In this document: positions 1-32,000 of the stretch, piece by piece | Position numbering within the stretch: the stretch's first letter is position 1 | Layout of the letters: each line of letters begins with the position of its first letter | Assembly: GCF_001598795.1 (NCBI RefSeq) | Contig: NZ_BCZP01000005.1 | Location: 270,001-302,000 of the forward strand | DNA: 32,000 nt | Direction of reading: 5' to 3' | DNA from: Delftia acidovorans NBRC 14950 | GTDB lineage: Bacteria; Pseudomonadota; Gammaproteobacteria; Burkholderiales; Burkholderiaceae_C | Translations under genes and position numbers: made by a program | Notes under the pieces: model-generated | The model's input: only the letters and a program-made list of their open reading frames with translations | The model's database searches: none | Told to the model about the DNA's origin: nothing

Positions 1-281
1 AGGTGACCGAGCGGCCCGAGGCCGTATCGGCCGGCACCGTGCTGCTGGTGGGCACGCAGCGCGCGCGCATCGTGGCCGAGGTCAACCGGCTGCTGGCCGA
101 CGAGGGGCACCACGCCTCGTTTGCGCGCCGCATCAATCCCTATGGCGATGGCCAGGCCTCGCAGCGCATCGTGCGCGCCCTGCTGGGACAGCCCTTCGAC
201 GAGTTTGCCGCCGGACACACAGGCGGCGCGGCCGTCCCGGGCATCACGGCCGCCGTGACCAAGGGCATGGCGCCGGCCTGA
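1..281 (+). CDS. wecB: UDP-N-acetylglucosamine 2-epimerase, C-terminal fragment (gene continues upstream of the window)
   Basis: The frame is open to the window edge. The C-terminal sequence [17 protein letters not shown]...[10 protein letters not shown]...[20 protein letters not shown] follows the C-terminus of E. coli WecB as I remember it (RPEAV.AGTV.LVGT ... [10 protein letters not shown]). Only 78 nt separate it from the next gene, with no hairpin in between. Confidence 0.85.
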
Positions 282-359
282 ACCACGCACGCACCACCCG
301 CGCACCACGTCCACGAAGCGCATTACGAATCGAGCACCGAAGTGAGAAAAGAGGCCCCC

Positions 360-2585
360 ATGCAACCGACCATCCGCCAATCGCTTTCCCGCACCGGTGC
401 CCGCTGGGCGCTGGGTTCGCTGCTGGGCCTGGGCGCCCTGTTCGCGCAGACGGCCTCGGCCTCGGCGCTGGGTGACGCCATACGCCAGCTGGGCGCCAGC
501 GACGGGCTGCAGCGCAGCGTCACGCTCAAGGAGCTGGGCATCGTCGATCCCGTGGTGCTGGCCGGCACGGCCACCCAGGACTTCTACCTGCCCGTGCCGC
601 GCGGCCTGCCGCTGGGCGATGCCAGCATTGCCTTCGACAGCCGCTACCTCAAGGGCGAGCCCGGCGTCTCGACCGTGGTGATCTCGCTCAACGGCACGCC
701 CGCCGTGTCGCAGACCGTGCCCGATGGTGACGGCATGCTGCAGCGCACGCTGCCCGTCGCCCAGCAGGCCCGCGCCAGCGATTTCGTGCGGCTGGGCGTG
801 AACTGGCGCAGCCGCAACGGCCAGGTGCGATGCGATGACAACCATTCCCTGGCCAACTCCCTGACCATCTCGCCGCAGACACGGCTGAGCTACCGCGTGG
901 ACCCGCGCGATGTGCGCAGCATCGAAGATGTCTGGAACACCCTGCCCGTGCGCACCACCGTGCTGGTGGCGGGCAGGCAGCTGGAGCAGGCCTCGTTCGA
1001 CAGTGCCTGGCGCATTGGCGCCAGCCTGCAGCGCAACAACAGGCGCATGACGGTGAACGCATTGCCCGCCGTGGGGGAGACGCTCGACCTGCGAGGCCTG
1101 GAGGTTCCCGCCGCCCTGGCCGGCGTGCCCGCCTTTGCCGCACTGCGCGGCGCCGAGCCCCAGCACAAGCTGGCCAGTGACGCCGAACTGGGCGCGCTGC
1201 TCATGCTGGGGGCCGCCCAGGTCAGCGGAGACATCGTGGTGGCCGACAAGGCACTGCAGCAGCGCCTGACCGCCGCCTTCGCGGCCCTGCAGGCCCAGCT
1301 GGCGGCCGACCCCGATGCGGGACAGGCCCTGCAGCAATGGCGCGCCCGGCGCGCACCGCTGGCCAACGAGGCGCTGGCCTCGCAGCAGTTGCGCGCCCTG
1401 CCCATGGGCCGCCAGATGGTGCTGGCCGTGGCCGCCGACGCGGGTGCGCGCGTGGCCGGCCTGCAAGAGGCCGCCCTGCAGCGCCTGCTGGTCAGCGACA
1501 ACGTGACCGTGGCCGCGGCCCAGCCCCCGCAATGGGACGAGGCCAAGGGCATACGCCTGTCCAGCCTGGGCGGCAGTCCCGACAGCTTCGACGTGCTGTC
1601 GCGCGGCGACTGGACGATGAACTTCCCGCTGAGCGCCGTGGCCTCGCAGGGCCAGATGCCGGGCGAGATCACGCTGTACGTGGCCGCCGCCCCCGGCGCC
1701 TCGGCCACGCGCCCCGTGGCCACGCTGTTCTGGAACGGCATGCTGCTGTCGGCCCGCCAGCTGGAGGCCAACGGCCAGCCCGAACGCCTGCGCGCCCGTG
1801 TGCCCGGCTATGCGCTGGGCATCAACAACACCTTGCGGGTGTCCGTGCAGCGCCAGCCCTACTCGGCCGACTGCAACGAGATTCCCCAGCCCTACCCCGC
1901 CAGCGTGCTGCCGGCCATCAGCTACGTGACGCCCGGCAAGGCCGAGGCCAACGGCAGCTTCATCGGCCTGCTGCCGCTGCTGGGCGCCAAGTCGCAGTTC
2001 CTGGTGCCCGCCAGCTATCTGTCGGCGGCGCCGGCCGCGCTGGAGCGCATGGCCAACCTGGCGGCCGCCAGTGGCCTGTCGGCTTCGCAGGCCGAGCTGG
2101 TCGTGGCCCAGGCCGATGCAACGGCCAAGCCCTCCATGCCCTTTGTCGCCATGGAAGTGCCGGTGGACGGCGCCAAGCCCCTGGTGACGGTGGCGGACCG
2201 GCAGCAGCTGCGCATCCGCGGCAAGTCGGTGGACTGGCTGGACATCAAGGGACTCAAGCAACTGTCCTCGGCCGAAGTGGTCACGGCAGGCGGCCAGCAG
2301 GGCGTGCTGTGGCATGCCATCGGCGAGTGGACGGGCGGCCTGGGCGAGCCCTTCCTGCTCAATCGCGGCAACATCGCCGTGATCGGTGGCGACGGCCCGC
2401 TGGCCTGGGTGGACAGCAGCAATCCCGAAACCGGCATTCCGTCGGGCCCGCGCGAAAGCGCCTTCCACGAATGGCGCAACTTCCTGTCCTGGAGCGTGCC
2501 GGGCATCGCCATCGCGCTGTTCGTGGTGCTGCTGCTGGTGGTGCTGGCCTGGGCGGTGGCGCGCAGCAAGCAGTCCAAGCACTGA
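360..2585 (+). CDS. BcsB-family periplasmic synthase co-subunit (signal peptide, single C-terminal TM anchor)
   Basis: ATG at 360 lies 5 nt after GAGG; the track start at 342 is a GTG without a better RBS. Signal peptide: ...GALFAQTASASA|LGD. The N-terminal block RSVTLKELGIVDPVVLAGTATQDFYLPVPRGL..ASIAFDSRY....STVVISLNGTP parallels the BcsB pattern (L.F.Q.....L.G......F.......A.L.L.Y..S......S.L.V.LN). The C-terminal helix IAIALFVVLLLVVLAWAVARSKQ gives a BcsB-like topology. Confidence 0.75.
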   Translation: MQPTIRQSLSRTGARWALGSLLGLGALFAQTASASALGDAIRQLGASDGLQRSVTLKELGIVDPVVLAGTATQDFYLPVPRGLPLGDASIAFDSRYLKGEPGVSTVVISLNGTPAVSQTVPDGDGMLQRTLPVAQQARASDFVRLGVNWRSRNGQVRCDDNHSLANSLTISPQTRLSYRVDPRDVRSIEDVWNTLPVRTTVLVAGRQLEQASFDSAWRIGASLQRNNRRMTVNALPAVGETLDLRGLEVPAALAGVPAFAALRGAEPQHKLASDAELGALLMLGAAQVSGDIVVADKALQQRLTAAFAALQAQLAADPDAGQALQQWRARRAPLANEALASQQLRALPMGRQMVLAVAADAGARVAGLQEAALQRLLVSDNVTVAAAQPPQWDEAKGIRLSSLGGSPDSFDVLSRGDWTMNFPLSAVASQGQMPGEITLYVAAAPGASATRPVATLFWNGMLLSARQLEANGQPERLRARVPGYALGINNTLRVSVQRQPYSADCNEIPQPYPASVLPAISYVTPGKAEANGSFIGLLPLLGAKSQFLVPASYLSAAPAALERMANLAAASGLSASQAELVVAQADATAKPSMPFVAMEVPVDGAKPLVTVADRQQLRIRGKSVDWLDIKGLKQLSSAEVVTAGGQQGVLWHAIGEWTGGLGEPFLLNRGNIAVIGGDGPLAWVDSSNPETGIPSGPRESAFHEWRNFLSWSVPGIAIALFVVLLLVVLAWAVARSKQSKH

Positions 2586-2627
2586 GCCCGGCCCGGGCAA
2601 CGATGACGACGGCATGAGGCGATCGCC

Positions 2628-4349
2628 ATGATCTCTTCCCTCTACTGGCCCTACCTGGTGGCCGACTACTACCACGCGCTGGAGATCGTCAGCGCCGTGG
2701 TGGCCGTCGTCATCCTGCTGTCCAGCATCGACGACCTGTTCATCGACGCCTGGTACTGGGTGCGCGAGGCCTGGCGCGCGCTGACCGTCAAGCGCCGCTA
2801 CCAGCCGCTCAAGGCACAGCAGTTGCAGGAGGTCGAGGAAAAGCCGCTGGCCATCATGGTGCCGGCCTGGCTGGAGTACGACGTGATCGCACCCATGCTC
2901 GAGAGCATGGTGGGCACGCTGGACTACAAGAACTACATGATCTTCGTGGGCACCTACCGCAACGACGAGCGCACCAAGAACGAGGTGGAGCGCATGCGCC
3001 GGCGCTACCGCCAGCTGGTCCGCGTGGAGGTGCCCCATGACGGCCCCACCTGCAAGGCCGACTGCCTCAACTGGATCGTGCAGGCCATCTTCCAGCAGAA
3101 CACGCTGCAGCCCGAGCCCTTTGCCGGCCTGATCCTGCACGACAGCGAGGACGTGCTGCACCCGCTGGAGCTCAAGTACTACAACTACCTGCTGCCGCGC
3201 ATGGACTTCATCCAGCTGCCCGTGACCTCGCTGGAGCGCGAGTGGTACGAGCTGGTGGCCGGCACCTACATGGACGAATTCGCCGAATGGCACACCAAGG
3301 ACCTGGTGGTGCGCGAGAGCATGTCGCACATGGTGCCCTCGGCCGGCGTGGGCACCTGCTTTTCGCGCAAGGCGATGGAGGAGCTGGCGGCCGAGACCCA
3401 CAACCAGCCCTTCAACACCGACACGCTGACCGAGGACTACGACATCGGCGCTCGGCTGGCGCGCCGGGGCATGAAGCAGATCTTCGGCAAGTTCCCCGTG
3501 GACTACGTGATACGGCGCAAGCCGCTGTTCGGCCTGGGCAAGGAAAAGGTGTCCACGCTGACCATGCCGCTGGGCATCCGCGAGTTCTTTCCCAACACCT
3601 TCAAGACCGCCTACCGGCAAAAGGCGCGCTGGACACTGGGCATCGGCCTGCAGGGCTGGAGCCAGGTCGGCTGGGCCGGGCCGCTGTCCACCAAGTACCT
3701 GCTGTTCCGGGACCGCAAGGGGCTGGTGACCTCCTTCGTGGCCATCCTGGCCTATCTGCTGCTGCTGAACTTCCTGCTGTTCCTGCTGGCCGATCACATG
3801 GGCTGGTGGACGGTGTACTACCCGTCCCTGTTCGCTCCCAACGGCTGGCTGGTGACGCTGATGAGCGTCAACGTCATCGCCCTGCTGCTGCGCGTGGTGC
3901 AGCGCGCCTGGTTCGTCTCGCGCCTGTACGGCTGGGAGCACGCCATGCTGTCCATCCCGCGCATGGTGATCGGCAACTTCATCAATGCCATGGCAGCGGC
4001 GCGCGCCTGGAAGCTGTTCATCGTCCACCTGGTCACGGGCAAGCGGCTGGCCTGGGACAAGACCATGCACGACTTCCCGTCCCCCGACCAGTTGAGCCAC
4101 CAGCGCCAGCGCCTGGGCGAGCTGCTGCTGTCATGGCAGGCCATCGACGAAACCCGGCTGGCCACCGCGCTGGAGATACAGCAGCGCGAACGCCGTCCGC
4201 TGGGCGCCATCCTCATGGAGCAGGGCTGGCTGGACGAGGCCACGCTGCGCGAGGCCATCAGCTTCCAGCAGGGGGAGCCCACCGACCCCACGGTGCATCC
4301 CGACATTCCCGCACAAGGCATTCCAAGCACCCCAAGGGCCGGCATATGA
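2628..4349 (+). CDS. nfrB: NfrB-like processive family-2 glycosyltransferase (exopolysaccharide synthase) with C-terminal MshEN-type c-di-GMP-binding domain
   Basis: Colinear with E. coli NfrB as remembered: LSSIDDLFIDAWYWVR, EKPLAIMVPAW, TLDYKNYMIFVGTY, CKADCLN, ILHDSEDV, IQLPV..LEREW, VPSAGVGTCFSRKA, TEDYDIG, and the QxxRW motif (QKARW, nt 3618-3632). Several TM helices follow the catalytic domain. The MshEN tandem motif is at the C-terminus. Confidence 0.85.
   Translation: MISSLYWPYLVADYYHALEIVSAVVAVVILLSSIDDLFIDAWYWVREAWRALTVKRRYQPLKAQQLQEVEEKPLAIMVPAWLEYDVIAPMLESMVGTLDYKNYMIFVGTYRNDERTKNEVERMRRRYRQLVRVEVPHDGPTCKADCLNWIVQAIFQQNTLQPEPFAGLILHDSEDVLHPLELKYYNYLLPRMDFIQLPVTSLEREWYELVAGTYMDEFAEWHTKDLVVRESMSHMVPSAGVGTCFSRKAMEELAAETHNQPFNTDTLTEDYDIGARLARRGMKQIFGKFPVDYVIRRKPLFGLGKEKVSTLTMPLGIREFFPNTFKTAYRQKARWTLGIGLQGWSQVGWAGPLSTKYLLFRDRKGLVTSFVAILAYLLLLNFLLFLLADHMGWWTVYYPSLFAPNGWLVTLMSVNVIALLLRVVQRAWFVSRLYGWEHAMLSIPRMVIGNFINAMAAARAWKLFIVHLVTGKRLAWDKTMHDFPSPDQLSHQRQRLGELLLSWQAIDETRLATALEIQQRERRPLGAILMEQGWLDEATLREAISFQQGEPTDPTVHPDIPAQGIPSTPRAGI
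4110..4268 (+). other. Tandem 24-residue MshEN-type c-di-GMP binding motif (aa 495-547 of the synthase)
   Basis: RLGELLLSWQAIDETRLATALEIQ - QRERR - PLGAILMEQGWLDEATLREAISFQ. Both halves fit RLGxx(LVI)(LVI)xxG(LVIF)(LVI)xxxx(LVIF)xxxLxxQ with a 5-residue spacer. Deviations are Gly10->Gln and position 11 (Ala) in half 1, and Arg1->Pro and position 11 (Trp) in half 2. Confidence 0.7.
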
Positions 4350-7213
4350 AGCATCTCGCTCCCCTCGTTCGCCCTCTCACGCTGGCCGCGCTGCTGGGCG
4401 CCGGCTGGAACGCGCCGCCGGCCTGGCCGCAGGCCGCAGCAGCCGTCAAGGCCGAGGCGCCGCTCAGGGGCCGCGCATGGCAGCTGGCCAACCAGGCCTA
4501 TGCCCACTATCAGGCCGGCCGCTTTGCACGGGCCGCCAGCGCCGCCGCATCGGCCGTACAGCTGCGCCCCGACCTGCTGCGCCTGCGCATGCTGCTGATC
4601 TACTCGCTGCAAAAGCAGGGCAAGAACGAGGAAGCGCTCAAGGCCATCGCCTCGGCCCGCGCCGCCGGGCTGGACGAGGCCACGCTGCAGCAGGCCGAAA
4701 CCAATGTGCGGGCCGCAGCGGCAGGCGGGGCGGCGGGCGGGCCTGCGGGGGCCACGGCTTCCGAGGCCTACAACAAGGCCTTTCCCATCGCCACGCAGGC
4801 CTACGCCGACTACAACGCCAGGAACTACGCAGACAGCGCGCGCAAGGCCGAGCAGGCCTTTCGCCTGGACCCCAGCCAGGGCCAATGGGCGCTGCTGTGG
4901 ATTGGTGCGCTGGAGGCGCAGGAACAGCTGGGTGCCGCCATCGAGGCCGCAGATGCCGCCCTGGCCCTGGAGCCCCCCAACAAAAGCGATCTGGTGGCCA
5001 AGCGCCAGACCCTGCGCCGCAGCCAGGCCGTGCTGCCGGCGCAAAAGGCCTACCAGGCGCTGATCGCCAACAACCCGGCGCAGGCCGTGCCCTTTGCGCG
5101 CGAGGCCGTGGCGCTGGCGCCGGGAACGGCATCGCACCGCCTGCTGCTGATCACCTCGCTGCTGCTGGCCGAGCAATTGCCCGATGCGGAAAAAGCCGCA
5201 GACGAGGCGCTGGCGCAGGACAACGAAGACACAGCGGCGCTGGGCATGCGCGGCTACATCCGCCAGCGCCAGGGCAAGACCGCACAGGCCAATGAAGACT
5301 TCGATGCCGTGCTCAAGCAGGACTGGCTGGACGAAAAGCAATCGGCCAACCTGCGCCTGATCGCGGCCGACGCGGCCCTGGCCGCTGGCGACGCGGCACG
5401 CGCCCGCGCGCTGCTGGCGCCCATGCCGGCACAGGATGAATCCGTGGCCCGCCGCCTCAAGCAAGCCGATGACCTGCGCCCCGGCCGCGATACGCCCATG
5501 GTGGCCGATACGCGCGGCGCTTCGCAGACCCTGGCCATGGCCGACTATCCGCCGCCCCTGCAGGACTGCCGCGACACGCCCTATGGCACGGTCTGCGAGC
5601 TGCAGCCTTCCGATGCCCAGGGCACGGGCGGCCCCAGCGCCCAGGCCTATGCGGCCTACGCGCGCCAGGACTACAAGGCCGCCATCGAACATGCGCAAAC
5701 GGCCGTGGAGCAGGACCCCGACAATGCGCAACTGCAAAAGCTGCTGACCACCACGCTGGCCGCAGGCAACCGCGACCAGCAGGGCCAGGCCCTGCTGCGG
5801 CTGGACAAGTCCCTGTCCCTCACCCCCAACGACCCCCAACTGCTGATGCAGCGCGGCTACCTGTACTCGCGCCAGGAAGAGCCGGCCAAGGCGCTGCAGG
5901 ACTTTCGCGCGGCGCGCGCCACGGGCGAGGCGCCAGCGGGCGCCATGCTGGACGAAGGCTATGCGCTGGCCGGCACCGGCGACAACCGGGGCGCCGTGCG
6001 CACCTTCAAGGAAGCCATCGACCTGGACGACGCCGGCACCGCCAAGCTCACGCCTGGCCAGCGCGAAAACGCACGCAGCGCCGTCTCCGGCTACGCACGC
6101 GAGTGGGGCGCCATCGTCTCCATGGGCTACCGGGGTGCGCGGCCTGCGGGGCGTGCGTTCTCGGACGGCATCCTCACCCAGGCCGGCGACGCCGTGTTCG
6201 GCACGGCCGAGGCCTACTGGCGTCCGTCCAACTTCCTGAACTCGTCCACCCGCATCTTCGATGTCTACGGGCGGCTGGGCAGCACCTTGCATGACGGCGG
6301 CGGCACCACGCTGGGCCAAAGCGCCATCGACCCCTGCACGGGCCTGCCCATCAATGTGCAGGCGGGCGACAACCGCGGCATCTCTGGCCTGCCCACCACC
6401 ACGGGCTCGCTGGGCATGCGCTTCACGCCGTCCACCAAGTACGCGCTGACCTTTGGCATAGAGCGCCAGTTCAACATCGGCTCCGCCACGCGCTCGGGCT
6501 TCATCACGCCTGAATCGCCCCAGCTGCGCTGCCTGATGAGCGGGCGCGATCCGCTCAACCCCACGGGCCCGGCGCTGGGCAACCCGATATCGGCCAAGTA
6601 CAGTGCGGGCGCGGGCCAGGGCGGCTGGCTGGCCTATGTCACCCATGGCTTCTACGAGGGAACGGGCCGGCGCACGGACCGCTCCAGCTGGTTCACCATG
6701 GAAGGCTACAGCCAGGCCGGCTATGCCAACCAGAGCATGGCCTCGCGCTTCACACTGACCGACCAGACCAGCGGCGCCCAGGTGGGCGACGGCTCGGGCC
6801 GCTACAAGCGCGAGCAATGGTTCTTCTCCACCGAGGCCCGCATCGGCCGCAGCTTCCGCGCCGACGGCATCAACCAGGGCCTGGTGATCTTCCCGTTCGG
6901 CGTGGTCGCGGCCGACTGGATCAAACAGAGGAACCGCGTGCAAGTGCGTTCCCTGCAGGCCGCCCCGGGCGCCACGCCCACCGCAGCCCAATTGGCCGCC
7001 CAGCAGGGACAGACCCTGGCCCTGCAAGGCAATGGCAGCAGTTGGTCGGCCAGCGCCGGCGTGGGCGTCAGCCTGCGCCAGTGGTTCCGCGAAAGCCACT
7101 ACAGCACGGCCCAGTCCTATGTGGACTGGTCCATGCAATACCGCTTCAACATCGGCGGCGGCCAGGCCGACCGGGCCAAGGGCCTCTTCATGACGCTGAC
7201 GCTGTCCTATTGA
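4346..7213 (+). CDS. nfrA: NfrA-like outer-membrane exopolysaccharide export protein (signal peptide, TPR region, C-terminal beta-barrel)
   Basis: The start ATG overlaps the synthase stop (ATGA at 4346-4349). The track ORF 3242-7213 is the same frame with a spurious N-terminal extension. Signal peptide: MKHLAPLVRPLTLAALLGAG. About 550 aa of Ala/Leu-rich TPR-like repeats (AYAHYQAGRFARAASAAASAVQLRPD..., YARQDYKAAIEHAQTAVEQDPDN...). The C-terminal third is Gly/Tyr/Ser-rich, consistent with beta strands, and ends ...GLFMTLTLSY (aromatic terminal residue). Confidence 0.75.
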   Translation: MKHLAPLVRPLTLAALLGAGWNAPPAWPQAAAAVKAEAPLRGRAWQLANQAYAHYQAGRFARAASAAASAVQLRPDLLRLRMLLIYSLQKQGKNEEALKAIASARAAGLDEATLQQAETNVRAAAAGGAAGGPAGATASEAYNKAFPIATQAYADYNARNYADSARKAEQAFRLDPSQGQWALLWIGALEAQEQLGAAIEAADAALALEPPNKSDLVAKRQTLRRSQAVLPAQKAYQALIANNPAQAVPFAREAVALAPGTASHRLLLITSLLLAEQLPDAEKAADEALAQDNEDTAALGMRGYIRQRQGKTAQANEDFDAVLKQDWLDEKQSANLRLIAADAALAAGDAARARALLAPMPAQDESVARRLKQADDLRPGRDTPMVADTRGASQTLAMADYPPPLQDCRDTPYGTVCELQPSDAQGTGGPSAQAYAAYARQDYKAAIEHAQTAVEQDPDNAQLQKLLTTTLAAGNRDQQGQALLRLDKSLSLTPNDPQLLMQRGYLYSRQEEPAKALQDFRAARATGEAPAGAMLDEGYALAGTGDNRGAVRTFKEAIDLDDAGTAKLTPGQRENARSAVSGYAREWGAIVSMGYRGARPAGRAFSDGILTQAGDAVFGTAEAYWRPSNFLNSSTRIFDVYGRLGSTLHDGGGTTLGQSAIDPCTGLPINVQAGDNRGISGLPTTTGSLGMRFTPSTKYALTFGIERQFNIGSATRSGFITPESPQLRCLMSGRDPLNPTGPALGNPISAKYSAGAGQGGWLAYVTHGFYEGTGRRTDRSSWFTMEGYSQAGYANQSMASRFTLTDQTSGAQVGDGSGRYKREQWFFSTEARIGRSFRADGINQGLVIFPFGVVAADWIKQRNRVQVRSLQAAPGATPTAAQLAAQQGQTLALQGNGSSWSASAGVGVSLRQWFRESHYSTAQSYVDWSMQYRFNIGGGQADRAKGLFMTLTLSY

Positions 7214-7270
7214 AAGCCCTGCCCCGCCGCCGCCACCACCACACAGAAAAGAGAAAAGGAGAAAGCTCCC

Positions 7271-8329
7271 ATGGATTCGACCAAGCAAGCACCCCGCCCT
7301 GCCCTGCACGGACTGCGCTCGGGCATGGCGCGCGCCGCACGCGGGCTGGCCGGCTGCGCACTGGTGCTGGGCGCGCTGGCAGCGCAGGGTACGGCCCAGG
7401 CCCAGGCCCAGGCCCAGGCCCAGGCACAGGACAGCTCCTCCATCGTCCTCAGGGGCAAGGATGGCTGGCTGTTTCCGGGCTGGGGCAGCCTGACCCAGGT
7501 GGACCGCGCCGGCATCACCGAATCCACCCGGCTGATCACCGAGGCGCGCAACCTGCTGGCCGCTCGCGGCGTGAAGCTGCAGGTGCTGCTGCTGCCCGAC
7601 AAGGTGCGCTTCTATGCCGACAAGATGCCCGACGGCAAGGCCATGAGCGCCGATGTCCAGGGCCGCTACAGGCAGGTGCTGCAGGCGCTGCAGGCCGCCG
7701 GCATTCCCAGCTTTGACGACGAGGCCGTGCTGCGCACCGTGCGCGACAGCGGCAAGGATGTGTTCTACCGCACCGACCAGCACTGGACCCAGGCGGCAGC
7801 CGACGCCACGGCCGAGGCCACCGCCCGCATGGTCCAGGGCGAGGTGCCCCAGCTGGCCGGCAGCGCCGGCAGCGGCCTGGCCCTGGGCGACACCGTCACC
7901 GAGCGCCGCTATGGCGACCTGGCCGAGCTGTTTCTGACCGCCGAGGAGCGCAAGCAGATCGGCCGCGAGGTCTACACCGTGCGCCGCCAGGCTCCGGCCA
8001 AGGGACTGCTCGACGATGAGCCCGCACCCGTCCACGTGACGGGCCACAGCATGGTCCAGCCCTACTTCGGCTTTCCGCAAAAGCTCTCCAACCTGCTGGA
8101 CCGCCCGGTCTCGCTGAACTGGAAGCCCGGCAACGTGGGCCAGTGGACCATGCTGCTGGAGTACCTGGAGTCGCCGGCCTTCAAGTCCCACAAGCCCCAG
8201 GTGCTGGTGTGGCAGATGTTCGAGCCCACCTACAGCTACGGCCCCAACGCGGCCGGGCAGTGGGACAACGCCTCGCTCATGCCCAACGCCACCTGGCTGG
8301 AGCGGCTGCGTGCCGCGCTCAAGGGCTGA
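7271..8329 (+). CDS. AlgX/AlgJ-family SGNH-like polysaccharide O-acyltransferase, secreted form
   Basis: Strong RBS (AAGGAGAAAGCTCCC-ATG). Signal peptide followed by an (AQ)6 linker. Family motifs: LRGKDGWLF, the FYRTDQHWT Asp-x-His block (nt 7775-7786), and a later VTGHSMV Gly-x-Ser block. Confidence 0.7.
   Translation: MDSTKQAPRPALHGLRSGMARAARGLAGCALVLGALAAQGTAQAQAQAQAQAQDSSSIVLRGKDGWLFPGWGSLTQVDRAGITESTRLITEARNLLAARGVKLQVLLLPDKVRFYADKMPDGKAMSADVQGRYRQVLQALQAAGIPSFDDEAVLRTVRDSGKDVFYRTDQHWTQAAADATAEATARMVQGEVPQLAGSAGSGLALGDTVTERRYGDLAELFLTAEERKQIGREVYTVRRQAPAKGLLDDEPAPVHVTGHSMVQPYFGFPQKLSNLLDRPVSLNWKPGNVGQWTMLLEYLESPAFKSHKPQVLVWQMFEPTYSYGPNAAGQWDNASLMPNATWLERLRAALKG
7394..7429 (+). repeat. 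Hexanucleotide tandem repeat (GCCCAG)x5 + GCACAG encoding (AQ)6
   Basis: Read directly from the sequence. It is in frame and sits just after the signal peptide of the AlgX-like protein. Confidence 0.9.
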
Positions 8330-9467
8330 CACCGTGGACCCCACCGCGCAAGAACTGCAAACCGACAAAGGACACCGGCGCAACGCCTGGATCTGGGGCG
8401 CCCTGCTGCTGTCGGGCCTGGCCTGGGGCGGCTGGACGCTGGCCAGCGGGGGACCGAAGGCCGGCGAGCTGCAACTGGCCGCCTGGCTGGATGGCCGCGC
8501 GGGCGCGGCGCTGAACAAGGGCCTGCGCCTGCCTGCGCAGTCCTCGCTGGAAACCGGCCAGGCCGCGCTGCGCTACCGCCTGCTGGGCGACACGGGAGCG
8601 CAGGTGGCCCTGGGCTGCCCGCAATGGATGTTCTACCGCGACGGCCTGCGGCCCCAGCCCGGCACGGGCGCCGCGCCCTTCGAGGCGCGCCAGCGTCTGC
8701 TGCGCCACTGGACGCGGCAGTTGCAGGACAAAGGCATTGCCACCCTGGTGGTGGCCGTGCCCGACAAGTCGCGCATCGAGGCCGCCCATCTGTGCGGCCT
8801 GCCCGTGGCTCCCGTGATGCTCCAGCGCCTGGACCTGTGGCAGCAGCGCCTGCAGGCCGACGGCATTGCCTTCGCCGATCTGCGCCCCGCCCTGCAGGCT
8901 CAGGAGCAGTCACAGCCGGTGTTCTTTCGCACCGACGTGCACATGAATGCCGAGGGCGCACGCGCCGCCGCCCTGGCCGTGGCCCAGGCCGCGCTGCCGC
9001 TGCTGGGCGGGCAGCGCGGCGCCCAGGCCTTCGAGGAATCCGCGCCCGGGCCGCTGCAGCCGCTGCCCGGCGACCTGCTGGCCCTGGCCGGCCTGGCCGA
9101 CGCACCGGCAGGCTGGCGCCCGCAGCGCGACGAAATACGCCCCCAGGCCATCACCCCCGTGCGCGGCGGCGGCCTGCTGGACGAGACGCCGCCCGTGCAG
9201 GTGCTGCTGGCCGGAAGCTCCAACGGGCTGCGCAGCAATTTCGCGCCACAGCTCGGCCGCGCGCTGGGCCAGGAAGTCTGGAACCTCAGCATGGACGGCG
9301 GCCAGTTCAGCGGCGCCATGGTGGCCGCGCTCAAGCGCCGCGCCTCCTGGCCGGCCAGCCTGCGGCTGGTGATCTGGGAGTTCTCGGAAAACACCTTGTC
9401 CCTGCCCCTGACGGACGATGAAAAAGCGGCGCTCAAGGAGATGGACGCCGCCTCCCCGCCTGCGTGA
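8310..9467 (+). CDS. AlgJ-like SGNH-like O-acyltransferase, N-terminally membrane-anchored paralogue
   Basis: GTG start at 8310 (GGAG 7 nt upstream; overlaps the previous gene by 20 nt) or GTG at 8334. There is no in-frame ATG near the 5' end. TM anchor: AWIWGALLLSGLAWGGWTLA. Motifs: QWMFYRDG, the FFRTDVHMN Asp-x-His block (nt 8934-8942), and LLAGSSNG (Gly-x-Ser). Confidence 0.65.
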   Translation: MPRSRADTVDPTAQELQTDKGHRRNAWIWGALLLSGLAWGGWTLASGGPKAGELQLAAWLDGRAGAALNKGLRLPAQSSLETGQAALRYRLLGDTGAQVALGCPQWMFYRDGLRPQPGTGAAPFEARQRLLRHWTRQLQDKGIATLVVAVPDKSRIEAAHLCGLPVAPVMLQRLDLWQQRLQADGIAFADLRPALQAQEQSQPVFFRTDVHMNAEGARAAALAVAQAALPLLGGQRGAQAFEESAPGPLQPLPGDLLALAGLADAPAGWRPQRDEIRPQAITPVRGGGLLDETPPVQVLLAGSSNGLRSNFAPQLGRALGQEVWNLSMDGGQFSGAMVAALKRRASWPASLRLVIWEFSENTLSLPLTDDEKAALKEMDAASPPA

Positions 9468-9480
9468 CCCCGCCCGCTAC

Positions 9481-11061
9481 ATGCTGTTCAATTCCTATCT
9501 TTTCCTGCTGCTGTTCCTGCCCATCGCGCTGGCGGGCCACTACCTGGCCGGGGCCATCAGCCTGCGGCTGGCCGCGTTCTGGCTGTGCCTGACGTCCTTC
9601 GTCTTCTACGGCTGGTGGAACCCGCAGTTCGTCGCCCTGCTGGCCCTGTCCATCGCCTTCAACTACGTGGTGAGCCTGCTGATCCTGCGCTTTGCGGGCC
9701 GCGCGCGGCTGCAGGGGCTGGTCACCGCCCTGGGCGTGGGCGCCGACCTGGCGGCACTGTTCCACTACAAGTACTTCGCCACGCTGTTCAACTTCCTGGG
9801 CGAATGGGGGCTGACGCAGGGCGGCATGCACGAGCTGATCCTGCCCCTGGGCATCTCGTTCTTCACCTTCACCCAGATCGGCTACCTGCTGGACTGCCGC
9901 TCGGGCATCGTCAAGGAACGCAGCCTGCTCAGCTACGTGCTGTTCGTGACCTTCTTCCCGCACCTGATCGCGGGGCCCATCCTGCACCACAAGGAAATGA
10001 TGCCGCAGTTCGCGCAGCCGGATAACTACCGGTTCCGCGCGGACAACCTGTCCATCGGCGGCACGCTGTTCGTGATCGGCCTGGCCAAGAAGGTGCTGCT
10101 GGCCGACGAGATCGCGCCCTATGCAGACGCGGGCTTTGCCGCGCCCGGCGACCTGCAGTTCTGGGCCGCCTGGGGCGCCAGCCTCAGCTACGCGCTGCAG
10201 CTGTACTTCGACTTCTCGGGCTATTCGGACATGGCGCTGGGCCTGGCGCGCATGTTCGGCATCCGCTTCCCGCTGAACTTCAACTCGCCCTACAAGGCCG
10301 GCAGCATCATCGACTTCTGGGCGCGCTGGCACATGACGCTGACGCGCTACCTCACGGCCTACCTGTACTACCCCGTGGCCATGGCCATCTCGCGTGCACG
10401 CGAAAAGCGCGGCCTGTCCGTGGGCTCCAGCGCCGCGCGCACGCCCGGCGGCTTTGCGGCCACCATCGTCGTGCCCACGCTGTTCACCATGGGGTTGGCG
10501 GGCATCTGGCACGGTGCGGGCCTGCAGTACGTGATCTTCGGCCTGCTGCATGCCTTCTACCTGTCGGTCAACCATGCCTGGCGCATCTTCGTGGTCAGCC
10601 GCAAGCCGGCCGCCGCACGCAAGTCGGGCCGGGGCGTGCAGGCGCTGTGCGTTGTCATCACCTTCATCGCCGTGCTCATCGCCCAGACCTTCTTCCGCGC
10701 CCATGGCGTGGGCGACGCCATGCTGTTGCTCAAGGGCATGGCCGGCCTGCGCGGCGTGGAGGCGCTGGAATCGCTGTCGCACCTGCAGGGCCTGGCCGTG
10801 GGCGACGCGCTGCGGCTGGCCATAGGCCACCACATGCAGCTGGCCCTGGTCCTGCTGCTGCTGGCCATTGCCTGGTTCACGCCCAATGCCCACCAGATCC
10901 TGGGCCGCTTCTCGCCCGCCATGTTCAAGGTGCAGGAAGCGCCCCGCGCCTGGATGCGCTGGCGCCCCAGCGCAGGCTGGACGGCCGTGACCCTGGTCCT
11001 GCTCTTCCTGTGCCTGGTCAACCTGCACAAGGAAACCCGCTTCCTGTATTTCCAGTTCTGA
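9481..11061 (+). CDS. algI: AlgI-type membrane-bound O-acyltransferase (MBOAT)
   Basis: Start MLFNSYLFLLLFLPIALAGHY matches the AlgI N-terminus pattern; the track start at 9418 is a spurious extension. MBOAT hallmarks: FPHLIAGPI, LYFDFSGYSDMALGLARMFG, DFWARWHMTLTRYL, GIWHGAG (catalytic His). The C-terminal ...RFLYFQF matches the ...FLYFQF tail of P. aeruginosa AlgI as I recall it. Confidence 0.9.
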   Translation: MLFNSYLFLLLFLPIALAGHYLAGAISLRLAAFWLCLTSFVFYGWWNPQFVALLALSIAFNYVVSLLILRFAGRARLQGLVTALGVGADLAALFHYKYFATLFNFLGEWGLTQGGMHELILPLGISFFTFTQIGYLLDCRSGIVKERSLLSYVLFVTFFPHLIAGPILHHKEMMPQFAQPDNYRFRADNLSIGGTLFVIGLAKKVLLADEIAPYADAGFAAPGDLQFWAAWGASLSYALQLYFDFSGYSDMALGLARMFGIRFPLNFNSPYKAGSIIDFWARWHMTLTRYLTAYLYYPVAMAISRAREKRGLSVGSSAARTPGGFAATIVVPTLFTMGLAGIWHGAGLQYVIFGLLHAFYLSVNHAWRIFVVSRKPAAARKSGRGVQALCVVITFIAVLIAQTFFRAHGVGDAMLLLKGMAGLRGVEALESLSHLQGLAVGDALRLAIGHHMQLALVLLLLAIAWFTPNAHQILGRFSPAMFKVQEAPRAWMRWRPSAGWTAVTLVLLFLCLVNLHKETRFLYFQF

Positions 11062-11082
11062 AACACCTGTTGGAGAAAAACC

Positions 11083-11322
11083 ATGTCCCTGAATGACATC
11101 GAAACCAAGATTGCCCAGATCATCGGCGCCATCATCCTGACCTCGGTCGAGCCCGATACGCTGCTGCTCGAATCGGGCCTGGTGGACTCGCTGTCCGCCG
11201 TGGACGTGGCACTGGCCATCGAAAAGGAATTCGGCGTCAAGATACCGCCATCGGAGATCGACCTGCACCTGGAATCCGTGCACACGCTGGCGCAGTACGT
11301 GGCCGAGCAGCGCAAGGCCTGA
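11083..11322 (+). CDS. Stand-alone acyl/aminoacyl carrier protein (DltC/PCP-like)
   Basis: 79 aa with a GGAGA RBS. Phosphopantetheine-attachment context GLVDSLSAVDVALAIEKEFG, with the candidate Ser encoded at 11188-11190. The size and acidic helix pattern are typical of carrier proteins. Confidence 0.8.
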   Translation: MSLNDIETKIAQIIGAIILTSVEPDTLLLESGLVDSLSAVDVALAIEKEFGVKIPPSEIDLHLESVHTLAQYVAEQRKA

Positions 11323-11379
11323 TGCAGCGCCTGCACGCCGCCGCCCTGTCCCTTTGTCCCTGCGCAACAAGGAGCCCGC

Positions 11380-12864
11380 ATGCGATTCAGTTTTGACCGC
11401 TTCGACTTCACCGAGCCCGGCGCCGACACCGCGCGGCCCGCCGTGATCGATGCCGCCGGCACGCTGGACTGGCAGCAACTGGCCCAGGCCGTGGCGCAAT
11501 GGGAGCAGCAGGCGCTGGCGCGCGGCGCGCGGCGCGACGAGCCGCTGCTGATCACGGGGCACAAGGAGACCGCGTTTCTCGTGGCCATCCTCGGCTGCCT
11601 GCGCCTGGGCGTGCCCTTCGTGCCGGTGGACGTGATCAACCCGCCCGAGCGCATGGCGCGCATCGCCACGCTGGTGCAGGCCGGCCTGCACTACGACGCG
11701 CAGGCCCGCAGCTTCCTGGACACCGGCATCGCCGCGCAGCCGCTGCAGGAAAAGTCGCTGGCCTACATCATGTTCACCTCGGGCAGCACGGGCGATCCCA
11801 AAGGCGTGCAGATCGGGCGCGAGAGCCTGGGCCTGTTCGCCGGTTGGATACGCGACTGCCTGGCCCTGGGCGAGGCGCCGGTCTTCATGGACCAGATGCT
11901 GTTCAGCTTCGACTTTTCGCTGTTCAACTGGATGGGCGCCCTGGTCACGGGCGGTGCCTGCGTGCTGTGCGCGCGCGAGACCATTGCCGACCGCCAGGCC
12001 TTTGCCGCCTACCTGGCGGGCACCCATGTGAACGTCTGGGCATCCACGCCCTCCTTCGTGCGCCAGCAGCTGCTGGATGCAGACTTCGACCAGCAGCACC
12101 TGCCCGACCTGCGCGTCTTCGTCTTCGGCGCCGAATCGCTCACGCCCACCGTGGCCGAGGCGCTGTGGAGCCGCTTTCCCCAGGCGCGCATCATCAACTC
12201 CTACGGCCCCACCGAGGCCACCTGCTCCACCACCTGGGTGGAGATCGACCCCGCGCTGCGCCAGCGCGCGCCGCTGCCCTTTCCCATCGGCCGGGCCAAG
12301 CCCTATGCCGATGTGTTCCTGGACGAAGGCGAGATCTGCGTGGCCGGCGACCATGTGATGCGCGGCTACCTCAACCGCACCGACCTGCACGCCACACGCA
12401 TGTTCATGCGCAACGGCAAGCGCGGCTACCGCACGGGCGACCTGGGAGAGATCGACGGCGAGGGCCTGGTCACCTTCCACGGCCGGCGCGACGACCAGAT
12501 CAAGATGCACGGCTACCGCATCGAGCTGGCCGAGGTCGATGCCGTGCTGGCCACCCTGCCCGGCGTGCGCGCGGGCGCGGCGGTGGCACTCAAGCGGCCC
12601 GATGGCTTCATCGTGCGCATGATCGGCTTCGTGGACCTGGACCGCAGCGGCCCGCCCGGCATGCAGCCCCTGCCCGAAGACCTGGCCGGGTGGCGCGAAC
12701 TGCTGGCCCAGCGCGTGCCGCCCTACATGATTCCGTCGGAACTGCTGGCCTGCCACGGCTTTCCGCTAACGCAGACTGACAAGGCCGACCGCAAGCAACT
12801 GGAGCGCATGTACCTTGATGCACGCATGCGCCCCGCCAAGGAAACCAAGGACCCGCAGGCATGA
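11380..12864 (+). CDS. DltA-like stand-alone adenylate-forming enzyme (carrier-protein ligase)
   Basis: AAGGAG RBS. Adenylation core motifs: YIMFTSGSTGDPKGVQI (nt 11764-11808), NSYGPTEAT, YRTGDLG, GRRDDQIKMHGYRIELAEVD, and a terminal DKADRK lysine. The N-terminal half is colinear with B. subtilis DltA as remembered (PLLITGHKE..VAILGCLRLGVPFVPVD...PPERMARI versus PILVYGHME..VSFLGSVKAGHPYIPVD...PSERIAKI; FSFDFSLFNWMGALVTGG versus FSFDLSVMDIYPSLVTGG). Confidence 0.85.
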   Translation: MRFSFDRFDFTEPGADTARPAVIDAAGTLDWQQLAQAVAQWEQQALARGARRDEPLLITGHKETAFLVAILGCLRLGVPFVPVDVINPPERMARIATLVQAGLHYDAQARSFLDTGIAAQPLQEKSLAYIMFTSGSTGDPKGVQIGRESLGLFAGWIRDCLALGEAPVFMDQMLFSFDFSLFNWMGALVTGGACVLCARETIADRQAFAAYLAGTHVNVWASTPSFVRQQLLDADFDQQHLPDLRVFVFGAESLTPTVAEALWSRFPQARIINSYGPTEATCSTTWVEIDPALRQRAPLPFPIGRAKPYADVFLDEGEICVAGDHVMRGYLNRTDLHATRMFMRNGKRGYRTGDLGEIDGEGLVTFHGRRDDQIKMHGYRIELAEVDAVLATLPGVRAGAAVALKRPDGFIVRMIGFVDLDRSGPPGMQPLPEDLAGWRELLAQRVPPYMIPSELLACHGFPLTQTDKADRKQLERMYLDARMRPAKETKDPQA

Positions 12865-13562
12865 CCTCCGCTTTTTCCCCCGTGATGCGTACCGTCGCGC
12901 TCGCCCTGGCCGGCCTGGCCGGGCTCTCCTGCCTGCCCGCCGCGCATGCCGAAGGCACGCTGGCCCAGCTCTATGCGGCGCGCCCGCCCGCAGGCTCGTC
13001 CTTCGTGCGCGTGGTCCACCCCGACGCGGGCAGCCTGCGCGTGAAGATAGGCAGCGGCCCCGAGCAGACGCTGTCCGGCAGCAAGCCGGCCAGCAGCTAC
13101 GCCATCGTCAAGGGCGACACGCCCTTCGGCATTCAGCTGGACGGCAAGAGCGCCGGCAGTATGAAGGTGGCGCCGGGCAGCTTCACCACCCTGGTGCCGC
13201 AGCGCCCGGGCAGGAATGCGGCCGCGCGCTTCACGGCCATCGACGACTCCGGCGGCAGCCAGGACGCGCTCAAGGCCGAGCTGCGTTTCTACAACCTCAC
13301 CACGGACTGCCCCCAGGGCGGCCTGCAGGTCGCGCCCGCGGGCACGCCGCTGTTCACGGGCGTGGCGCCGGCCGCATCGGCCAGCCGCTCCATCAACCCG
13401 GTCAGTGCCCAGCTCGCCGCCACCTGCGCCACTGCGGCCAGCGCGCCGCTGGCGCTGCCACAGTTGCAGCCGGGCGACCACTACAGCCTGTTCATGACGG
13501 GTACGGCCGCCGCACCCGTGCTGCGCGGCCAGGCCAGCGCCACCGACACCTATCGTCCCTGA
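12861..13562 (+). CDS. algF: AlgF-like periplasmic protein (accessory component of Alg-type O-acylation)
   Basis: The start overlaps the upstream stop (ATGA at 12861-12864). Signal peptide: ...LSCLPAAHA|EG. Blocks parallel to P. aeruginosa AlgF as remembered: QLYAARPPAGSSFVRVVH (ALYGP.APKGS.FVR..N), SFTTLV (YYTLV), AELRFYNLT, RSINPVSAQLAA (REINPVKV.LAL), YSLFMTGTA. This rests on recall only. Confidence 0.6.
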   Translation: MTSAFSPVMRTVALALAGLAGLSCLPAAHAEGTLAQLYAARPPAGSSFVRVVHPDAGSLRVKIGSGPEQTLSGSKPASSYAIVKGDTPFGIQLDGKSAGSMKVAPGSFTTLVPQRPGRNAAARFTAIDDSGGSQDALKAELRFYNLTTDCPQGGLQVAPAGTPLFTGVAPAASASRSINPVSAQLAATCATAASAPLALPQLQPGDHYSLFMTGTAAAPVLRGQASATDTYRP

Positions 13563-13588
13563 CCCAGCCCAAGGAGACCGACACAGAC

Positions 13589-14734
13589 ATGCGCACCCGC
13601 TCCGTATTGCGTGAAGACCACCTGCTGTTCAAGGAACAGGTGGACCGATTCGTGGCCACCGAGATCCTGCCCCACATCAATGACTGGGAGGCCGAGGGCA
13701 TCACGCCGCGCGCCCTGTGGCGCAAGGCCGGCGACAGCGGCCTGCTGAACTGCGACCTGCCTCCGCCCTACGGCCAGGGCGGCGACTTCGGCCACGCGGC
13801 CGTGGTCATCGAGGCGCTGGCGCGCGCCAACTGCCTGGGCATCGGCTTTTCCATCCATTCCGACATGGTGGCGCCCTATCTCTGGAACTTCGGCACGCAG
13901 GTGCAGAAGGACCGCTGGCTGCCGCGCATGGCCACGGGCGAGCTGATTGGCGCCATCGCCCTGACCGAGCCCGGCGCGGGCAGCGACCTCAAGGCCGTGC
14001 GCACGCGCGCCCGGCGCAAGAGCGAGAGTGAAGGCGGCGGCTACGTGCTCAACGGACAGAAAACCTTCATCACCAACGGCGTCAACGCCGGCCTGATGGT
14101 GGTGCTGGCCAGCACCGAGCCCGACCTGGGCGCGCGCGGCCTGTCGCTGTTCGTGGTGGAAGAAGGCATGAAGGGCCTGGGCAAGGGACCGGCGCTGCGC
14201 AAGATAGGCCAGCACAGCCAGGACACCTGCGAGCTGTTCTTCGACGAACTGCACCTGCCGGCCGACCACCTGCTGGGGCGCGAGAACGCTGCCTTCGAGC
14301 ATGTGACCCAGGAGCTGGCGCAGGAACGGCTGGCGATCGCGCTGCGCGCGGCGGCCTCCACCGAAGGCATGCTGGACGAGGCCGCCGAGTTCGTGCGCAA
14401 CCGCAAGGTCTTCGGGCGCCGCGTGCTCGACTACCAGAACACCCGCTTCAAGTTCGCCGACGCCCTGGCCAAGACCACCATGCTGCGCGTCTTCCTGGAC
14501 GACTGCCTGACCCAGCACATGGAAGGCTCACTGGACTCCGTCACCGCCGCCATGGCCAAGCTCAACGCCACCGAGCTGCAGGGCCAGGTGCTGGACGAGC
14601 TGCTGCAACTGCACGGCGGCTACGGCTACATGGCCGAATACGGCATTGGCCGCGCCTGGGCCGATGCACGGGCGCTGCGCATCTTCGGCGGCAGCAGCGA
14701 AATCCTCAGAGAGATCATCGGCAAGCGCTTCTGA
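13589..14734 (+). CDS. Acyl-CoA dehydrogenase-family flavoprotein (substrate unknown; possibly acts on a carrier-protein thioester)
   Basis: ATG at 13589 lies 11 nt after AAGGAGA; the track ORF 12815-14734 has a spurious N-terminal extension. ACAD pattern throughout: LFKEQVDRF, GAIALTEPGAGSDL, GQKTFITNG, and the C-terminal RIFGGSSEILREIIGKRF. The gene sits 26 nt downstream of the algF-like stop. Confidence 0.85.
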   Translation: MRTRSVLREDHLLFKEQVDRFVATEILPHINDWEAEGITPRALWRKAGDSGLLNCDLPPPYGQGGDFGHAAVVIEALARANCLGIGFSIHSDMVAPYLWNFGTQVQKDRWLPRMATGELIGAIALTEPGAGSDLKAVRTRARRKSESEGGGYVLNGQKTFITNGVNAGLMVVLASTEPDLGARGLSLFVVEEGMKGLGKGPALRKIGQHSQDTCELFFDELHLPADHLLGRENAAFEHVTQELAQERLAIALRAAASTEGMLDEAAEFVRNRKVFGRRVLDYQNTRFKFADALAKTTMLRVFLDDCLTQHMEGSLDSVTAAMAKLNATELQGQVLDELLQLHGGYGYMAEYGIGRAWADARALRIFGGSSEILREIIGKRF

Positions 14735-14751
14735 CCCGGCAGCCACCGCGC

Positions 14752-15726
14752 TCAGCGGGCGGCGGCCTTCCACTCGCGCAGCAGTTGCCGGGCCTCTGGC
14801 GTGTCGTTCAGCACCCAGGGGTCGATGGCGAAGGCGACCACGCGCTGGGCGCCGTAGTCGCGGGCCACGTCCCACTGGCGGCGCACGCGCTCGAAGCTGG
14901 CCGTGCGCGCCTGGAAGTCCGAGCCATCGGGCCGCGTGGGCGGCAGTTGCTCGAACAGTTCCACGATGAGGTCGAACGGCGCCCTGCGCTCCAGCAGCAT
15001 CTGCTGCAGCGGTGCCAGCGCCTCGTAGTTGCGCAGGCCCGCCACGCCCACGCCGTCCTGCACCATGGGGCGCAGGGATACGCGGTCCAGCAGGATGCTC
15101 CACAGCGTGGGCAGGCTGCCCAGCGTCTGCAGCTGGCTGAAATAGGTGGAGATGCCGGGCACTTGGCCGGATGTGGCCGCTGCCGCCTGCGCCAGTGGCT
15201 GCAGTGCGCTCACCAGCAGCTCGATGCGCTCGGGCGCGGCCCAGTGGTATTGCTCCAGCTCGTAGGGGATGTACCAGCCGCGAAACGCCGCATGGCGCGG
15301 CCAGGTGCTGGTGTACATGTGGCTGGCGCCCTGCTCGGCGATATGCGCCAGGTAGGGCGCGGGGCCTGCGGCGTTGGAAAGGCTGATCTGCTTCCACCAG
15401 CGCTCGTCATAGGGCAGGCCCAGGTGCACGCCCATGCCCAGTTCGGTGCAGATGTCCAGCAAGTCGGCGATCTGCGCGTCGGCCAGCATCCAGCTGTCCG
15501 CCTCGGAATCGCCTTGCAGGCCGCTCCATTGCACGAACAGCTCCCGGCAGCCCAACGCCTGGGTGGCGGCCAGGCGCTGGCGCCATTGATCGCGCGGCAT
15601 CTCCAGATGGCTGCGCCACGGCTGCAGGAAACTGCCCGACACGGGCGCCGAGGCCGCGCAACCGACCAGCGAGGCACAGGCGGCGGCCGCGCCGGCGCCG
15701 AGGAATTCGCGTCTGGACAAATGCAT
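14752..15726 (-). CDS. Tat-exported lipoprotein, DUF4434-like (glycoside-hydrolase-like TIM barrel) protein
   Basis: Start at MHLSRREFLGAGAAAACASLVGC: a twin-arginine motif SRREFL followed by a lipobox LVGC. Blocks GSFLQPW....W...L......G..ELFVQWSG and GWYIPYELE resemble the DUF4434 family as I recall it. The gene is convergent with the EPS operon (17 nt between stops). Confidence 0.55.
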   Translation of the reverse strand: MHLSRREFLGAGAAAACASLVGCAASAPVSGSFLQPWRSHLEMPRDQWRQRLAATQALGCRELFVQWSGLQGDSEADSWMLADAQIADLLDICTELGMGVHLGLPYDERWWKQISLSNAAGPAPYLAHIAEQGASHMYTSTWPRHAAFRGWYIPYELEQYHWAAPERIELLVSALQPLAQAAAATSGQVPGISTYFSQLQTLGSLPTLWSILLDRVSLRPMVQDGVGVAGLRNYEALAPLQQMLLERRAPFDLIVELFEQLPPTRPDGSDFQARTASFERVRRQWDVARDYGAQRVVAFAIDPWVLNDTPEARQLLREWKAAAR

Positions 15727-15940
15727 GGTGGGAACGGCCGCAAGGCTGCGTGAAGCGAAGCACCAAGAATACAGCCAAGCGGCGCGGCAGCCGCCCCGCA
15801 AGAGCCGGCCCACCCGGACTTGACCCGGCCGGGCTGAGGGTTGAATCAGAACCGACGATGAATTGGAGCCAAGGGGACGACGCCCGTGCAGATGTCCTGC
15901 CGGCCCGAACCAGGCAAGGACTTGCTGCCATTAGATCGAG

Positions 15941-15979
15941 TAGAAATGCCTCGCGCCACCCTTGGGCGGCGCGAGGCAT
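15941..15979 (-). terminator. Hairpin downstream of dctA (putative terminator)
   Basis: A 12-bp perfect stem, ATGCCTCGCGCC / GGCGCGAGGCAT (15946-15957 and 15968-15979), lies about 45 nt past the dctA stop. On the minus strand it is followed only by a short TTTCT tract, so the U-tract is weak. Confidence 0.45.
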
Positions 15980-16023
15980 CGTCGGGTGGGCCTTTGCCGG
16001 CCCTTGCCCTGGCCAGGGCGTTC

Positions 16024-17352
16024 TCAGGCCTTGGCCACGGCGGCCTCGGCGGGCAGGGCCTGCACAGGCTCTCCATCCAGGGCGGCATTGAGCTTGCTGT
16101 AGTCCAGCTCGTTTTCCCAGCGCGAGACCACCACAGTGGCCACGGCGTTGCCCATGAAGTTGGTGAGCGAGCGGCACTCGCTCATGAAGCGGTCCACGCC
16201 CAGGATCAGGGCCATGCCGGCCACGGGCACTTCGGGCACAACGGCCAGCGTGGCGGCCAGGGTGATGAAGCCCGCGCCGGTCACGCCGGCAGCGCCCTTG
16301 GAGCTGAGCATGGCCACCAGCAGCAGCGCGATCTCATGGCCCAGGGTCAGGTGGGTGTTGGTGGCCTGGGCGATGAACAGCGCGGCCAGCGTCATGTAGA
16401 TATTGGTGCCGTCCAGGTTGAAGGAGTAGCCCGTGGGCACGACCAGGCCCACGACGGACTTGCCGCAGCCGGCGCGCTCCATCTTCTGCATCAGCGAAGG
16501 CAGGGCCGATTCCGAGGACGAGGTGCCCAGCACCAGCAGCAGTTCCGCCTTCAGGTAGCGCGCCAGCTTGAGCACCGAGAAGCCGCACAGCCGCGCCACG
16601 AAGCCCAGCACCACGACCACGAAGAGCAGCGAGGTGATGTAGAACGAGCCCACCAGCCAGGCCAGGTTCACCAGCGAACCCAGGCCGAACTTGCCGATGG
16701 TGAAGGCGATGGCGCCAAAGGCTCCCAGCGGCGCAGCCTTCATCAGGATGCCGACCAGCTTGAACACGGGCGCCGTCAGCGCCTCCAGGAAGTTGAGCAC
16801 GGGCTTGCCCGCATCACCGACCATGGCCAGCGAGATGCCGAACAGCACGGCCACGAACAGCACCTGCAGGATGTTGTCGCCCACGAAGGGGCTGACCAGC
16901 GTCTTGGGGATGATGTCCATGGCAAAGCCGGTGAGCGTCAGCTCGTGCGACTTGGCCACATAGCCCTTGACGGCGGCCTGGTCCAGGTCGGCCGGGTTGA
17001 TGTTCATGCCCGCGCCGGGCTGCACCACGTGCGCCACCACCATGCCGACCACCAGGGCCAGCGTGGAGAAGAACAGGAAGTAGGCCATGGCCTTGAGGAA
17101 CACGCGGCCCACGGTGCGCAGGTGCGTCATGCCGGCAATGCCGGTGACGATGGTCAGGAAGATCACCGGCGCGATGATCATCTTCACCAGCTTGATGAAG
17201 GCATCGCCCAGCGGCTTGAACTGCTCGGCGTACTGGGGCTCGAAGTGGCCGAGCAGCACGCCTGCCACGATGGCGACCACCACCTGGAAATACAGCTGGC
17301 GGTAGAAAGGCAGCCGCTCGGGGCTGGCGGCGTGGGTGGGGACGGCATGCAT
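16024..17352 (-). CDS. dctA: C4-dicarboxylate/cation symporter DctA (DAACS family)
   Basis: Start at [10 protein letters not shown]...; the track start at 17574 is a spurious extension. Highly characteristic sequence: [63 protein letters not shown], and VDRFMSE.R..TN..GN. Confidence 0.9.
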
Positions 17353-17565
17353 GGTGCGGCTCCGGCGGGACTGTGTGGGGGTGGACGCACCACCAAGGTG
17401 CGGCGAGGTCCAGGTTGTACCGCTGGCGTGCTCCGGCGCCGATAACCTATTGGTATTAGGCGCAGGTGCTCTCCCAGGGAGAATGCACGCAGAATCAGGG
17501 TAATCCCCAACCCCTTCCCGCCCCTGGAAGGCACCAAGCTGGCGCCCAATCGGGTCCACACCACC

Positions 17566-20217
17566 ATGCCCCAACCCGTTCGACGCCCTTCACGCCGTTC
17601 CTTCTGGACCCTGCTGCTGCTGTTCGGCGGCATGCTCGCCTGCATGCTGCTGGCCGGTGAGCTGGTCTACCACCGCGCCCTGCGCGGCGAGGCCGAAAGC
17701 GTGCAGCGCCAGCTCAGCCTCTACGCCCAGGCCCTGGGCCAGCGCATAGACCGCTACCGCACCCTGCCCGAGGTGCTGGCGCTGGACGCGCAATTGCGCG
17801 CCGCCCTCACCCACCCGCTGTCCGCCGCCGAGGTCGATGCCCTCAACCGCAAGCTGGAGCAGGCCAACGGCGCCAGCCAGTCGTCCACGCTGACCCTGAT
17901 CGACCGCCACGGCACGGCCCTGGCCGCCAGCAACTGGCGCGAGACGCGCAGCAACGTGGGCGTGGACTACAGCTTCAGGCCCTATGTGCAGCAGGCGCTG
18001 TCGCGCGGCAGCGGGCGCTTCTACGGCATCGGCCTGACCACGGGCCTGCCGGGCTACTTCCTGTCGCAGGCCATCCTGGACGAACAGAACGCCGTCGCGG
18101 GCCTGGTGGTGATCAAGATCGCGCTGCTGGAGCTGGAGCGCGAATGGCTGCAGACGCCCGACGTGGTCATGGCCTCGGACGAGCACGGCGTGGTCTTCCT
18201 GGCCAGCCAGCCCGACTGGCGCTACCGCCTGCTGTCCCCCCTGAGCCCCATCGACGAGGCGGACCTGGCCGCCACGCGCCAGTACATCGACCAGGAGTTG
18301 CACCCCATGCGCTACCGGGTGCGCCAGGGCCTGGAGCAAGGCAGCCGCCTGGTGCAGATGCAGGAGCCCGCCCTGCCCGGCACCACGCTGTGGCAGACCC
18401 TGCCCCTGCCCGGCAGCGACTGGCAGTTGCACCTGCTGCACGACACGCAGGCCAGCACCGTGGCCAGCCGCTGGGCGGCGGCGGCCGCTGCGGGCGGCTG
18501 GCTGGCGCTGGGCCTGCTGGTGCTGTTCGTGCGCCAGCGCAGGCGGCTGGCCGCGCTGCGCCTGCGCAGCCGCCTGGAGCTGGAGACCGTGCTGCGCCAG
18601 CATGCCCAGGAGCTGCGCACGGCCCAGGACGGCATCGTCCAGGCCGCGCGCCAGGCCGACACGGGCCTGAGCCGCAGCCTGGAGCACCTGCCCCAGGGCG
18701 TGGTGGTGATCGACGCCGACCTCAACCTGGTGGCGTGGAACTCGCGCTACGTGGAGCTGTTCCGGTTTCCCTCCGAGCTGCTGCGCACGGGCCAGCCCAT
18801 CGAGAACCTGTTCCGCTACAACGCCCGGCGCGGCCTGCTGGGGCCCGGCCCCATCGAGGAGGCCATCCACCGGCGGCTGCAGCATCTGCGCAGCGGCAGC
18901 CCGCACCTGCGCGAAAGCACCAAGGACGACGGCACGGTGCTGGAGATCCGCGGCAACCCGCTGCCCGATGGCGGCTTCGTCACCAGCTACGCCGACATCA
19001 CCAGCTACAAGAACGCCGCACGCGAGCTGCGCTCGCTGGCCGATGCGCTGGAGCAGCGCATTGCCGAGCGCACGCGCGACCTGGCCGAAGCCAAGCGCGA
19101 GGCCGAGCAGGCCAACCGCTACAAGACCCGCTTCGTGGCCGCCGCCGTGCACGACCTGCTGCAGCCGCTGAACGCCGCGCGCATGTTCAGCTCCCTGCTG
19201 CGCAGCCATCTGCATGACGACGCGGGCCGCCACGTGGCCGACAGCATCGACGGCGCCCTGGCCGCGCAGGACGCCATCCTGGGCAGTCTGCTGGACATCT
19301 CGCGCATGGAATCGGGCCAGCTGGAGGTGCGCGTGCGCGACTTCGCGCTGGGCCCGCTGCTGCAGGTCATGCGCCACAACTTCGGCATCCTGGCCGAAAG
19401 CCGGGGCCTGCGCCTGAGCGCGGTGGACACGCGCTGCGTGGTGCGCAGCGACGAGGCGCTGCTGCGCCGCATCCTGCAGAACTTCCTGTCCAACGCCATA
19501 CGCTACACGCGCCAGGGCCGCATCGTCATCGGCTGCCGGCGCCAGGGCCAGCACTTGCGCATCGAGGTGCACGACCAGGGACCGGGCATTCCCGAAAGCC
19601 TGCAGCACGAGATCTTCGAGGAATTCCGCCGCCTGGACGAAGGCCATGGCGACGACCGTGGCGCCGGGCTTGGCCTGGCCATCGTCGAGCGCCTGGGCCG
19701 CCTGCTGGGCCACGAGATCGGCCTGCGCTCGCACCTGGGCCGGGGCAGCGTGTTCTGGGTCTGCGTGCCGCTGGGCGATCCCGCAGCCGTGCCGCAGATC
19801 GCCGCGGCCACGCACTCCGGCGAGGCAGGCCAGGACGCACCGCTGCAGGGCATGAGCGCCTGGTACGTGGAAGACGATGCCCAGTCCTGCATCGCCATGC
19901 GCGCACTGCTGCAGCGCTGGGGCTGCAACGTGCCGCTGGCCGGTGGCCCGGCCGAGGCGCTGGCGCTGGCCGCGCCCGGCGAAGCGCCGCAGCTGGTGCT
20001 GCTCGATGTGCGCCTGGGCCAGTTGCACGGCCCCGATGTCTACGCGCAGCTGTGCCAGCGCTGGGGCCAGTCGCCGCCCGTGATCCTGGTCACGGCCGAG
20101 CGCGACGGCATGGTGCGCCGCCAGGCGGCCGAGCGCGGCTGGGGCTTTCTGGCCAAGCCCGTGCGCCCGCCCGCGCTGCGCGCGCTCATGAGCCAGATGC
20201 TGCTGCGCCACCGATAG
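17566..20217 (+). CDS. Hybrid sensor histidine kinase with DctB-like periplasmic sensor, PAS, HisKA/HATPase and C-terminal receiver
   Basis: TM1: [19 protein letters not shown]. Periplasmic block [28 protein letters not shown] (DctB-type). TM2: [16 protein letters not shown]: [26 protein letters not shown]-box: [17 protein letters not shown]-binding boxes: [22 protein letters not shown]. Receiver: WYVEDD...LLDVRLG...LAKPV. Confidence 0.85.
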
Positions 20218-20241
20218 ACGTGGCACGGCAGGGACTGGCGT

Positions 20242-20880
20242 TCAGACCGTGCCGTCGTTCTCCAGGCTCTTGACCAGCACGGCCGCCTGCGTGCGGCTGT
20301 AGCACTCCAGCTTCTTGAGAATGGCCGTCACATGCACCTTGACCGTGTTTTCGGCCAGCCCCAGCTCGTGGGCGATCTGCTTGTTGAGCAGGCCGTCGGC
20401 CAGGCACAGCAGCACGCGGAACTGCTGGGGCGTGAGCTGGGCCAGCCGCGCGGCCAGCGCGGCGTCGGCCTCGGAGCGCTCGGCGGCCATGGGCGGGAAC
20501 CAGCTGCCGCCGTCCAGCACTTCCTGCAGGGCCGTGCCTATGGCCTCGGCCGGCGCCGATTTGGGAATGAAGCCCGCGGCACCGAACTGCTGCGCACGGC
20601 GGATCACGCGCGGATGGTCGTTGGAGGAAATCACCACCACCGGAACATCGGGGTACTCGCCGCGCACATGCAGCAGCGCCGAAAAGCCGCGCGCGCCCGG
20701 CATGGCCAGGTCCAGCAGCACCAGCTCGATCTCGGGGTGCTGCTGCAGCGCCGCGCCCAGCGTGGCGGCGCTTGCGGCTTCCAGCACGGCGAACTGCGGC
20801 AGGGCCTCGCGCAGCACATGGATCACCGCGGCGCGGAACAGCGGGTGGTCATCGGCAACGAGCAGGGTGGATTCGGACAT
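20242..20880 (-). CDS. LuxR/FixJ (NarL)-family response regulator
   Basis: Start at MSESTLLVADDHPLF; the track start at 21159 is a spurious extension. Receiver residues: DD, LVLLDLAMPG, IPKS. C-terminal HTH: LTPQQFRVLLCLADGLLNKQIAHELGLAENTVKVHVTAILKKL. Confidence 0.9.
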   Translation of the reverse strand: MSESTLLVADDHPLFRAAVIHVLREALPQFAVLEAASAATLGAALQQHPEIELVLLDLAMPGARGFSALLHVRGEYPDVPVVVISSNDHPRVIRRAQQFGAAGFIPKSAPAEAIGTALQEVLDGGSWFPPMAAERSEADAALAARLAQLTPQQFRVLLCLADGLLNKQIAHELGLAENTVKVHVTAILKKLECYSRTQAAVLVKSLENDGTV

Positions 20881-20957
20881 GGGCGCGAGTCTGACACGTC
20901 TGCAAACACATGCCCGGCTCATGGACCCCCGTGGAGGCCGGTGGCCGGGTTGCAGGC

Positions 20958-20973
20958 TGGCACGCCGTTTGCA
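20958..20973 (+). promoter_or_regulatory. Sigma-54 (-24/-12) promoter element
   Basis: cTGGCACGccgtTTGCAa is an exact match to TGGCACG-N4-TTGCW. It lies in the 528-bp intergenic region between the response regulator and the porin gene, and is oriented toward the porin. Confidence 0.6.
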
Positions 20974-21408
20974 ATCAGTTGCAGCCACAGGCCTGGCAAC
21001 AGGCGGATATCTTCCTCCAACCGACGAACAAGGAGCCCTGAATTGACCTTTGAGCCCTCTTGCAACGACCTGCTGCACAGGCCTGGTGCCCCGGCCCCAT
21101 CCCAGTGCACGGCAGTGTTCAAGCCGCGAGAGTGCAAAACACAAATTAAGTTTCGTCATAACTGTGTCAAAGACACCACTTCCTGGCTGGCGCGATGGCT
21201 CGGATGCGTTGTAATACGCGGCTTAGCCAGTCAAGACCGCCTTGCACACAGGCCGCAAAGACGTGCCGACGCCAGCCCGCCCCTGATGCGAAAACGCCAC
21301 TGTCCCAGGTTTGCCACGTAGCCCAGCCCGGGCGATTGGTTCATCGTCTGCCCCGGTCACAGCACTGGCCACCCGTTTCCACTCTCTAACAATGAAAGAC
21401 TCCTCAAC

Positions 21409-22437
21409 ATGAAACGTTCCTTCATCGCACTGGCCGCTGCACTGGCCTGCGCCGGCGCTGCACACGCCCAAAGCTCTGTCCAGCTGACTGGCCTGGTGGA
21501 CGCCTATGCCGGCTCCATGCGCATGGCTGGCGATGCCAGCGGCAAGGGTGTCGTGGGTTCGGGCGGCATGACCACCTCCTGGTGGGGCATGAAGGGCCAG
21601 GAAGACCTGGGCGGCGGCCTGAAGGTCGATTTCCAGCTGACGGCCTTCATGCGTGTGGACACTGGCAGCCCCGGCCGTTTCGATGGTGACCCGTACTTCT
21701 CGCGCGATGCCAACGTCGGCCTGTCCGGCGGCTTCGGCACGGTGCGTCTGGGCCGCGGCATGTCGCCCAACTTCCTGCCCACCATCCTGACCAACCCCTT
21801 CGGCGACTCCTTCACCATCTCCCCGCTGGTGCTGCACGCCAACGTGGGCACGGCAGCCTGGGGCTCGGCCAACCTGACCACGCCGTCCGACACCGGCTGG
21901 AGCAACCAGGTCGTCTACACCACGCCCAAGTTCGGCGGCCTGCAGGCCAACGTCCACTACCAGTTCGGTGAAAAGGGCGGCGATTCCGGCAAGAAGAACA
22001 TCGGCGTGAACGCCATGTACTTCGGCGGCCCCCTGAGCCTGGTGGCCTTCTACGAGCGCGCCCAGATCAGCAATCCCGTGAGCCTGGCCGTGATGCCCAC
22101 CAAGACCGACTGGATGCTGGGCGGCACCTACAACTTCGAAGTGGCCAAGCTGTACGCAACCTACGGCCAGGCCAAGGTCAAGGATCTGGACCGCAAGAAC
22201 AGCACCTACTCGCTGGGCCTGGACGTGCCCGTGAGCAGCGCCGGCACCATCAAGGCAGCCCTGGCCCGCACCAAGGCCGAAATCGGCGCCGTGGACTCCA
22301 CGCGCACCACGGCCAGCCTGGGCTACGACCACTACCTGTCCAAGCGCACCGATGTGTACACCGTGCTGATGCACGACCGCATCACGGACCTGAAGTCGGG
22401 CACCAGCCTGATCGCGGGTATCCGCCACCGTTTCTAA
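21409..22437 (+). CDS. General outer-membrane porin (Omp32/OpcP-like trimeric porin)
   Basis: Signal peptide MKRSFIALAAALACAGAAHA|QSSVQLTGLVDAY. Alternating Gly/Tyr/Thr-rich strands. C-terminal ...LIAGIRHRF with a terminal Phe. Followed by a strong terminator. Confidence 0.85.
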   Translation: MKRSFIALAAALACAGAAHAQSSVQLTGLVDAYAGSMRMAGDASGKGVVGSGGMTTSWWGMKGQEDLGGGLKVDFQLTAFMRVDTGSPGRFDGDPYFSRDANVGLSGGFGTVRLGRGMSPNFLPTILTNPFGDSFTISPLVLHANVGTAAWGSANLTTPSDTGWSNQVVYTTPKFGGLQANVHYQFGEKGGDSGKKNIGVNAMYFGGPLSLVAFYERAQISNPVSLAVMPTKTDWMLGGTYNFEVAKLYATYGQAKVKDLDRKNSTYSLGLDVPVSSAGTIKAALARTKAEIGAVDSTRTTASLGYDHYLSKRTDVYTVLMHDRITDLKSGTSLIAGIRHRF

Positions 22438-22488
22438 GGCGACGCCTGGCCTGCCAGCACGGGCCAGGGACTTACGTCCCGAACTTTC

Positions 22489-22514
22489 AGCGAGGCTCTG
22501 CCTCGCTTTTTTTT
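22489..22514 (+). terminator. Rho-independent terminator of the porin gene
   Basis: Stem AGCGAGGC, loop tct, stem GCCTCGCT (22489-22507). A run of Ts follows, overlapping the last stem base and ending at 22514. Confidence 0.8.
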
Positions 22515-22672
22515 CGGCCTCTTGAAAGTCGATAGAAATTTTCTCTCAGCAGTTTTTTACAAACGTCAAGAGAGAAAGCGATTGTCCGACAGCCGCGCTG
22601 CGCAATCCGGTGTGCAATGGAGTCCAGGCCCAGCCCTGTGCTCTGCCTGCGCTGCCAGACAGGAGGTCCACC

Positions 22673-22837
22673 ATGCGCAGACCCAGCCCCTTCGGACGTC
22701 ATCCCTTCATCGCCTTCACCGCCACGGTCGTGCTTGCCCTGGCCGCCAGCGTTGCAACCTTCTGGCTGGACAGCGCCGCCCCGGCCGCAGACACCCTGCT
22801 GCAAAAAGACCCGGGCGCCCTGCTGTCGTCGATGTAA
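22673..22837 (+). CDS. Hypothetical 54-aa single-pass membrane protein
   Basis: ATG lies 6 nt after a perfect AGGAGG (22661-22666). One hydrophobic helix: FIAFTATVVLALAASVATFWL. A plus-strand hairpin plus T-tract terminator lies 29 nt downstream. I recognise no homology. Confidence 0.45.
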   Translation: MRRPSPFGRHPFIAFTATVVLALAASVATFWLDSAAPAADTLLQKDPGALLSSM

Positions 22838-22865
22838 GCCCTGCAAACGCCTGCAAATGCCTGCC

Positions 22866-22897
22866 CAGCGCCATCCCTTTCGGACTGGCGCTGTTTT
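22866..22897 (+). terminator. Rho-independent terminator after the small ORF
   Basis: Stem CAGCGCCA (22866-22873), 12-nt loop, stem TGGCGCTG (22886-22893), then TTTT. The T-tract abuts the stop codon of the convergent lipoprotein gene. Confidence 0.6.
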
Positions 22898-23667
22898 CAT
22901 TTGCCGGCCGATGTGCCGACCGATGCACCGGCTGATGTACCTGCCGATGCGCCCCCACCGCTGGCCGTCTTCTCCAGCAGCGACAGCCTGCGCCTGACGG
23001 CCTGGGCCTTGTCCACCTCGCCCGCCTGCTCATGGGCCCTGGCCTGCAGCAGCAGCCAGGCCATCACCGCGCGGCGCCAGCCTTGGGCCGAGGCTGTGCC
23101 GGCGCCCAGCTCCAGCAATTGCGGCTGCGCCGCACCCGCCCGCAAGGCCGCGCCGGCTGCCACCAGCCGGGGCAGCGGCTCCTTGATGGCGCTCACGGCG
23201 GCCGGCGCAGACGCAGACCCTCCCAGCAGCGCCTGTGCCACGGGGCGCTGTAATTCTGGCAATAGCGAAATGTCCTCGGGCCGGGGCTTGCCTTGCAGAT
23301 ACCGCGCATAAGCGGCCTCGGCCGGCGCCGCGTCAAGCGCCAGCGCCTGGTAGCCGGGGCAGTCATCCCATTCCAGACTGGCCACCTGGGCCGCGCAGCG
23401 CATCAGCTCCAGACGCGCGGCCAGATCGGTGCGGCCCGTGGCGGCCACCTCGGCGCGGGCCTTGTCCCATTCCATGGCCTGCACGCGCTGGCGGCCTTCC
23501 AGGTAGGCGGTGGATGCGCGTTGCGAAGCCGATTCGGCATTCAGCGCCCAGTCCGGCGCGGGCGGGCGGCTGCTGCAGCCGGCCAGCACCAGGGTCAGCA
23601 CGGCGCCGGCGACGGCATGGCGCGCCAGGAGGGTTGCGGCAGAAAGCTTCTTGGGGGCAGAACTCAT
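22897..23667 (-). CDS. Hypothetical lipoprotein with repetitive Ser/Ala/Gly/Thr C-terminal tail, translationally coupled to the MlaD-like gene
   Basis: Start MSSAPKKL... overlaps the upstream stop (ATGA on the minus strand at 23664-23667). Lipobox: LVLAGC|SS. The tail is ...SGGGASAGTSAGASVGTSAGK. I recognise no family. Confidence 0.6.
   Translation of the reverse strand: MSSAPKKLSAATLLARHAVAGAVLTLVLAGCSSRPPAPDWALNAESASQRASTAYLEGRQRVQAMEWDKARAEVAATGRTDLAARLELMRCAAQVASLEWDDCPGYQALALDAAPAEAAYARYLQGKPRPEDISLLPELQRPVAQALLGGSASAPAAVSAIKEPLPRLVAAGAALRAGAAQPQLLELGAGTASAQGWRRAVMAWLLLQARAHEQAGEVDKAQAVRRRLSLLEKTASGGGASAGTSAGASVGTSAGK
22903..22950 (-). repeat. Four imperfect 12-bp tandem repeats encoding the (A/T)S(A/V)G tail of the lipoprotein
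   Basis: Plus-strand units: gccggccgatgt / gccgaccgatgc / accggctgatgt / acctgccgatgc. Confidence 0.85.
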
Positions 23668-24656
23668 GGCAGCTTCAACTCCGGTTGATGGGCAAACGGC
23701 CACTTGCGCTGCAGGTCGGCCAGCACGCCTTCCAGGCGGCGCAGGTTGCCCTCCACCTCGGCGCGCAGGGCGCCCAGGTCGGCCGTGGCCTCGCGCGCAT
23801 TGGAGCCCACGGCCTGGGCCTCGGCCAGCACGGCGTCCACCTTGCCCAGCGTGCGGCGCGTGTCGGCCAGCAGGCCGTTGAGCTGCACCACGGTGGAACG
23901 CACCTCGGGCATGACGCCGCCGGCATCGAACACCTGGCTGTCGGCCCGCGCCACCATGCGCTCCATGCGGGCCAGCGTGGCATTGGCGCGGTCCAGCAGG
24001 GCCGTGACCTTGCGCGCCTCCTGCTCGCTGCCCATGACCACGCCCAGCACGCCGCCCGGCCCCTGGGCCCGGCCGGCCAGGCCGCGCAGTTCGGTCAGCG
24101 ACCCGCCCAGGGCCGAGTCCGGCGCGGTGAGCTGGGCGATGTTGCCCAGCACTTCCTTGGCCGTGGACATGATCTGCGGCAGCTCGGCCGTGGCATCGCC
24201 GCGCAGCACGGGGCGCACGGCCTCATCGGGCAGCGGCGGATCGCTGAGGATGCCGCTGTAGGCCTTGATGGTGGTGCCGCCCACCAGCCCCTTGACCAGG
24301 GTGAAGACGCTGGACTCGCGCAGCCAGTGCGCGTCCTTGCGCGGCACGTCGATGAGGATGCGCACATTGCCGTCCTCGGCCAGTTCGATGCGGCGCACGC
24401 GCCCGATCGGAAAGCCCGAGAAGGTCATGTCCATGCCCACGCTCACGCCCTCGGAGTCGTCGGCCGTGAGCACCAGGCGCTGCGTGGCGTCGAACACGCC
24501 GCGCGAGTACAGCAGGTACAGGGCCGATCCAAGAATCAGCACCAGCGTGAACAGCAGCAGGCCCGCCGCCTTGGCGCGCAGGTGCGCCACGGGCTTGAGG
24601 GCCTCGATTTCCTCGCCGTCCCAGGGGTCTGGCGGCGTGCGCCGCGTATCGGTCAT
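23664..24656 (-). CDS. MlaD/MCE-family periplasmic substrate-binding protein
   Basis: Start MTDTRR with an AAGGA RBS; the track ORF extends spuriously to 25451. N-terminal TM: AAGLLLFTLVLILGSALYLLY. MCE core: GVSVGMDMTFSGFPIGRVRRIEL..DGNVRILIDV. A long helical C-terminal region follows. Confidence 0.8.
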   Translation of the reverse strand: MTDTRRTPPDPWDGEEIEALKPVAHLRAKAAGLLLFTLVLILGSALYLLYSRGVFDATQRLVLTADDSEGVSVGMDMTFSGFPIGRVRRIELAEDGNVRILIDVPRKDAHWLRESSVFTLVKGLVGGTTIKAYSGILSDPPLPDEAVRPVLRGDATAELPQIMSTAKEVLGNIAQLTAPDSALGGSLTELRGLAGRAQGPGGVLGVVMGSEQEARKVTALLDRANATLARMERMVARADSQVFDAGGVMPEVRSTVVQLNGLLADTRRTLGKVDAVLAEAQAVGSNAREATADLGALRAEVEGNLRRLEGVLADLQRKWPFAHQPELKLP

Positions 24657-24721
24657 GGCATTCCTTGTTCTGGCACGGGCCTTGCCGTGCATGTGGGGTT
24701 CGTGGAGTTCAGCGGACGTGC

Positions 24722-25525
24722 TCAGTAGTAGTTGCCCATGAGCGAGATCACCTCGATCACCAGCAGCACGGCAAACATGCGCGCAAAGCCGCCCAGCGCC
24801 GCGCCGCCCAGCCGGTGGCGCCGCAGCGGCGCATACAGGCCCGAGGCCATGGGCATGATGGCCACGGTGAGGCTGAAGAACAAGGTCTTGAGCACGAAGA
24901 CCAGGGTCACGGCCGGCGTGAAGATCTGGCCGAAGATGCGCGTGTAGCCGGGCAGGCCCGCCAGCGTGAAGCCATAGACGCTCAGGTAGACGGTGACCAG
25001 GGCCACCACGCAGCTGAGCACGGCCAGCGTGACCGAGGCAAACACGCCACCGGCCGCGCGGGGCACCAGGGCCATGCGCAGCGGGTCGGAGCCGCGCTCC
25101 TGCCAGGCCTGGAGCTGGCCCCGCGCGCGCAGTTGCGCAATCAGCGTGCCATTGGGAATGGTGCAGCGCATGGCCACGAACAGCGCGGCCGTCAGCGGGA
25201 TCAGCTCGATCACCAGCACGCGCACCACCATCTCCAGCGCATAGCGCGACAGCCCATAGCTCAGCGCCGTGACGATGACGATGCGCGTGATCACCGCGCA
25301 CAACAGCGCCGCCAGCGCCGTGAATCCCAGCAGGATGGGGCCGGTCTGCACATAGATCTGGTGCGCCATGGCACGCCGTGCGCCGCGCCGGTAGCTGGAA
25401 GGGGACATGGCCAGCACCAGCAGCACGGCGCCCAGGTAGACGCTGCGCCACCAGGCCAGCGCATGGTCGCGCAGCGCCGCCCAGATGCGGTCGGGAAGGG
25501 ACAGGGCTGCGTGGCTGAGGCTCAT
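24722..25525 (-). CDS. MlaE-family ABC transporter permease
   Basis: Start MSLSHAALSL. About 267 aa with a multi-TM pattern and blocks typical of MlaE/YrbE (QIYVQTGPILLGFTALAALL..., ALEMVVRVLVIELIPLTAALFVA.R, FFSLTVAIM). Confidence 0.8.
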   Translation of the reverse strand: MSLSHAALSLPDRIWAALRDHALAWWRSVYLGAVLLVLAMSPSSYRRGARRAMAHQIYVQTGPILLGFTALAALLCAVITRIVIVTALSYGLSRYALEMVVRVLVIELIPLTAALFVAMRCTIPNGTLIAQLRARGQLQAWQERGSDPLRMALVPRAAGGVFASVTLAVLSCVVALVTVYLSVYGFTLAGLPGYTRIFGQIFTPAVTLVFVLKTLFFSLTVAIMPMASGLYAPLRRHRLGGAALGGFARMFAVLLVIEVISLMGNYY

Positions 25526-25597
25526 CGGGCGATGATAGCGAGCCGTACCGGGACGGTCCGTCGGACGCCGGCGCAAGACAGGCAGCTGCGGACGGCG

Positions 25598-26062
25598 CTA
25601 CACATGGCGCTTGGCGCCGGAGCTGCCCAGGGCAGGCGCCAGCGGCTCGTCAGCCTGGGCATGCAGGGCCTCGATCAGATGGCAGTAGCTGTCCGACCCG
25701 TCGCACTGGCTGCGCAGCTGCATCAGCTCATGCTCCAGCGCGCGCAGCTCGGCCAGGCGCTCGCGCACATGGCCCAAGTGGGCATCCAGGGTTTCGTTGG
25801 CAGCCACGCAGTCGGCCTTGCTGGCGCCGTCCAGCGCCAGCAGGGTGCGGACCTCGTCCAGCGACATGTCCATGGCGCGGCACAGGCGGATGAAGCGCAG
25901 CCGGTGCACATCGCTGTCGCTGTACAGCCGGTACTGGTTGTCCTCGCGCACGCCTGCACTGAGCAGCCTTTCCTTCTCGTAGTAGCGGATGTTGGCGGCG
26001 GCCACGCCGGAACGCTTGGCCGCCTCGCCGATGCGCCAGCGCGCAGATTCATGCTGTGACAT
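25598..26062 (-). CDS. MerR-family heavy-metal-responsive regulator (CadR/ZntR-like)
   Basis: N-terminal HTH: RIGEAAKRSGVAAANIRYYEKERLL. Coiled-coil dimerisation helix. Cys residues sit at the positions used for metal binding in this family (..IRLCRAM.., ..QCDGSDSYCHLIE..). The gene is divergent from the P-type ATPase. Confidence 0.85.
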   Translation of the reverse strand: MSQHESARWRIGEAAKRSGVAAANIRYYEKERLLSAGVREDNQYRLYSDSDVHRLRFIRLCRAMDMSLDEVRTLLALDGASKADCVAANETLDAHLGHVRERLAELRALEHELMQLRSQCDGSDSYCHLIEALHAQADEPLAPALGSSGAKRHV

Positions 26063-26064
26063 GC

Positions 26065-26095
26065 TTGACCTTGAAGTGACTTCACCGTTTCCAAT
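26065..26095 (+). promoter_or_regulatory. MerR-type promoter/operator of the ATPase gene
   Basis: TTGACC (26065-26070), a 19-bp spacer containing the palindrome TGAAGT-G-ACTTCA (26072-26084), then TCCAAT (26090-26095). An over-long 19-bp spacer carrying a dyad is the MerR-family hallmark. The -10 hexamer is weak. Confidence 0.6.
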
Positions 26096-26101
26096 GCTCG
26101 C

Positions 26102-28306
26102 ATGAACTCCAATCGCCTGCCAAGCCCTCAGGGCAACGAGGCCCTGAAAGCCTCCCCAGCCCTTTCAACGCCCGCCTCGACTTCGCCGTCTTCCGCCTGC
26201 GGCACCGATTGCTGCGCGCCCTTCACCATCACCCAGCCCACGCCGGCCCGCAAGAAGGCCCAAGGCCACTCGCATGCGCATGGCGAGGGCCATGGCCACG
26301 ATCACGCCCATGACCATGACCATGACCATGGCCACGGTCACGACGAGAGCGATCCCCATGCCGGCCACGACCACAGCGTGCTGCCCGGCTGGCCGCGCAT
26401 CACGGCCGCGCTGATTGCAGCCGTGCTGGCCGAAGCCGCCCACTGGGTCAGCGGTGCCCAGGGCGGCGTGCCTGCCCTGCAATACGGCGGCATGGCCGTG
26501 GCCGTGCTGGCGATTGCCCTGTCGGGCCTGGGCGTCTACAAGGCCGGCATACGCGACGTGCTGCGCCTGAAGCTGGGCATCCATGCGCTGATGGCCATTG
26601 CCGTCACGGGTGCCTTCGCCATCGGCCAGTGGCCCGAGGCCGCCATGGTCATGGCCCTGTACGCCGCGGCCGAGCGTATCGAGGACCAGGCCATGGACCG
26701 CGCGCGCAATGCCATCCGCAGCCTGCTGCAGATGGCGCCCGAGACGGCAGACGTGCTCCAGCCCGACGGCAGCGTGCAGCGCGTGGCCGCCGCCGACGTG
26801 GCACTGGATGCCACCGTGCGCGTGGCCCCCGGCGCGCGCGTGCCGCTGGACGGCGTGGTCCTGCGAGGCCAAAGCTCGGTCAACCAGGCCCCCATCACCG
26901 GAGAAAGCGCCCTGGCCGACAAGGCCCCGGGCGACGAGCTCTACGCCGGTAGCATCAACCAGGATGGCGAGCTGCAGATGCGCGTCACCTCGGCGGCCAA
27001 TGACAGCCTGATTGCGCGCATCGTCCACGCCGTGGAGCAGGCCCAGGCCTCCAAGGCGCCCACCCAGCGCTTCGTCGATCGCTTTGCTGCCGTCTACACG
27101 CCCATCGTGCTGGTGCTGGCCATTGCGCTGGCGGTGCTGGCACCGCTGGTCATGGACTGGAGCTGGCATGACGCGGCCTACCAGGCGCTGGCTCTGCTGG
27201 TCATCTCCTGCCCCTGCGCCCTCGTGCTGTCCACCCCCGTCACCGTGGTCAGCGCGCTCACGGCGGCTGCACGCCGCGGCCTGCTGATCAAGGGCGGCCA
27301 GGCGCTGGAATCGGCGCGCAAGCTGCGCGCCATTGCCCTGGACAAGACCGGCACGCTGACCACGGGCAGCCCCAGGCTGGTCGAATGGAAATCCTGGAGC
27401 GAAGAAGACGCGGCCCAGGACTCCAGCCAGCCCGCCGCATATGCCCTGGCCCTGGCCGGCCGCTCGGACCACCCGGTCTCGCGCGCCATTGCTTCCGGAC
27501 TCCAGGCCGATGCCGCCGTGGCCGCCGATGCCGCGCGGGCCTCGGTCAGCAAGCTGCTGGCCCTGCCCGGCCGTGGCGTGCAGGCCGAGATCGACGGCCA
27601 GCTCTGGACCCTGGCCAACCTGCGCTGGGTGCAGGAGCAAGGCTGGGACAGCGCCGCGCTGCGCGCCGGCTTGGCCATGCACGAAGCCCAGGGCCGCACC
27701 GTGACCCTGCTGGCCGACAGCAGCGGCGTGCGGGCCCTGTTCGCCGTGGCCGACCCGCTGCGGCCCCAGGCCCGCGAGGCCGTGGCGCGCCTGCAGGCCC
27801 TGGGCGTGCAGCCCGTGGTGCTCAGCGGCGACAACACGGCCACCGTGCGCTCCATCGCTGCCGAAGCCGGCATCCAGGATGCGCGCGGCGGCCTGCTGCC
27901 CCAGGACAAGCTCGACGCACTGGCCGAGCTGCAGCGCACCCGCGGCCCCACGGCCATGACGGGCGACGGCATCAACGATGCGCCGGCCCTGGCCCAGGCC
28001 GATATCGGCTTTGCCATGGGCGGCATGCACAGCACGGGCATGGCCATGGAAACCGCCGACGTGGTGCTGATGAACGACGACCTGCGCCGCCTGCCCGAGG
28101 TGGTGGAGCTGTCACGCAGCGCCCACGCCGTGCTCTGGCAGAACATTGCCCTGTCGTTGGGCGTCAAGCTGGTGTTCTTCGCACTGGCACTGGCCGGCAA
28201 CGCCAGCATGTGGCTGGCCGTGCTTGCGGACATGGGTGTGAGCCTGCTGGTGGTCGCCAACGGCCTGCGGCTGCGCCGCTGGGGCAGCGACAGGGAGTCC
28301 GCATGA
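26102..28306 (+). CDS. Zn/Cd/Pb-type P1B heavy-metal-translocating ATPase
   Basis: Motifs: ITGES, SCPCALVLSTP (CPC), DKTGTLT, MTGDGINDAP. The TM7/TM8 Lys...Asp pattern (LGVKLVFF; LADMGVSLLVVANGLRL) matches ZntA/CadA. The N-terminus carries CGTDCC and a His-rich tract instead of a GMxCxxC HMA fold. Confidence 0.9.
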   Translation: MNSNRLPSPQGNEALKASPALSTPASTSPSSACGTDCCAPFTITQPTPARKKAQGHSHAHGEGHGHDHAHDHDHDHGHGHDESDPHAGHDHSVLPGWPRITAALIAAVLAEAAHWVSGAQGGVPALQYGGMAVAVLAIALSGLGVYKAGIRDVLRLKLGIHALMAIAVTGAFAIGQWPEAAMVMALYAAAERIEDQAMDRARNAIRSLLQMAPETADVLQPDGSVQRVAAADVALDATVRVAPGARVPLDGVVLRGQSSVNQAPITGESALADKAPGDELYAGSINQDGELQMRVTSAANDSLIARIVHAVEQAQASKAPTQRFVDRFAAVYTPIVLVLAIALAVLAPLVMDWSWHDAAYQALALLVISCPCALVLSTPVTVVSALTAAARRGLLIKGGQALESARKLRAIALDKTGTLTTGSPRLVEWKSWSEEDAAQDSSQPAAYALALAGRSDHPVSRAIASGLQADAAVAADAARASVSKLLALPGRGVQAEIDGQLWTLANLRWVQEQGWDSAALRAGLAMHEAQGRTVTLLADSSGVRALFAVADPLRPQAREAVARLQALGVQPVVLSGDNTATVRSIAAEAGIQDARGGLLPQDKLDALAELQRTRGPTAMTGDGINDAPALAQADIGFAMGGMHSTGMAMETADVVLMNDDLRRLPEVVELSRSAHAVLWQNIALSLGVKLVFFALALAGNASMWLAVLADMGVSLLVVANGLRLRRWGSDRESA
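26309..26332 (+). repeat. (CATGAC)x3 + CATGGC repeat inside the His-rich N-terminus of the ATPase
   Basis: Read directly from the sequence. It encodes HDHDHDHG within HSHAHGEGHGHDHAHDHDHDHGHGHDESDPHAGHDH. Confidence 0.9.
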
Positions 28307-28689
28307 CGGATTCCCAGCGCCGCGCCGCCTTCGCCCACCTGCTGCACAGCTTTCAGGCGAGCAGGGACCAGGCGCCTGCACAGCGCTGGCTGCTGCTGGA
28401 AGCCAGCCACGTGCTGGGCCAGCAACTGCTGGGCCTGCACTGGCGATCCCACTGCTGGATGCTGCGCCACGCGCTGCAGCTGCGCGACGGCAGGGAGGTG
28501 GCAGGCCAGTTGCTGCGCCTGGCCCTGGTGCCCGCAGGCCATCTGCTGGACCGGCTGCCGCGCGGCAACACCGGCCGCGCCACGGTGCCGGCCACCCTGC
28601 CCATGGACATGCCCCCCGCCGTATCGGCGCTGATCGCCGAGGCACTGCGCACCACGCGCCGCCCGCCCGGGCAAAGGGTCCGCACCTGA
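28303..28689 (+). CDS. DUF3703-family protein
   Basis: ATGA overlap with the ATPase stop (28303-28306). Pattern: LLEASHVLGQ...H..ML.HAL..RD..EV.GQLLRL......HLLDRLPRGNTGRA.V....PMDMP..V..LI, matching my memory of DUF3703 proteins common in metal-resistance clusters. Confidence 0.7.
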   Translation: MTDSQRRAAFAHLLHSFQASRDQAPAQRWLLLEASHVLGQQLLGLHWRSHCWMLRHALQLRDGREVAGQLLRLALVPAGHLLDRLPRGNTGRATVPATLPMDMPPAVSALIAEALRTTRRPPGQRVRT

Positions 28690-28719
28690 GGAACTTCCCA
28701 GCACCGTCCGGTATCATCC

Positions 28720-29187
28720 ATGCCTATGCGTTGCCCCCTGTCCATTGTCCTGGTCTTGCTGCTGGTCCTTCGTGGCCTGCTGGGCGACGCCATGGCCATG
28801 GGGGCGGCTCCGGTGATGGGCGTCCCGGCTCCGGCCGTCGCATCGGCGTCGGACTCGGCACTCCACCACCATGCGCCGGAGATCGCGCAGTCGCCGGACA
28901 GCCATGAACGGCATCCGGCACACGCCACGGAGCAGCCCTCGCATACGTCACACGCCGAGCACAGTGCAGACTGCTCCTCCCAGGCCGGCGGCCCTGCGGG
29001 CGGCAGCTGCGGCGAACATGAACACGGTCCCAGCTGCACCCTGTGCGGCATCTGCCATTCGGCCCTTTTCACTCCTGGCCAGATCGGTTCGGACGGCGCA
29101 GCGCCGTCCGCCGCACTGCGCCCCCAAGGCAGCGCGCGCTTTGCCAGCGCGGCCAAGCTGCAGGCCATCAAGCCACCCATTTCCTGA
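28720..29187 (+). CDS. Secreted His/Cys-rich putative metal-binding protein (DUF2946-like C-x2-C-x2-H motif)
   Basis: Signal-like N-terminus CPLSIVLVLLLVLRGLLG. His-rich segment HHHAPE..HERHPAHATEQPSHTSHAEH. Cys cluster DCSS...SCGEHEHGPSCTLCGICH. No clear RBS; the start could be 28720 or 28726. Competing ORFs exist in other frames. Confidence 0.45.
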   Translation: MPMRCPLSIVLVLLLVLRGLLGDAMAMGAAPVMGVPAPAVASASDSALHHHAPEIAQSPDSHERHPAHATEQPSHTSHAEHSADCSSQAGGPAGGSCGEHEHGPSCTLCGICHSALFTPGQIGSDGAAPSAALRPQGSARFASAAKLQAIKPPIS

Positions 29188-29308
29188 AGCCTGACGCCCG
29201 AAGTGCGTCCGCGCCCGCCTTGCCGCCCGCCCATGGGCAGCCCGTTTTCGGGCATGGCAGGGCACTTGGCCGCGGATGCGTCACCCGTTACGCATTCAGG
29301 AGAACACC

Positions 29309-29677
29309 ATGCGCCGTGCGCATTTTCTCGCCCCCCTCATCCCCCTCATCCATTTCGGGCTGGCGGCCCTTGCCGCATCCAGCCCCGCTGCCTGGGCCCA
29401 AGCCCATGACGGCAGCCTCCCCCCGGCCTCGTCCTCCGCAGGCCTGACCGGCGCCATCGATCCGGCTGCGGCCAGCCTGCCGCTGCGCCATGCCGCGCTG
29501 CCGGCCAGTGGCGCCGTGGAAACCGAGCTGACCGACTGGCGCCAGGCCAATGCGGCCGTGGCCGAGTTTCCCAACGGCCATATGGACATCCTGCGCTGGG
29601 AAGCCGCCCAGGGCGGCCGATCCACGCCTGCGCCGTCCCCGCACGGCTCTCACATGCGGCACGGAGGCCGGCCATGA
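29309..29677 (+). CDS. Hypothetical small periplasmic protein of metal-efflux clusters
   Basis: ATG lies 6 nt after AGGAGA. Signal peptide: ...LAALAASSPAAWA|QAH. The motif TDWRQANAAVAEFPNGHMDILRWE resembles a W(R/K)xAN....GH.D.LKWE block I associate with small proteins preceding TolC-like metal-efflux genes. The stop overlaps the next start (ATGA at 29674-29677). Confidence 0.45.
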   Translation: MRRAHFLAPLIPLIHFGLAALAASSPAAWAQAHDGSLPPASSSAGLTGAIDPAAASLPLRHAALPASGAVETELTDWRQANAAVAEFPNGHMDILRWEAAQGGRSTPAPSPHGSHMRHGGRP

Positions 29678-31122
29678 AGCGCACCCTCTTCGTCCCCACC
29701 CGGCTGGTCGGCGCCATGGCTGCCGTGCTGGCCCTGGCCGGCTGCGCCAGCATCTCGCCCGACGGCCTGCGCGGCGCGGTCCAATCCCATACCGCCAGCC
29801 GCCTGCCGGACGGCGCCCAGCTGCCGCCAACCGATCTGCAGGCCCGCGACGCGGCGCAGCAGCGCATCGACGAGTGGCTACGCCAGCCGCTGGACATGGA
29901 CCAGTCCGTGCGCATCGCACTGCTCAACAACCCCGGCCTGCAAGCGCGCCTGGCGCAACTGGGCGTGCAGGATGCCGAACGCGTTCAGGCCCTGACCCTG
30001 CCCAACCCCACGCTGGCTCTGGGCCGCATGGTCAACAGCGACGAGCGCGAGATCGAGCGCCAGCTGAGCTTTGGCCTGGTCAGCCTGATCACCCTGCCCT
30101 GGCGCAGCCGCTGGCAGGGCATGCAGATGGAACAGGCCACCCTGACCGCCGCGCAGGATGTGCTGCGGCTGGCCGCCGACACGCGCCGCGCCTGGCTGCG
30201 CGCCGTGGCCGCACGCCAGCAACTGGCGTCCAGCGAGCGCATGCACGAAGCGGCCGAGGCCGGGGCCGAGCTGGCGCGCCGCATGGCCCGCGTGGGCAAC
30301 TTCAGCCGGCTGCAGCAGGCACGCGAGCTCAGCATCCAGCAGGACACCGCAGCCCAGCTGGCACGTGCGCGCCTTGCCGCCACGGCCGAGCATGAGCAAC
30401 TGGCCCGCCTGATGGGCCTGTGGGGACGGCGCATCGATTTCAAGCTGCCCGACCAGCTGCCCGCCATCCCGCAGGCCGCCACGCAGTTGCGCGCCGGGGA
30501 CGATGCCGAAGCCACCGCGCTGCGCGAGCGCCTGGACCTGCGCGCACTGCGCCGCGACCTGGACCAGTTGGCCGAGCGCCGTGGCTGGGCACGCCTGGGC
30601 GCCATGTTCGGCGACATCGGCCTGGGCTACAACCGCAACACCGCCACGGACCGGGCCACCGGCCACAGCGATGTGACACGCGGCTGGGAGATCGACCTGC
30701 CCCTGCCGCTGTTCGACTGGGGTGGCGCCGCCAGCGGCCGCGCACGTGCCGAGGTCCAGCGCAGCGCGGCCCAACTGCAGCAAGGCGCCATCCAGGCGCG
30801 GGCCGAGGCGCGCAGCAGCTGGATGCGCTACCGCACGGCCTGGGACCTGGCCCACCAGCAGCAGGCCGAGGTGCTGCCGCTGCGCCGCTTCATCCAGGAC
30901 GAAACCATGCTTCGCTACAACGGCATGTTCGTCAGCGTCTGGGAGTTGCTGGCCGAGGCCCGCAACAGCGCCCAGGCCGTGGCCACCGCCACCGACGCCC
31001 AGCGCGACTTCTGGCTGGCCGACACCGACCTGCAGCTGGCTCTGGCCGGAACCTCGCCAGGCACGGTCGAGGCCGCATCCAGCGCCGCCGCACCCACTCC
31101 CACGAACACAGCGAGCCACTGA
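29674..31122 (+). CDS. TolC/OEP-family outer-membrane efflux lipoprotein (CusC/CzcC-like)
   Basis: Lipobox LALAGC|AS. Two-repeat coiled-coil/OEP pattern (LLNNPGLQARLAQLG...; RAEVQRSAAQLQQGAIQARAEARSSWMRY). The context is metal resistance. Confidence 0.8.
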   Translation: MKRTLFVPTRLVGAMAAVLALAGCASISPDGLRGAVQSHTASRLPDGAQLPPTDLQARDAAQQRIDEWLRQPLDMDQSVRIALLNNPGLQARLAQLGVQDAERVQALTLPNPTLALGRMVNSDEREIERQLSFGLVSLITLPWRSRWQGMQMEQATLTAAQDVLRLAADTRRAWLRAVAARQQLASSERMHEAAEAGAELARRMARVGNFSRLQQARELSIQQDTAAQLARARLAATAEHEQLARLMGLWGRRIDFKLPDQLPAIPQAATQLRAGDDAEATALRERLDLRALRRDLDQLAERRGWARLGAMFGDIGLGYNRNTATDRATGHSDVTRGWEIDLPLPLFDWGGAASGRARAEVQRSAAQLQQGAIQARAEARSSWMRYRTAWDLAHQQQAEVLPLRRFIQDETMLRYNGMFVSVWELLAEARNSAQAVATATDAQRDFWLADTDLQLALAGTSPGTVEAASSAAAPTPTNTASH

Positions 31123-31123
31123 C

Positions 31124-32000
31124 ATGAACCGCCGCAACTTCTTCACCGGCGCGGCCGTGGCCGCTGTCTCCAGCGCCGCCGTCAGCCGCGTGGCCCTGGC
31201 CGCCCTGCCCGAGGCAGCGACCCAGTCCTCGGCCGAAACCGCCGCCCCGCTGGCACCGCCCAACGGCCGCCCCTACCGCCCCGTGGTCACGCTCAACGGC
31301 TGGACCACGCCCTGGCGCATGAACGCAGGCGTCAAGGAATTCCACCTGGTGGCCGAGCCCGTGGTGCGCGAGGTGGCACCGGGCTTCTTCGTCAACATGT
31401 GGGGCTACAACGGCCAGAGCCCCGGCCCCACCATCGAGGTCGTGGAAGGCGACAAGGTCCGCATCTTCGTGACCAACCGCCTGCCCGAGCACACCACCGT
31501 GCACTGGCACGGCCAGCGCCTGCCCAACGGCATGGACGGCGTGGGCGGCGTGACCCAGCCGCACATCCCGCCCGGCAAGACCTTTGTCTACGAGTTCACG
31601 GCGCGCCGTCCCGGCACCTTCATGTACCACCCGCATGCCGACGAGATGGTGCAGATGGCCATGGGCATGATGGGGCTGTGGATCACGCATCCGAAGGCGG
31701 CCCACCCGCAGATCGCCGAGGTCCAGCGCGACTACGCCTTCCTGCTGTCGGCCTACGACGTGGAGCCCGGCTCCATGACGCCGCGCGTGGCCGAGATGAC
31801 GGACTTCAACATCTGGACCTTCAACAGCCGGGTGTTCCCCGCCATCAGCCCCGTCGTCGCCAGGCGCGGCGACCGGGTGCGCCTGCGCGTGGGCAACCTG
31901 ACCATGACCAACCACCCCATCCACGTTCACGGCCACGAATTCGAGGTCACGGGCACCGACGGCGGCCCCGTGCCCCGGTCCGCGCGCTGGCCCGAGGTGA
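31124..32000 (+). CDS. Tat-exported multicopper oxidase, N-terminal about 292 aa (runs off the 3' edge)
   Basis: Not in the supplied ORF track because no stop falls inside the window; I translated it by hand. MNRRNFFTGAAVAA (twin-Arg) ... MWGYNGQSPGPTIEV.EGDKVRI.V.N.LPE.TTVHWHG ... FMYHPH ... HPIHVHGHEF. These are the copper-ligand motifs HWHG and HxHG. It starts 1 nt after the TolC-family stop. Confidence 0.85.
   Translation, partial: MNRRNFFTGAAVAAVSSAAVSRVALAALPEAATQSSAETAAPLAPPNGRPYRPVVTLNGWTTPWRMNAGVKEFHLVAEPVVREVAPGFFVNMWGYNGQSPGPTIEVVEGDKVRIFVTNRLPEHTTVHWHGQRLPNGMDGVGGVTQPHIPPGKTFVYEFTARRPGTFMYHPHADEMVQMAMGMMGLWITHPKAAHPQIAEVQRDYAFLLSAYDVEPGSMTPRVAEMTDFNIWTFNSRVFPAISPVVARRGDRVRLRVGNLTMTNHPIHVHGHEFEVTGTDGGPVPRSARWPEV

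Follow-up and report, generated by a model that had tools for sequence, protein, structure and literature searches.

What kind of surface polymer does a bacterium make with a gene cluster that combines an Nfr-type synthase, a BcsB-like subunit, an alginate-type acylation set, and a Dlt-like donor pair? This question is raised by a locus of Delftia acidovorans at positions 1-15726 of the 32,000-nt stretch that we analyzed (the window; Table 1). Our analysis makes it probable that the locus encodes a c-di-GMP-gated, Nfr-type synthase-dependent exopolysaccharide system with a BcsB-fold subunit and carrier-fed acylation. After the wecB 3' end, the locus has ten closely spaced genes on the plus strand (360-14734) and a single convergent gene. 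In agreement with the plus-strand operon proposed in the initial annotation, intergenic gaps within 360-14734 are at most 57 nt, no plus-strand terminator-like site was found in this interval, and both ATGA overlaps are present (4346-4349, where the NfrA-type gene starts within the synthase gene, and 12861-12864, where the AlgF-like gene starts within the adenylating-enzyme gene). A possible 20-nt overlap of the AlgX-like and AlgJ-like genes exists only with GTG 8310 as the start of the latter. Another GTG, at 8334, follows the stop of the AlgX-like gene after 4 nt, and because the same 4-nt gap occurs at the corresponding junction in the Achromobacter and Burkholderia loci (L084, L086), it appears the more likely start, with which this overlap is lost.

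Table 1 Features of the D. acidovorans locus
Feature	Position	Strand	Evidence
wecB 3' end (UDP-GlcNAc 2-epimerase), first gene of the cluster; 5' part outside the window	3-281	+	TIGR00236
BcsB-like periplasmic co-subunit, 741 aa, signal peptide, C-terminal transmembrane anchor	360-2585	+	Pfam matches of homologues, Foldseek
NfrB-type processive GT2 synthase, 573 aa	2628-4349	+	Pfam Glyco_trans_2_3, NF012033, NF053729
NfrA-type outer-membrane exporter, 955 aa, signal peptide, TPR repeats, C-terminal NfrA_C barrel region	4346-7213	+	Pfam
AlgX-like periplasmic SGNH-like acyltransferase, 352 aa, signal peptide	7271-8329	+	Pfam ALGX
AlgJ-like membrane-anchored SGNH-like acyltransferase	8334-9467 (or from 8310)	+	Pfam ALGX, 255 bits
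AlgI/PatA-type MBOAT, 526 aa	9481-11061	+	Pfam MBOAT
DltC-like phosphopantetheine carrier protein, 79 aa	11083-11322	+	Pfam PP-binding
DltA-like stand-alone amino-acid adenylating enzyme, 494 aa	11380-12864	+	Pfam AMP-binding
AlgF-like periplasmic accessory protein, 233 aa, signal peptide	12861-13562	+	Pfam AlgF
LCAD-type FAD acyl-CoA dehydrogenase family protein, 381 aa	13589-14734	+	Pfam Acyl-CoA_dh domains
YbcH-family (DUF4434) lipoprotein, 324 aa, convergent	14752-15726	-	Pfam DUF4434, NCBIfam PRK09936

The synthase and the exporter are of the Nfr type, as initially annotated. The GT2 protein has DSED at residue 172, TED at 268, and QKARW at 331 (corresponding to DxD/TED/QxxRW) as well as C-terminal MshEN-type c-di-GMP motifs that begin with RLGE at 495 and PLGA at 524. 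It shares 43% identity with E. coli NfrB over 559 aa and passes the cutoffs of NF012033 (945 bits; cutoff 537) and of the MshE-related c-di-GMP motif model NF053729 (54 bits; cutoff 38) while scoring below that of the NfrB equivalog NF008411 (593 bits; cutoff 1170). The Delftia protein lacks the last ~170 aa of E. coli NfrB, a C-terminal extension with the Pfam MshEN match; the equivalents of NfrB L490, G491, and L537 are retained, and mutation of the LG residues abolishes NfrB function (PMC8669469). The exporter matches NfrA_C (67 bits; cutoff 25) and several TPR families and thus has the domain make-up of E. coli NfrA, to which its pairwise similarity is weak.

The genes that flank this core also support an Nfr-type system. 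The 92-aa fragment at the start of the window matches TIGR00236 wecB (E 1e-18; model positions 304-363 of 366), confirming the wecB 3' end initially noted just upstream of the operon, and an identical Delftia contig (L001) carries a full 400-aa wecB (Epimerase_2), separated from the 741-aa gene downstream by 79 nt. In four further genera (Achromobacter, Variovorax, Burkholderia, and Paracidovorax; L084-L087), the cluster likewise begins with wecB, a 117-aa Epimerase_2 fragment, a remnant, occupies its position in Bordetella pseudohinzii, and wecB heads the cluster in all genera examined except one. At the other end, the suggestion of a glycosidase-like convergent lipoprotein was right as to a convergent lipoprotein (twin-arginine signal SRREFL, lipobox LVGC), but its family is DUF4434 (Pfam, 264 bits; NCBIfam PRK09936, 62 bits). 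E. coli YbcH matches DUF4434 with 235 bits, and pairwise similarity between the two proteins is weak; by this Pfam assignment, the lipoprotein belongs to the E. coli YbcH family. Its gene accompanies the core even where the acylation module is missing.

The 741-aa protein has no direct Pfam, NCBIfam, or PDB sequence match. However, 37 of its 47 homologues match Pfam BcsB PF03170 (best E 3e-13), the gathering score being passed by six of ten inspected, and a Foldseek search of the PDB with its AF2 model (pLDDT 86.6) returned BcsB in all of the top 22 matches (E 1.8e-24, about 750 aligned columns). This transitive Pfam evidence and the modeled full-length BcsB fold substantiate the BcsB-like subunit. 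The accompanying contrast, BcsB here and YbcH as the E. coli alternative, holds for BcsB only: because the convergent lipoprotein is of YbcH's family, the locus contains a counterpart of YbcH, too. The BcsB fold, the BcsB name on some public records of this protein, and the Wss acetylated-cellulose operon, which joins BcsAB with AlgI/J/F-like genes (PMC8892547), might suggest a cellulose-type (Bcs/Wss-like) system, in which the BcsB-like and Alg-type genes would indicate that the synthase makes an acylated glucan and not an Nfr-type ManNAc polymer. We regard this as highly improbable given an NfrB-type synthase with an MshEN motif instead of PilZ, NfrA_C on the porin, the position of wecB, and the attached YbcH-family protein.

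Between the Nfr-type core and the lipoprotein gene lies the full Alg-type set that was originally proposed, with two ALGX domains, an MBOAT, and AlgF. The AlgX-like protein matches Pfam ALGX over its full length (258 bits), has D-x-H at residues 169-171 and G-H-S at 258-260, and lacks a C-terminal carbohydrate-binding module. The AlgJ-like protein (377 aa from GTG 8334, 385 aa from GTG 8310) has an N-terminal hydrophobic anchor, D-x-H at 209-211, and G-S-S at 302-304 (numbering from the 8310 start). The AlgF-like protein, which the first reading had left implicit in its Alg-type set, scores 46 bits against Pfam AlgF (cutoff 34). The MBOAT scores below the cutoff of DltB TIGR04091 (179 bits) and ends in a fused acyl-shuttle motif, FLYFQF (FxYxxF); an F-x-Y-F-Q-F end is kept in all 79 matching loci, 78 of which have FLYFQF itself. 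FxYxxF has been demonstrated to act as an acyl-Tyr shuttle in PatA and DltX (PMC12148441).

Among 80 genome loci from beta- and gammaproteobacteria, most of them collected using the adenylase as query, 62 are colinear with the Delftia locus from GT2 to DUF4434, which is beyond chance; they include loci of Achromobacter, Stenotrophomonas, Burkholderia multivorans, Pandoraea, and Pseudomonas, among others. The locus had been presented as a new mosaic variant; the combination of modules is real, but it is widespread, and an Alg-like insertion in nfr clusters was previously noted by Junkermeier and Hengge (2021), who mention in passing Alg-like genes, presumed to encode an acetyltransferase, within some nfr clusters (PMC8669469). 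Plain O-acetylation, whereby the AlgI/J/X/F-like proteins would use acetyl-CoA as in alginate and the carrier, adenylase, and dehydrogenase would be unrelated neighbors, would fit the presence of all four Alg-type families, the interpretation of the Simplicispira insertion as an acetyltransferase complex (PMC8669469), and the acyl-CoA donors used by all characterized MBOATs with a fused FxYxxF (PMC12148441). The behavior of the carrier and adenylase genes makes it quite unlikely. They lie between the MBOAT gene and algF in order-keeping loci and follow the module where it is rearranged: in Paracidovorax (L087), carrier and adenylase are grouped with an acyl-CoA dehydrogenase family gene in a three-gene unit of their own, adjoining algX-algX-MBOAT-algF, and in Xanthobacter the seven-gene module including the dehydrogenase is kept together, adjoining an NfrA_C porin. 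Where the module is absent, so is the pair: Variovorax and B. pseudohinzii have only BcsB-like, GT2, NfrA, and DUF4434 genes, after a full wecB and the wecB remnant, respectively, and lack the acylation genes and the dehydrogenase. No Alg-type module without the carrier and adenylase was present among the collected loci, although a sample found mostly by adenylase search could miss such a variant.

If the pair feeds the module, which group does it deliver? The Dlt-like donor pair of the initial annotation is well founded: the carrier has the PP-binding domain, with its attachment Ser in a DSL motif at residue 36, and the best single-domain PDB match of the adenylase is B. subtilis DltA (3e7w, 239 bits). 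Canonical D-alanylation would have this pair load D-alanine, with which the Alg-type proteins would esterify the polymer and confer positive charge, as in teichoic acids and Bordetella dra. Homologues are indeed publicly annotated as D-alanine--poly(phosphoribitol) ligase, the adenylase and the carrier share 51% and 54-59% identity, respectively, with their counterparts in dlt-like loci of Achromobacter and Schauerella (L080-L083 for the carrier), and a related Paracidovorax locus has the D-Ala-like code DVYVLCTVAK. However, the Delftia specificity code, DFFAVGSCSK, near-invariant in its family at 60-100% protein identity, differs at all eight variable positions from the DLYVLCTVAK of the dlt-like, presumed dra-type, homologues, and position 301 is Gly rather than the Cys that sets D-Ala selectivity in DltA. 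The DltA reference code DLYVLCTVAK is based in part on the B. subtilis DltA sequence, and DFFAVGSCSK is not known to match any described specificity code. Moreover, the adenylase remains below both DltA HMM cutoffs (323-327 bits), and D-alanylation offers no role for the conserved dehydrogenase. Because the pocket is unlike that of D-Ala DltA and near-invariant, canonical D-alanylation by this locus is unlikely, and the suggested cationic-peptide resistance, which had been derived from D-alanylation, is unsupported as stated. The retained Asp235 and Lys517 equivalents imply a substrate with an amino group, and the polymer seems to be decorated with a carrier-delivered, amino-acid-derived group and not with plain acetate.

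The dehydrogenase, which lies inside the operon coordinates of the first reading and was not named there, has all three Acyl-CoA_dh domains, a catalytic Glu at the LCAD/IVD position (QERL, residue 246), and Gly at the MCAD Glu376 position. Judged by co-occurrence, it belongs to the donor module as a conserved component: its gene accompanies the acylation module and is missing from core-only loci, as well as from some Pandoraea. The adenylase, the carrier, and this flavoprotein have the same three-protein logic as PltF/PltL/PltE or RedM/RedO/RedW, raising the idea that a proline-derived pyrrole-2-carboxyl group is moved to the sugar, and the NCBIfam matches of the dehydrogenase include the prolyl-PCP dehydrogenase RedW (196 bits) and PigA (181 bits). 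Such a decoration is very doubtful: the dehydrogenase is far nearer human LCAD (339 bits over the full length) than known carrier-protein-acting (prolyl-carrier) dehydrogenases (140-152 bits) and looks like an ordinary LCAD-type acyl-CoA enzyme, the adenylase is nearer DltA than PltF (142-146 bits), and its code shows no known resemblance to proline codes.

In our model of the Nfr-type system with carrier-fed acylation, WecB would supply UDP-ManNAc, and c-di-GMP binding to the MshEN motif would cause the NfrB-like inner-membrane GT2 to polymerize and translocate the chain. The BcsB-fold subunit, anchored through its C-terminal transmembrane helix, would receive the chain in the periplasm, and the NfrA-like TPR/beta-barrel protein would export it, with the Tat-exported YbcH-family lipoprotein, maybe a hydrolase, as an auxiliary component. 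The DltA-like enzyme would adenylate a non-alanine amino acid and load it onto the DltC-like carrier, and the tethered group would probably be oxidized by the LCAD-type flavoenzyme. This role is the weakest step, because no stable product is obvious for alpha,beta-dehydrogenation of an alpha-aminoacyl thioester, and it would be optional, because some Pandoraea lack the gene. The AlgI-type MBOAT would then carry the acyl group through the membrane to the Tyr in its C-terminal FLYFQF, from which the AlgJ-like and AlgX-like transferases, with AlgF, would place it on the polymer.

The closest known systems include the E. coli NfrB-NfrA-YbcH system, which with NfrC/WecB makes the phage N4 receptor glycan (PMC8669469, PMC8669472). 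This system and the Delftia locus both have a GT2 with DxD, TED, QxxRW, and a c-di-GMP-binding MshEN-type motif, a TPR and NfrA_C outer-membrane protein, a DUF4434 protein, and dependence on, or linkage to, a UDP-GlcNAc 2-epimerase; the Delftia locus adds the BcsB-fold subunit, has wecB within the cluster, a synthase C-terminus shorter by 172 aa, a YbcH counterpart that is a convergent Tat lipoprotein, and, between nfrA and the ybcH-like gene, a module of seven genes for acylation and its donor. With BcsA-BcsB it shares the full BcsB fold with a C-terminal transmembrane anchor (sequence identity 10-13%) and a BcsB-type gene adjoining that of a c-di-GMP-regulated processive GT2, whereas this gene precedes that of the synthase, an MshEN-type motif rather than PilZ serves as c-di-GMP receptor, and the porin is NfrA-type rather than BcsC. 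As with alginate AlgI-AlgJ-AlgF-AlgX and WssFGHI, the acylation genes are embedded in a synthase-dependent exopolysaccharide operon and encode an MBOAT that ends in a fused FxYxxF, two ALGX-family SGNH-like proteins, of which one is membrane-anchored and the other periplasmic, and an AlgF-like protein; unlike these systems, the module embeds a carrier, an adenylating enzyme, and a flavin dehydrogenase, and the donor is therefore probably not acetyl-CoA, while the carbohydrate-binding module of alginate AlgX is lacking. DltABCD(X) and the dlt-like (dra-type) loci of Bordetella and Achromobacter also have a stand-alone adenylase, with Asp235 and Lys517 equivalents, and a small carrier beside an MBOAT, at 51-59% identity for adenylase and carrier in the proteobacterial loci but only about 30% for the MBOAT; the Delftia pocket code differs at all eight variable positions, AlgJ/AlgX-type proteins replace DltD, the acceptor would be an exopolysaccharide, a dehydrogenase is added, and no DltX would be needed because the MBOAT carries the shuttle motif itself. 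Finally, PltF/L/E, RedM/O/W, and AnaC/D/B likewise have an adenylase, a carrier, and an acyl-CoA-dehydrogenase-family flavoprotein encoded together, with the catalytic Glu at the IVD/LCAD position, while the Delftia dehydrogenase is LCAD-like and outside the prolyl-carrier clade, the adenylase is DltA-like, and the product would reach a polysaccharide via the MBOAT and not a secondary metabolite.

Our analysis places the cluster as an Nfr system combined with BcsB, an Alg-type acylation set and a Dlt-like donor, and we propose that the carrier protein of this donor feeds an AlgI-type MBOAT protein. The initial annotation of the region is confirmed as an observation and supported in its interpretation, with four corrections that concern a counterpart of YbcH, an acyl-CoA dehydrogenase, the adenylase pocket and the claim of a new architecture.

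Gene calls for the cluster in Delftia acidovorans NBRC 14950
Feature	Coordinates	Strand	Basis and remarks
wecB 3' end	3-281	+	gene call
BcsB-like protein, 741 aa	360-2585	+	gene call
NfrB-type GT2 synthase, 573 aa	2628-4349	+	gene call
NfrA-type exporter, 955 aa	4346-7213	+	gene call
AlgX-like protein	7271-8329	+	gene call
AlgJ-like protein	8310/8334-9467	+	gene call, two possible GTG starts
MBOAT	9481-11061	+	gene call
PP-binding carrier, 79 aa	11083-11322	+	gene call
Adenylating enzyme, 494 aa	11380-12864	+	gene call
AlgF-like protein	12861-13562	+	gene call
Acyl-CoA dehydrogenase family protein	13589-14734	+	gene call; last plus-strand gene of block
DUF4434 lipoprotein	15726-14752	-	gene call; convergent

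The two ATGA overlaps described initially for the plus-strand block lie at 4346, where the exporter gene overlaps the synthase gene, and at 12861. The 20-nt overlap suggested alongside them holds if GTG 8310 is the start of the AlgJ-like gene and gives way to a 4-nt gap if GTG 8334 is; we prefer GTG 8334 because an identical 4-nt gap precedes the AlgJ-like gene in the Achromobacter and Burkholderia loci. A terminator scan found no terminator-like site on the plus strand within the block, and a scan for sigma-70 promoter sites found none, each result being weak evidence in DNA of 70% G+C; searching the window and three related loci with Rfam at gathering thresholds gave no riboswitch. The region's sole terminator-like match is on the minus strand at 7214-7270, before the AlgX-like gene, where there is also a purine-rich intergenic run (CACAGAAAAGAGAAAAGGAGAAAG). 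On L001, a Delftia contig identical to the window, wecB is complete (400 aa), lies 79 nt upstream of the 741-aa gene and is preceded by ~590 nt of non-coding DNA of lower G+C content; within positions 1-650 this contig opens with an apparent tRNA gene 3' end (GGTTCGAATCCC...CCA) and a hairpin with a T-run. The operon therefore begins just outside the window, with its promoter outside as well, and the tRNA-like 3' end on L001 suggests that the cluster may occupy a tRNA-adjacent site.

The G+C content of the window is 63-73% per kb, with a stretch of ~63% at 21000-23000 (against ~70% elsewhere) that includes a Porin_4 gene at 21409-22437. The downstream neighbours at 16024-21159 encode a sodium:dicarboxylate symporter (minus strand), a hybrid histidine kinase of the dCache-PAS type that includes a receiver domain (17566-20217) and, on the minus strand, a response regulator of the LuxR type (20242-21159); these genes are common only to other Delftia loci and are therefore probably outside the system. 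Farther along, at 23664-31122, there are a minus-strand gene for an MlaD-domain protein, a MerR-family regulator (25598-26062, minus strand) that is divergent from a P-type ATPase (26102-28306) and looks like its partner in a metal-efflux pair, and a gene for an outer-membrane efflux protein (29674-31122).

Scanning one genome per species with an adenylase alignment as the query gave 80 loci, and in 62 of them the set from the synthase to the DUF4434 gene is colinear. These 62 loci are found in Delftia, Pandoraea, Burkholderia multivorans, Trinickia, Achromobacter, Diaphorobacter and Bordetella genomospecies as well as in Oxalicibacterium, Cupriavidus, Stenotrophomonas, Xanthomonas and Pseudomonas; the adenylase gene of the window shares 99% identity with its counterpart in Delftia acidovorans MMO-42 and 97% with the one in D. 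tsuruhatensis. The wecB gene comes first in the clusters of Achromobacter, Variovorax, Burkholderia and Paracidovorax. The loci of Variovorax and Bordetella pseudohinzii lack the acylation genes but contain those for the BcsB-like protein, the synthase, NfrA and DUF4434, and the acylation and donor block thus acts as a cassette between nfrA and the ybcH-like gene. The core-only locus of Variovorax has a full wecB, and that of B. pseudohinzii (L088) has in the wecB position, at 7415-7768, a 117-aa Epimerase_2 fragment that may be a decayed gene. In the alphaproteobacterial Xanthobacter MAG locus L017 (5870-17274; also in L015 and L054), the seven-gene module, dehydrogenase included, is followed by a porin of 1190 aa with TPR plus NfrA_C; there is no synthase or BcsB-like gene within 21 kb, and just downstream the opposite strand carries a gene with a thioesterase domain. 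The suggestion that the Delftia locus is a new architectural variant is sound as regards the combination of Nfr, BcsB, Alg-type and Dlt-like parts and needs qualifying as regards novelty, the arrangement being widespread (62 of 80 loci) and partly noted before (PMC8669469).

The synthase, initially described as an NfrB-like GT2 protein, fits that description. It has the GT2 motifs DSED (residue 172), TED (268) and QKARW (331), matches Pfam Glyco_trans_2_3 (E 3e-39) and shares 43% identity with E. coli NfrB across 559 residues, and its homologues in public records are named 'bacteriophage N4 adsorption protein B'. It passes the sister equivalog NF012033 (PRK15489; 945 bits, cutoff 537) and falls short of the NCBI NfrB equivalog NF008411 (593 bits, cutoff 1170), which therefore places it in the NfrB family and outside the E. 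coli orthologue group. The model NF053729 for the MshE-related c-di-GMP motif is passed as well (54.4 bits, cutoff 38), with the first 24-residue motif having Gln instead of the conserved Gly at position 10. Residues L496-G497 and L524-G525 align with L490/G491 and L537 of E. coli NfrB, the alteration of which abolishes function (Junkermeier and Hengge, PMC8669469), and the synthase is predicted to carry a C-terminal MshEN-type c-di-GMP-binding motif with residues important in E. coli NfrB. A Pfam scan of window ORFs gave neither a GGDEF nor an EAL gene among those scanned. In the Burkholderia multivorans locus L086, a divergent GGDEF-domain gene at 4376-5500 lies upstream of wecB at a distance of ~1.1 kb and is a candidate for a diguanylate cyclase that acts locally; a local diguanylate cyclase gene has been described for pseudomonad nfr operons (PMC8669469).

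In agreement with the initial reading of an NfrA-like exporter, both TPR repeats and a C-terminal NfrA_C region are present in the 955-aa protein: NfrA_C matches at 67 bits (Pfam, cutoff 25) over profile positions 81-171 of 173, together with several TPR families and a signal peptide, and we predict that the protein is an outer-membrane exporter of the NfrA family. The convergent lipoprotein bears a lipobox together with a twin-arginine signal and matches DUF4434 over its full length (264 bits, profile positions 1-282 of 283), a model on which YbcH, the product of the third gene in the E. coli nfrBA-ybcH set, reaches 235 bits. The lipoprotein does not pass the PRK09936 equivalog (62 bits, cutoff 344), and no sequence relative of it was found in the PDB. 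Because the lipoprotein and YbcH both belong to DUF4434, the locus has a counterpart for each of the three Nfr proteins and for WecB (NfrC). The statement that a BcsB-type subunit takes the place of YbcH therefore has to be revised, as a YbcH-family counterpart is also in the locus; this gene remains beside the core in the Variovorax (L085) and B. pseudohinzii (L088) loci.

The 741-aa protein and its close homologues gave no direct family match in Pfam or NCBIfam at E up to 10; phmmer found no match to the protein among PDB sequences, and a 47-sequence profile of its family found there no BcsB chain and nothing relevant. An exhaustive HMMER search yielded 350 cluster representatives of its homologues, and Pfam BcsB (PF03170) is matched by 37 of 47 diverse full-length homologues (best E 3e-13), its gathering score being exceeded by six of the ten that were inspected. 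In these homologues the first BcsB module (PF03170 positions 2-141) aligns at the N terminus, with a further match near residue 466; this is the duplicated layout of BcsB. Characteristic of BcsB is a fold of two jelly-roll plus flavodoxin-like modules, together with a transmembrane anchor at the C terminus. An AlphaFold model from 13 close homologues was discarded (pLDDT 51.8), and only a deeper alignment of the homologues gave a usable one, with pLDDT 86.6 and pTM 0.83 and a C-terminal helix at residues 697-740. In a Foldseek comparison with the PDB, the top 22 matches to this model are all BcsB chains (E 1.8e-24 to 4e-13, ~750 columns) at a sequence identity of 10-13%, and the next match has E 4e-7. 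The assignment of a BcsB-like subunit thus stands at the level of the predicted fold, on the PF03170 matches of the 37 homologues and the 22 Foldseek matches. A reading of the cluster as a cellulose system was rejected in view of the synthase, with its identity to NfrB and its passing of NF012033 and the c-di-GMP motif model.

The full Alg-type modification set of the initial annotation is recovered by Pfam in the form of two ALGX-family proteins (258 and 255 bits), an MBOAT protein and an AlgF-like protein (46 bits, cutoff 34). One ALGX-family protein has a signal peptide (AlgX-like) and the other an N-terminal membrane anchor (AlgJ-like), and their motifs, DQH with GHS and DVH with GSS, are putative catalytic triad residues of SGNH-like proteins. 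A (QA)6 repeat follows the signal peptide of the AlgX-like protein. The MBOAT protein has the conserved His in WHG at residue 343 and the C terminus FLYFQF, and the F-x-Y-F-Q-F end is kept in all 79 of the related loci that matched. The FxYxxF motif is an 'acyl shuttle', in which the Tyr in PatA carries the acyl group from the MBOAT to its SGNH partner; in the Dlt pathway, the motif sits on the separate microprotein DltX (PMC12148441).

Between the MBOAT and algF genes sit those for the PP-binding carrier (79 aa) and the adenylase (494 aa), and this embedded pair argues for an acyl donor other than acetyl from acyl-CoA. The closest single-domain PDB relative of the adenylase is B. subtilis DltA (239 bits; 142-146 for PltF), with neither DltA model passed (NF003417, 327 bits, cutoff 476; TIGR01734, 323 bits, cutoff 560). 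It is stand-alone, beside small carrier and MBOAT genes, and keeps the equivalents of Asp235 and Lys517, from which it follows that the substrate bears an amino group. Its pocket code, ten residues taken from conserved motifs and an alignment, is DFFAVGSCSK; it is near-invariant in the family, being exact in 73 of 120 homologues (60-100% identity) and kept at the nine pocket positions in 10 more. Dlt-like (presumed dra-type) homologues of Bordetella and Schauerella, ~51% identical, have the code DLYVLCTVAK, close to what we take to be the code of B. subtilis DltA, about DLMTMCTVAK. Between DFFAVGSCSK and DLYVLCTVAK all eight variable positions differ; position 301 has no Cys, the pocket is not of the D-Ala type, and the substitutions at its bottom are mostly to residues of smaller size (Thr/Val to Ala, Cys to Gly, Thr to Ser, Val to Cys). 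The adenylase is DltA-like in kind and probably loads an amino acid other than alanine. The proposal of a Dlt-like donor pair is retained, with the correction that the pocket is not D-Ala-like. The nearest codes are presumably those for Val, Ile, Leu and Thr, and naming the amino acid was dropped, the 4 of 10 positions shared with them being too weak a basis.

A second, separate dlt-like (presumed dra-type) locus occurs in Achromobacter aegrifaciens, A. piechaudii, an Achromobacter sp. MAG and Schauerella (L080-L083). Compared with the window, its adenylase is 51% identical, with the code DLYVLCTVAK, its carrier 54-59% and its MBOAT only about 30%, and there are neither Alg-type genes nor a dehydrogenase; the genus Achromobacter therefore has both kinds of locus. 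In Paracidovorax oryzae (L087:19297-21698), genes for an adenylase with the D-Ala-like code DVYVLCTVAK, a carrier and an acyl-CoA dehydrogenase family protein form a separate convergent unit adjoining algX-algX-MBOAT-algF; this dehydrogenase is of a different subtype with poor matches (best PDB match 31 bits, over the C-terminal 217 aa).

The dehydrogenase gene that closes the plus-strand block was missed in the initial annotation. Its product matches all three Acyl-CoA_dh Pfam domains and gives a full-length alignment to human LCAD (339 bits), with ELAQERL opposite ELPQERL and the catalytic Glu at the LCAD/IVD position in helix G; prolyl-carrier-protein dehydrogenases are more distant than LCAD (140-152 bits). 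A pyrrolyl/proline reading was rejected because the adenylase and the dehydrogenase are both nearer to other subfamilies. The gene is present in all 62 full colinear loci, is alone missing from an otherwise full set in five (four Pandoraea, one Stenotrophomonas daejeonensis) and is absent from the two core-only loci of Variovorax and B. pseudohinzii. This gene association, together with the gene groupings in Paracidovorax and Xanthobacter, ties the dehydrogenase to the donor module. Our best guess is that the enzyme would oxidise the carrier-tethered group; this inference is chemically the least secure step of the scheme.

To our knowledge, work on the Nfr system has so far been confined to E. 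coli, where it is the receptor for phage N4, and the present locus extends it to a richer, widespread form with a BcsB-like subunit that is found in Achromobacter, Stenotrophomonas maltophilia, Burkholderia multivorans, Pandoraea and Pseudomonas. The practical interest in these organisms concerns the c-di-GMP-dependent matrix, phage susceptibility and host interaction, and natural core-only and core-plus-module versions make a direct comparison possible. Our literature search found no study of such a cluster apart from a one-sentence remark that proposes acetylation and does not mention BcsB, the carrier protein, the adenylating enzyme or the dehydrogenase (PMC8669469). The conserved locus points to an as yet undescribed polysaccharide substituent. 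We tentatively suggest, while holding it somewhat short of probable, that this is the first polysaccharide acylation pathway in which a fused-shuttle MBOAT of the AlgI/PatA type is fed by an aminoacyl carrier protein, not by acyl-CoA, and decorates a c-di-GMP-controlled, Nfr-type (ManNAc-containing) exopolysaccharide with an undescribed, flavoenzyme-oxidised group derived from an amino acid other than alanine. Among the organisms with the system are several opportunists of cystic fibrosis, namely Achromobacter, Stenotrophomonas, Burkholderia multivorans and Pandoraea, and the modification could also alter recognition by N4-like phages.

Two kinds of MBOAT/SGNH pathway have been distinguished, one fed by acyl-CoA with a fused Tyr shuttle (PatA, AlgI, WssH) and one fed by a carrier protein with a separate DltX (Dlt), and pathways outside Dlt are stated to 'lack a similar carrier protein' (PMC12148441). 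In the Delftia locus a carrier, an adenylase and a dehydrogenase accompany a fused-shuttle MBOAT, so that what sets the choice of donor can be tested directly there. It resembles PatA, AlgI and WssH in its fused-shuttle MBOAT but has carrier, adenylase and dehydrogenase genes in addition, and it resembles Dlt in its carrier and adenylase, whereas the shuttle motif is fused to the MBOAT rather than placed on a separate DltX.

Follow-up and report, generated by a model that had tools for sequence, protein, structure and literature searches.

A stretch of 32,000 nt from Delftia acidovorans NBRC 14950 (contig NZ_BCZP01000005.1, 270,001-302,000; the window) contains an Nfr-type exopolysaccharide locus whose polymer is, on the sequence evidence, likely to receive acyl groups in the periplasm from an alginate-type relay that draws them from a carrier protein and not from acyl-CoA. 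The best reading is that an aminoacyl group other than D-alanine, possibly dehydrogenated, is esterified onto the Nfr polysaccharide. The substituent on the polymer is probably not acetate, because the machine has its own adenylase, carrier and dehydrogenase; an amino-acid-activating enzyme, carrier and dehydrogenase occur together in no described alginate-style acylation machine. The carrier-fed relay had been proposed in a first-pass annotation of positions 7271-13562, which knew of no described system of this kind; the proposal is supported here with amendments, and a literature search found no published description of the combination.

Locus organization

The six plus-strand open reading frames within 7271-13562 were confirmed at their coordinates, as were the motifs quoted for them and their junctions, which were read directly from the sequence (-20, +13, +21, +57 and -4 (ATGA) nt). 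The start of the MBOAT gene was set at the first ATG in the open reading frame 9418-11061 that yields the +13 gap, at position 9481. Profile-HMM searches bore out all six families (ALGX twice, MBOAT, PP-binding, AMP-binding and AlgF). The range first given holds for these six genes but not for the functional unit, which is wider, running from about position 3 to 15726, and which includes a dehydrogenase gene that had been missed (Table 1). Within an Nfr-type polysaccharide cluster the acylation module is inserted after the nfrA-like gene and before the ybcH-like one; upstream of it lie the end of a wecB-like gene, a BcsB-like candidate, and the nfrB-like and nfrA-like genes. No terminator-like sites were found on the plus strand inside the cluster, and no phosphopantetheinyl transferase gene lies within it; AcpS serves DltC, and if it serves here too, no such gene is needed in the cluster.

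Table 1 Features of the Nfr-type locus and its acylation module (positions in the window)
Feature	Position	Strand	Supporting match or property
UDP-N-acetylglucosamine 2-epimerase (WecB/NfrC-like), 3' end, cut by window edge	3..281	+	Pfam Epimerase_2
BcsB-like candidate, 747 aa	342..2585	+	N-terminal signal sequence, C-terminal membrane anchor
NfrB-like family-2 glycosyltransferase, processive	2628..4349	+	NCBIfam NF012033, NF053729
NfrA-like TPR and outer-membrane porin	4346..7213	+	Pfam NfrA_C, TPR families
Secreted AlgJ/AlgX-family SGNH-like acyltransferase, 352 aa	7271..8329	+	Pfam ALGX
Membrane-anchored AlgJ-like SGNH-like acyltransferase, 385 aa	8310..9467	+	Pfam ALGX
AlgI-type MBOAT, 526 aa	9481..11061	+	Pfam MBOAT
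DltC-like carrier protein, 79 aa	11083..11322	+	Pfam PP-binding
DltA-lineage adenylating enzyme, 494 aa	11380..12864	+	Pfam AMP-binding, NCBIfam NF003417
AlgF-like periplasmic protein, 233 aa, signal peptide	12861..13562	+	Pfam AlgF
Acyl-CoA dehydrogenase family flavoprotein, long-chain type, 381 aa	13589..14734	+	Three Pfam ACAD domains
YbcH-family (DUF4434) protein	14752..15726	-	Pfam DUF4434

Conservation of the cassette

Twenty-three compared loci from alpha-, beta- and gammaproteobacteria (Achromobacter, Pandoraea, Diaphorobacter, Cupriavidus, Stenotrophomonas, Xanthomonas, Pseudomonas and Xanthobacter) share the order ALGX-ALGX-MBOAT-carrier-adenylase-AlgF, and the adjacency of the six genes is not due to chance. 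The objection that the donor pair might be only coincidentally adjacent therefore fails, since the algI/J/F-like synteny with this pair is conserved across three proteobacterial classes. A carrier gene stands beside the MBOAT gene in all ten contexts inspected (MBOATs of at least 57 % identity), and the loader differs: it is a D-Ala-coded DltA in the relatives from Paraburkholderia, Ralstonia and Trinickia, a D-Ala-like DltA accompanied by a different ACAD-fold protein in Pseudacidovorax, and FkbH with a carrier in the Achromobacter deleyi type and Janthinobacterium.

Adenylase, carrier and dehydrogenase

The carrier protein (Pfam PP-binding, E = 3.2e-10) has the modifiable serine expected of it, namely the phosphopantetheine site Ser36 (codon 11188-11190) in the DSL of its GLVDSLS motif, and the serine of this DS(L/M) motif is kept in all homologues. 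The adenylase (Pfam AMP-binding, E = 4.4e-52) contains the motifs YIMFTSGSTGDPKGV and GRRDDQIKMHGYRIE and is 51 % identical to Bordetella DltA, the carrier being 54 % identical to DltC of the same canonical dltC-dltD-dltX-dltB-dltA operon, a gene order that Achromobacter dlt shares; by similarity the pair is Dlt-derived, as first proposed, and AlmE (4oxi) is a distant match to the adenylase (2e-28). The adenylase scores 327 bits against the NCBIfam DltA subfamily NF003417, under the cut-off of 476, and because adenylase, carrier and MBOAT all lie under the curated NCBIfam Dlt cut-offs, function is not transferable from Dlt.

Pocket codes were read off by aligning the enzymes with DltA of B. 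cereus and of B. subtilis. The enzyme belongs to the DltA lineage, but its pocket is not the D-Ala one: the code is DFFAVGSCSK instead of DLYVLCTVAK, the D-alanine code of the canonical Bordetella and Achromobacter DltA. Of the 23 loci, 18 have the same code and five depart from it at one position; codes of this type are conserved across lineages only 60-77 % identical overall. The amino-binding Asp is retained, and Gly replaces the Cys aligned with that of FLFCGE in B. cereus DltA, which we take to be the enantiomer-selecting Cys269. All eight variable positions differ from the Bordetella and Achromobacter enzymes, and seven of eight from B. cereus DltA. Judged from these residues, the adenylase is without a D-Ala pocket, and the code by itself names no substrate.

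The dehydrogenase, which matches all three Pfam ACAD domains, has human LCAD (8w0t, 339 bits) as its best solved relative, compared with 152 and 142 bits for prolyl-carrier dehydrogenases and 117 bits for an MbtN model. It is presumed to belong to the donor module and to tailor the carrier-bound acyl group; given its closeness to CoA-dependent long-chain enzymes, it could also work on CoA esters. Carrier-fed acylation would equally hold if the dehydrogenase stood outside the donor pathway, in a separate CoA-dependent role such as making or removing a substrate-linked metabolite, and we regard this as a doubtful but real possibility. Its similarity to the human enzyme is about that of housekeeping bacterial enzymes, and the gene is missing from two of the 23 loci (L008 and L015), which keep the same pocket code, but in the other 21 it has been inherited together with the cassette in three classes, with 51-79 % identity that follows that of the neighbouring genes and with gaps of 3-26 nt between genes. 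A role in the donor pathway is also favored by Pseudacidovorax, in which carrier, adenylase and the non-orthologous ACAD-fold gene together make up a string of three genes on the opposite strand, and by the precedent of stand-alone trios of adenylase, carrier and ACAD-fold enzyme. Known examples are PltF/PltL/PltE and PigI/G/A (proline to pyrrole-2-carboxyl), MbtM/MbtL/MbtN (mycobactin) and ZmaJ/H/I, and in such trios the ACAD-fold enzyme works on the carrier-bound group, which an acyltransferase then passes on. Unlike those of secondary metabolism, the dehydrogenase here is of the LCAD type, and an MBOAT and a polysaccharide, instead of a small molecule, would receive the product.

D-alanylation of the polysaccharide, as Dlt performs it on teichoic acids, would require the divergent pocket to be still D-Ala-selective and the dehydrogenase to be unrelated, and is considered unlikely. 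DltA models are the best family matches of the adenylase, Bordetella and Achromobacter DltA are its closest relatives outside its family, and the exact D-Ala code stands beside the same MBOAT type in the Paraburkholderia, Ralstonia and Trinickia sister clusters. The pocket substitutions, including Cys to Gly, speak against it, and Achromobacter has a canonical, D-Ala-coded dlt operon besides a cluster of this type, which argues for different substrates; moreover, the dehydrogenase accompanies the new code, an LCAD-type gene being absent from every cluster with DLYVLCTVAK.

MBOAT and periplasmic relay proteins

The MBOAT (Pfam MBOAT, E = 4.3e-22) contains FWARWH, GIWHGAG (H344, codon 10510-10512) and a C-terminal FLYFQF (Y523, codon 11047-11049). 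Its residues 101-405 align with DltB (6bug), GIWHG over GFWHG, and its C-terminus bears two extra helices and the fused acyl-shuttle motif, kept as [RK]FLYFQF in every member of the MBOAT clade that was read. The FXYXXF acyl shuttle has been described, and its acyl-Tyr form demonstrated for DltB/DltX and PatA (PMC12148441). Identity with DltB itself was ruled out (31-33 % over about half its length, 526 versus 375 aa). In Dlt operons the shuttle motif is carried by a separate DltX ending in FQYQQF, and neither DltX nor DltD (PF04914) is present in the cluster.

Both SGNH-like proteins belong to the ALGX family (secreted, E = 1.7e-76; anchored, E = 1e-75). The TDQHW motif of the secreted protein supplies D169 and H171 of a predicted triad completed by S260, and the anchored protein, which has a hydrophobic segment at its N-terminus, has predicted catalytic residues D209 and H211 (TDVH) and S303/S304. 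The AlgX/J-like label given to the secreted protein was correct for the family but not for AlgX itself: AlgJ (4o8v, about 1e-15) matches both proteins better than AlgX does, being the best solved relative of the secreted one (9.7e-16, D-x-H and G-x-S motifs aligned) and aligning in the same motifs with the anchored one (1.4e-15), and the carbohydrate-binding module of AlgX is in neither. The AlgF-like protein (Pfam AlgF, E = 4.7e-12, 46.2 bits, cut-off 34.4) is presumed to organise the acyl relay, by analogy with AlgF, which is reported to mediate protein-protein interactions (PMC10641220).

The donor of AlgI-type MBOATs, raised as an unresolved question in the first-pass annotation, has been partly settled, as PatA was shown in 2025 to use acetyl-CoA, and the literature also states, in line with that annotation, that MBOAT-SGNH pathways other than Dlt are without a carrier protein (PMC12148441). 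Ordinary O-acetylation of the Nfr polysaccharide, from acetyl-CoA or carrier-acetyl and with adenylase, carrier and dehydrogenase as bystanders or acetyl suppliers, would agree with the use of acetyl-CoA by fused-shuttle AlgI/PatA-type MBOATs where tested (PMC12148441) and with SGNH-like and AlgF-like parts that are indistinguishable from acetylation systems at the family level. An alginate-acetyltransferase-like insertion in some nfr clusters had indeed been noticed, and that of Simplicispira, equivalent to the present one, was read as acetyltransferase machinery, the adenylase, carrier and dehydrogenase being unmentioned (Junkermeier and Hengge 2021, PMC8669469). This explanation is nevertheless very unlikely here: in every locus the MBOAT and AlgF genes flank those of the carrier and adenylase, the ten inspected MBOAT clade members all have a carrier, with loaders of three unrelated kinds, the adenylase retains the alpha-amino-binding Asp and is of the DltA lineage and not an acetate-activating enzyme, and a dehydrogenase has no role on acetyl.

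Polysaccharide synthesis and export genes

The epimerase fragment matches Pfam Epimerase_2 at 55.5 bits (cut-off 30.6) over model positions 288-346 of 347; wecB homologues are linked to nfrB in many genomes (PMC8669469), and the WecB/NfrC-like enzyme is the probable source of UDP-ManNAc for the polymer. The 747-aa protein had no match in Pfam or NCBIfam; its gene is kept at the same position across the compared loci, and its homologues in Xanthomonas, Achromobacter and Paraburkholderia show a faint CBM_BcsB_1st match, a lead suggesting that the protein may partner the synthase in the periplasm in a BcsB-like role. The NfrB-like protein (NF012033, 945 bits, cut-off 537) shares 43 % identity with E. 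coli NfrB over 559 aa and has an MshEN-type c-di-GMP-binding motif at its C-terminus (NF053729, 54.4 bits, cut-off 38), and from this homology it is the polysaccharide synthase of the locus. The nfrA-like gene, whose start at 4346 overlaps the nfrB-like stop by 4 nt, encodes a protein matching Pfam NfrA_C (67.4 bits, cut-off 25) and several TPR families. The YbcH-family protein, with a twin-arginine/lipoprotein-like N-terminus, scores 263.9 bits against DUF4434, which E. coli YbcH matches at 235 bits; in nearly all compared loci its gene converges on the operon, and family membership marks the protein as the third Nfr-system component.

Acylation of another envelope molecule (lipopolysaccharide, peptidoglycan or an outer-membrane protein, the last having been proposed for the Bordetella dra locus), with the nfr linkage reflecting co-regulation only, is highly improbable: proteobacterial dlt operons do act on non-teichoic acceptors, and the intact seven-gene cassette of Xanthobacter has no nfrB within 10 kb, but an NfrA-like gene adjoins the cassette even there, nearly all loci have it between nfrA and ybcH in one co-directional string, and polysaccharide acylation is the only known setting of ALGX-family and AlgF proteins.

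Proposed mechanism

In the preferred reading, acylation of the Nfr polymer from a carrier, c-di-GMP would activate the NfrB-like synthase and the polymer would leave through the NfrA-like porin, as the domains present and the analogy with E. coli suggest; the upstream wecB-like gene makes a ManNAc-based polymer probable. An amino acid other than D-alanine would be adenylated in the cytoplasm by the DltA-lineage enzyme, as its homology and changed pocket suggest, and loaded onto the Ser36-phosphopantetheine of the carrier. The acyl group on the carrier may then be modified by the dehydrogenase, with alpha,beta-dehydrogenation as the simplest change; this is the weakest step of the scheme. The carrier would dock on the MBOAT, where His344 is predicted, by analogy with DltB/DltX and PatA, to catalyse acyl transfer to Tyr523 of FLYFQF on the periplasmic side. 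From the acyl-Tyr the group would move to the catalytic Ser of one or both SGNH-like proteins (the anchored AlgJ-like and the secreted AlgJ/X-like one), with the AlgF-like protein organising the transfer, and from the SGNH-like Ser to hydroxyls of the nascent polymer.

Comparison with known systems

The locus resembles AlgI/AlgJ/AlgF/AlgX and the cellulose system WssF-I in having an MBOAT with a fused C-terminal shuttle motif, an AlgF-family protein and two ALGX-family SGNH-like proteins, one anchored and one soluble, all embedded in a synthase-dependent, c-di-GMP-controlled polysaccharide operon. Those systems, however, lack genes for a carrier or an adenylase, and acetyl-CoA is taken to be their donor (PMC12148441); moreover, the synthase here is NfrB/NfrA, not Alg8/44/K/E or BcsA/B/C. 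PatA/PatB, in which the MBOAT His and an auto-acylated C-terminal FXYXXF Tyr pass the group to an SGNH Ser (PMC12148441), is by analogy the best-tested template for the proposed transfer through MBOAT and SGNH-like protein, although the donor of PatA is acetyl-CoA, its acceptor is peptidoglycan, and carrier, adenylase, AlgF and dehydrogenase are absent there. The E. coli NfrB/NfrA/YbcH system (N4 phage receptor glycan) shares the c-di-GMP-binding synthase, NfrA_C porin, YbcH-family protein and wecB-like gene but lacks both an acylation module and a BcsB-like gene. Xanthomonas xagABCD is probably an equivalent system (PMC3609779).

As in Dlt, an adenylase would load an amino acid on a small carrier, an MBOAT would move the acyl group across the membrane, and an FXYXXF tyrosine shuttle with an SGNH-type protein would complete the transfer; unlike in Dlt, DltD and the DltX microprotein are lacking, the shuttle is fused to a 526-aa MBOAT, the D-Ala pocket is replaced, a dehydrogenase is added and the acceptor is presumably a secreted polysaccharide. 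Vibrio AlmE/AlmF/AlmG is likewise a Gram-negative case of a Dlt-derived adenylase and carrier pair supplying an aminoacyl group to an envelope glycoconjugate (glycine, lipid A), with transfer by an LpxL-type acyltransferase at the cytoplasmic face and not by an MBOAT-SGNH relay.

Organization of the acylation genes

All six forward-strand open reading frames claimed in the first-pass annotation were found at the coordinates given for them, with junctions of -20, +13, +21, +57 and -4 nt, and every motif quoted for them was present in the translations. Window proteins have identical counterparts in Delftia acidovorans, WP_034392085.1 among them. Profile-HMM comparison with Pfam, proposed there as a check, assigned each of the six proteins to a family (see the table). 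The two SGNH-like proteins, one with a signal peptide and the other with an N-terminal anchor, contain D-x-H and G-x-S catalytic motifs that align with those of AlgJ (4o8v). Their earlier labels, AlgX/J-like and AlgJ-like, are retained as to the ALGX family, with AlgJ a better match than AlgX (1e-15 versus 5e-7 to 8e-9); the AlgX-type carbohydrate-binding module is absent from both proteins (352 and 385 aa, ALGX domain only). In the MBOAT protein, His344 (within GIWHGAG) is matched by alignment with the catalytic residue of DltB 6bug (GFWHG), and Ser36 of the carrier, within DSL, is the predicted phosphopantetheine site. In the gene for the first SGNH-like protein, six-nucleotide units, (GGCCCA) x 6.3, specify an (Ala-Gln)n stretch that immediately follows the predicted signal peptide, and the tract is possibly length-variable between strains.

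Coordinates of features in the window and in homologous loci (L numbers) fetched from other genomes
Locus	Feature	Position	Strand	Evidence or remark
Window	UDP-GlcNAc 2-epimerase end (WecB/NfrC-like)	3-281	+	last 92 codons; Epimerase_2 fragment, 55.5 bits
Window	NfrB-like glycosyltransferase (family 2), 573 aa	2628-4349		NF012033, 945 bits (cut-off 537); MshEN c-di-GMP motif, 54.4 bits (cut-off 38)
Window	SGNH-like protein 1	7271-8329	+	ALGX (PF16822), 1.7e-76
Window	(GGCCCA) repeat	7393-7430
Window	SGNH-like protein 2	8310-9467	+	ALGX (PF16822), 1e-75
Window	MBOAT, 526 aa	9481-11061	+	MBOAT, 4.3e-22
Window	Carrier	11083-11322	+	PP-binding, 3.2e-10
Window	Adenylase	11380-12864	+	AMP-binding, 4.4e-52
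Window	AlgF-like protein	12861-13562	+	AlgF (PF11182), 4.7e-12; 46.2 bits (cut-off 34.4)
Window	Acyl-CoA dehydrogenase family gene	13589-14734	+	26 nt downstream of AlgF-like gene
Window	DUF4434 (YbcH-family) gene	14752-15726	convergent with dehydrogenase gene	263.9 bits (E. coli YbcH, 235 bits)
Window	Region of lowered GC	21001-23000
Window	Gram-negative porin	21409-22437		Porin_4, 2.3e-61
Window	P-type (heavy-metal type) ATPase	26102-28306
Window	Tandem repeat in ATPase gene	26279-26334
Window	Outer-membrane efflux protein	29674-31122
L088	D-Ala-coded cluster	5866-12387
L089	D-Ala-coded cluster	5845-12511
L090	D-Ala-coded cluster	1437-7792
L033	D-Ala-coded cluster, Trinickia	1647-7955
L085	Pseudacidovorax cluster	7240-12465, 15412-17091
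L086	FkbH, small carrier and MBOAT	7808-11593
L087	FkbH, small carrier and MBOAT	7875-11599
L092	FkbH, small carrier and MBOAT	4781-10059
L094	E. coli NfrB, 745 aa	6942-9179

Genomic surroundings

The interval of 7271-13562 given in the first-pass annotation holds these genes, but the unit is larger, with cluster genes both upstream and downstream. The epimerase gene at the start of the window has its stop codon 60 nt upstream of the first cluster gene, an arrangement that fits the reported wecB-nfrB linkage and points to a ManNAc-type polymer. The first cluster gene encodes a secreted protein of 747 aa with a C-terminal anchor, for which no family match was found; its homologues give a faint BcsB signal, and a BcsB-like function is taken as a lead. 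The NfrB-like protein shares 43% identity with its E. coli counterpart; one MshEN-type motif was detected in it, and a second, weaker C-terminal repeat in the E. coli protein aligns to the same segment. The NfrA-like protein matches NfrA_C (67.4 bits, cut-off 25) as well as TPR families. No terminator on the forward strand and no promoter-like sites were found in window positions 1-16500, and no family was matched in an Rfam scan of the window.

Since their neighbours are NfrB-, NfrA-, YbcH- and wecB-like, the acylation genes, flanked by nfrA and ybcH, are placed in an Nfr-type synthase-dependent exopolysaccharide locus; by sequence the locus has the components of such a system, namely NfrB with MshEN, NfrA, and YbcH with a linked epimerase. 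According to two reports (PMC8669469, PMC8669472), the Nfr-type system of E. coli produces a ManNAc-dependent surface glycan under c-di-GMP control. By analogy, the window locus would make a ManNAc-containing, c-di-GMP-responsive glycan.

Conservation of gene order

Fetched loci were surveyed by tblastn with eleven window proteins, and the counts of loci are lower bounds. Homologues of the adenylase with 60-87% identity occur, among the matches listed, in Achromobacter, Pandoraea, Paraburkholderia, Burkholderia, Trinickia, Diaphorobacter, Oxalicibacterium, Cupriavidus, Pseudomonas (putida group), Xanthomonas, Stenotrophomonas and Xanthobacter. A neighbourhood survey had been suggested as a means of telling a functional unit from chance adjacency; the order ALGX-ALGX-MBOAT-carrier-adenylase-AlgF was found in at least 23 loci, and with such conservation the linkage is no coincidence. 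The dehydrogenase gene is next in order in 21 of the at least 23 loci listed, and among the surveyed loci it is missing from Pandoraea sp. PE-S2T-3 (L008) and S. daejeonensis (L015). As far as the contigs extend, NfrB and NfrA genes lie upstream and a DUF4434 gene lies downstream. Identities to the window proteins in the loci listed are 51-79% for the dehydrogenase, 66-78% for the MBOAT and 60-77% for the adenylase; the first varies in parallel with the other two, which points to co-inheritance. The seven-gene cassette of Xanthobacter adjoins a divergent NfrA-like gene, with nfrB absent within 10 kb, and so the cassette moves as one unit, with the dehydrogenase as a part of it.

Comparison with Dlt and alginate machineries

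Next in relatedness to the adenylase, at about 51% identity, come Bordetella and Achromobacter DltA, whose genes lie within a canonical dltC-dltD-dltX-dltB-dltA operon, and the carrier is 54% identical to Bordetella DltC. Bordetella DltB (375 aa versus 526 aa) shares 31-33% identity with the window MBOAT over about half the length of the latter. Scores against the curated NCBIfam Dlt models were below the cut-offs for the adenylase (NF003417, 327 versus 476; TIGR01734, 323 versus 560), the carrier (DltC models, 27-31 bits versus 52-68) and the MBOAT (DltB model TIGR04091, 179 versus 375). Past the DltB-like core the MBOAT continues for about 120 further residues, which include two hydrophobic helices and the FLYFQF terminus. 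The FXYXXF motif of Bordetella is located on a separate 41-aa DltX, which ends in FQYQQF, and its DltB is without the motif. The Tyr of this motif was shown by Anderson et al. to be the acyl shuttle in both DltX and PatA (PMC12148441). The window MBOAT is classed as AlgI-type by this architecture, a fused shuttle, and not by measured identity to P. aeruginosa AlgI.

Membership in the Dlt family is contradicted at several points. DltD (PF04914), found in the Bordetella locus, is absent from the window, where ALGX-family proteins stand in its place, and whereas Dlt systems combine a DltB of about 380-420 aa lacking a shuttle tail with DltX, the window MBOAT has a fused tail. As it has no DltD, no DltX, no DltB-type MBOAT and no D-Ala pocket, the locus is not a Dlt system. 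The likeness to alginate acetylation extends to the MBOAT His and FXYXXF tail, the anchored and soluble ALGX proteins and AlgF. However, alginate machinery is linked to alg8, alg44, algK and algE, in contrast to the Nfr-type neighbours seen here, and it transfers an acetyl substituent with no dedicated carrier or adenylase, whereas the window module encodes both and both are conserved. Because an alginate synthase and the AlgX carbohydrate-binding module are lacking and a carrier and adenylase are present, the locus does not belong to alginate machinery proper either. On this comparison the cytoplasmic side is Dlt-like and the periplasmic side is like that of alginate, cellulose or peptidoglycan acetylation.

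Specificity of the adenylase

Ten specificity positions were mapped by aligning Bordetella DltA with the B. cereus and B. subtilis enzymes, together with family alignments. The comparison of pockets proposed in the first-pass annotation was made with DltA, and the D-Ala pocket proved to be replaced in the window adenylase. Canonical proteobacterial DltA has the code DLYVLCTVAK (the D-Ala code) and B. cereus DltA has DLMTLCTVAK, versus DFFAVGSCSK (the new code) in the window adenylase and in 18 of the at least 23 syntenic loci listed; the other five each depart from it by one conservative substitution (F to Y, A to T, or V to L). The alpha-amino-binding Asp and the catalytic Lys are kept, and the variable positions are changed at 8/8 versus proteobacterial DltA and 7/8 versus B. 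cereus DltA. Gly is found at the place of the Cys in FLFCGE of B. cereus DltA, which we take to be Cys269, the residue that excludes L-alanine. In Achromobacter a canonical dltC-dltD-dltX-dltB-dltA operon whose DltA has the D-Ala code is found alongside an Nfr-linked cluster with the new code (L001 and L045 from A. xylosoxidans; L025-L032).

From these pocket residues we infer that the substrate is not D-alanine but another amino acid, whose side chain is probably larger and uncharged. The code names no single substrate, and DFFAVGSCSK is not known to match any described code. Its pattern, with an aromatic residue at 239, small ones at 278, 301 and 322 and no charged one, resembles codes for hydrophobic L-amino acids, but no weight is put on this likeness, and naming of the substrate from the code was set aside.

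The acyl-CoA dehydrogenase homologue

The dehydrogenase is of the long-chain acyl-CoA dehydrogenase (LCAD) type; its scores are 339 bits with human LCAD (8w0t) and 325 bits with 2pg0. Gly, in IFGGSSE, occupies the position of the catalytic Glu of medium-chain enzymes, and the Glu of ELAQERL, aligned with PQERL of LCAD, is presumably the catalytic base. Conversion of proline to a pyrrole-2-carboxyl donor in the manner of PltF/L/E is disfavoured, as prolyl-carrier dehydrogenases gave 152 and 142 bits versus 339 for LCAD; scores were 196 against the RedW model (cut-off 650) and 181 against the PigA model (cut-off 500). Among the loci listed, every cluster with the LCAD-type gene has the new pocket code. 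This occurrence, the co-inheritance and an ACAD-carrier-adenylase gene string in Pseudacidovorax tie the dehydrogenase to the donor module. Its simplest role, to which we give about an even chance, would be to act on the tethered aminoacyl group, as PltE, MbtN or ZmaI do; a different role would be equally compatible with its similarity to CoA-dependent enzymes and with its absence from two loci.

Loaders associated with the MBOAT clade

Relatives of the window MBOAT were inspected in ten contexts (L001-L003, L085-L091), which show the clade to be linked to carrier genes, and the [RK]FLYFQF terminus is present in all relatives down to 57% identity. Burkholderiaceae clusters of the Nfr type, from Paraburkholderia ferrariae, P. 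nemoris, Ralstonia and Trinickia, consist of genes for BcsB-like, NfrB, NfrA, AlgF, ALGX, ALGX, MBOAT, carrier and DltA proteins; they have no dehydrogenase, and their DltA carries the exact D-Ala code, as does Bordetella DltA. The two ALGX domains of the Trinickia locus are fused in one 733-aa protein, and its MBOAT (P0236) is 61% identical to that of the window. These four D-Ala-coded clusters are predicted to D-alanylate an exopolysaccharide via an alginate-type relay. Pseudacidovorax (L085) has, on the opposite strand, a D-Ala-like DltA (DVYVVCTVAK) and DltC, preceded by an ACAD-fold protein of the FadE16/SfnB-like kind that is no orthologue of the window dehydrogenase. A Fic-domain gene lies between the MBOAT and AlgF genes of this locus, and a CD-NTase and patatin pair (CBASS-like) is located nearby.

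A third arrangement was found in an Achromobacter deleyi-type locus and in Janthinobacterium, where an FkbH-domain protein (TIGR01686, 323 and 276 bits, cut-off 147) and an 83-aa carrier are encoded between the ALGX genes and the MBOAT gene. The cassettes of L086 and L087 lie within Nfr-type clusters, and a glyoxalase/VOC gene is next in L086 and L092. The latter, a Rhodobacteraceae plasmid locus, has genes for a carrier, an FkbH-like protein, an MBOAT of about 40% identity and a VOC protein; no carrier was found in the context of a Skermanella MBOAT of similar identity (about 40%). FkbH enzymes charge carrier proteins with a glyceryl unit. The FkbH clusters suggest a glyceryl-carrier-fed polysaccharide acylation, of which no description was found in the literature searched. 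The loaders seen in the clade, as judged from their sequences, are D-Ala-specific DltA, a re-specified DltA-like enzyme with acyl-CoA-dehydrogenase tailoring, and FkbH (glyceryl). The strongest argument for a carrier thioester as the MBOAT donor is that three unrelated ways of charging a carrier occur beside the same type of MBOAT relay.

Proposed pathway and relation to known systems

With the domains, residues, synteny and pocket change observed, we infer every chemical step by analogy, as follows. c-di-GMP would turn on the NfrB-like synthase, and a probably ManNAc-based polymer would leave via NfrA. The adenylase would charge Ser36 of the carrier with its amino acid, and the tethered group may be oxidised by the dehydrogenase. 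His344 of the MBOAT would pass the acyl group to Tyr523 on the periplasmic tail, from which the Ser of the anchored and soluble AlgJ-like proteins would receive it and then esterify the polymer, with the relay held together by the AlgF-like protein.

Carrier-fed acylation, as proposed in the first-pass annotation, is supported by the conserved donor pair, the Dlt-derived adenylase and carrier and the swapped loaders, and is extended here. Tentatively, and at slightly less than an even chance, one AlgI-type MBOAT-SGNH clade would be a modular carrier-fed platform with a swappable loader, such relays would not be confined to acetyl-CoA, and the window version would attach an amino acid that is not D-alanine and that is oxidised and built up on the carrier prior to export. 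The expectation that the locus would bear on the donor of AlgI-type MBOATs holds in part: acetyl-CoA has in the meantime been demonstrated as the donor for PatA, and the AlgI-type architecture is compatible with carrier donors as well.

The individual parts are already known, and insertion of alginate-acetyltransferase-like genes in an nfr cluster was glimpsed before in Simplicispira (Junkermeier and Hengge, PMC8669469); the accessible part of that report does not mention an adenylase, carrier or dehydrogenase alongside. In agreement with the first-pass annotation, which knew of no described system of this kind, no account of an adenylase or carrier with an AlgI-type MBOAT was found in the full-text literature searched, the coverage of which excluded Schultz et al. 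2023 (PMC10664464). MBOAT-SGNH pathways have been split in two, with Dlt using a carrier and a separate DltX shuttle, and the others (alginate, cellulose, peptidoglycan, secondary cell-wall polymers) having a fused shuttle and, presumably, acetyl-CoA (PMC12148441). The window locus is a natural hybrid across this split, in which a fused-shuttle AlgI-type enzyme is co-inherited with a donor pair derived from DltA and DltC, and together with the loader-swapping sister clusters it could serve as a test system for the choice of an MBOAT between carrier protein and CoA.

If the proposal is correct, new ester decorations of an aminoacyl, dehydro- or oxo-acyl, or glyceryl type would be expected on the Nfr-type exopolysaccharides made by Delftia, Achromobacter, Stenotrophomonas, Pandoraea, Burkholderiaceae and some pseudomonads. 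Predicted aminoacyl esters, cationic or reactive, and glyceryl esters are not known from exopolysaccharide chemistry. The clusters are found in cystic-fibrosis airway opportunists (Achromobacter xylosoxidans, Stenotrophomonas maltophilia, Pandoraea) and also in plant-associated Burkholderiaceae and xanthomonads, and the polymer class is c-di-GMP-controlled. E. coli Nfr glycans are phage receptors, and the decorations could alter charge, matrix cohesion, phage recognition and cationic-peptide resistance.

Annotation and other features of the window

Public labels of the cluster genes include 'D-alanine--poly(phosphoribitol) ligase' (teichoic-acid D-alanine ligase), 'probable alginate O-acetylase AlgI', 'DltB' and alginate AlgJ, and are probably misleading for this cluster. 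An Achromobacter biofilm study used an annotated 'AlgJ', possibly the cluster gene, as evidence about alginate (PMC6471707).

Further downstream, a (CATGGCCATGAC)-like tandem repeat in the P-type ATPase gene gives the protein an N-terminal stretch rich in His, Asp and Gly, and this gene is followed by that of the outer-membrane efflux protein. The GC content of the window is about 70%, and falls to about 0.63, versus about 0.70 elsewhere, in a region that coincides with the porin gene.

What the first reader, a model, noticed from the sequence alone, without database searches (positions are those of the whole stretch)
11083..14734. Adenylase, carrier protein and ACAD-family flavoenzyme trio: possible on-carrier oxidation before transfer to the polysaccharide
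**Seen in the sequence.**
- An acyl-CoA-dehydrogenase-family gene sits 26 nt after the algF-like stop and has its own AAGGAGA RBS. It is the last gene of the operon.
- Its C-terminal signature reads RIFGGSSEI (Gly367, nt 14687-14689), where medium-chain ACADs have YEG with the catalytic Glu.
- A Glu in ELAQERL (Glu246, nt 14324-14326) lines up with the alternative helix-G catalytic base of isovaleryl-CoA and long-chain ACADs.

**Established knowledge.** Stand-alone adenylase + carrier + ACAD-like oxidase trios exist. Examples are the PltF/PltL/PltE, RedM/RedO/RedW and CloN4/N5/N3 cassettes, which convert prolyl-S-carrier to pyrrolyl-2-carboxyl-S-carrier. In the aminocoumarins the pyrrolyl-carboxyl group ends up esterified to a sugar hydroxyl.

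**Inference (speculative).** The transferred group may not be a plain amino acid. It may be an oxidised or desaturated acyl or aminoacyl moiety generated on the carrier. The ACAD could instead be an unrelated metabolic gene that happens to be co-transcribed.
Basis: inference. Interest (0 to 1): 0.7.

Follow-up and report, generated by a model that had tools for sequence, protein, structure and literature searches.

The report
Dehydrogenase embedded in sugar-polymer acylation operon
A fatty-acid-type dehydrogenase gene is a conserved last member of a bacterial operon that loads a still-unknown amino acid onto a small carrier protein and attaches it to a secreted sugar polymer, so it probably alters that group before export, though this is not proven.

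Summary
The ACAD gene (13589-14734) starts 26 nt after the AlgF-like stop, has an AAGGAGA RBS, and carries Glu246 and Gly367 as described.

The window is a Delftia acidovorans-type Nfr exopolysaccharide operon. Its gene order is epimerase, 747-aa unknown, NfrB-like synthase, NfrA-like porin, two AlgX-like proteins, MBOAT, DltC-like carrier, DltA-like adenylase, AlgF-like protein and ACAD. A DUF4434 gene converges on its end.

- **Conservation.** The ACAD follows the AlgF-like gene in 71 of 78 informative species-level genomes, spanning alpha-, beta- and gammaproteobacteria. It is the most conserved protein of the module and is co-inherited with it.
- **Origin.** The operon ACADs form one clade (NJ bootstrap 100/100). 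It is not related to prolyl-carrier oxidases or MbtN. It is an LCAD-type enzyme (43-44% identical to human LCAD) whose nearest relatives sit in beta-oxidation contexts.
- **Loss.** The gene is cleanly missing from six Pandoraea species and Stenotrophomonas daejeonensis. Their loci are otherwise intact and their adenylase pocket is unchanged.
- **Substrate.** The adenylase code DFFAVGSCSK keeps Asp235 and Lys517 but shares none of the eight variable positions with DltA. The substrate is unknown.

On-carrier dehydrogenation is the best reading (about 0.5) and is unproven. The pyrrole analogy is not supported.

The parts
3..281 (+). 3' end of the UDP-GlcNAc 2-epimerase (WecB-like) gene, first gene of the operon
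   Evidence: Pfam Epimerase_2 5e-15. A full 400-aa gene lies upstream in contig L088.
342..2585 (+). 747-aa protein of unknown family with a C-terminal hydrophobic segment
   Evidence: No Pfam or NCBIfam hit. Conserved upstream of the NfrB-like gene in most loci.
2628..4349 (+). NfrB-like c-di-GMP-binding family-2 glycosyltransferase (polysaccharide synthase)
   Evidence: NCBIfam PRK15489 945 bits (cut-off 537). NfrB model 593 bits (cut-off 1170). MshE-related c-di-GMP motif 54 bits. Pfam GT2.
4346..7213 (+). NfrA-like TPR and outer-membrane protein
   Evidence: Pfam NfrA_C 1.5e-18 plus TPR repeats.
7271..8329 (+). AlgX-type SGNH acyltransferase 1 (periplasmic)
   Evidence: Pfam ALGX 1.7e-76.
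8310..9467 (+). AlgX/AlgJ-type SGNH acyltransferase 2
   Evidence: Pfam ALGX 1e-75.
9481..11061 (+). MBOAT membrane acyltransferase (DltB/AlgI-like) ending in ...FLYFQF
   Evidence: Pfam MBOAT 1.4e-21. DltB model 178.7 bits, below the 375 cut-off. Called as 526 aa in public contigs. C-terminal sequence.
11083..11322 (+). 79-aa carrier protein (DltC/ACP-like); phosphopantetheine site Ser36 (11188-11190) in GLVDSLSAVD
   Evidence: Pfam PP-binding 3e-10. Weak DltC and ACP hits, all below cut-off. DSL motif conserved in orthologues.
11380..12864 (+). DltA-like amino-acid adenylase; specificity code DFFAVGSCSK
   Evidence: DltA subfamily 326.8 bits (cut-off 476); AA-adenyl-dom 269 bits. PDB: LgrA and DltA are the best matches. 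Code read against GrsA numbering verified, and near invariant in 86 sequences.
12861..13562 (+). AlgF-like periplasmic accessory protein (signal peptide)
   Evidence: Pfam AlgF 46.2 bits against 34.4. N-terminal sequence.
13571..13577 (+). AAGGAGA ribosome-binding site of the ACAD gene
   Evidence: Read directly. It lies 11 nt before the ATG at 13589.
13589..14734 (+). LCAD-type acyl-CoA-dehydrogenase-family flavoenzyme; catalytic Glu246 (14324-14326); Gly367 (14687-14689)
   Evidence: Pfam ACAD N, M and C domains. Human LCAD E=3e-100. Foldseek TM 0.83 and 43-44% identity to 8w0z/8w0t. Synteny. Monophyly 100/100.
14752..15813 (-). Convergent DUF4434 gene, a conserved partner of the locus and probable YbcH counterpart
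   Evidence: Pfam DUF4434 2.5e-78. PRK09936 61 bits. Found right after the ACAD, or after the AlgF-like gene (after the adenylase gene in S. daejeonensis) where the ACAD is missing, in nearly all loci.

Best explanation
The ACAD is a dedicated cytoplasmic tailoring dehydrogenase of a carrier-protein-fed polysaccharide O-acylation pathway.

**Proposed steps**
1. The DltA-like adenylase activates a common, still unidentified amino acid and loads it as a thioester on Ser36-phosphopantetheine of the 79-aa carrier. Asp235 and Lys517 are kept. The rest of the pocket is two Phe residues plus small residues, and it does not match D-Ala.
2. The LCAD-derived flavoenzyme uses Glu246 to remove the alpha-proton and FAD to take the beta-hydride. 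This gives a 2,3-dehydro (enamine/imine, possibly then 2-oxo) acyl-S-carrier. Electrons probably go to ETF.
3. The MBOAT passes the group across the inner membrane through its own C-terminal Tyr motif.
4. The two AlgX-type SGNH proteins, with the AlgF-like protein, esterify it to the NfrB/NfrA-made polymer, which is probably ManNAc-based.

The step is an optional decoration, because some lineages have lost the gene.

**Shown:** gene content, order, conservation, phylogeny and an intact active site.

**Inferred:** that the substrate is the carrier thioester, the chemistry of the product, the electron acceptor, and the identity of the loaded group.
For: - **Synteny.** AlgX-AlgX-MBOAT-carrier-adenylase-AlgF-ACAD was found in 5 of 5 contexts reached from ACAD homologues of 73-91% identity: Delftia, Achromobacter, Pseudomonas, Xanthobacter and Burkholderia. 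It was also found in 71 of 78 informative loci reached independently from the adenylase. Most AlgF-stop to ACAD-start gaps are 3-10 nt.
- **Co-inheritance.** ACAD distances correlate at r = 0.82-0.90 with those of the adenylase, carrier, MBOAT and AlgF-like proteins. The ACAD has the lowest mean divergence of the five, 0.266.
- **Block behaviour.** In Xanthobacter the ACAD stays with the modification block while NfrA is inverted and DUF4434 is missing.
- **Separate clade.** The operon ACADs are monophyletic (100/100). None of 80 out-group loci carries an MBOAT, carrier, AlgX or AlgF gene.
- **Changed cavity.** Substitutions invariant in the clade fall on residues that line the LCAD substrate cavity: S130L, P132I, L294A, V407A, Q408L. 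Q182K lies beside the CoA/pantetheine loop (residue roles from PMC10925408).
- **Intact enzyme.** The catalytic Glu-Arg and the ETF-docking Glu215 are invariant.
- **No rival thioester source.** No CoA ligase or transferase is encoded from the epimerase gene to the ACAD.
- **Precedents.** NCBIfam has models for ACAD-family enzymes that act on carrier thioesters (prolyl-PCP dehydrogenases, MbtN), and these enzymes have been characterised (PMC5302061 references).
Against: - There is no direct evidence for the substrate.
- The enzyme is 43-44% identical to CoA-dependent human LCAD. Its sister (L146, 60% identical) lies next to a FadD4-like CoA ligase.
- The phosphate-contacting position keeps a basic residue (H228 in LCAD, R183 here). 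This fits either CoA or a carrier.
- Seven loci lack the gene, yet every other gene is intact and the adenylase code is identical. The step is therefore dispensable, or it is supplied in trans.
- The adenylase keeps Asp235, which points to an alpha-amino acid. 2,3-Dehydrogenation of a primary aminoacyl thioester gives an unstable enamine/imine, and I know of a precedent only for proline.
- Partial correlations do not single out the carrier as the ACAD's co-evolving partner.
Confidence: 0.5

Rival explanations
1. The ACAD works on a free CoA thioester rather than on the carrier. It could catabolise or detoxify the acid linked to the modification, for example after release from the polymer or from hydrolysed carrier, or it could adjust the cytoplasmic pool of the precursor. 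In that case it is co-regulated with the operon but does not change the transferred group.
For: - It belongs to the LCAD-like family. Human LCAD matches at E=3e-100.
- The nearest relatives lie in beta-oxidation contexts, next to thiolase + FadB or a FadD4-like ligase.
- Several cavity residues, including Arg253, are shared with those relatives.
- The gene is dispensable in seven intact loci with the same adenylase code.
Against: - The operon has no CoA ligase, transferase or thioesterase to make or use such a CoA ester.
- A pool-adjusting enzyme would not be expected to be the most conserved protein of the module, to sit at a fixed position in 71 of 78 loci across three classes, or to stay with the modification block in Xanthobacter.
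- The substrate cavity is re-modelled relative to the sister enzymes.
Confidence: 0.25
2. The trio is a proline-to-pyrrole cassette of the PltF/PltL/PltE, RedM/RedO/RedW or CloN4/N5/N3 type, and the polymer receives a pyrrolyl-2-carboxyl ester.
For: The gene triad of adenylase, carrier and ACAD-family enzyme is the same. The helix-G glutamate arrangement is compatible.
Against: - RedW model: 195.7 bits against a 650 cut-off. PigA model: 180.6 against 500.
- Solved prolyl-carrier dehydrogenases 4irn and 5zw0 score 152 and 142 bits, against 339 for LCAD.
- The operon clade nests inside LCAD-like beta-oxidation enzymes.
- The adenylase matches DltA (239 bits) better than prolyl-carrier ligases (142-146 bits).
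- Its code DFFAVGSCSK does not resemble the proline codes I recall.
Confidence: 0.03
3. The ACAD has no role in the pathway. It is a passenger gene fixed at the operon end by chance, or it serves a non-catalytic role.
For: It is lost without visible damage to the rest of the locus in six Pandoraea species and S. daejeonensis. It is possibly frameshifted in S. maltophilia FW16.
Against: - It is retained at 62-99% identity with invariant catalytic residues in 76 sequences.
- It is co-inherited with the module.
- It is tightly spaced behind the AlgF-like gene.
- No internal promoter-like site was found.
Confidence: 0.07

Closest known systems
Mycobactin lipid-tail module MbtM(FadD33)/MbtL/MbtN/MbtK
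   Same: The logic is the same. A stand-alone adenylating enzyme loads a carrier protein, an ACAD-family enzyme (MbtN, an acyl-ACP dehydrogenase) desaturates the carrier-bound group, and a transferase then moves it to the final acceptor. This rests on my own knowledge; the primary papers are listed in the references of PMC5302061.
   Different: - The ACAD here is not an MbtN family member (117 bits against a 700 cut-off).
- The adenylase is amino-acid/DltA-type, not a fatty acyl-AMP ligase.
- The acceptor is an exported polysaccharide reached through MBOAT and AlgX-type proteins, not a siderophore lysine.
Prolyl-carrier-protein oxidase cassettes (PltF/PltL/PltE, RedM/RedO/RedW, CloN4/N5/N3, AnaB)
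   Same: They share the adenylase + carrier + ACAD-family flavoenzyme triad acting on an aminoacyl thioester.
   Different: The ACAD lies outside that clade. The adenylase is closer to DltA than to prolyl ligases. There is no evidence for proline.
Dlt D-alanylation pathway (DltA/DltC/DltB/DltX/DltD)
   Same: An adenylase loads a small carrier protein, and its thioester is the donor for an MBOAT that passes the group to an extracytoplasmic SGNH transferase (PMC12148441).
   Different: - All three homologues score below the equivalog cut-offs.
- None of the eight variable specificity positions matches B. cereus DltA (DLMTLCTVAK). Cys269, which sets D-selectivity, is Gly here.
- There is no DltD or DltX. 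The Tyr hexapeptide is fused to the MBOAT, and AlgX/AlgF-type proteins replace DltD.
- Dlt has no ACAD.
Alginate O-acetylation AlgI/AlgJ/AlgF/AlgX
   Same: It has an MBOAT, two AlgX-family SGNH proteins and an AlgF-like protein inside a synthase-dependent exopolysaccharide operon.
   Different: The Alg/Pat-type systems use no carrier protein. An acyl-CoA donor has been shown for PatA (PMC12148441). Here a carrier, an adenylase and an ACAD are inserted between the MBOAT gene and the operon's 3' end, with the AlgF-like gene lying between adenylase and ACAD. The polymer is Nfr-type, not alginate.
Long-chain acyl-CoA dehydrogenase (human LCAD, Geobacillus 2pg0) and bacterial LCAD-like beta-oxidation enzymes
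   Same: These are the best sequence and fold matches: E=3e-100, TM 0.83, 43-44% identity. The catalytic Glu is at the LCAD E291 position, Gly is at the MCAD E376 position, and the ETF-docking Glu is kept.
   Different: - Pro132, which widens the LCAD cavity, is Ile, and neighbouring Ser130 is Leu.
- Several cavity residues are changed and then fixed within the clade.
- The genomic context is an exopolysaccharide modification operon, not beta-oxidation.

Membership tests
Acyl-CoA dehydrogenase superfamily | N-terminal helical, middle beta and C-terminal helical ACAD domains | tested here: met
   Pfam Acyl-CoA_dh_N 7e-30, _M 2e-23, _1 2e-36, all above cut-off. The AF2 model (pLDDT 74.8) matches ACAD structures at TM about 0.8.
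LCAD/IVD-type ACADs | Catalytic glutamate on helix G (LCAD Glu291 position) and no Glu at the MCAD Glu376 position | tested here: met
   Glu246 aligns with LCAD E291, which is Q in the 8w0z mutant. Gly367 aligns with LCAD Gly412. Both are invariant in 76 orthologues.
LCAD proper (bulky-substrate type) | Pro132 at the start of helix E with small neighbours (Cys129-Gly133), which widens the cavity (PMC10925408) | tested here: not met
   The window has N81-C82-L83-G84-I85-G86. Ile85 is in 97% and Leu83 in 100% of the operon clade.
Prolyl-carrier-protein dehydrogenases (RedW/PigA/PltE/AnaB) | Scores above the NCBIfam equivalog cut-offs and clusters with solved members | tested here: not met
   NF045652 195.7 bits against 650. 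NF053553 180.6 against 500. 4irn scores 152 bits and 5zw0 142 bits, against 339 for LCAD.
Prolyl-carrier-protein dehydrogenases (RedW/PigA/PltE/AnaB) | Four-electron oxidation of prolyl-S-carrier to pyrrolyl-2-carboxyl-S-carrier | not testable with these tools
   This needs enzyme assays with mass spectrometry.
MbtN-type acyl-ACP dehydrogenases | Scores above the NCBIfam equivalog cut-off | tested here: not met
   NF037942 117 bits against 700.
MbtN-type acyl-ACP dehydrogenases | Encoded together with a stand-alone adenylating enzyme, a carrier protein and an acyltransferase | tested here: met
   Carrier 11083-11322, adenylase 11380-12864, MBOAT 9481-11061 and ACAD 13589-14734 lie in one operon. 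The arrangement is conserved in 71 of 78 loci.
Dlt D-alanylation system | DltA, DltB and DltC equivalogs | tested here: not met
   DltA 322.7 bits against 559.85 (subfamily model 326.8 against 476). DltB 178.7 against 375. DltC 30.7 against 68.
Dlt D-alanylation system | D-alanine pocket of DltA (B. cereus D197, L198, M201, T240, L267, C269, T293, V301, A302, K492) | tested here: not met
   The window code is DFFAVGSCSK against DLMTLCTVAK. Only the universal Asp and Lys match, and Cys269 is Gly.
Dlt D-alanylation system | DltD SGNH transferase and a separate DltX microprotein | tested here: not met
   The SGNH proteins are AlgX family. The MBOAT ends in FLYFQF, a fused Tyr hexapeptide of the kind described for non-Dlt MBOATs in PMC12148441. 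A small DltX ORF was not searched for specifically.
Alginate-type MBOAT/SGNH O-acylation (AlgI/J/F/X) | MBOAT + AlgX-family SGNH proteins + AlgF | tested here: met
   Pfam MBOAT 77.6 bits, ALGX 257.9 and 255.3 bits, AlgF 46.2 bits, all above cut-off.
Alginate-type MBOAT/SGNH O-acylation (AlgI/J/F/X) | No carrier protein; donor taken from the acyl-CoA pool | tested here: not met
   Carrier and adenylase genes lie directly after the MBOAT gene and are conserved in the module in all complete loci.
Nfr exopolysaccharide system (NfrB/NfrA/YbcH + WecB) | c-di-GMP-binding GT2 synthase, NfrA-type TPR/outer-membrane protein, UDP-GlcNAc 2-epimerase | tested here: met
   PRK15489 945 bits against 537. 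MshE-related motif 54 bits against 38. NfrA_C 67 bits against 25. Epimerase_2 present. The strict NfrB equivalog model is not reached (593 against 1170).

The most novel reading that the evidence does not exclude
A widespread Nfr-type exopolysaccharide of Delftia, Achromobacter, Stenotrophomonas, Burkholderia, Bordetella and Pseudomonas is esterified with a group of a kind not yet reported on polysaccharides. The group would be a 2,3-dehydro-aminoacyl or 2-oxoacyl residue made on a DltC-like carrier by an LCAD-derived dehydrogenase. It would be exported by the first carrier-protein-fed MBOAT/AlgX pathway known in Gram-negative bacteria. Natural ACAD-less variants (some Pandoraea) would attach the unoxidised amino acid.
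Probability: 0.3. Interest if true: 0.8.

Novelty: new variant of a known kind. Interest (0 to 1): 0.62.

Why it matters
If the ACAD acts on the carrier, this would be the first case of a beta-oxidation-type dehydrogenase recruited to tailor a group destined for an exopolysaccharide. It would also be the first Gram-negative MBOAT/SGNH acylation route fed by a carrier protein instead of acyl-CoA.

The locus is common in opportunists from cystic-fibrosis airways and hospitals: Achromobacter, Stenotrophomonas maltophilia, Burkholderia multivorans, Pandoraea and Bordetella genomospecies. In E. coli, the Nfr polymer is a c-di-GMP-controlled surface glycan and a phage receptor. An unusual ester on the polymer could therefore change biofilm properties, phage adsorption and immune recognition.

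Lineages that have lost the ACAD offer a ready-made comparison. The question can be tested directly with three purified proteins and mass spectrometry.

Tried and rejected
- **Pyrrole analogy.** Rejected on family scores and phylogeny.
- **D-alanine as the loaded group.** Rejected as unsupported. None of the eight variable code positions matches verified B. cereus DltA.
- **Arg253 as an operon-specific adaptation.** Arg253 sits at the LCAD V298 cavity position and could have suggested an anionic substrate. Rejected, because the nearest beta-oxidation relatives L146, L090, P0126 and P0130 also have it. It remains unexplained.
- **LCAD Tyr282 as a CoA-versus-carrier marker.** This residue stacks on the CoA adenine. 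The position is variable in both the operon clade and the out-group, so it is uninformative.
- **Mirror-tree partial correlations.** The aim was to single out the carrier as the ACAD's partner. ACAD with carrier gave 0.36, similar to AlgF (0.36) and MBOAT (0.39), so the result is not specific.
- **Literature.** Searches for this gene combination found no description. This covers open-access papers and bioRxiv only.
- **Structure prediction.** The AF2 model is only moderate (pLDDT 74.8, C-terminus below 50) and no coordinates are returned, so pocket or docking analysis was not possible.
- **First tree script.** It timed out and was redone with a faster neighbour-joining routine.
- **Start-codon picking.** My automatic choice over-extended some ORFs in GC-rich loci (negative gaps). 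Only the modal 3-10 nt spacing is used.
- **Not examined.** More distant adenylase relatives (the 234 of 314 genome hits not returned), and whether ACAD-less genomes carry the gene elsewhere.

Full report
**1. What is in the window**

The region is about 70% G+C. The + strand genes form one tightly packed array:

| Coordinates | Product |
|---|---|
| 3-281 | 3' end of a UDP-GlcNAc 2-epimerase gene |
| 342-2585 | 747-aa protein with no family match |
| 2628-4349 | NfrB-like glycosyltransferase (PRK15489 945 bits against cut-off 537) with an MshE-type c-di-GMP motif |
| 4346-7213 | NfrA-like TPR/outer-membrane protein |
| 7271-8329 and 8310-9467 | two AlgX-family SGNH proteins |
| 9481-11061 | MBOAT |
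| 11083-11322 | 79-aa PP-binding carrier |
| 11380-12864 | DltA-like adenylase |
| 12861-13562 | AlgF-like protein |
| 13589-14734 | ACAD |

A DUF4434 gene converges on the ACAD and ends 17 nt after its stop. A public contig with the identical NfrB-like protein shows that the epimerase gene is the first gene and that no other enzyme gene lies in between. The adenylase is 99% identical to that of Delftia acidovorans.

**2. The observation**

Every detail was checked and holds.
- The gap after the AlgF-like stop is 26 nt, and AAGGAGA lies at 13571-13577.
- Codon 14687-14689 is Gly367 in RIFGGSSEI. Codon 14324-14326 is Glu246 in ELAQERL.
- In the alignment to human LCAD, ELAQERL pairs with ELPQERL. 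The catalytic-base mutant 8w0z has Q exactly opposite Glu246. IFGGSSEI pairs with IYGGTNEI (PMC10925408 names Glu291 as the base).
- No promoter-like or terminator-like site lies between the carrier gene and the end of the DUF4434 gene.
- The Glu-on-helix-G arrangement is shared by unrelated-context relatives such as P0126 and P0130-P0132. It marks the LCAD/IVD branch and is not a special adaptation.

**3. What kind of ACAD it is**

By sequence, the best solved relatives are:

| Solved structure | Bits | Note |
|---|---|---|
| Human LCAD | 339 | E=3e-100 |
| Geobacillus 2pg0 | 325 | |
| Other ACADs | at most 215 | |
| IVD | about 194-199 | |
| MCAD | about 160 | |
| AnaB prolyl-ACP dehydrogenase | 152 | |
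| Prolyl-PCP dehydrogenase 5zw0 | 142 | |

An AlphaFold model (pLDDT 74.8) matches LCAD best, at TM 0.83 and 43-44% identity.

No NCBIfam equivalog cut-off is reached: RedW 195.7 against 650, PigA 180.6 against 500, MbtN 117 against 700. The enzyme is therefore not a member of any described carrier-dependent ACAD family.

**4. Is it part of the system?**

ACAD homologues at 73-91% identity were traced to their contigs in Delftia tsuruhatensis, Achromobacter, Pseudomonas, Xanthobacter and Burkholderia. All five show AlgX-AlgX-MBOAT-carrier-adenylase-AlgF-ACAD.

Independently, a scan of one genome per species with an adenylase alignment found 314 genomes with a relative. The best 80 loci (61-99% identical) were mapped with tblastn.
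- Two loci are cut by contig ends.
- Of the other 78, 71 have the ACAD directly after the AlgF-like gene.
- The genera include Delftia, Comamonas, Diaphorobacter, Pandoraea, Trinickia, Burkholderia, Cupriavidus, Achromobacter, Bordetella, Oxalicibacterium, Xanthobacter, Stenotrophomonas, Xanthomonas and Pseudomonas.

In Xanthobacter the synthase part is rearranged and DUF4434 is absent, but the AlgX-to-ACAD block is intact.

The ACAD is the most conserved of five module proteins compared (adenylase, carrier, MBOAT, AlgF-like protein and ACAD), with a mean p-distance of 0.266. The MBOAT is at 0.271, the adenylase at 0.317, and the carrier and AlgF-like protein at about 0.44. ACAD pairwise distances correlate at r = 0.82-0.90 with those of the other four proteins. 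The usual spacing after the AlgF-like gene is 3-10 nt.

**5. Where it came from**

In a library clustered at 50% identity, the nearest single-domain representatives are only 44-53% identical. Eighty metagenomic loci around relatives of the closest one (P0126) contain no MBOAT, carrier, AlgX, AlgF or Nfr gene.

The contexts examined are catabolic:
- ACAD-thiolase-FadB in L092.
- A FadD4-like fatty-acid CoA ligase, then the ACAD, then TctC-family binding proteins in L146. No carrier ORF lies between ligase and ACAD.

A neighbour-joining tree places all operon ACADs in one clade (100 of 100 bootstraps). L146 (60% identical) is the sister, followed by P0130. The enzyme was therefore recruited once from an LCAD-like beta-oxidation lineage.

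**6. What changed on recruitment**

Positions were selected that are at least 95% conserved in the operon clade and carry that residue in at most 10% of out-group sequences. Many fall on residues that PMC10925408 lists as lining the LCAD substrate cavity or lying next to Pro132.
- Cavity positions: S130L, P132I (just outside the out-group filter, where 18% have Pro), I136, L294A, V407A, Q408L.
- Other positions: W371N, P397G and A399G. Q182K lies in the loop that orders on CoA binding.

The helix-unwinding Pro132 is lost, so the cavity should be narrower than in LCAD. Arg253 (LCAD V298) looked striking, but the nearest out-group members share it. It is unexplained and is not evidence for recruitment. 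The ETF-docking Glu (LCAD E260, here Glu215) is invariant.

**7. The adenylase**

I verified GrsA-PheA numbering against 1AMU and B. cereus DltA against 3FCC/3DHV. The specificity code of the window enzyme is D-F-F-A-V-G-S-C-S-K.
- It is identical in 72 of 86 sequences, and the rest differ at one position each.
- Asp235 and Lys517 are kept, which is the hallmark of amino-acid activation.
- None of the eight variable positions matches DltA (DLMTLCTVAK). Cys269, which sets D-selectivity, is Gly.
- The pocket has two Phe residues plus small residues and no charged side chain. This suggests to me a neutral, possibly sizeable amino acid. That is an inference from codes I recall, not a prediction tool's output.
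- The seven ACAD-less loci have the same code.

**8. Losses**

Six Pandoraea species lack the gene: P. pnomenusa, P. nosoerga, P. pneumonica, P. bronchicola and two unnamed. In them the AlgF-like gene is followed within about 20-140 nt by the DUF4434 gene, and every other gene is full length. P. horticolens has the ACAD.

Stenotrophomonas daejeonensis lacks the ACAD and has its AlgF-like gene moved in front of the first AlgX gene. In S. maltophilia FW16 the ACAD is split into two frames. The step is therefore dispensable or replaceable.

**9. Interpretation**

On-carrier dehydrogenation is the most economical reading of sections 4-8. The operon builds exactly one thioester, the carrier-bound one, and carries exactly one thioester-modifying enzyme. 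That enzyme is cytoplasmic like the adenylase and carrier, has no signal peptide, has a re-shaped substrate cavity, and is inherited with the block.

The precedents are MbtN and the prolyl-carrier oxidases. The overall logic is closest to FadD33/MbtL/MbtN/MbtK.

Three points keep confidence at about 0.5.
- The enzyme is close to CoA-dependent enzymes.
- The gene can be lost.
- Dehydrogenating a primary alpha-aminoacyl thioester is chemically awkward, because the enamine/imine product would tend to hydrolyse to a 2-oxoacyl group.

The main rival is a CoA-level role co-regulated with the polymer (about 0.25).

**10. Novelty**

Searches of open-access papers and bioRxiv found the E. coli Nfr system (PMC8669469, PMC8669472) but nothing on an Nfr-type operon with AlgX, MBOAT, carrier, adenylase and ACAD. 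A 2025 mechanistic paper states that MBOAT/SGNH pathways other than Dlt lack a carrier protein (PMC12148441). I rate the ACAD element as a new variant of a known kind (on-carrier ACAD tailoring) set in a hybrid pathway that appears undescribed.

Noticed in passing
window 1-15813: The whole operon is a hybrid that the papers searched do not describe. It combines an Nfr-type c-di-GMP-controlled synthase and porin, alginate-type periplasmic acylation proteins (2x AlgX, AlgF), and a Dlt-type cytoplasmic donor system (adenylase + carrier + MBOAT). PMC12148441 states that non-Dlt MBOAT/SGNH pathways lack a carrier protein.
   Followed up: partly
window 11041-11061: The MBOAT ends in ...RFLYFQF. This is a C-terminal Tyr-containing hexapeptide of the kind reported fused to PatA/AlgI-type MBOATs, which in Dlt is supplied by the separate microprotein DltX. 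The donor side is therefore Dlt-like and the hand-over side is Pat/Alg-like.
   Followed up: no
window 342-2585: A 747-aa protein with no Pfam or NCBIfam match and a hydrophobic C-terminal segment. It is conserved directly upstream of the NfrB-like gene in most loci, at 29-97% identity. It may be a periplasmic scaffold of the synthase.
   Followed up: no
window 14752-15813 (- strand): A DUF4434 protein converges on the operon end in nearly all loci. It weakly matches PRK09936 (61 bits). From my own knowledge, PRK09936 corresponds to E. coli YbcH, the third Nfr gene. If so, the ACAD lies inside the Nfr cluster and not at its edge.
   Followed up: partly
L013, L016, L022, L027, L041, L054 (Pandoraea) and L076 (S. 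daejeonensis): The ACAD is cleanly absent while all other genes are intact and the adenylase code is the same. In L076 the AlgF-like gene has moved to between the NfrA-like gene and the first AlgX gene.
   Followed up: yes
L065:12163-13285 (S. maltophilia FW16): The ACAD match is split into two reading frames at about residue 303. This is a frameshift pseudogene or a sequencing error.
   Followed up: no
L051-L087 (Stenotrophomonas/Xanthomonas loci), carrier gene at about 9740: The carrier proteins are only 32-37% identical to the window carrier, while the adenylase stays at 61-64% and the ACAD at 62-68%. One Lysobacteraceae locus (L073) keeps a 65% identical carrier. The carrier seems to have diverged or been replaced in this lineage.
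   Followed up: no
L001:12457-19398 compared with window 15813-16024: Delftia tsuruhatensis carries a VgrG + Rhs (type VI effector) insertion between the DUF4434 gene and the sodium:dicarboxylate symporter gene. The window lacks it.
   Followed up: no
window 14345-14347 (ACAD Arg253): An invariant arginine sits at a position that lines the acyl cavity in LCAD (Val298). The nearest beta-oxidation relatives share it, and one of them (L146) lies next to TctC-type carboxylate-binding proteins. It may bind an anionic or aromatic part of the substrate. This is unexplained.
   Followed up: partly
locus list: The locus is frequent in cystic-fibrosis and hospital opportunists: many Achromobacter species, S. 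maltophilia, B. multivorans, Pandoraea and Bordetella genomospecies.
   Followed up: no
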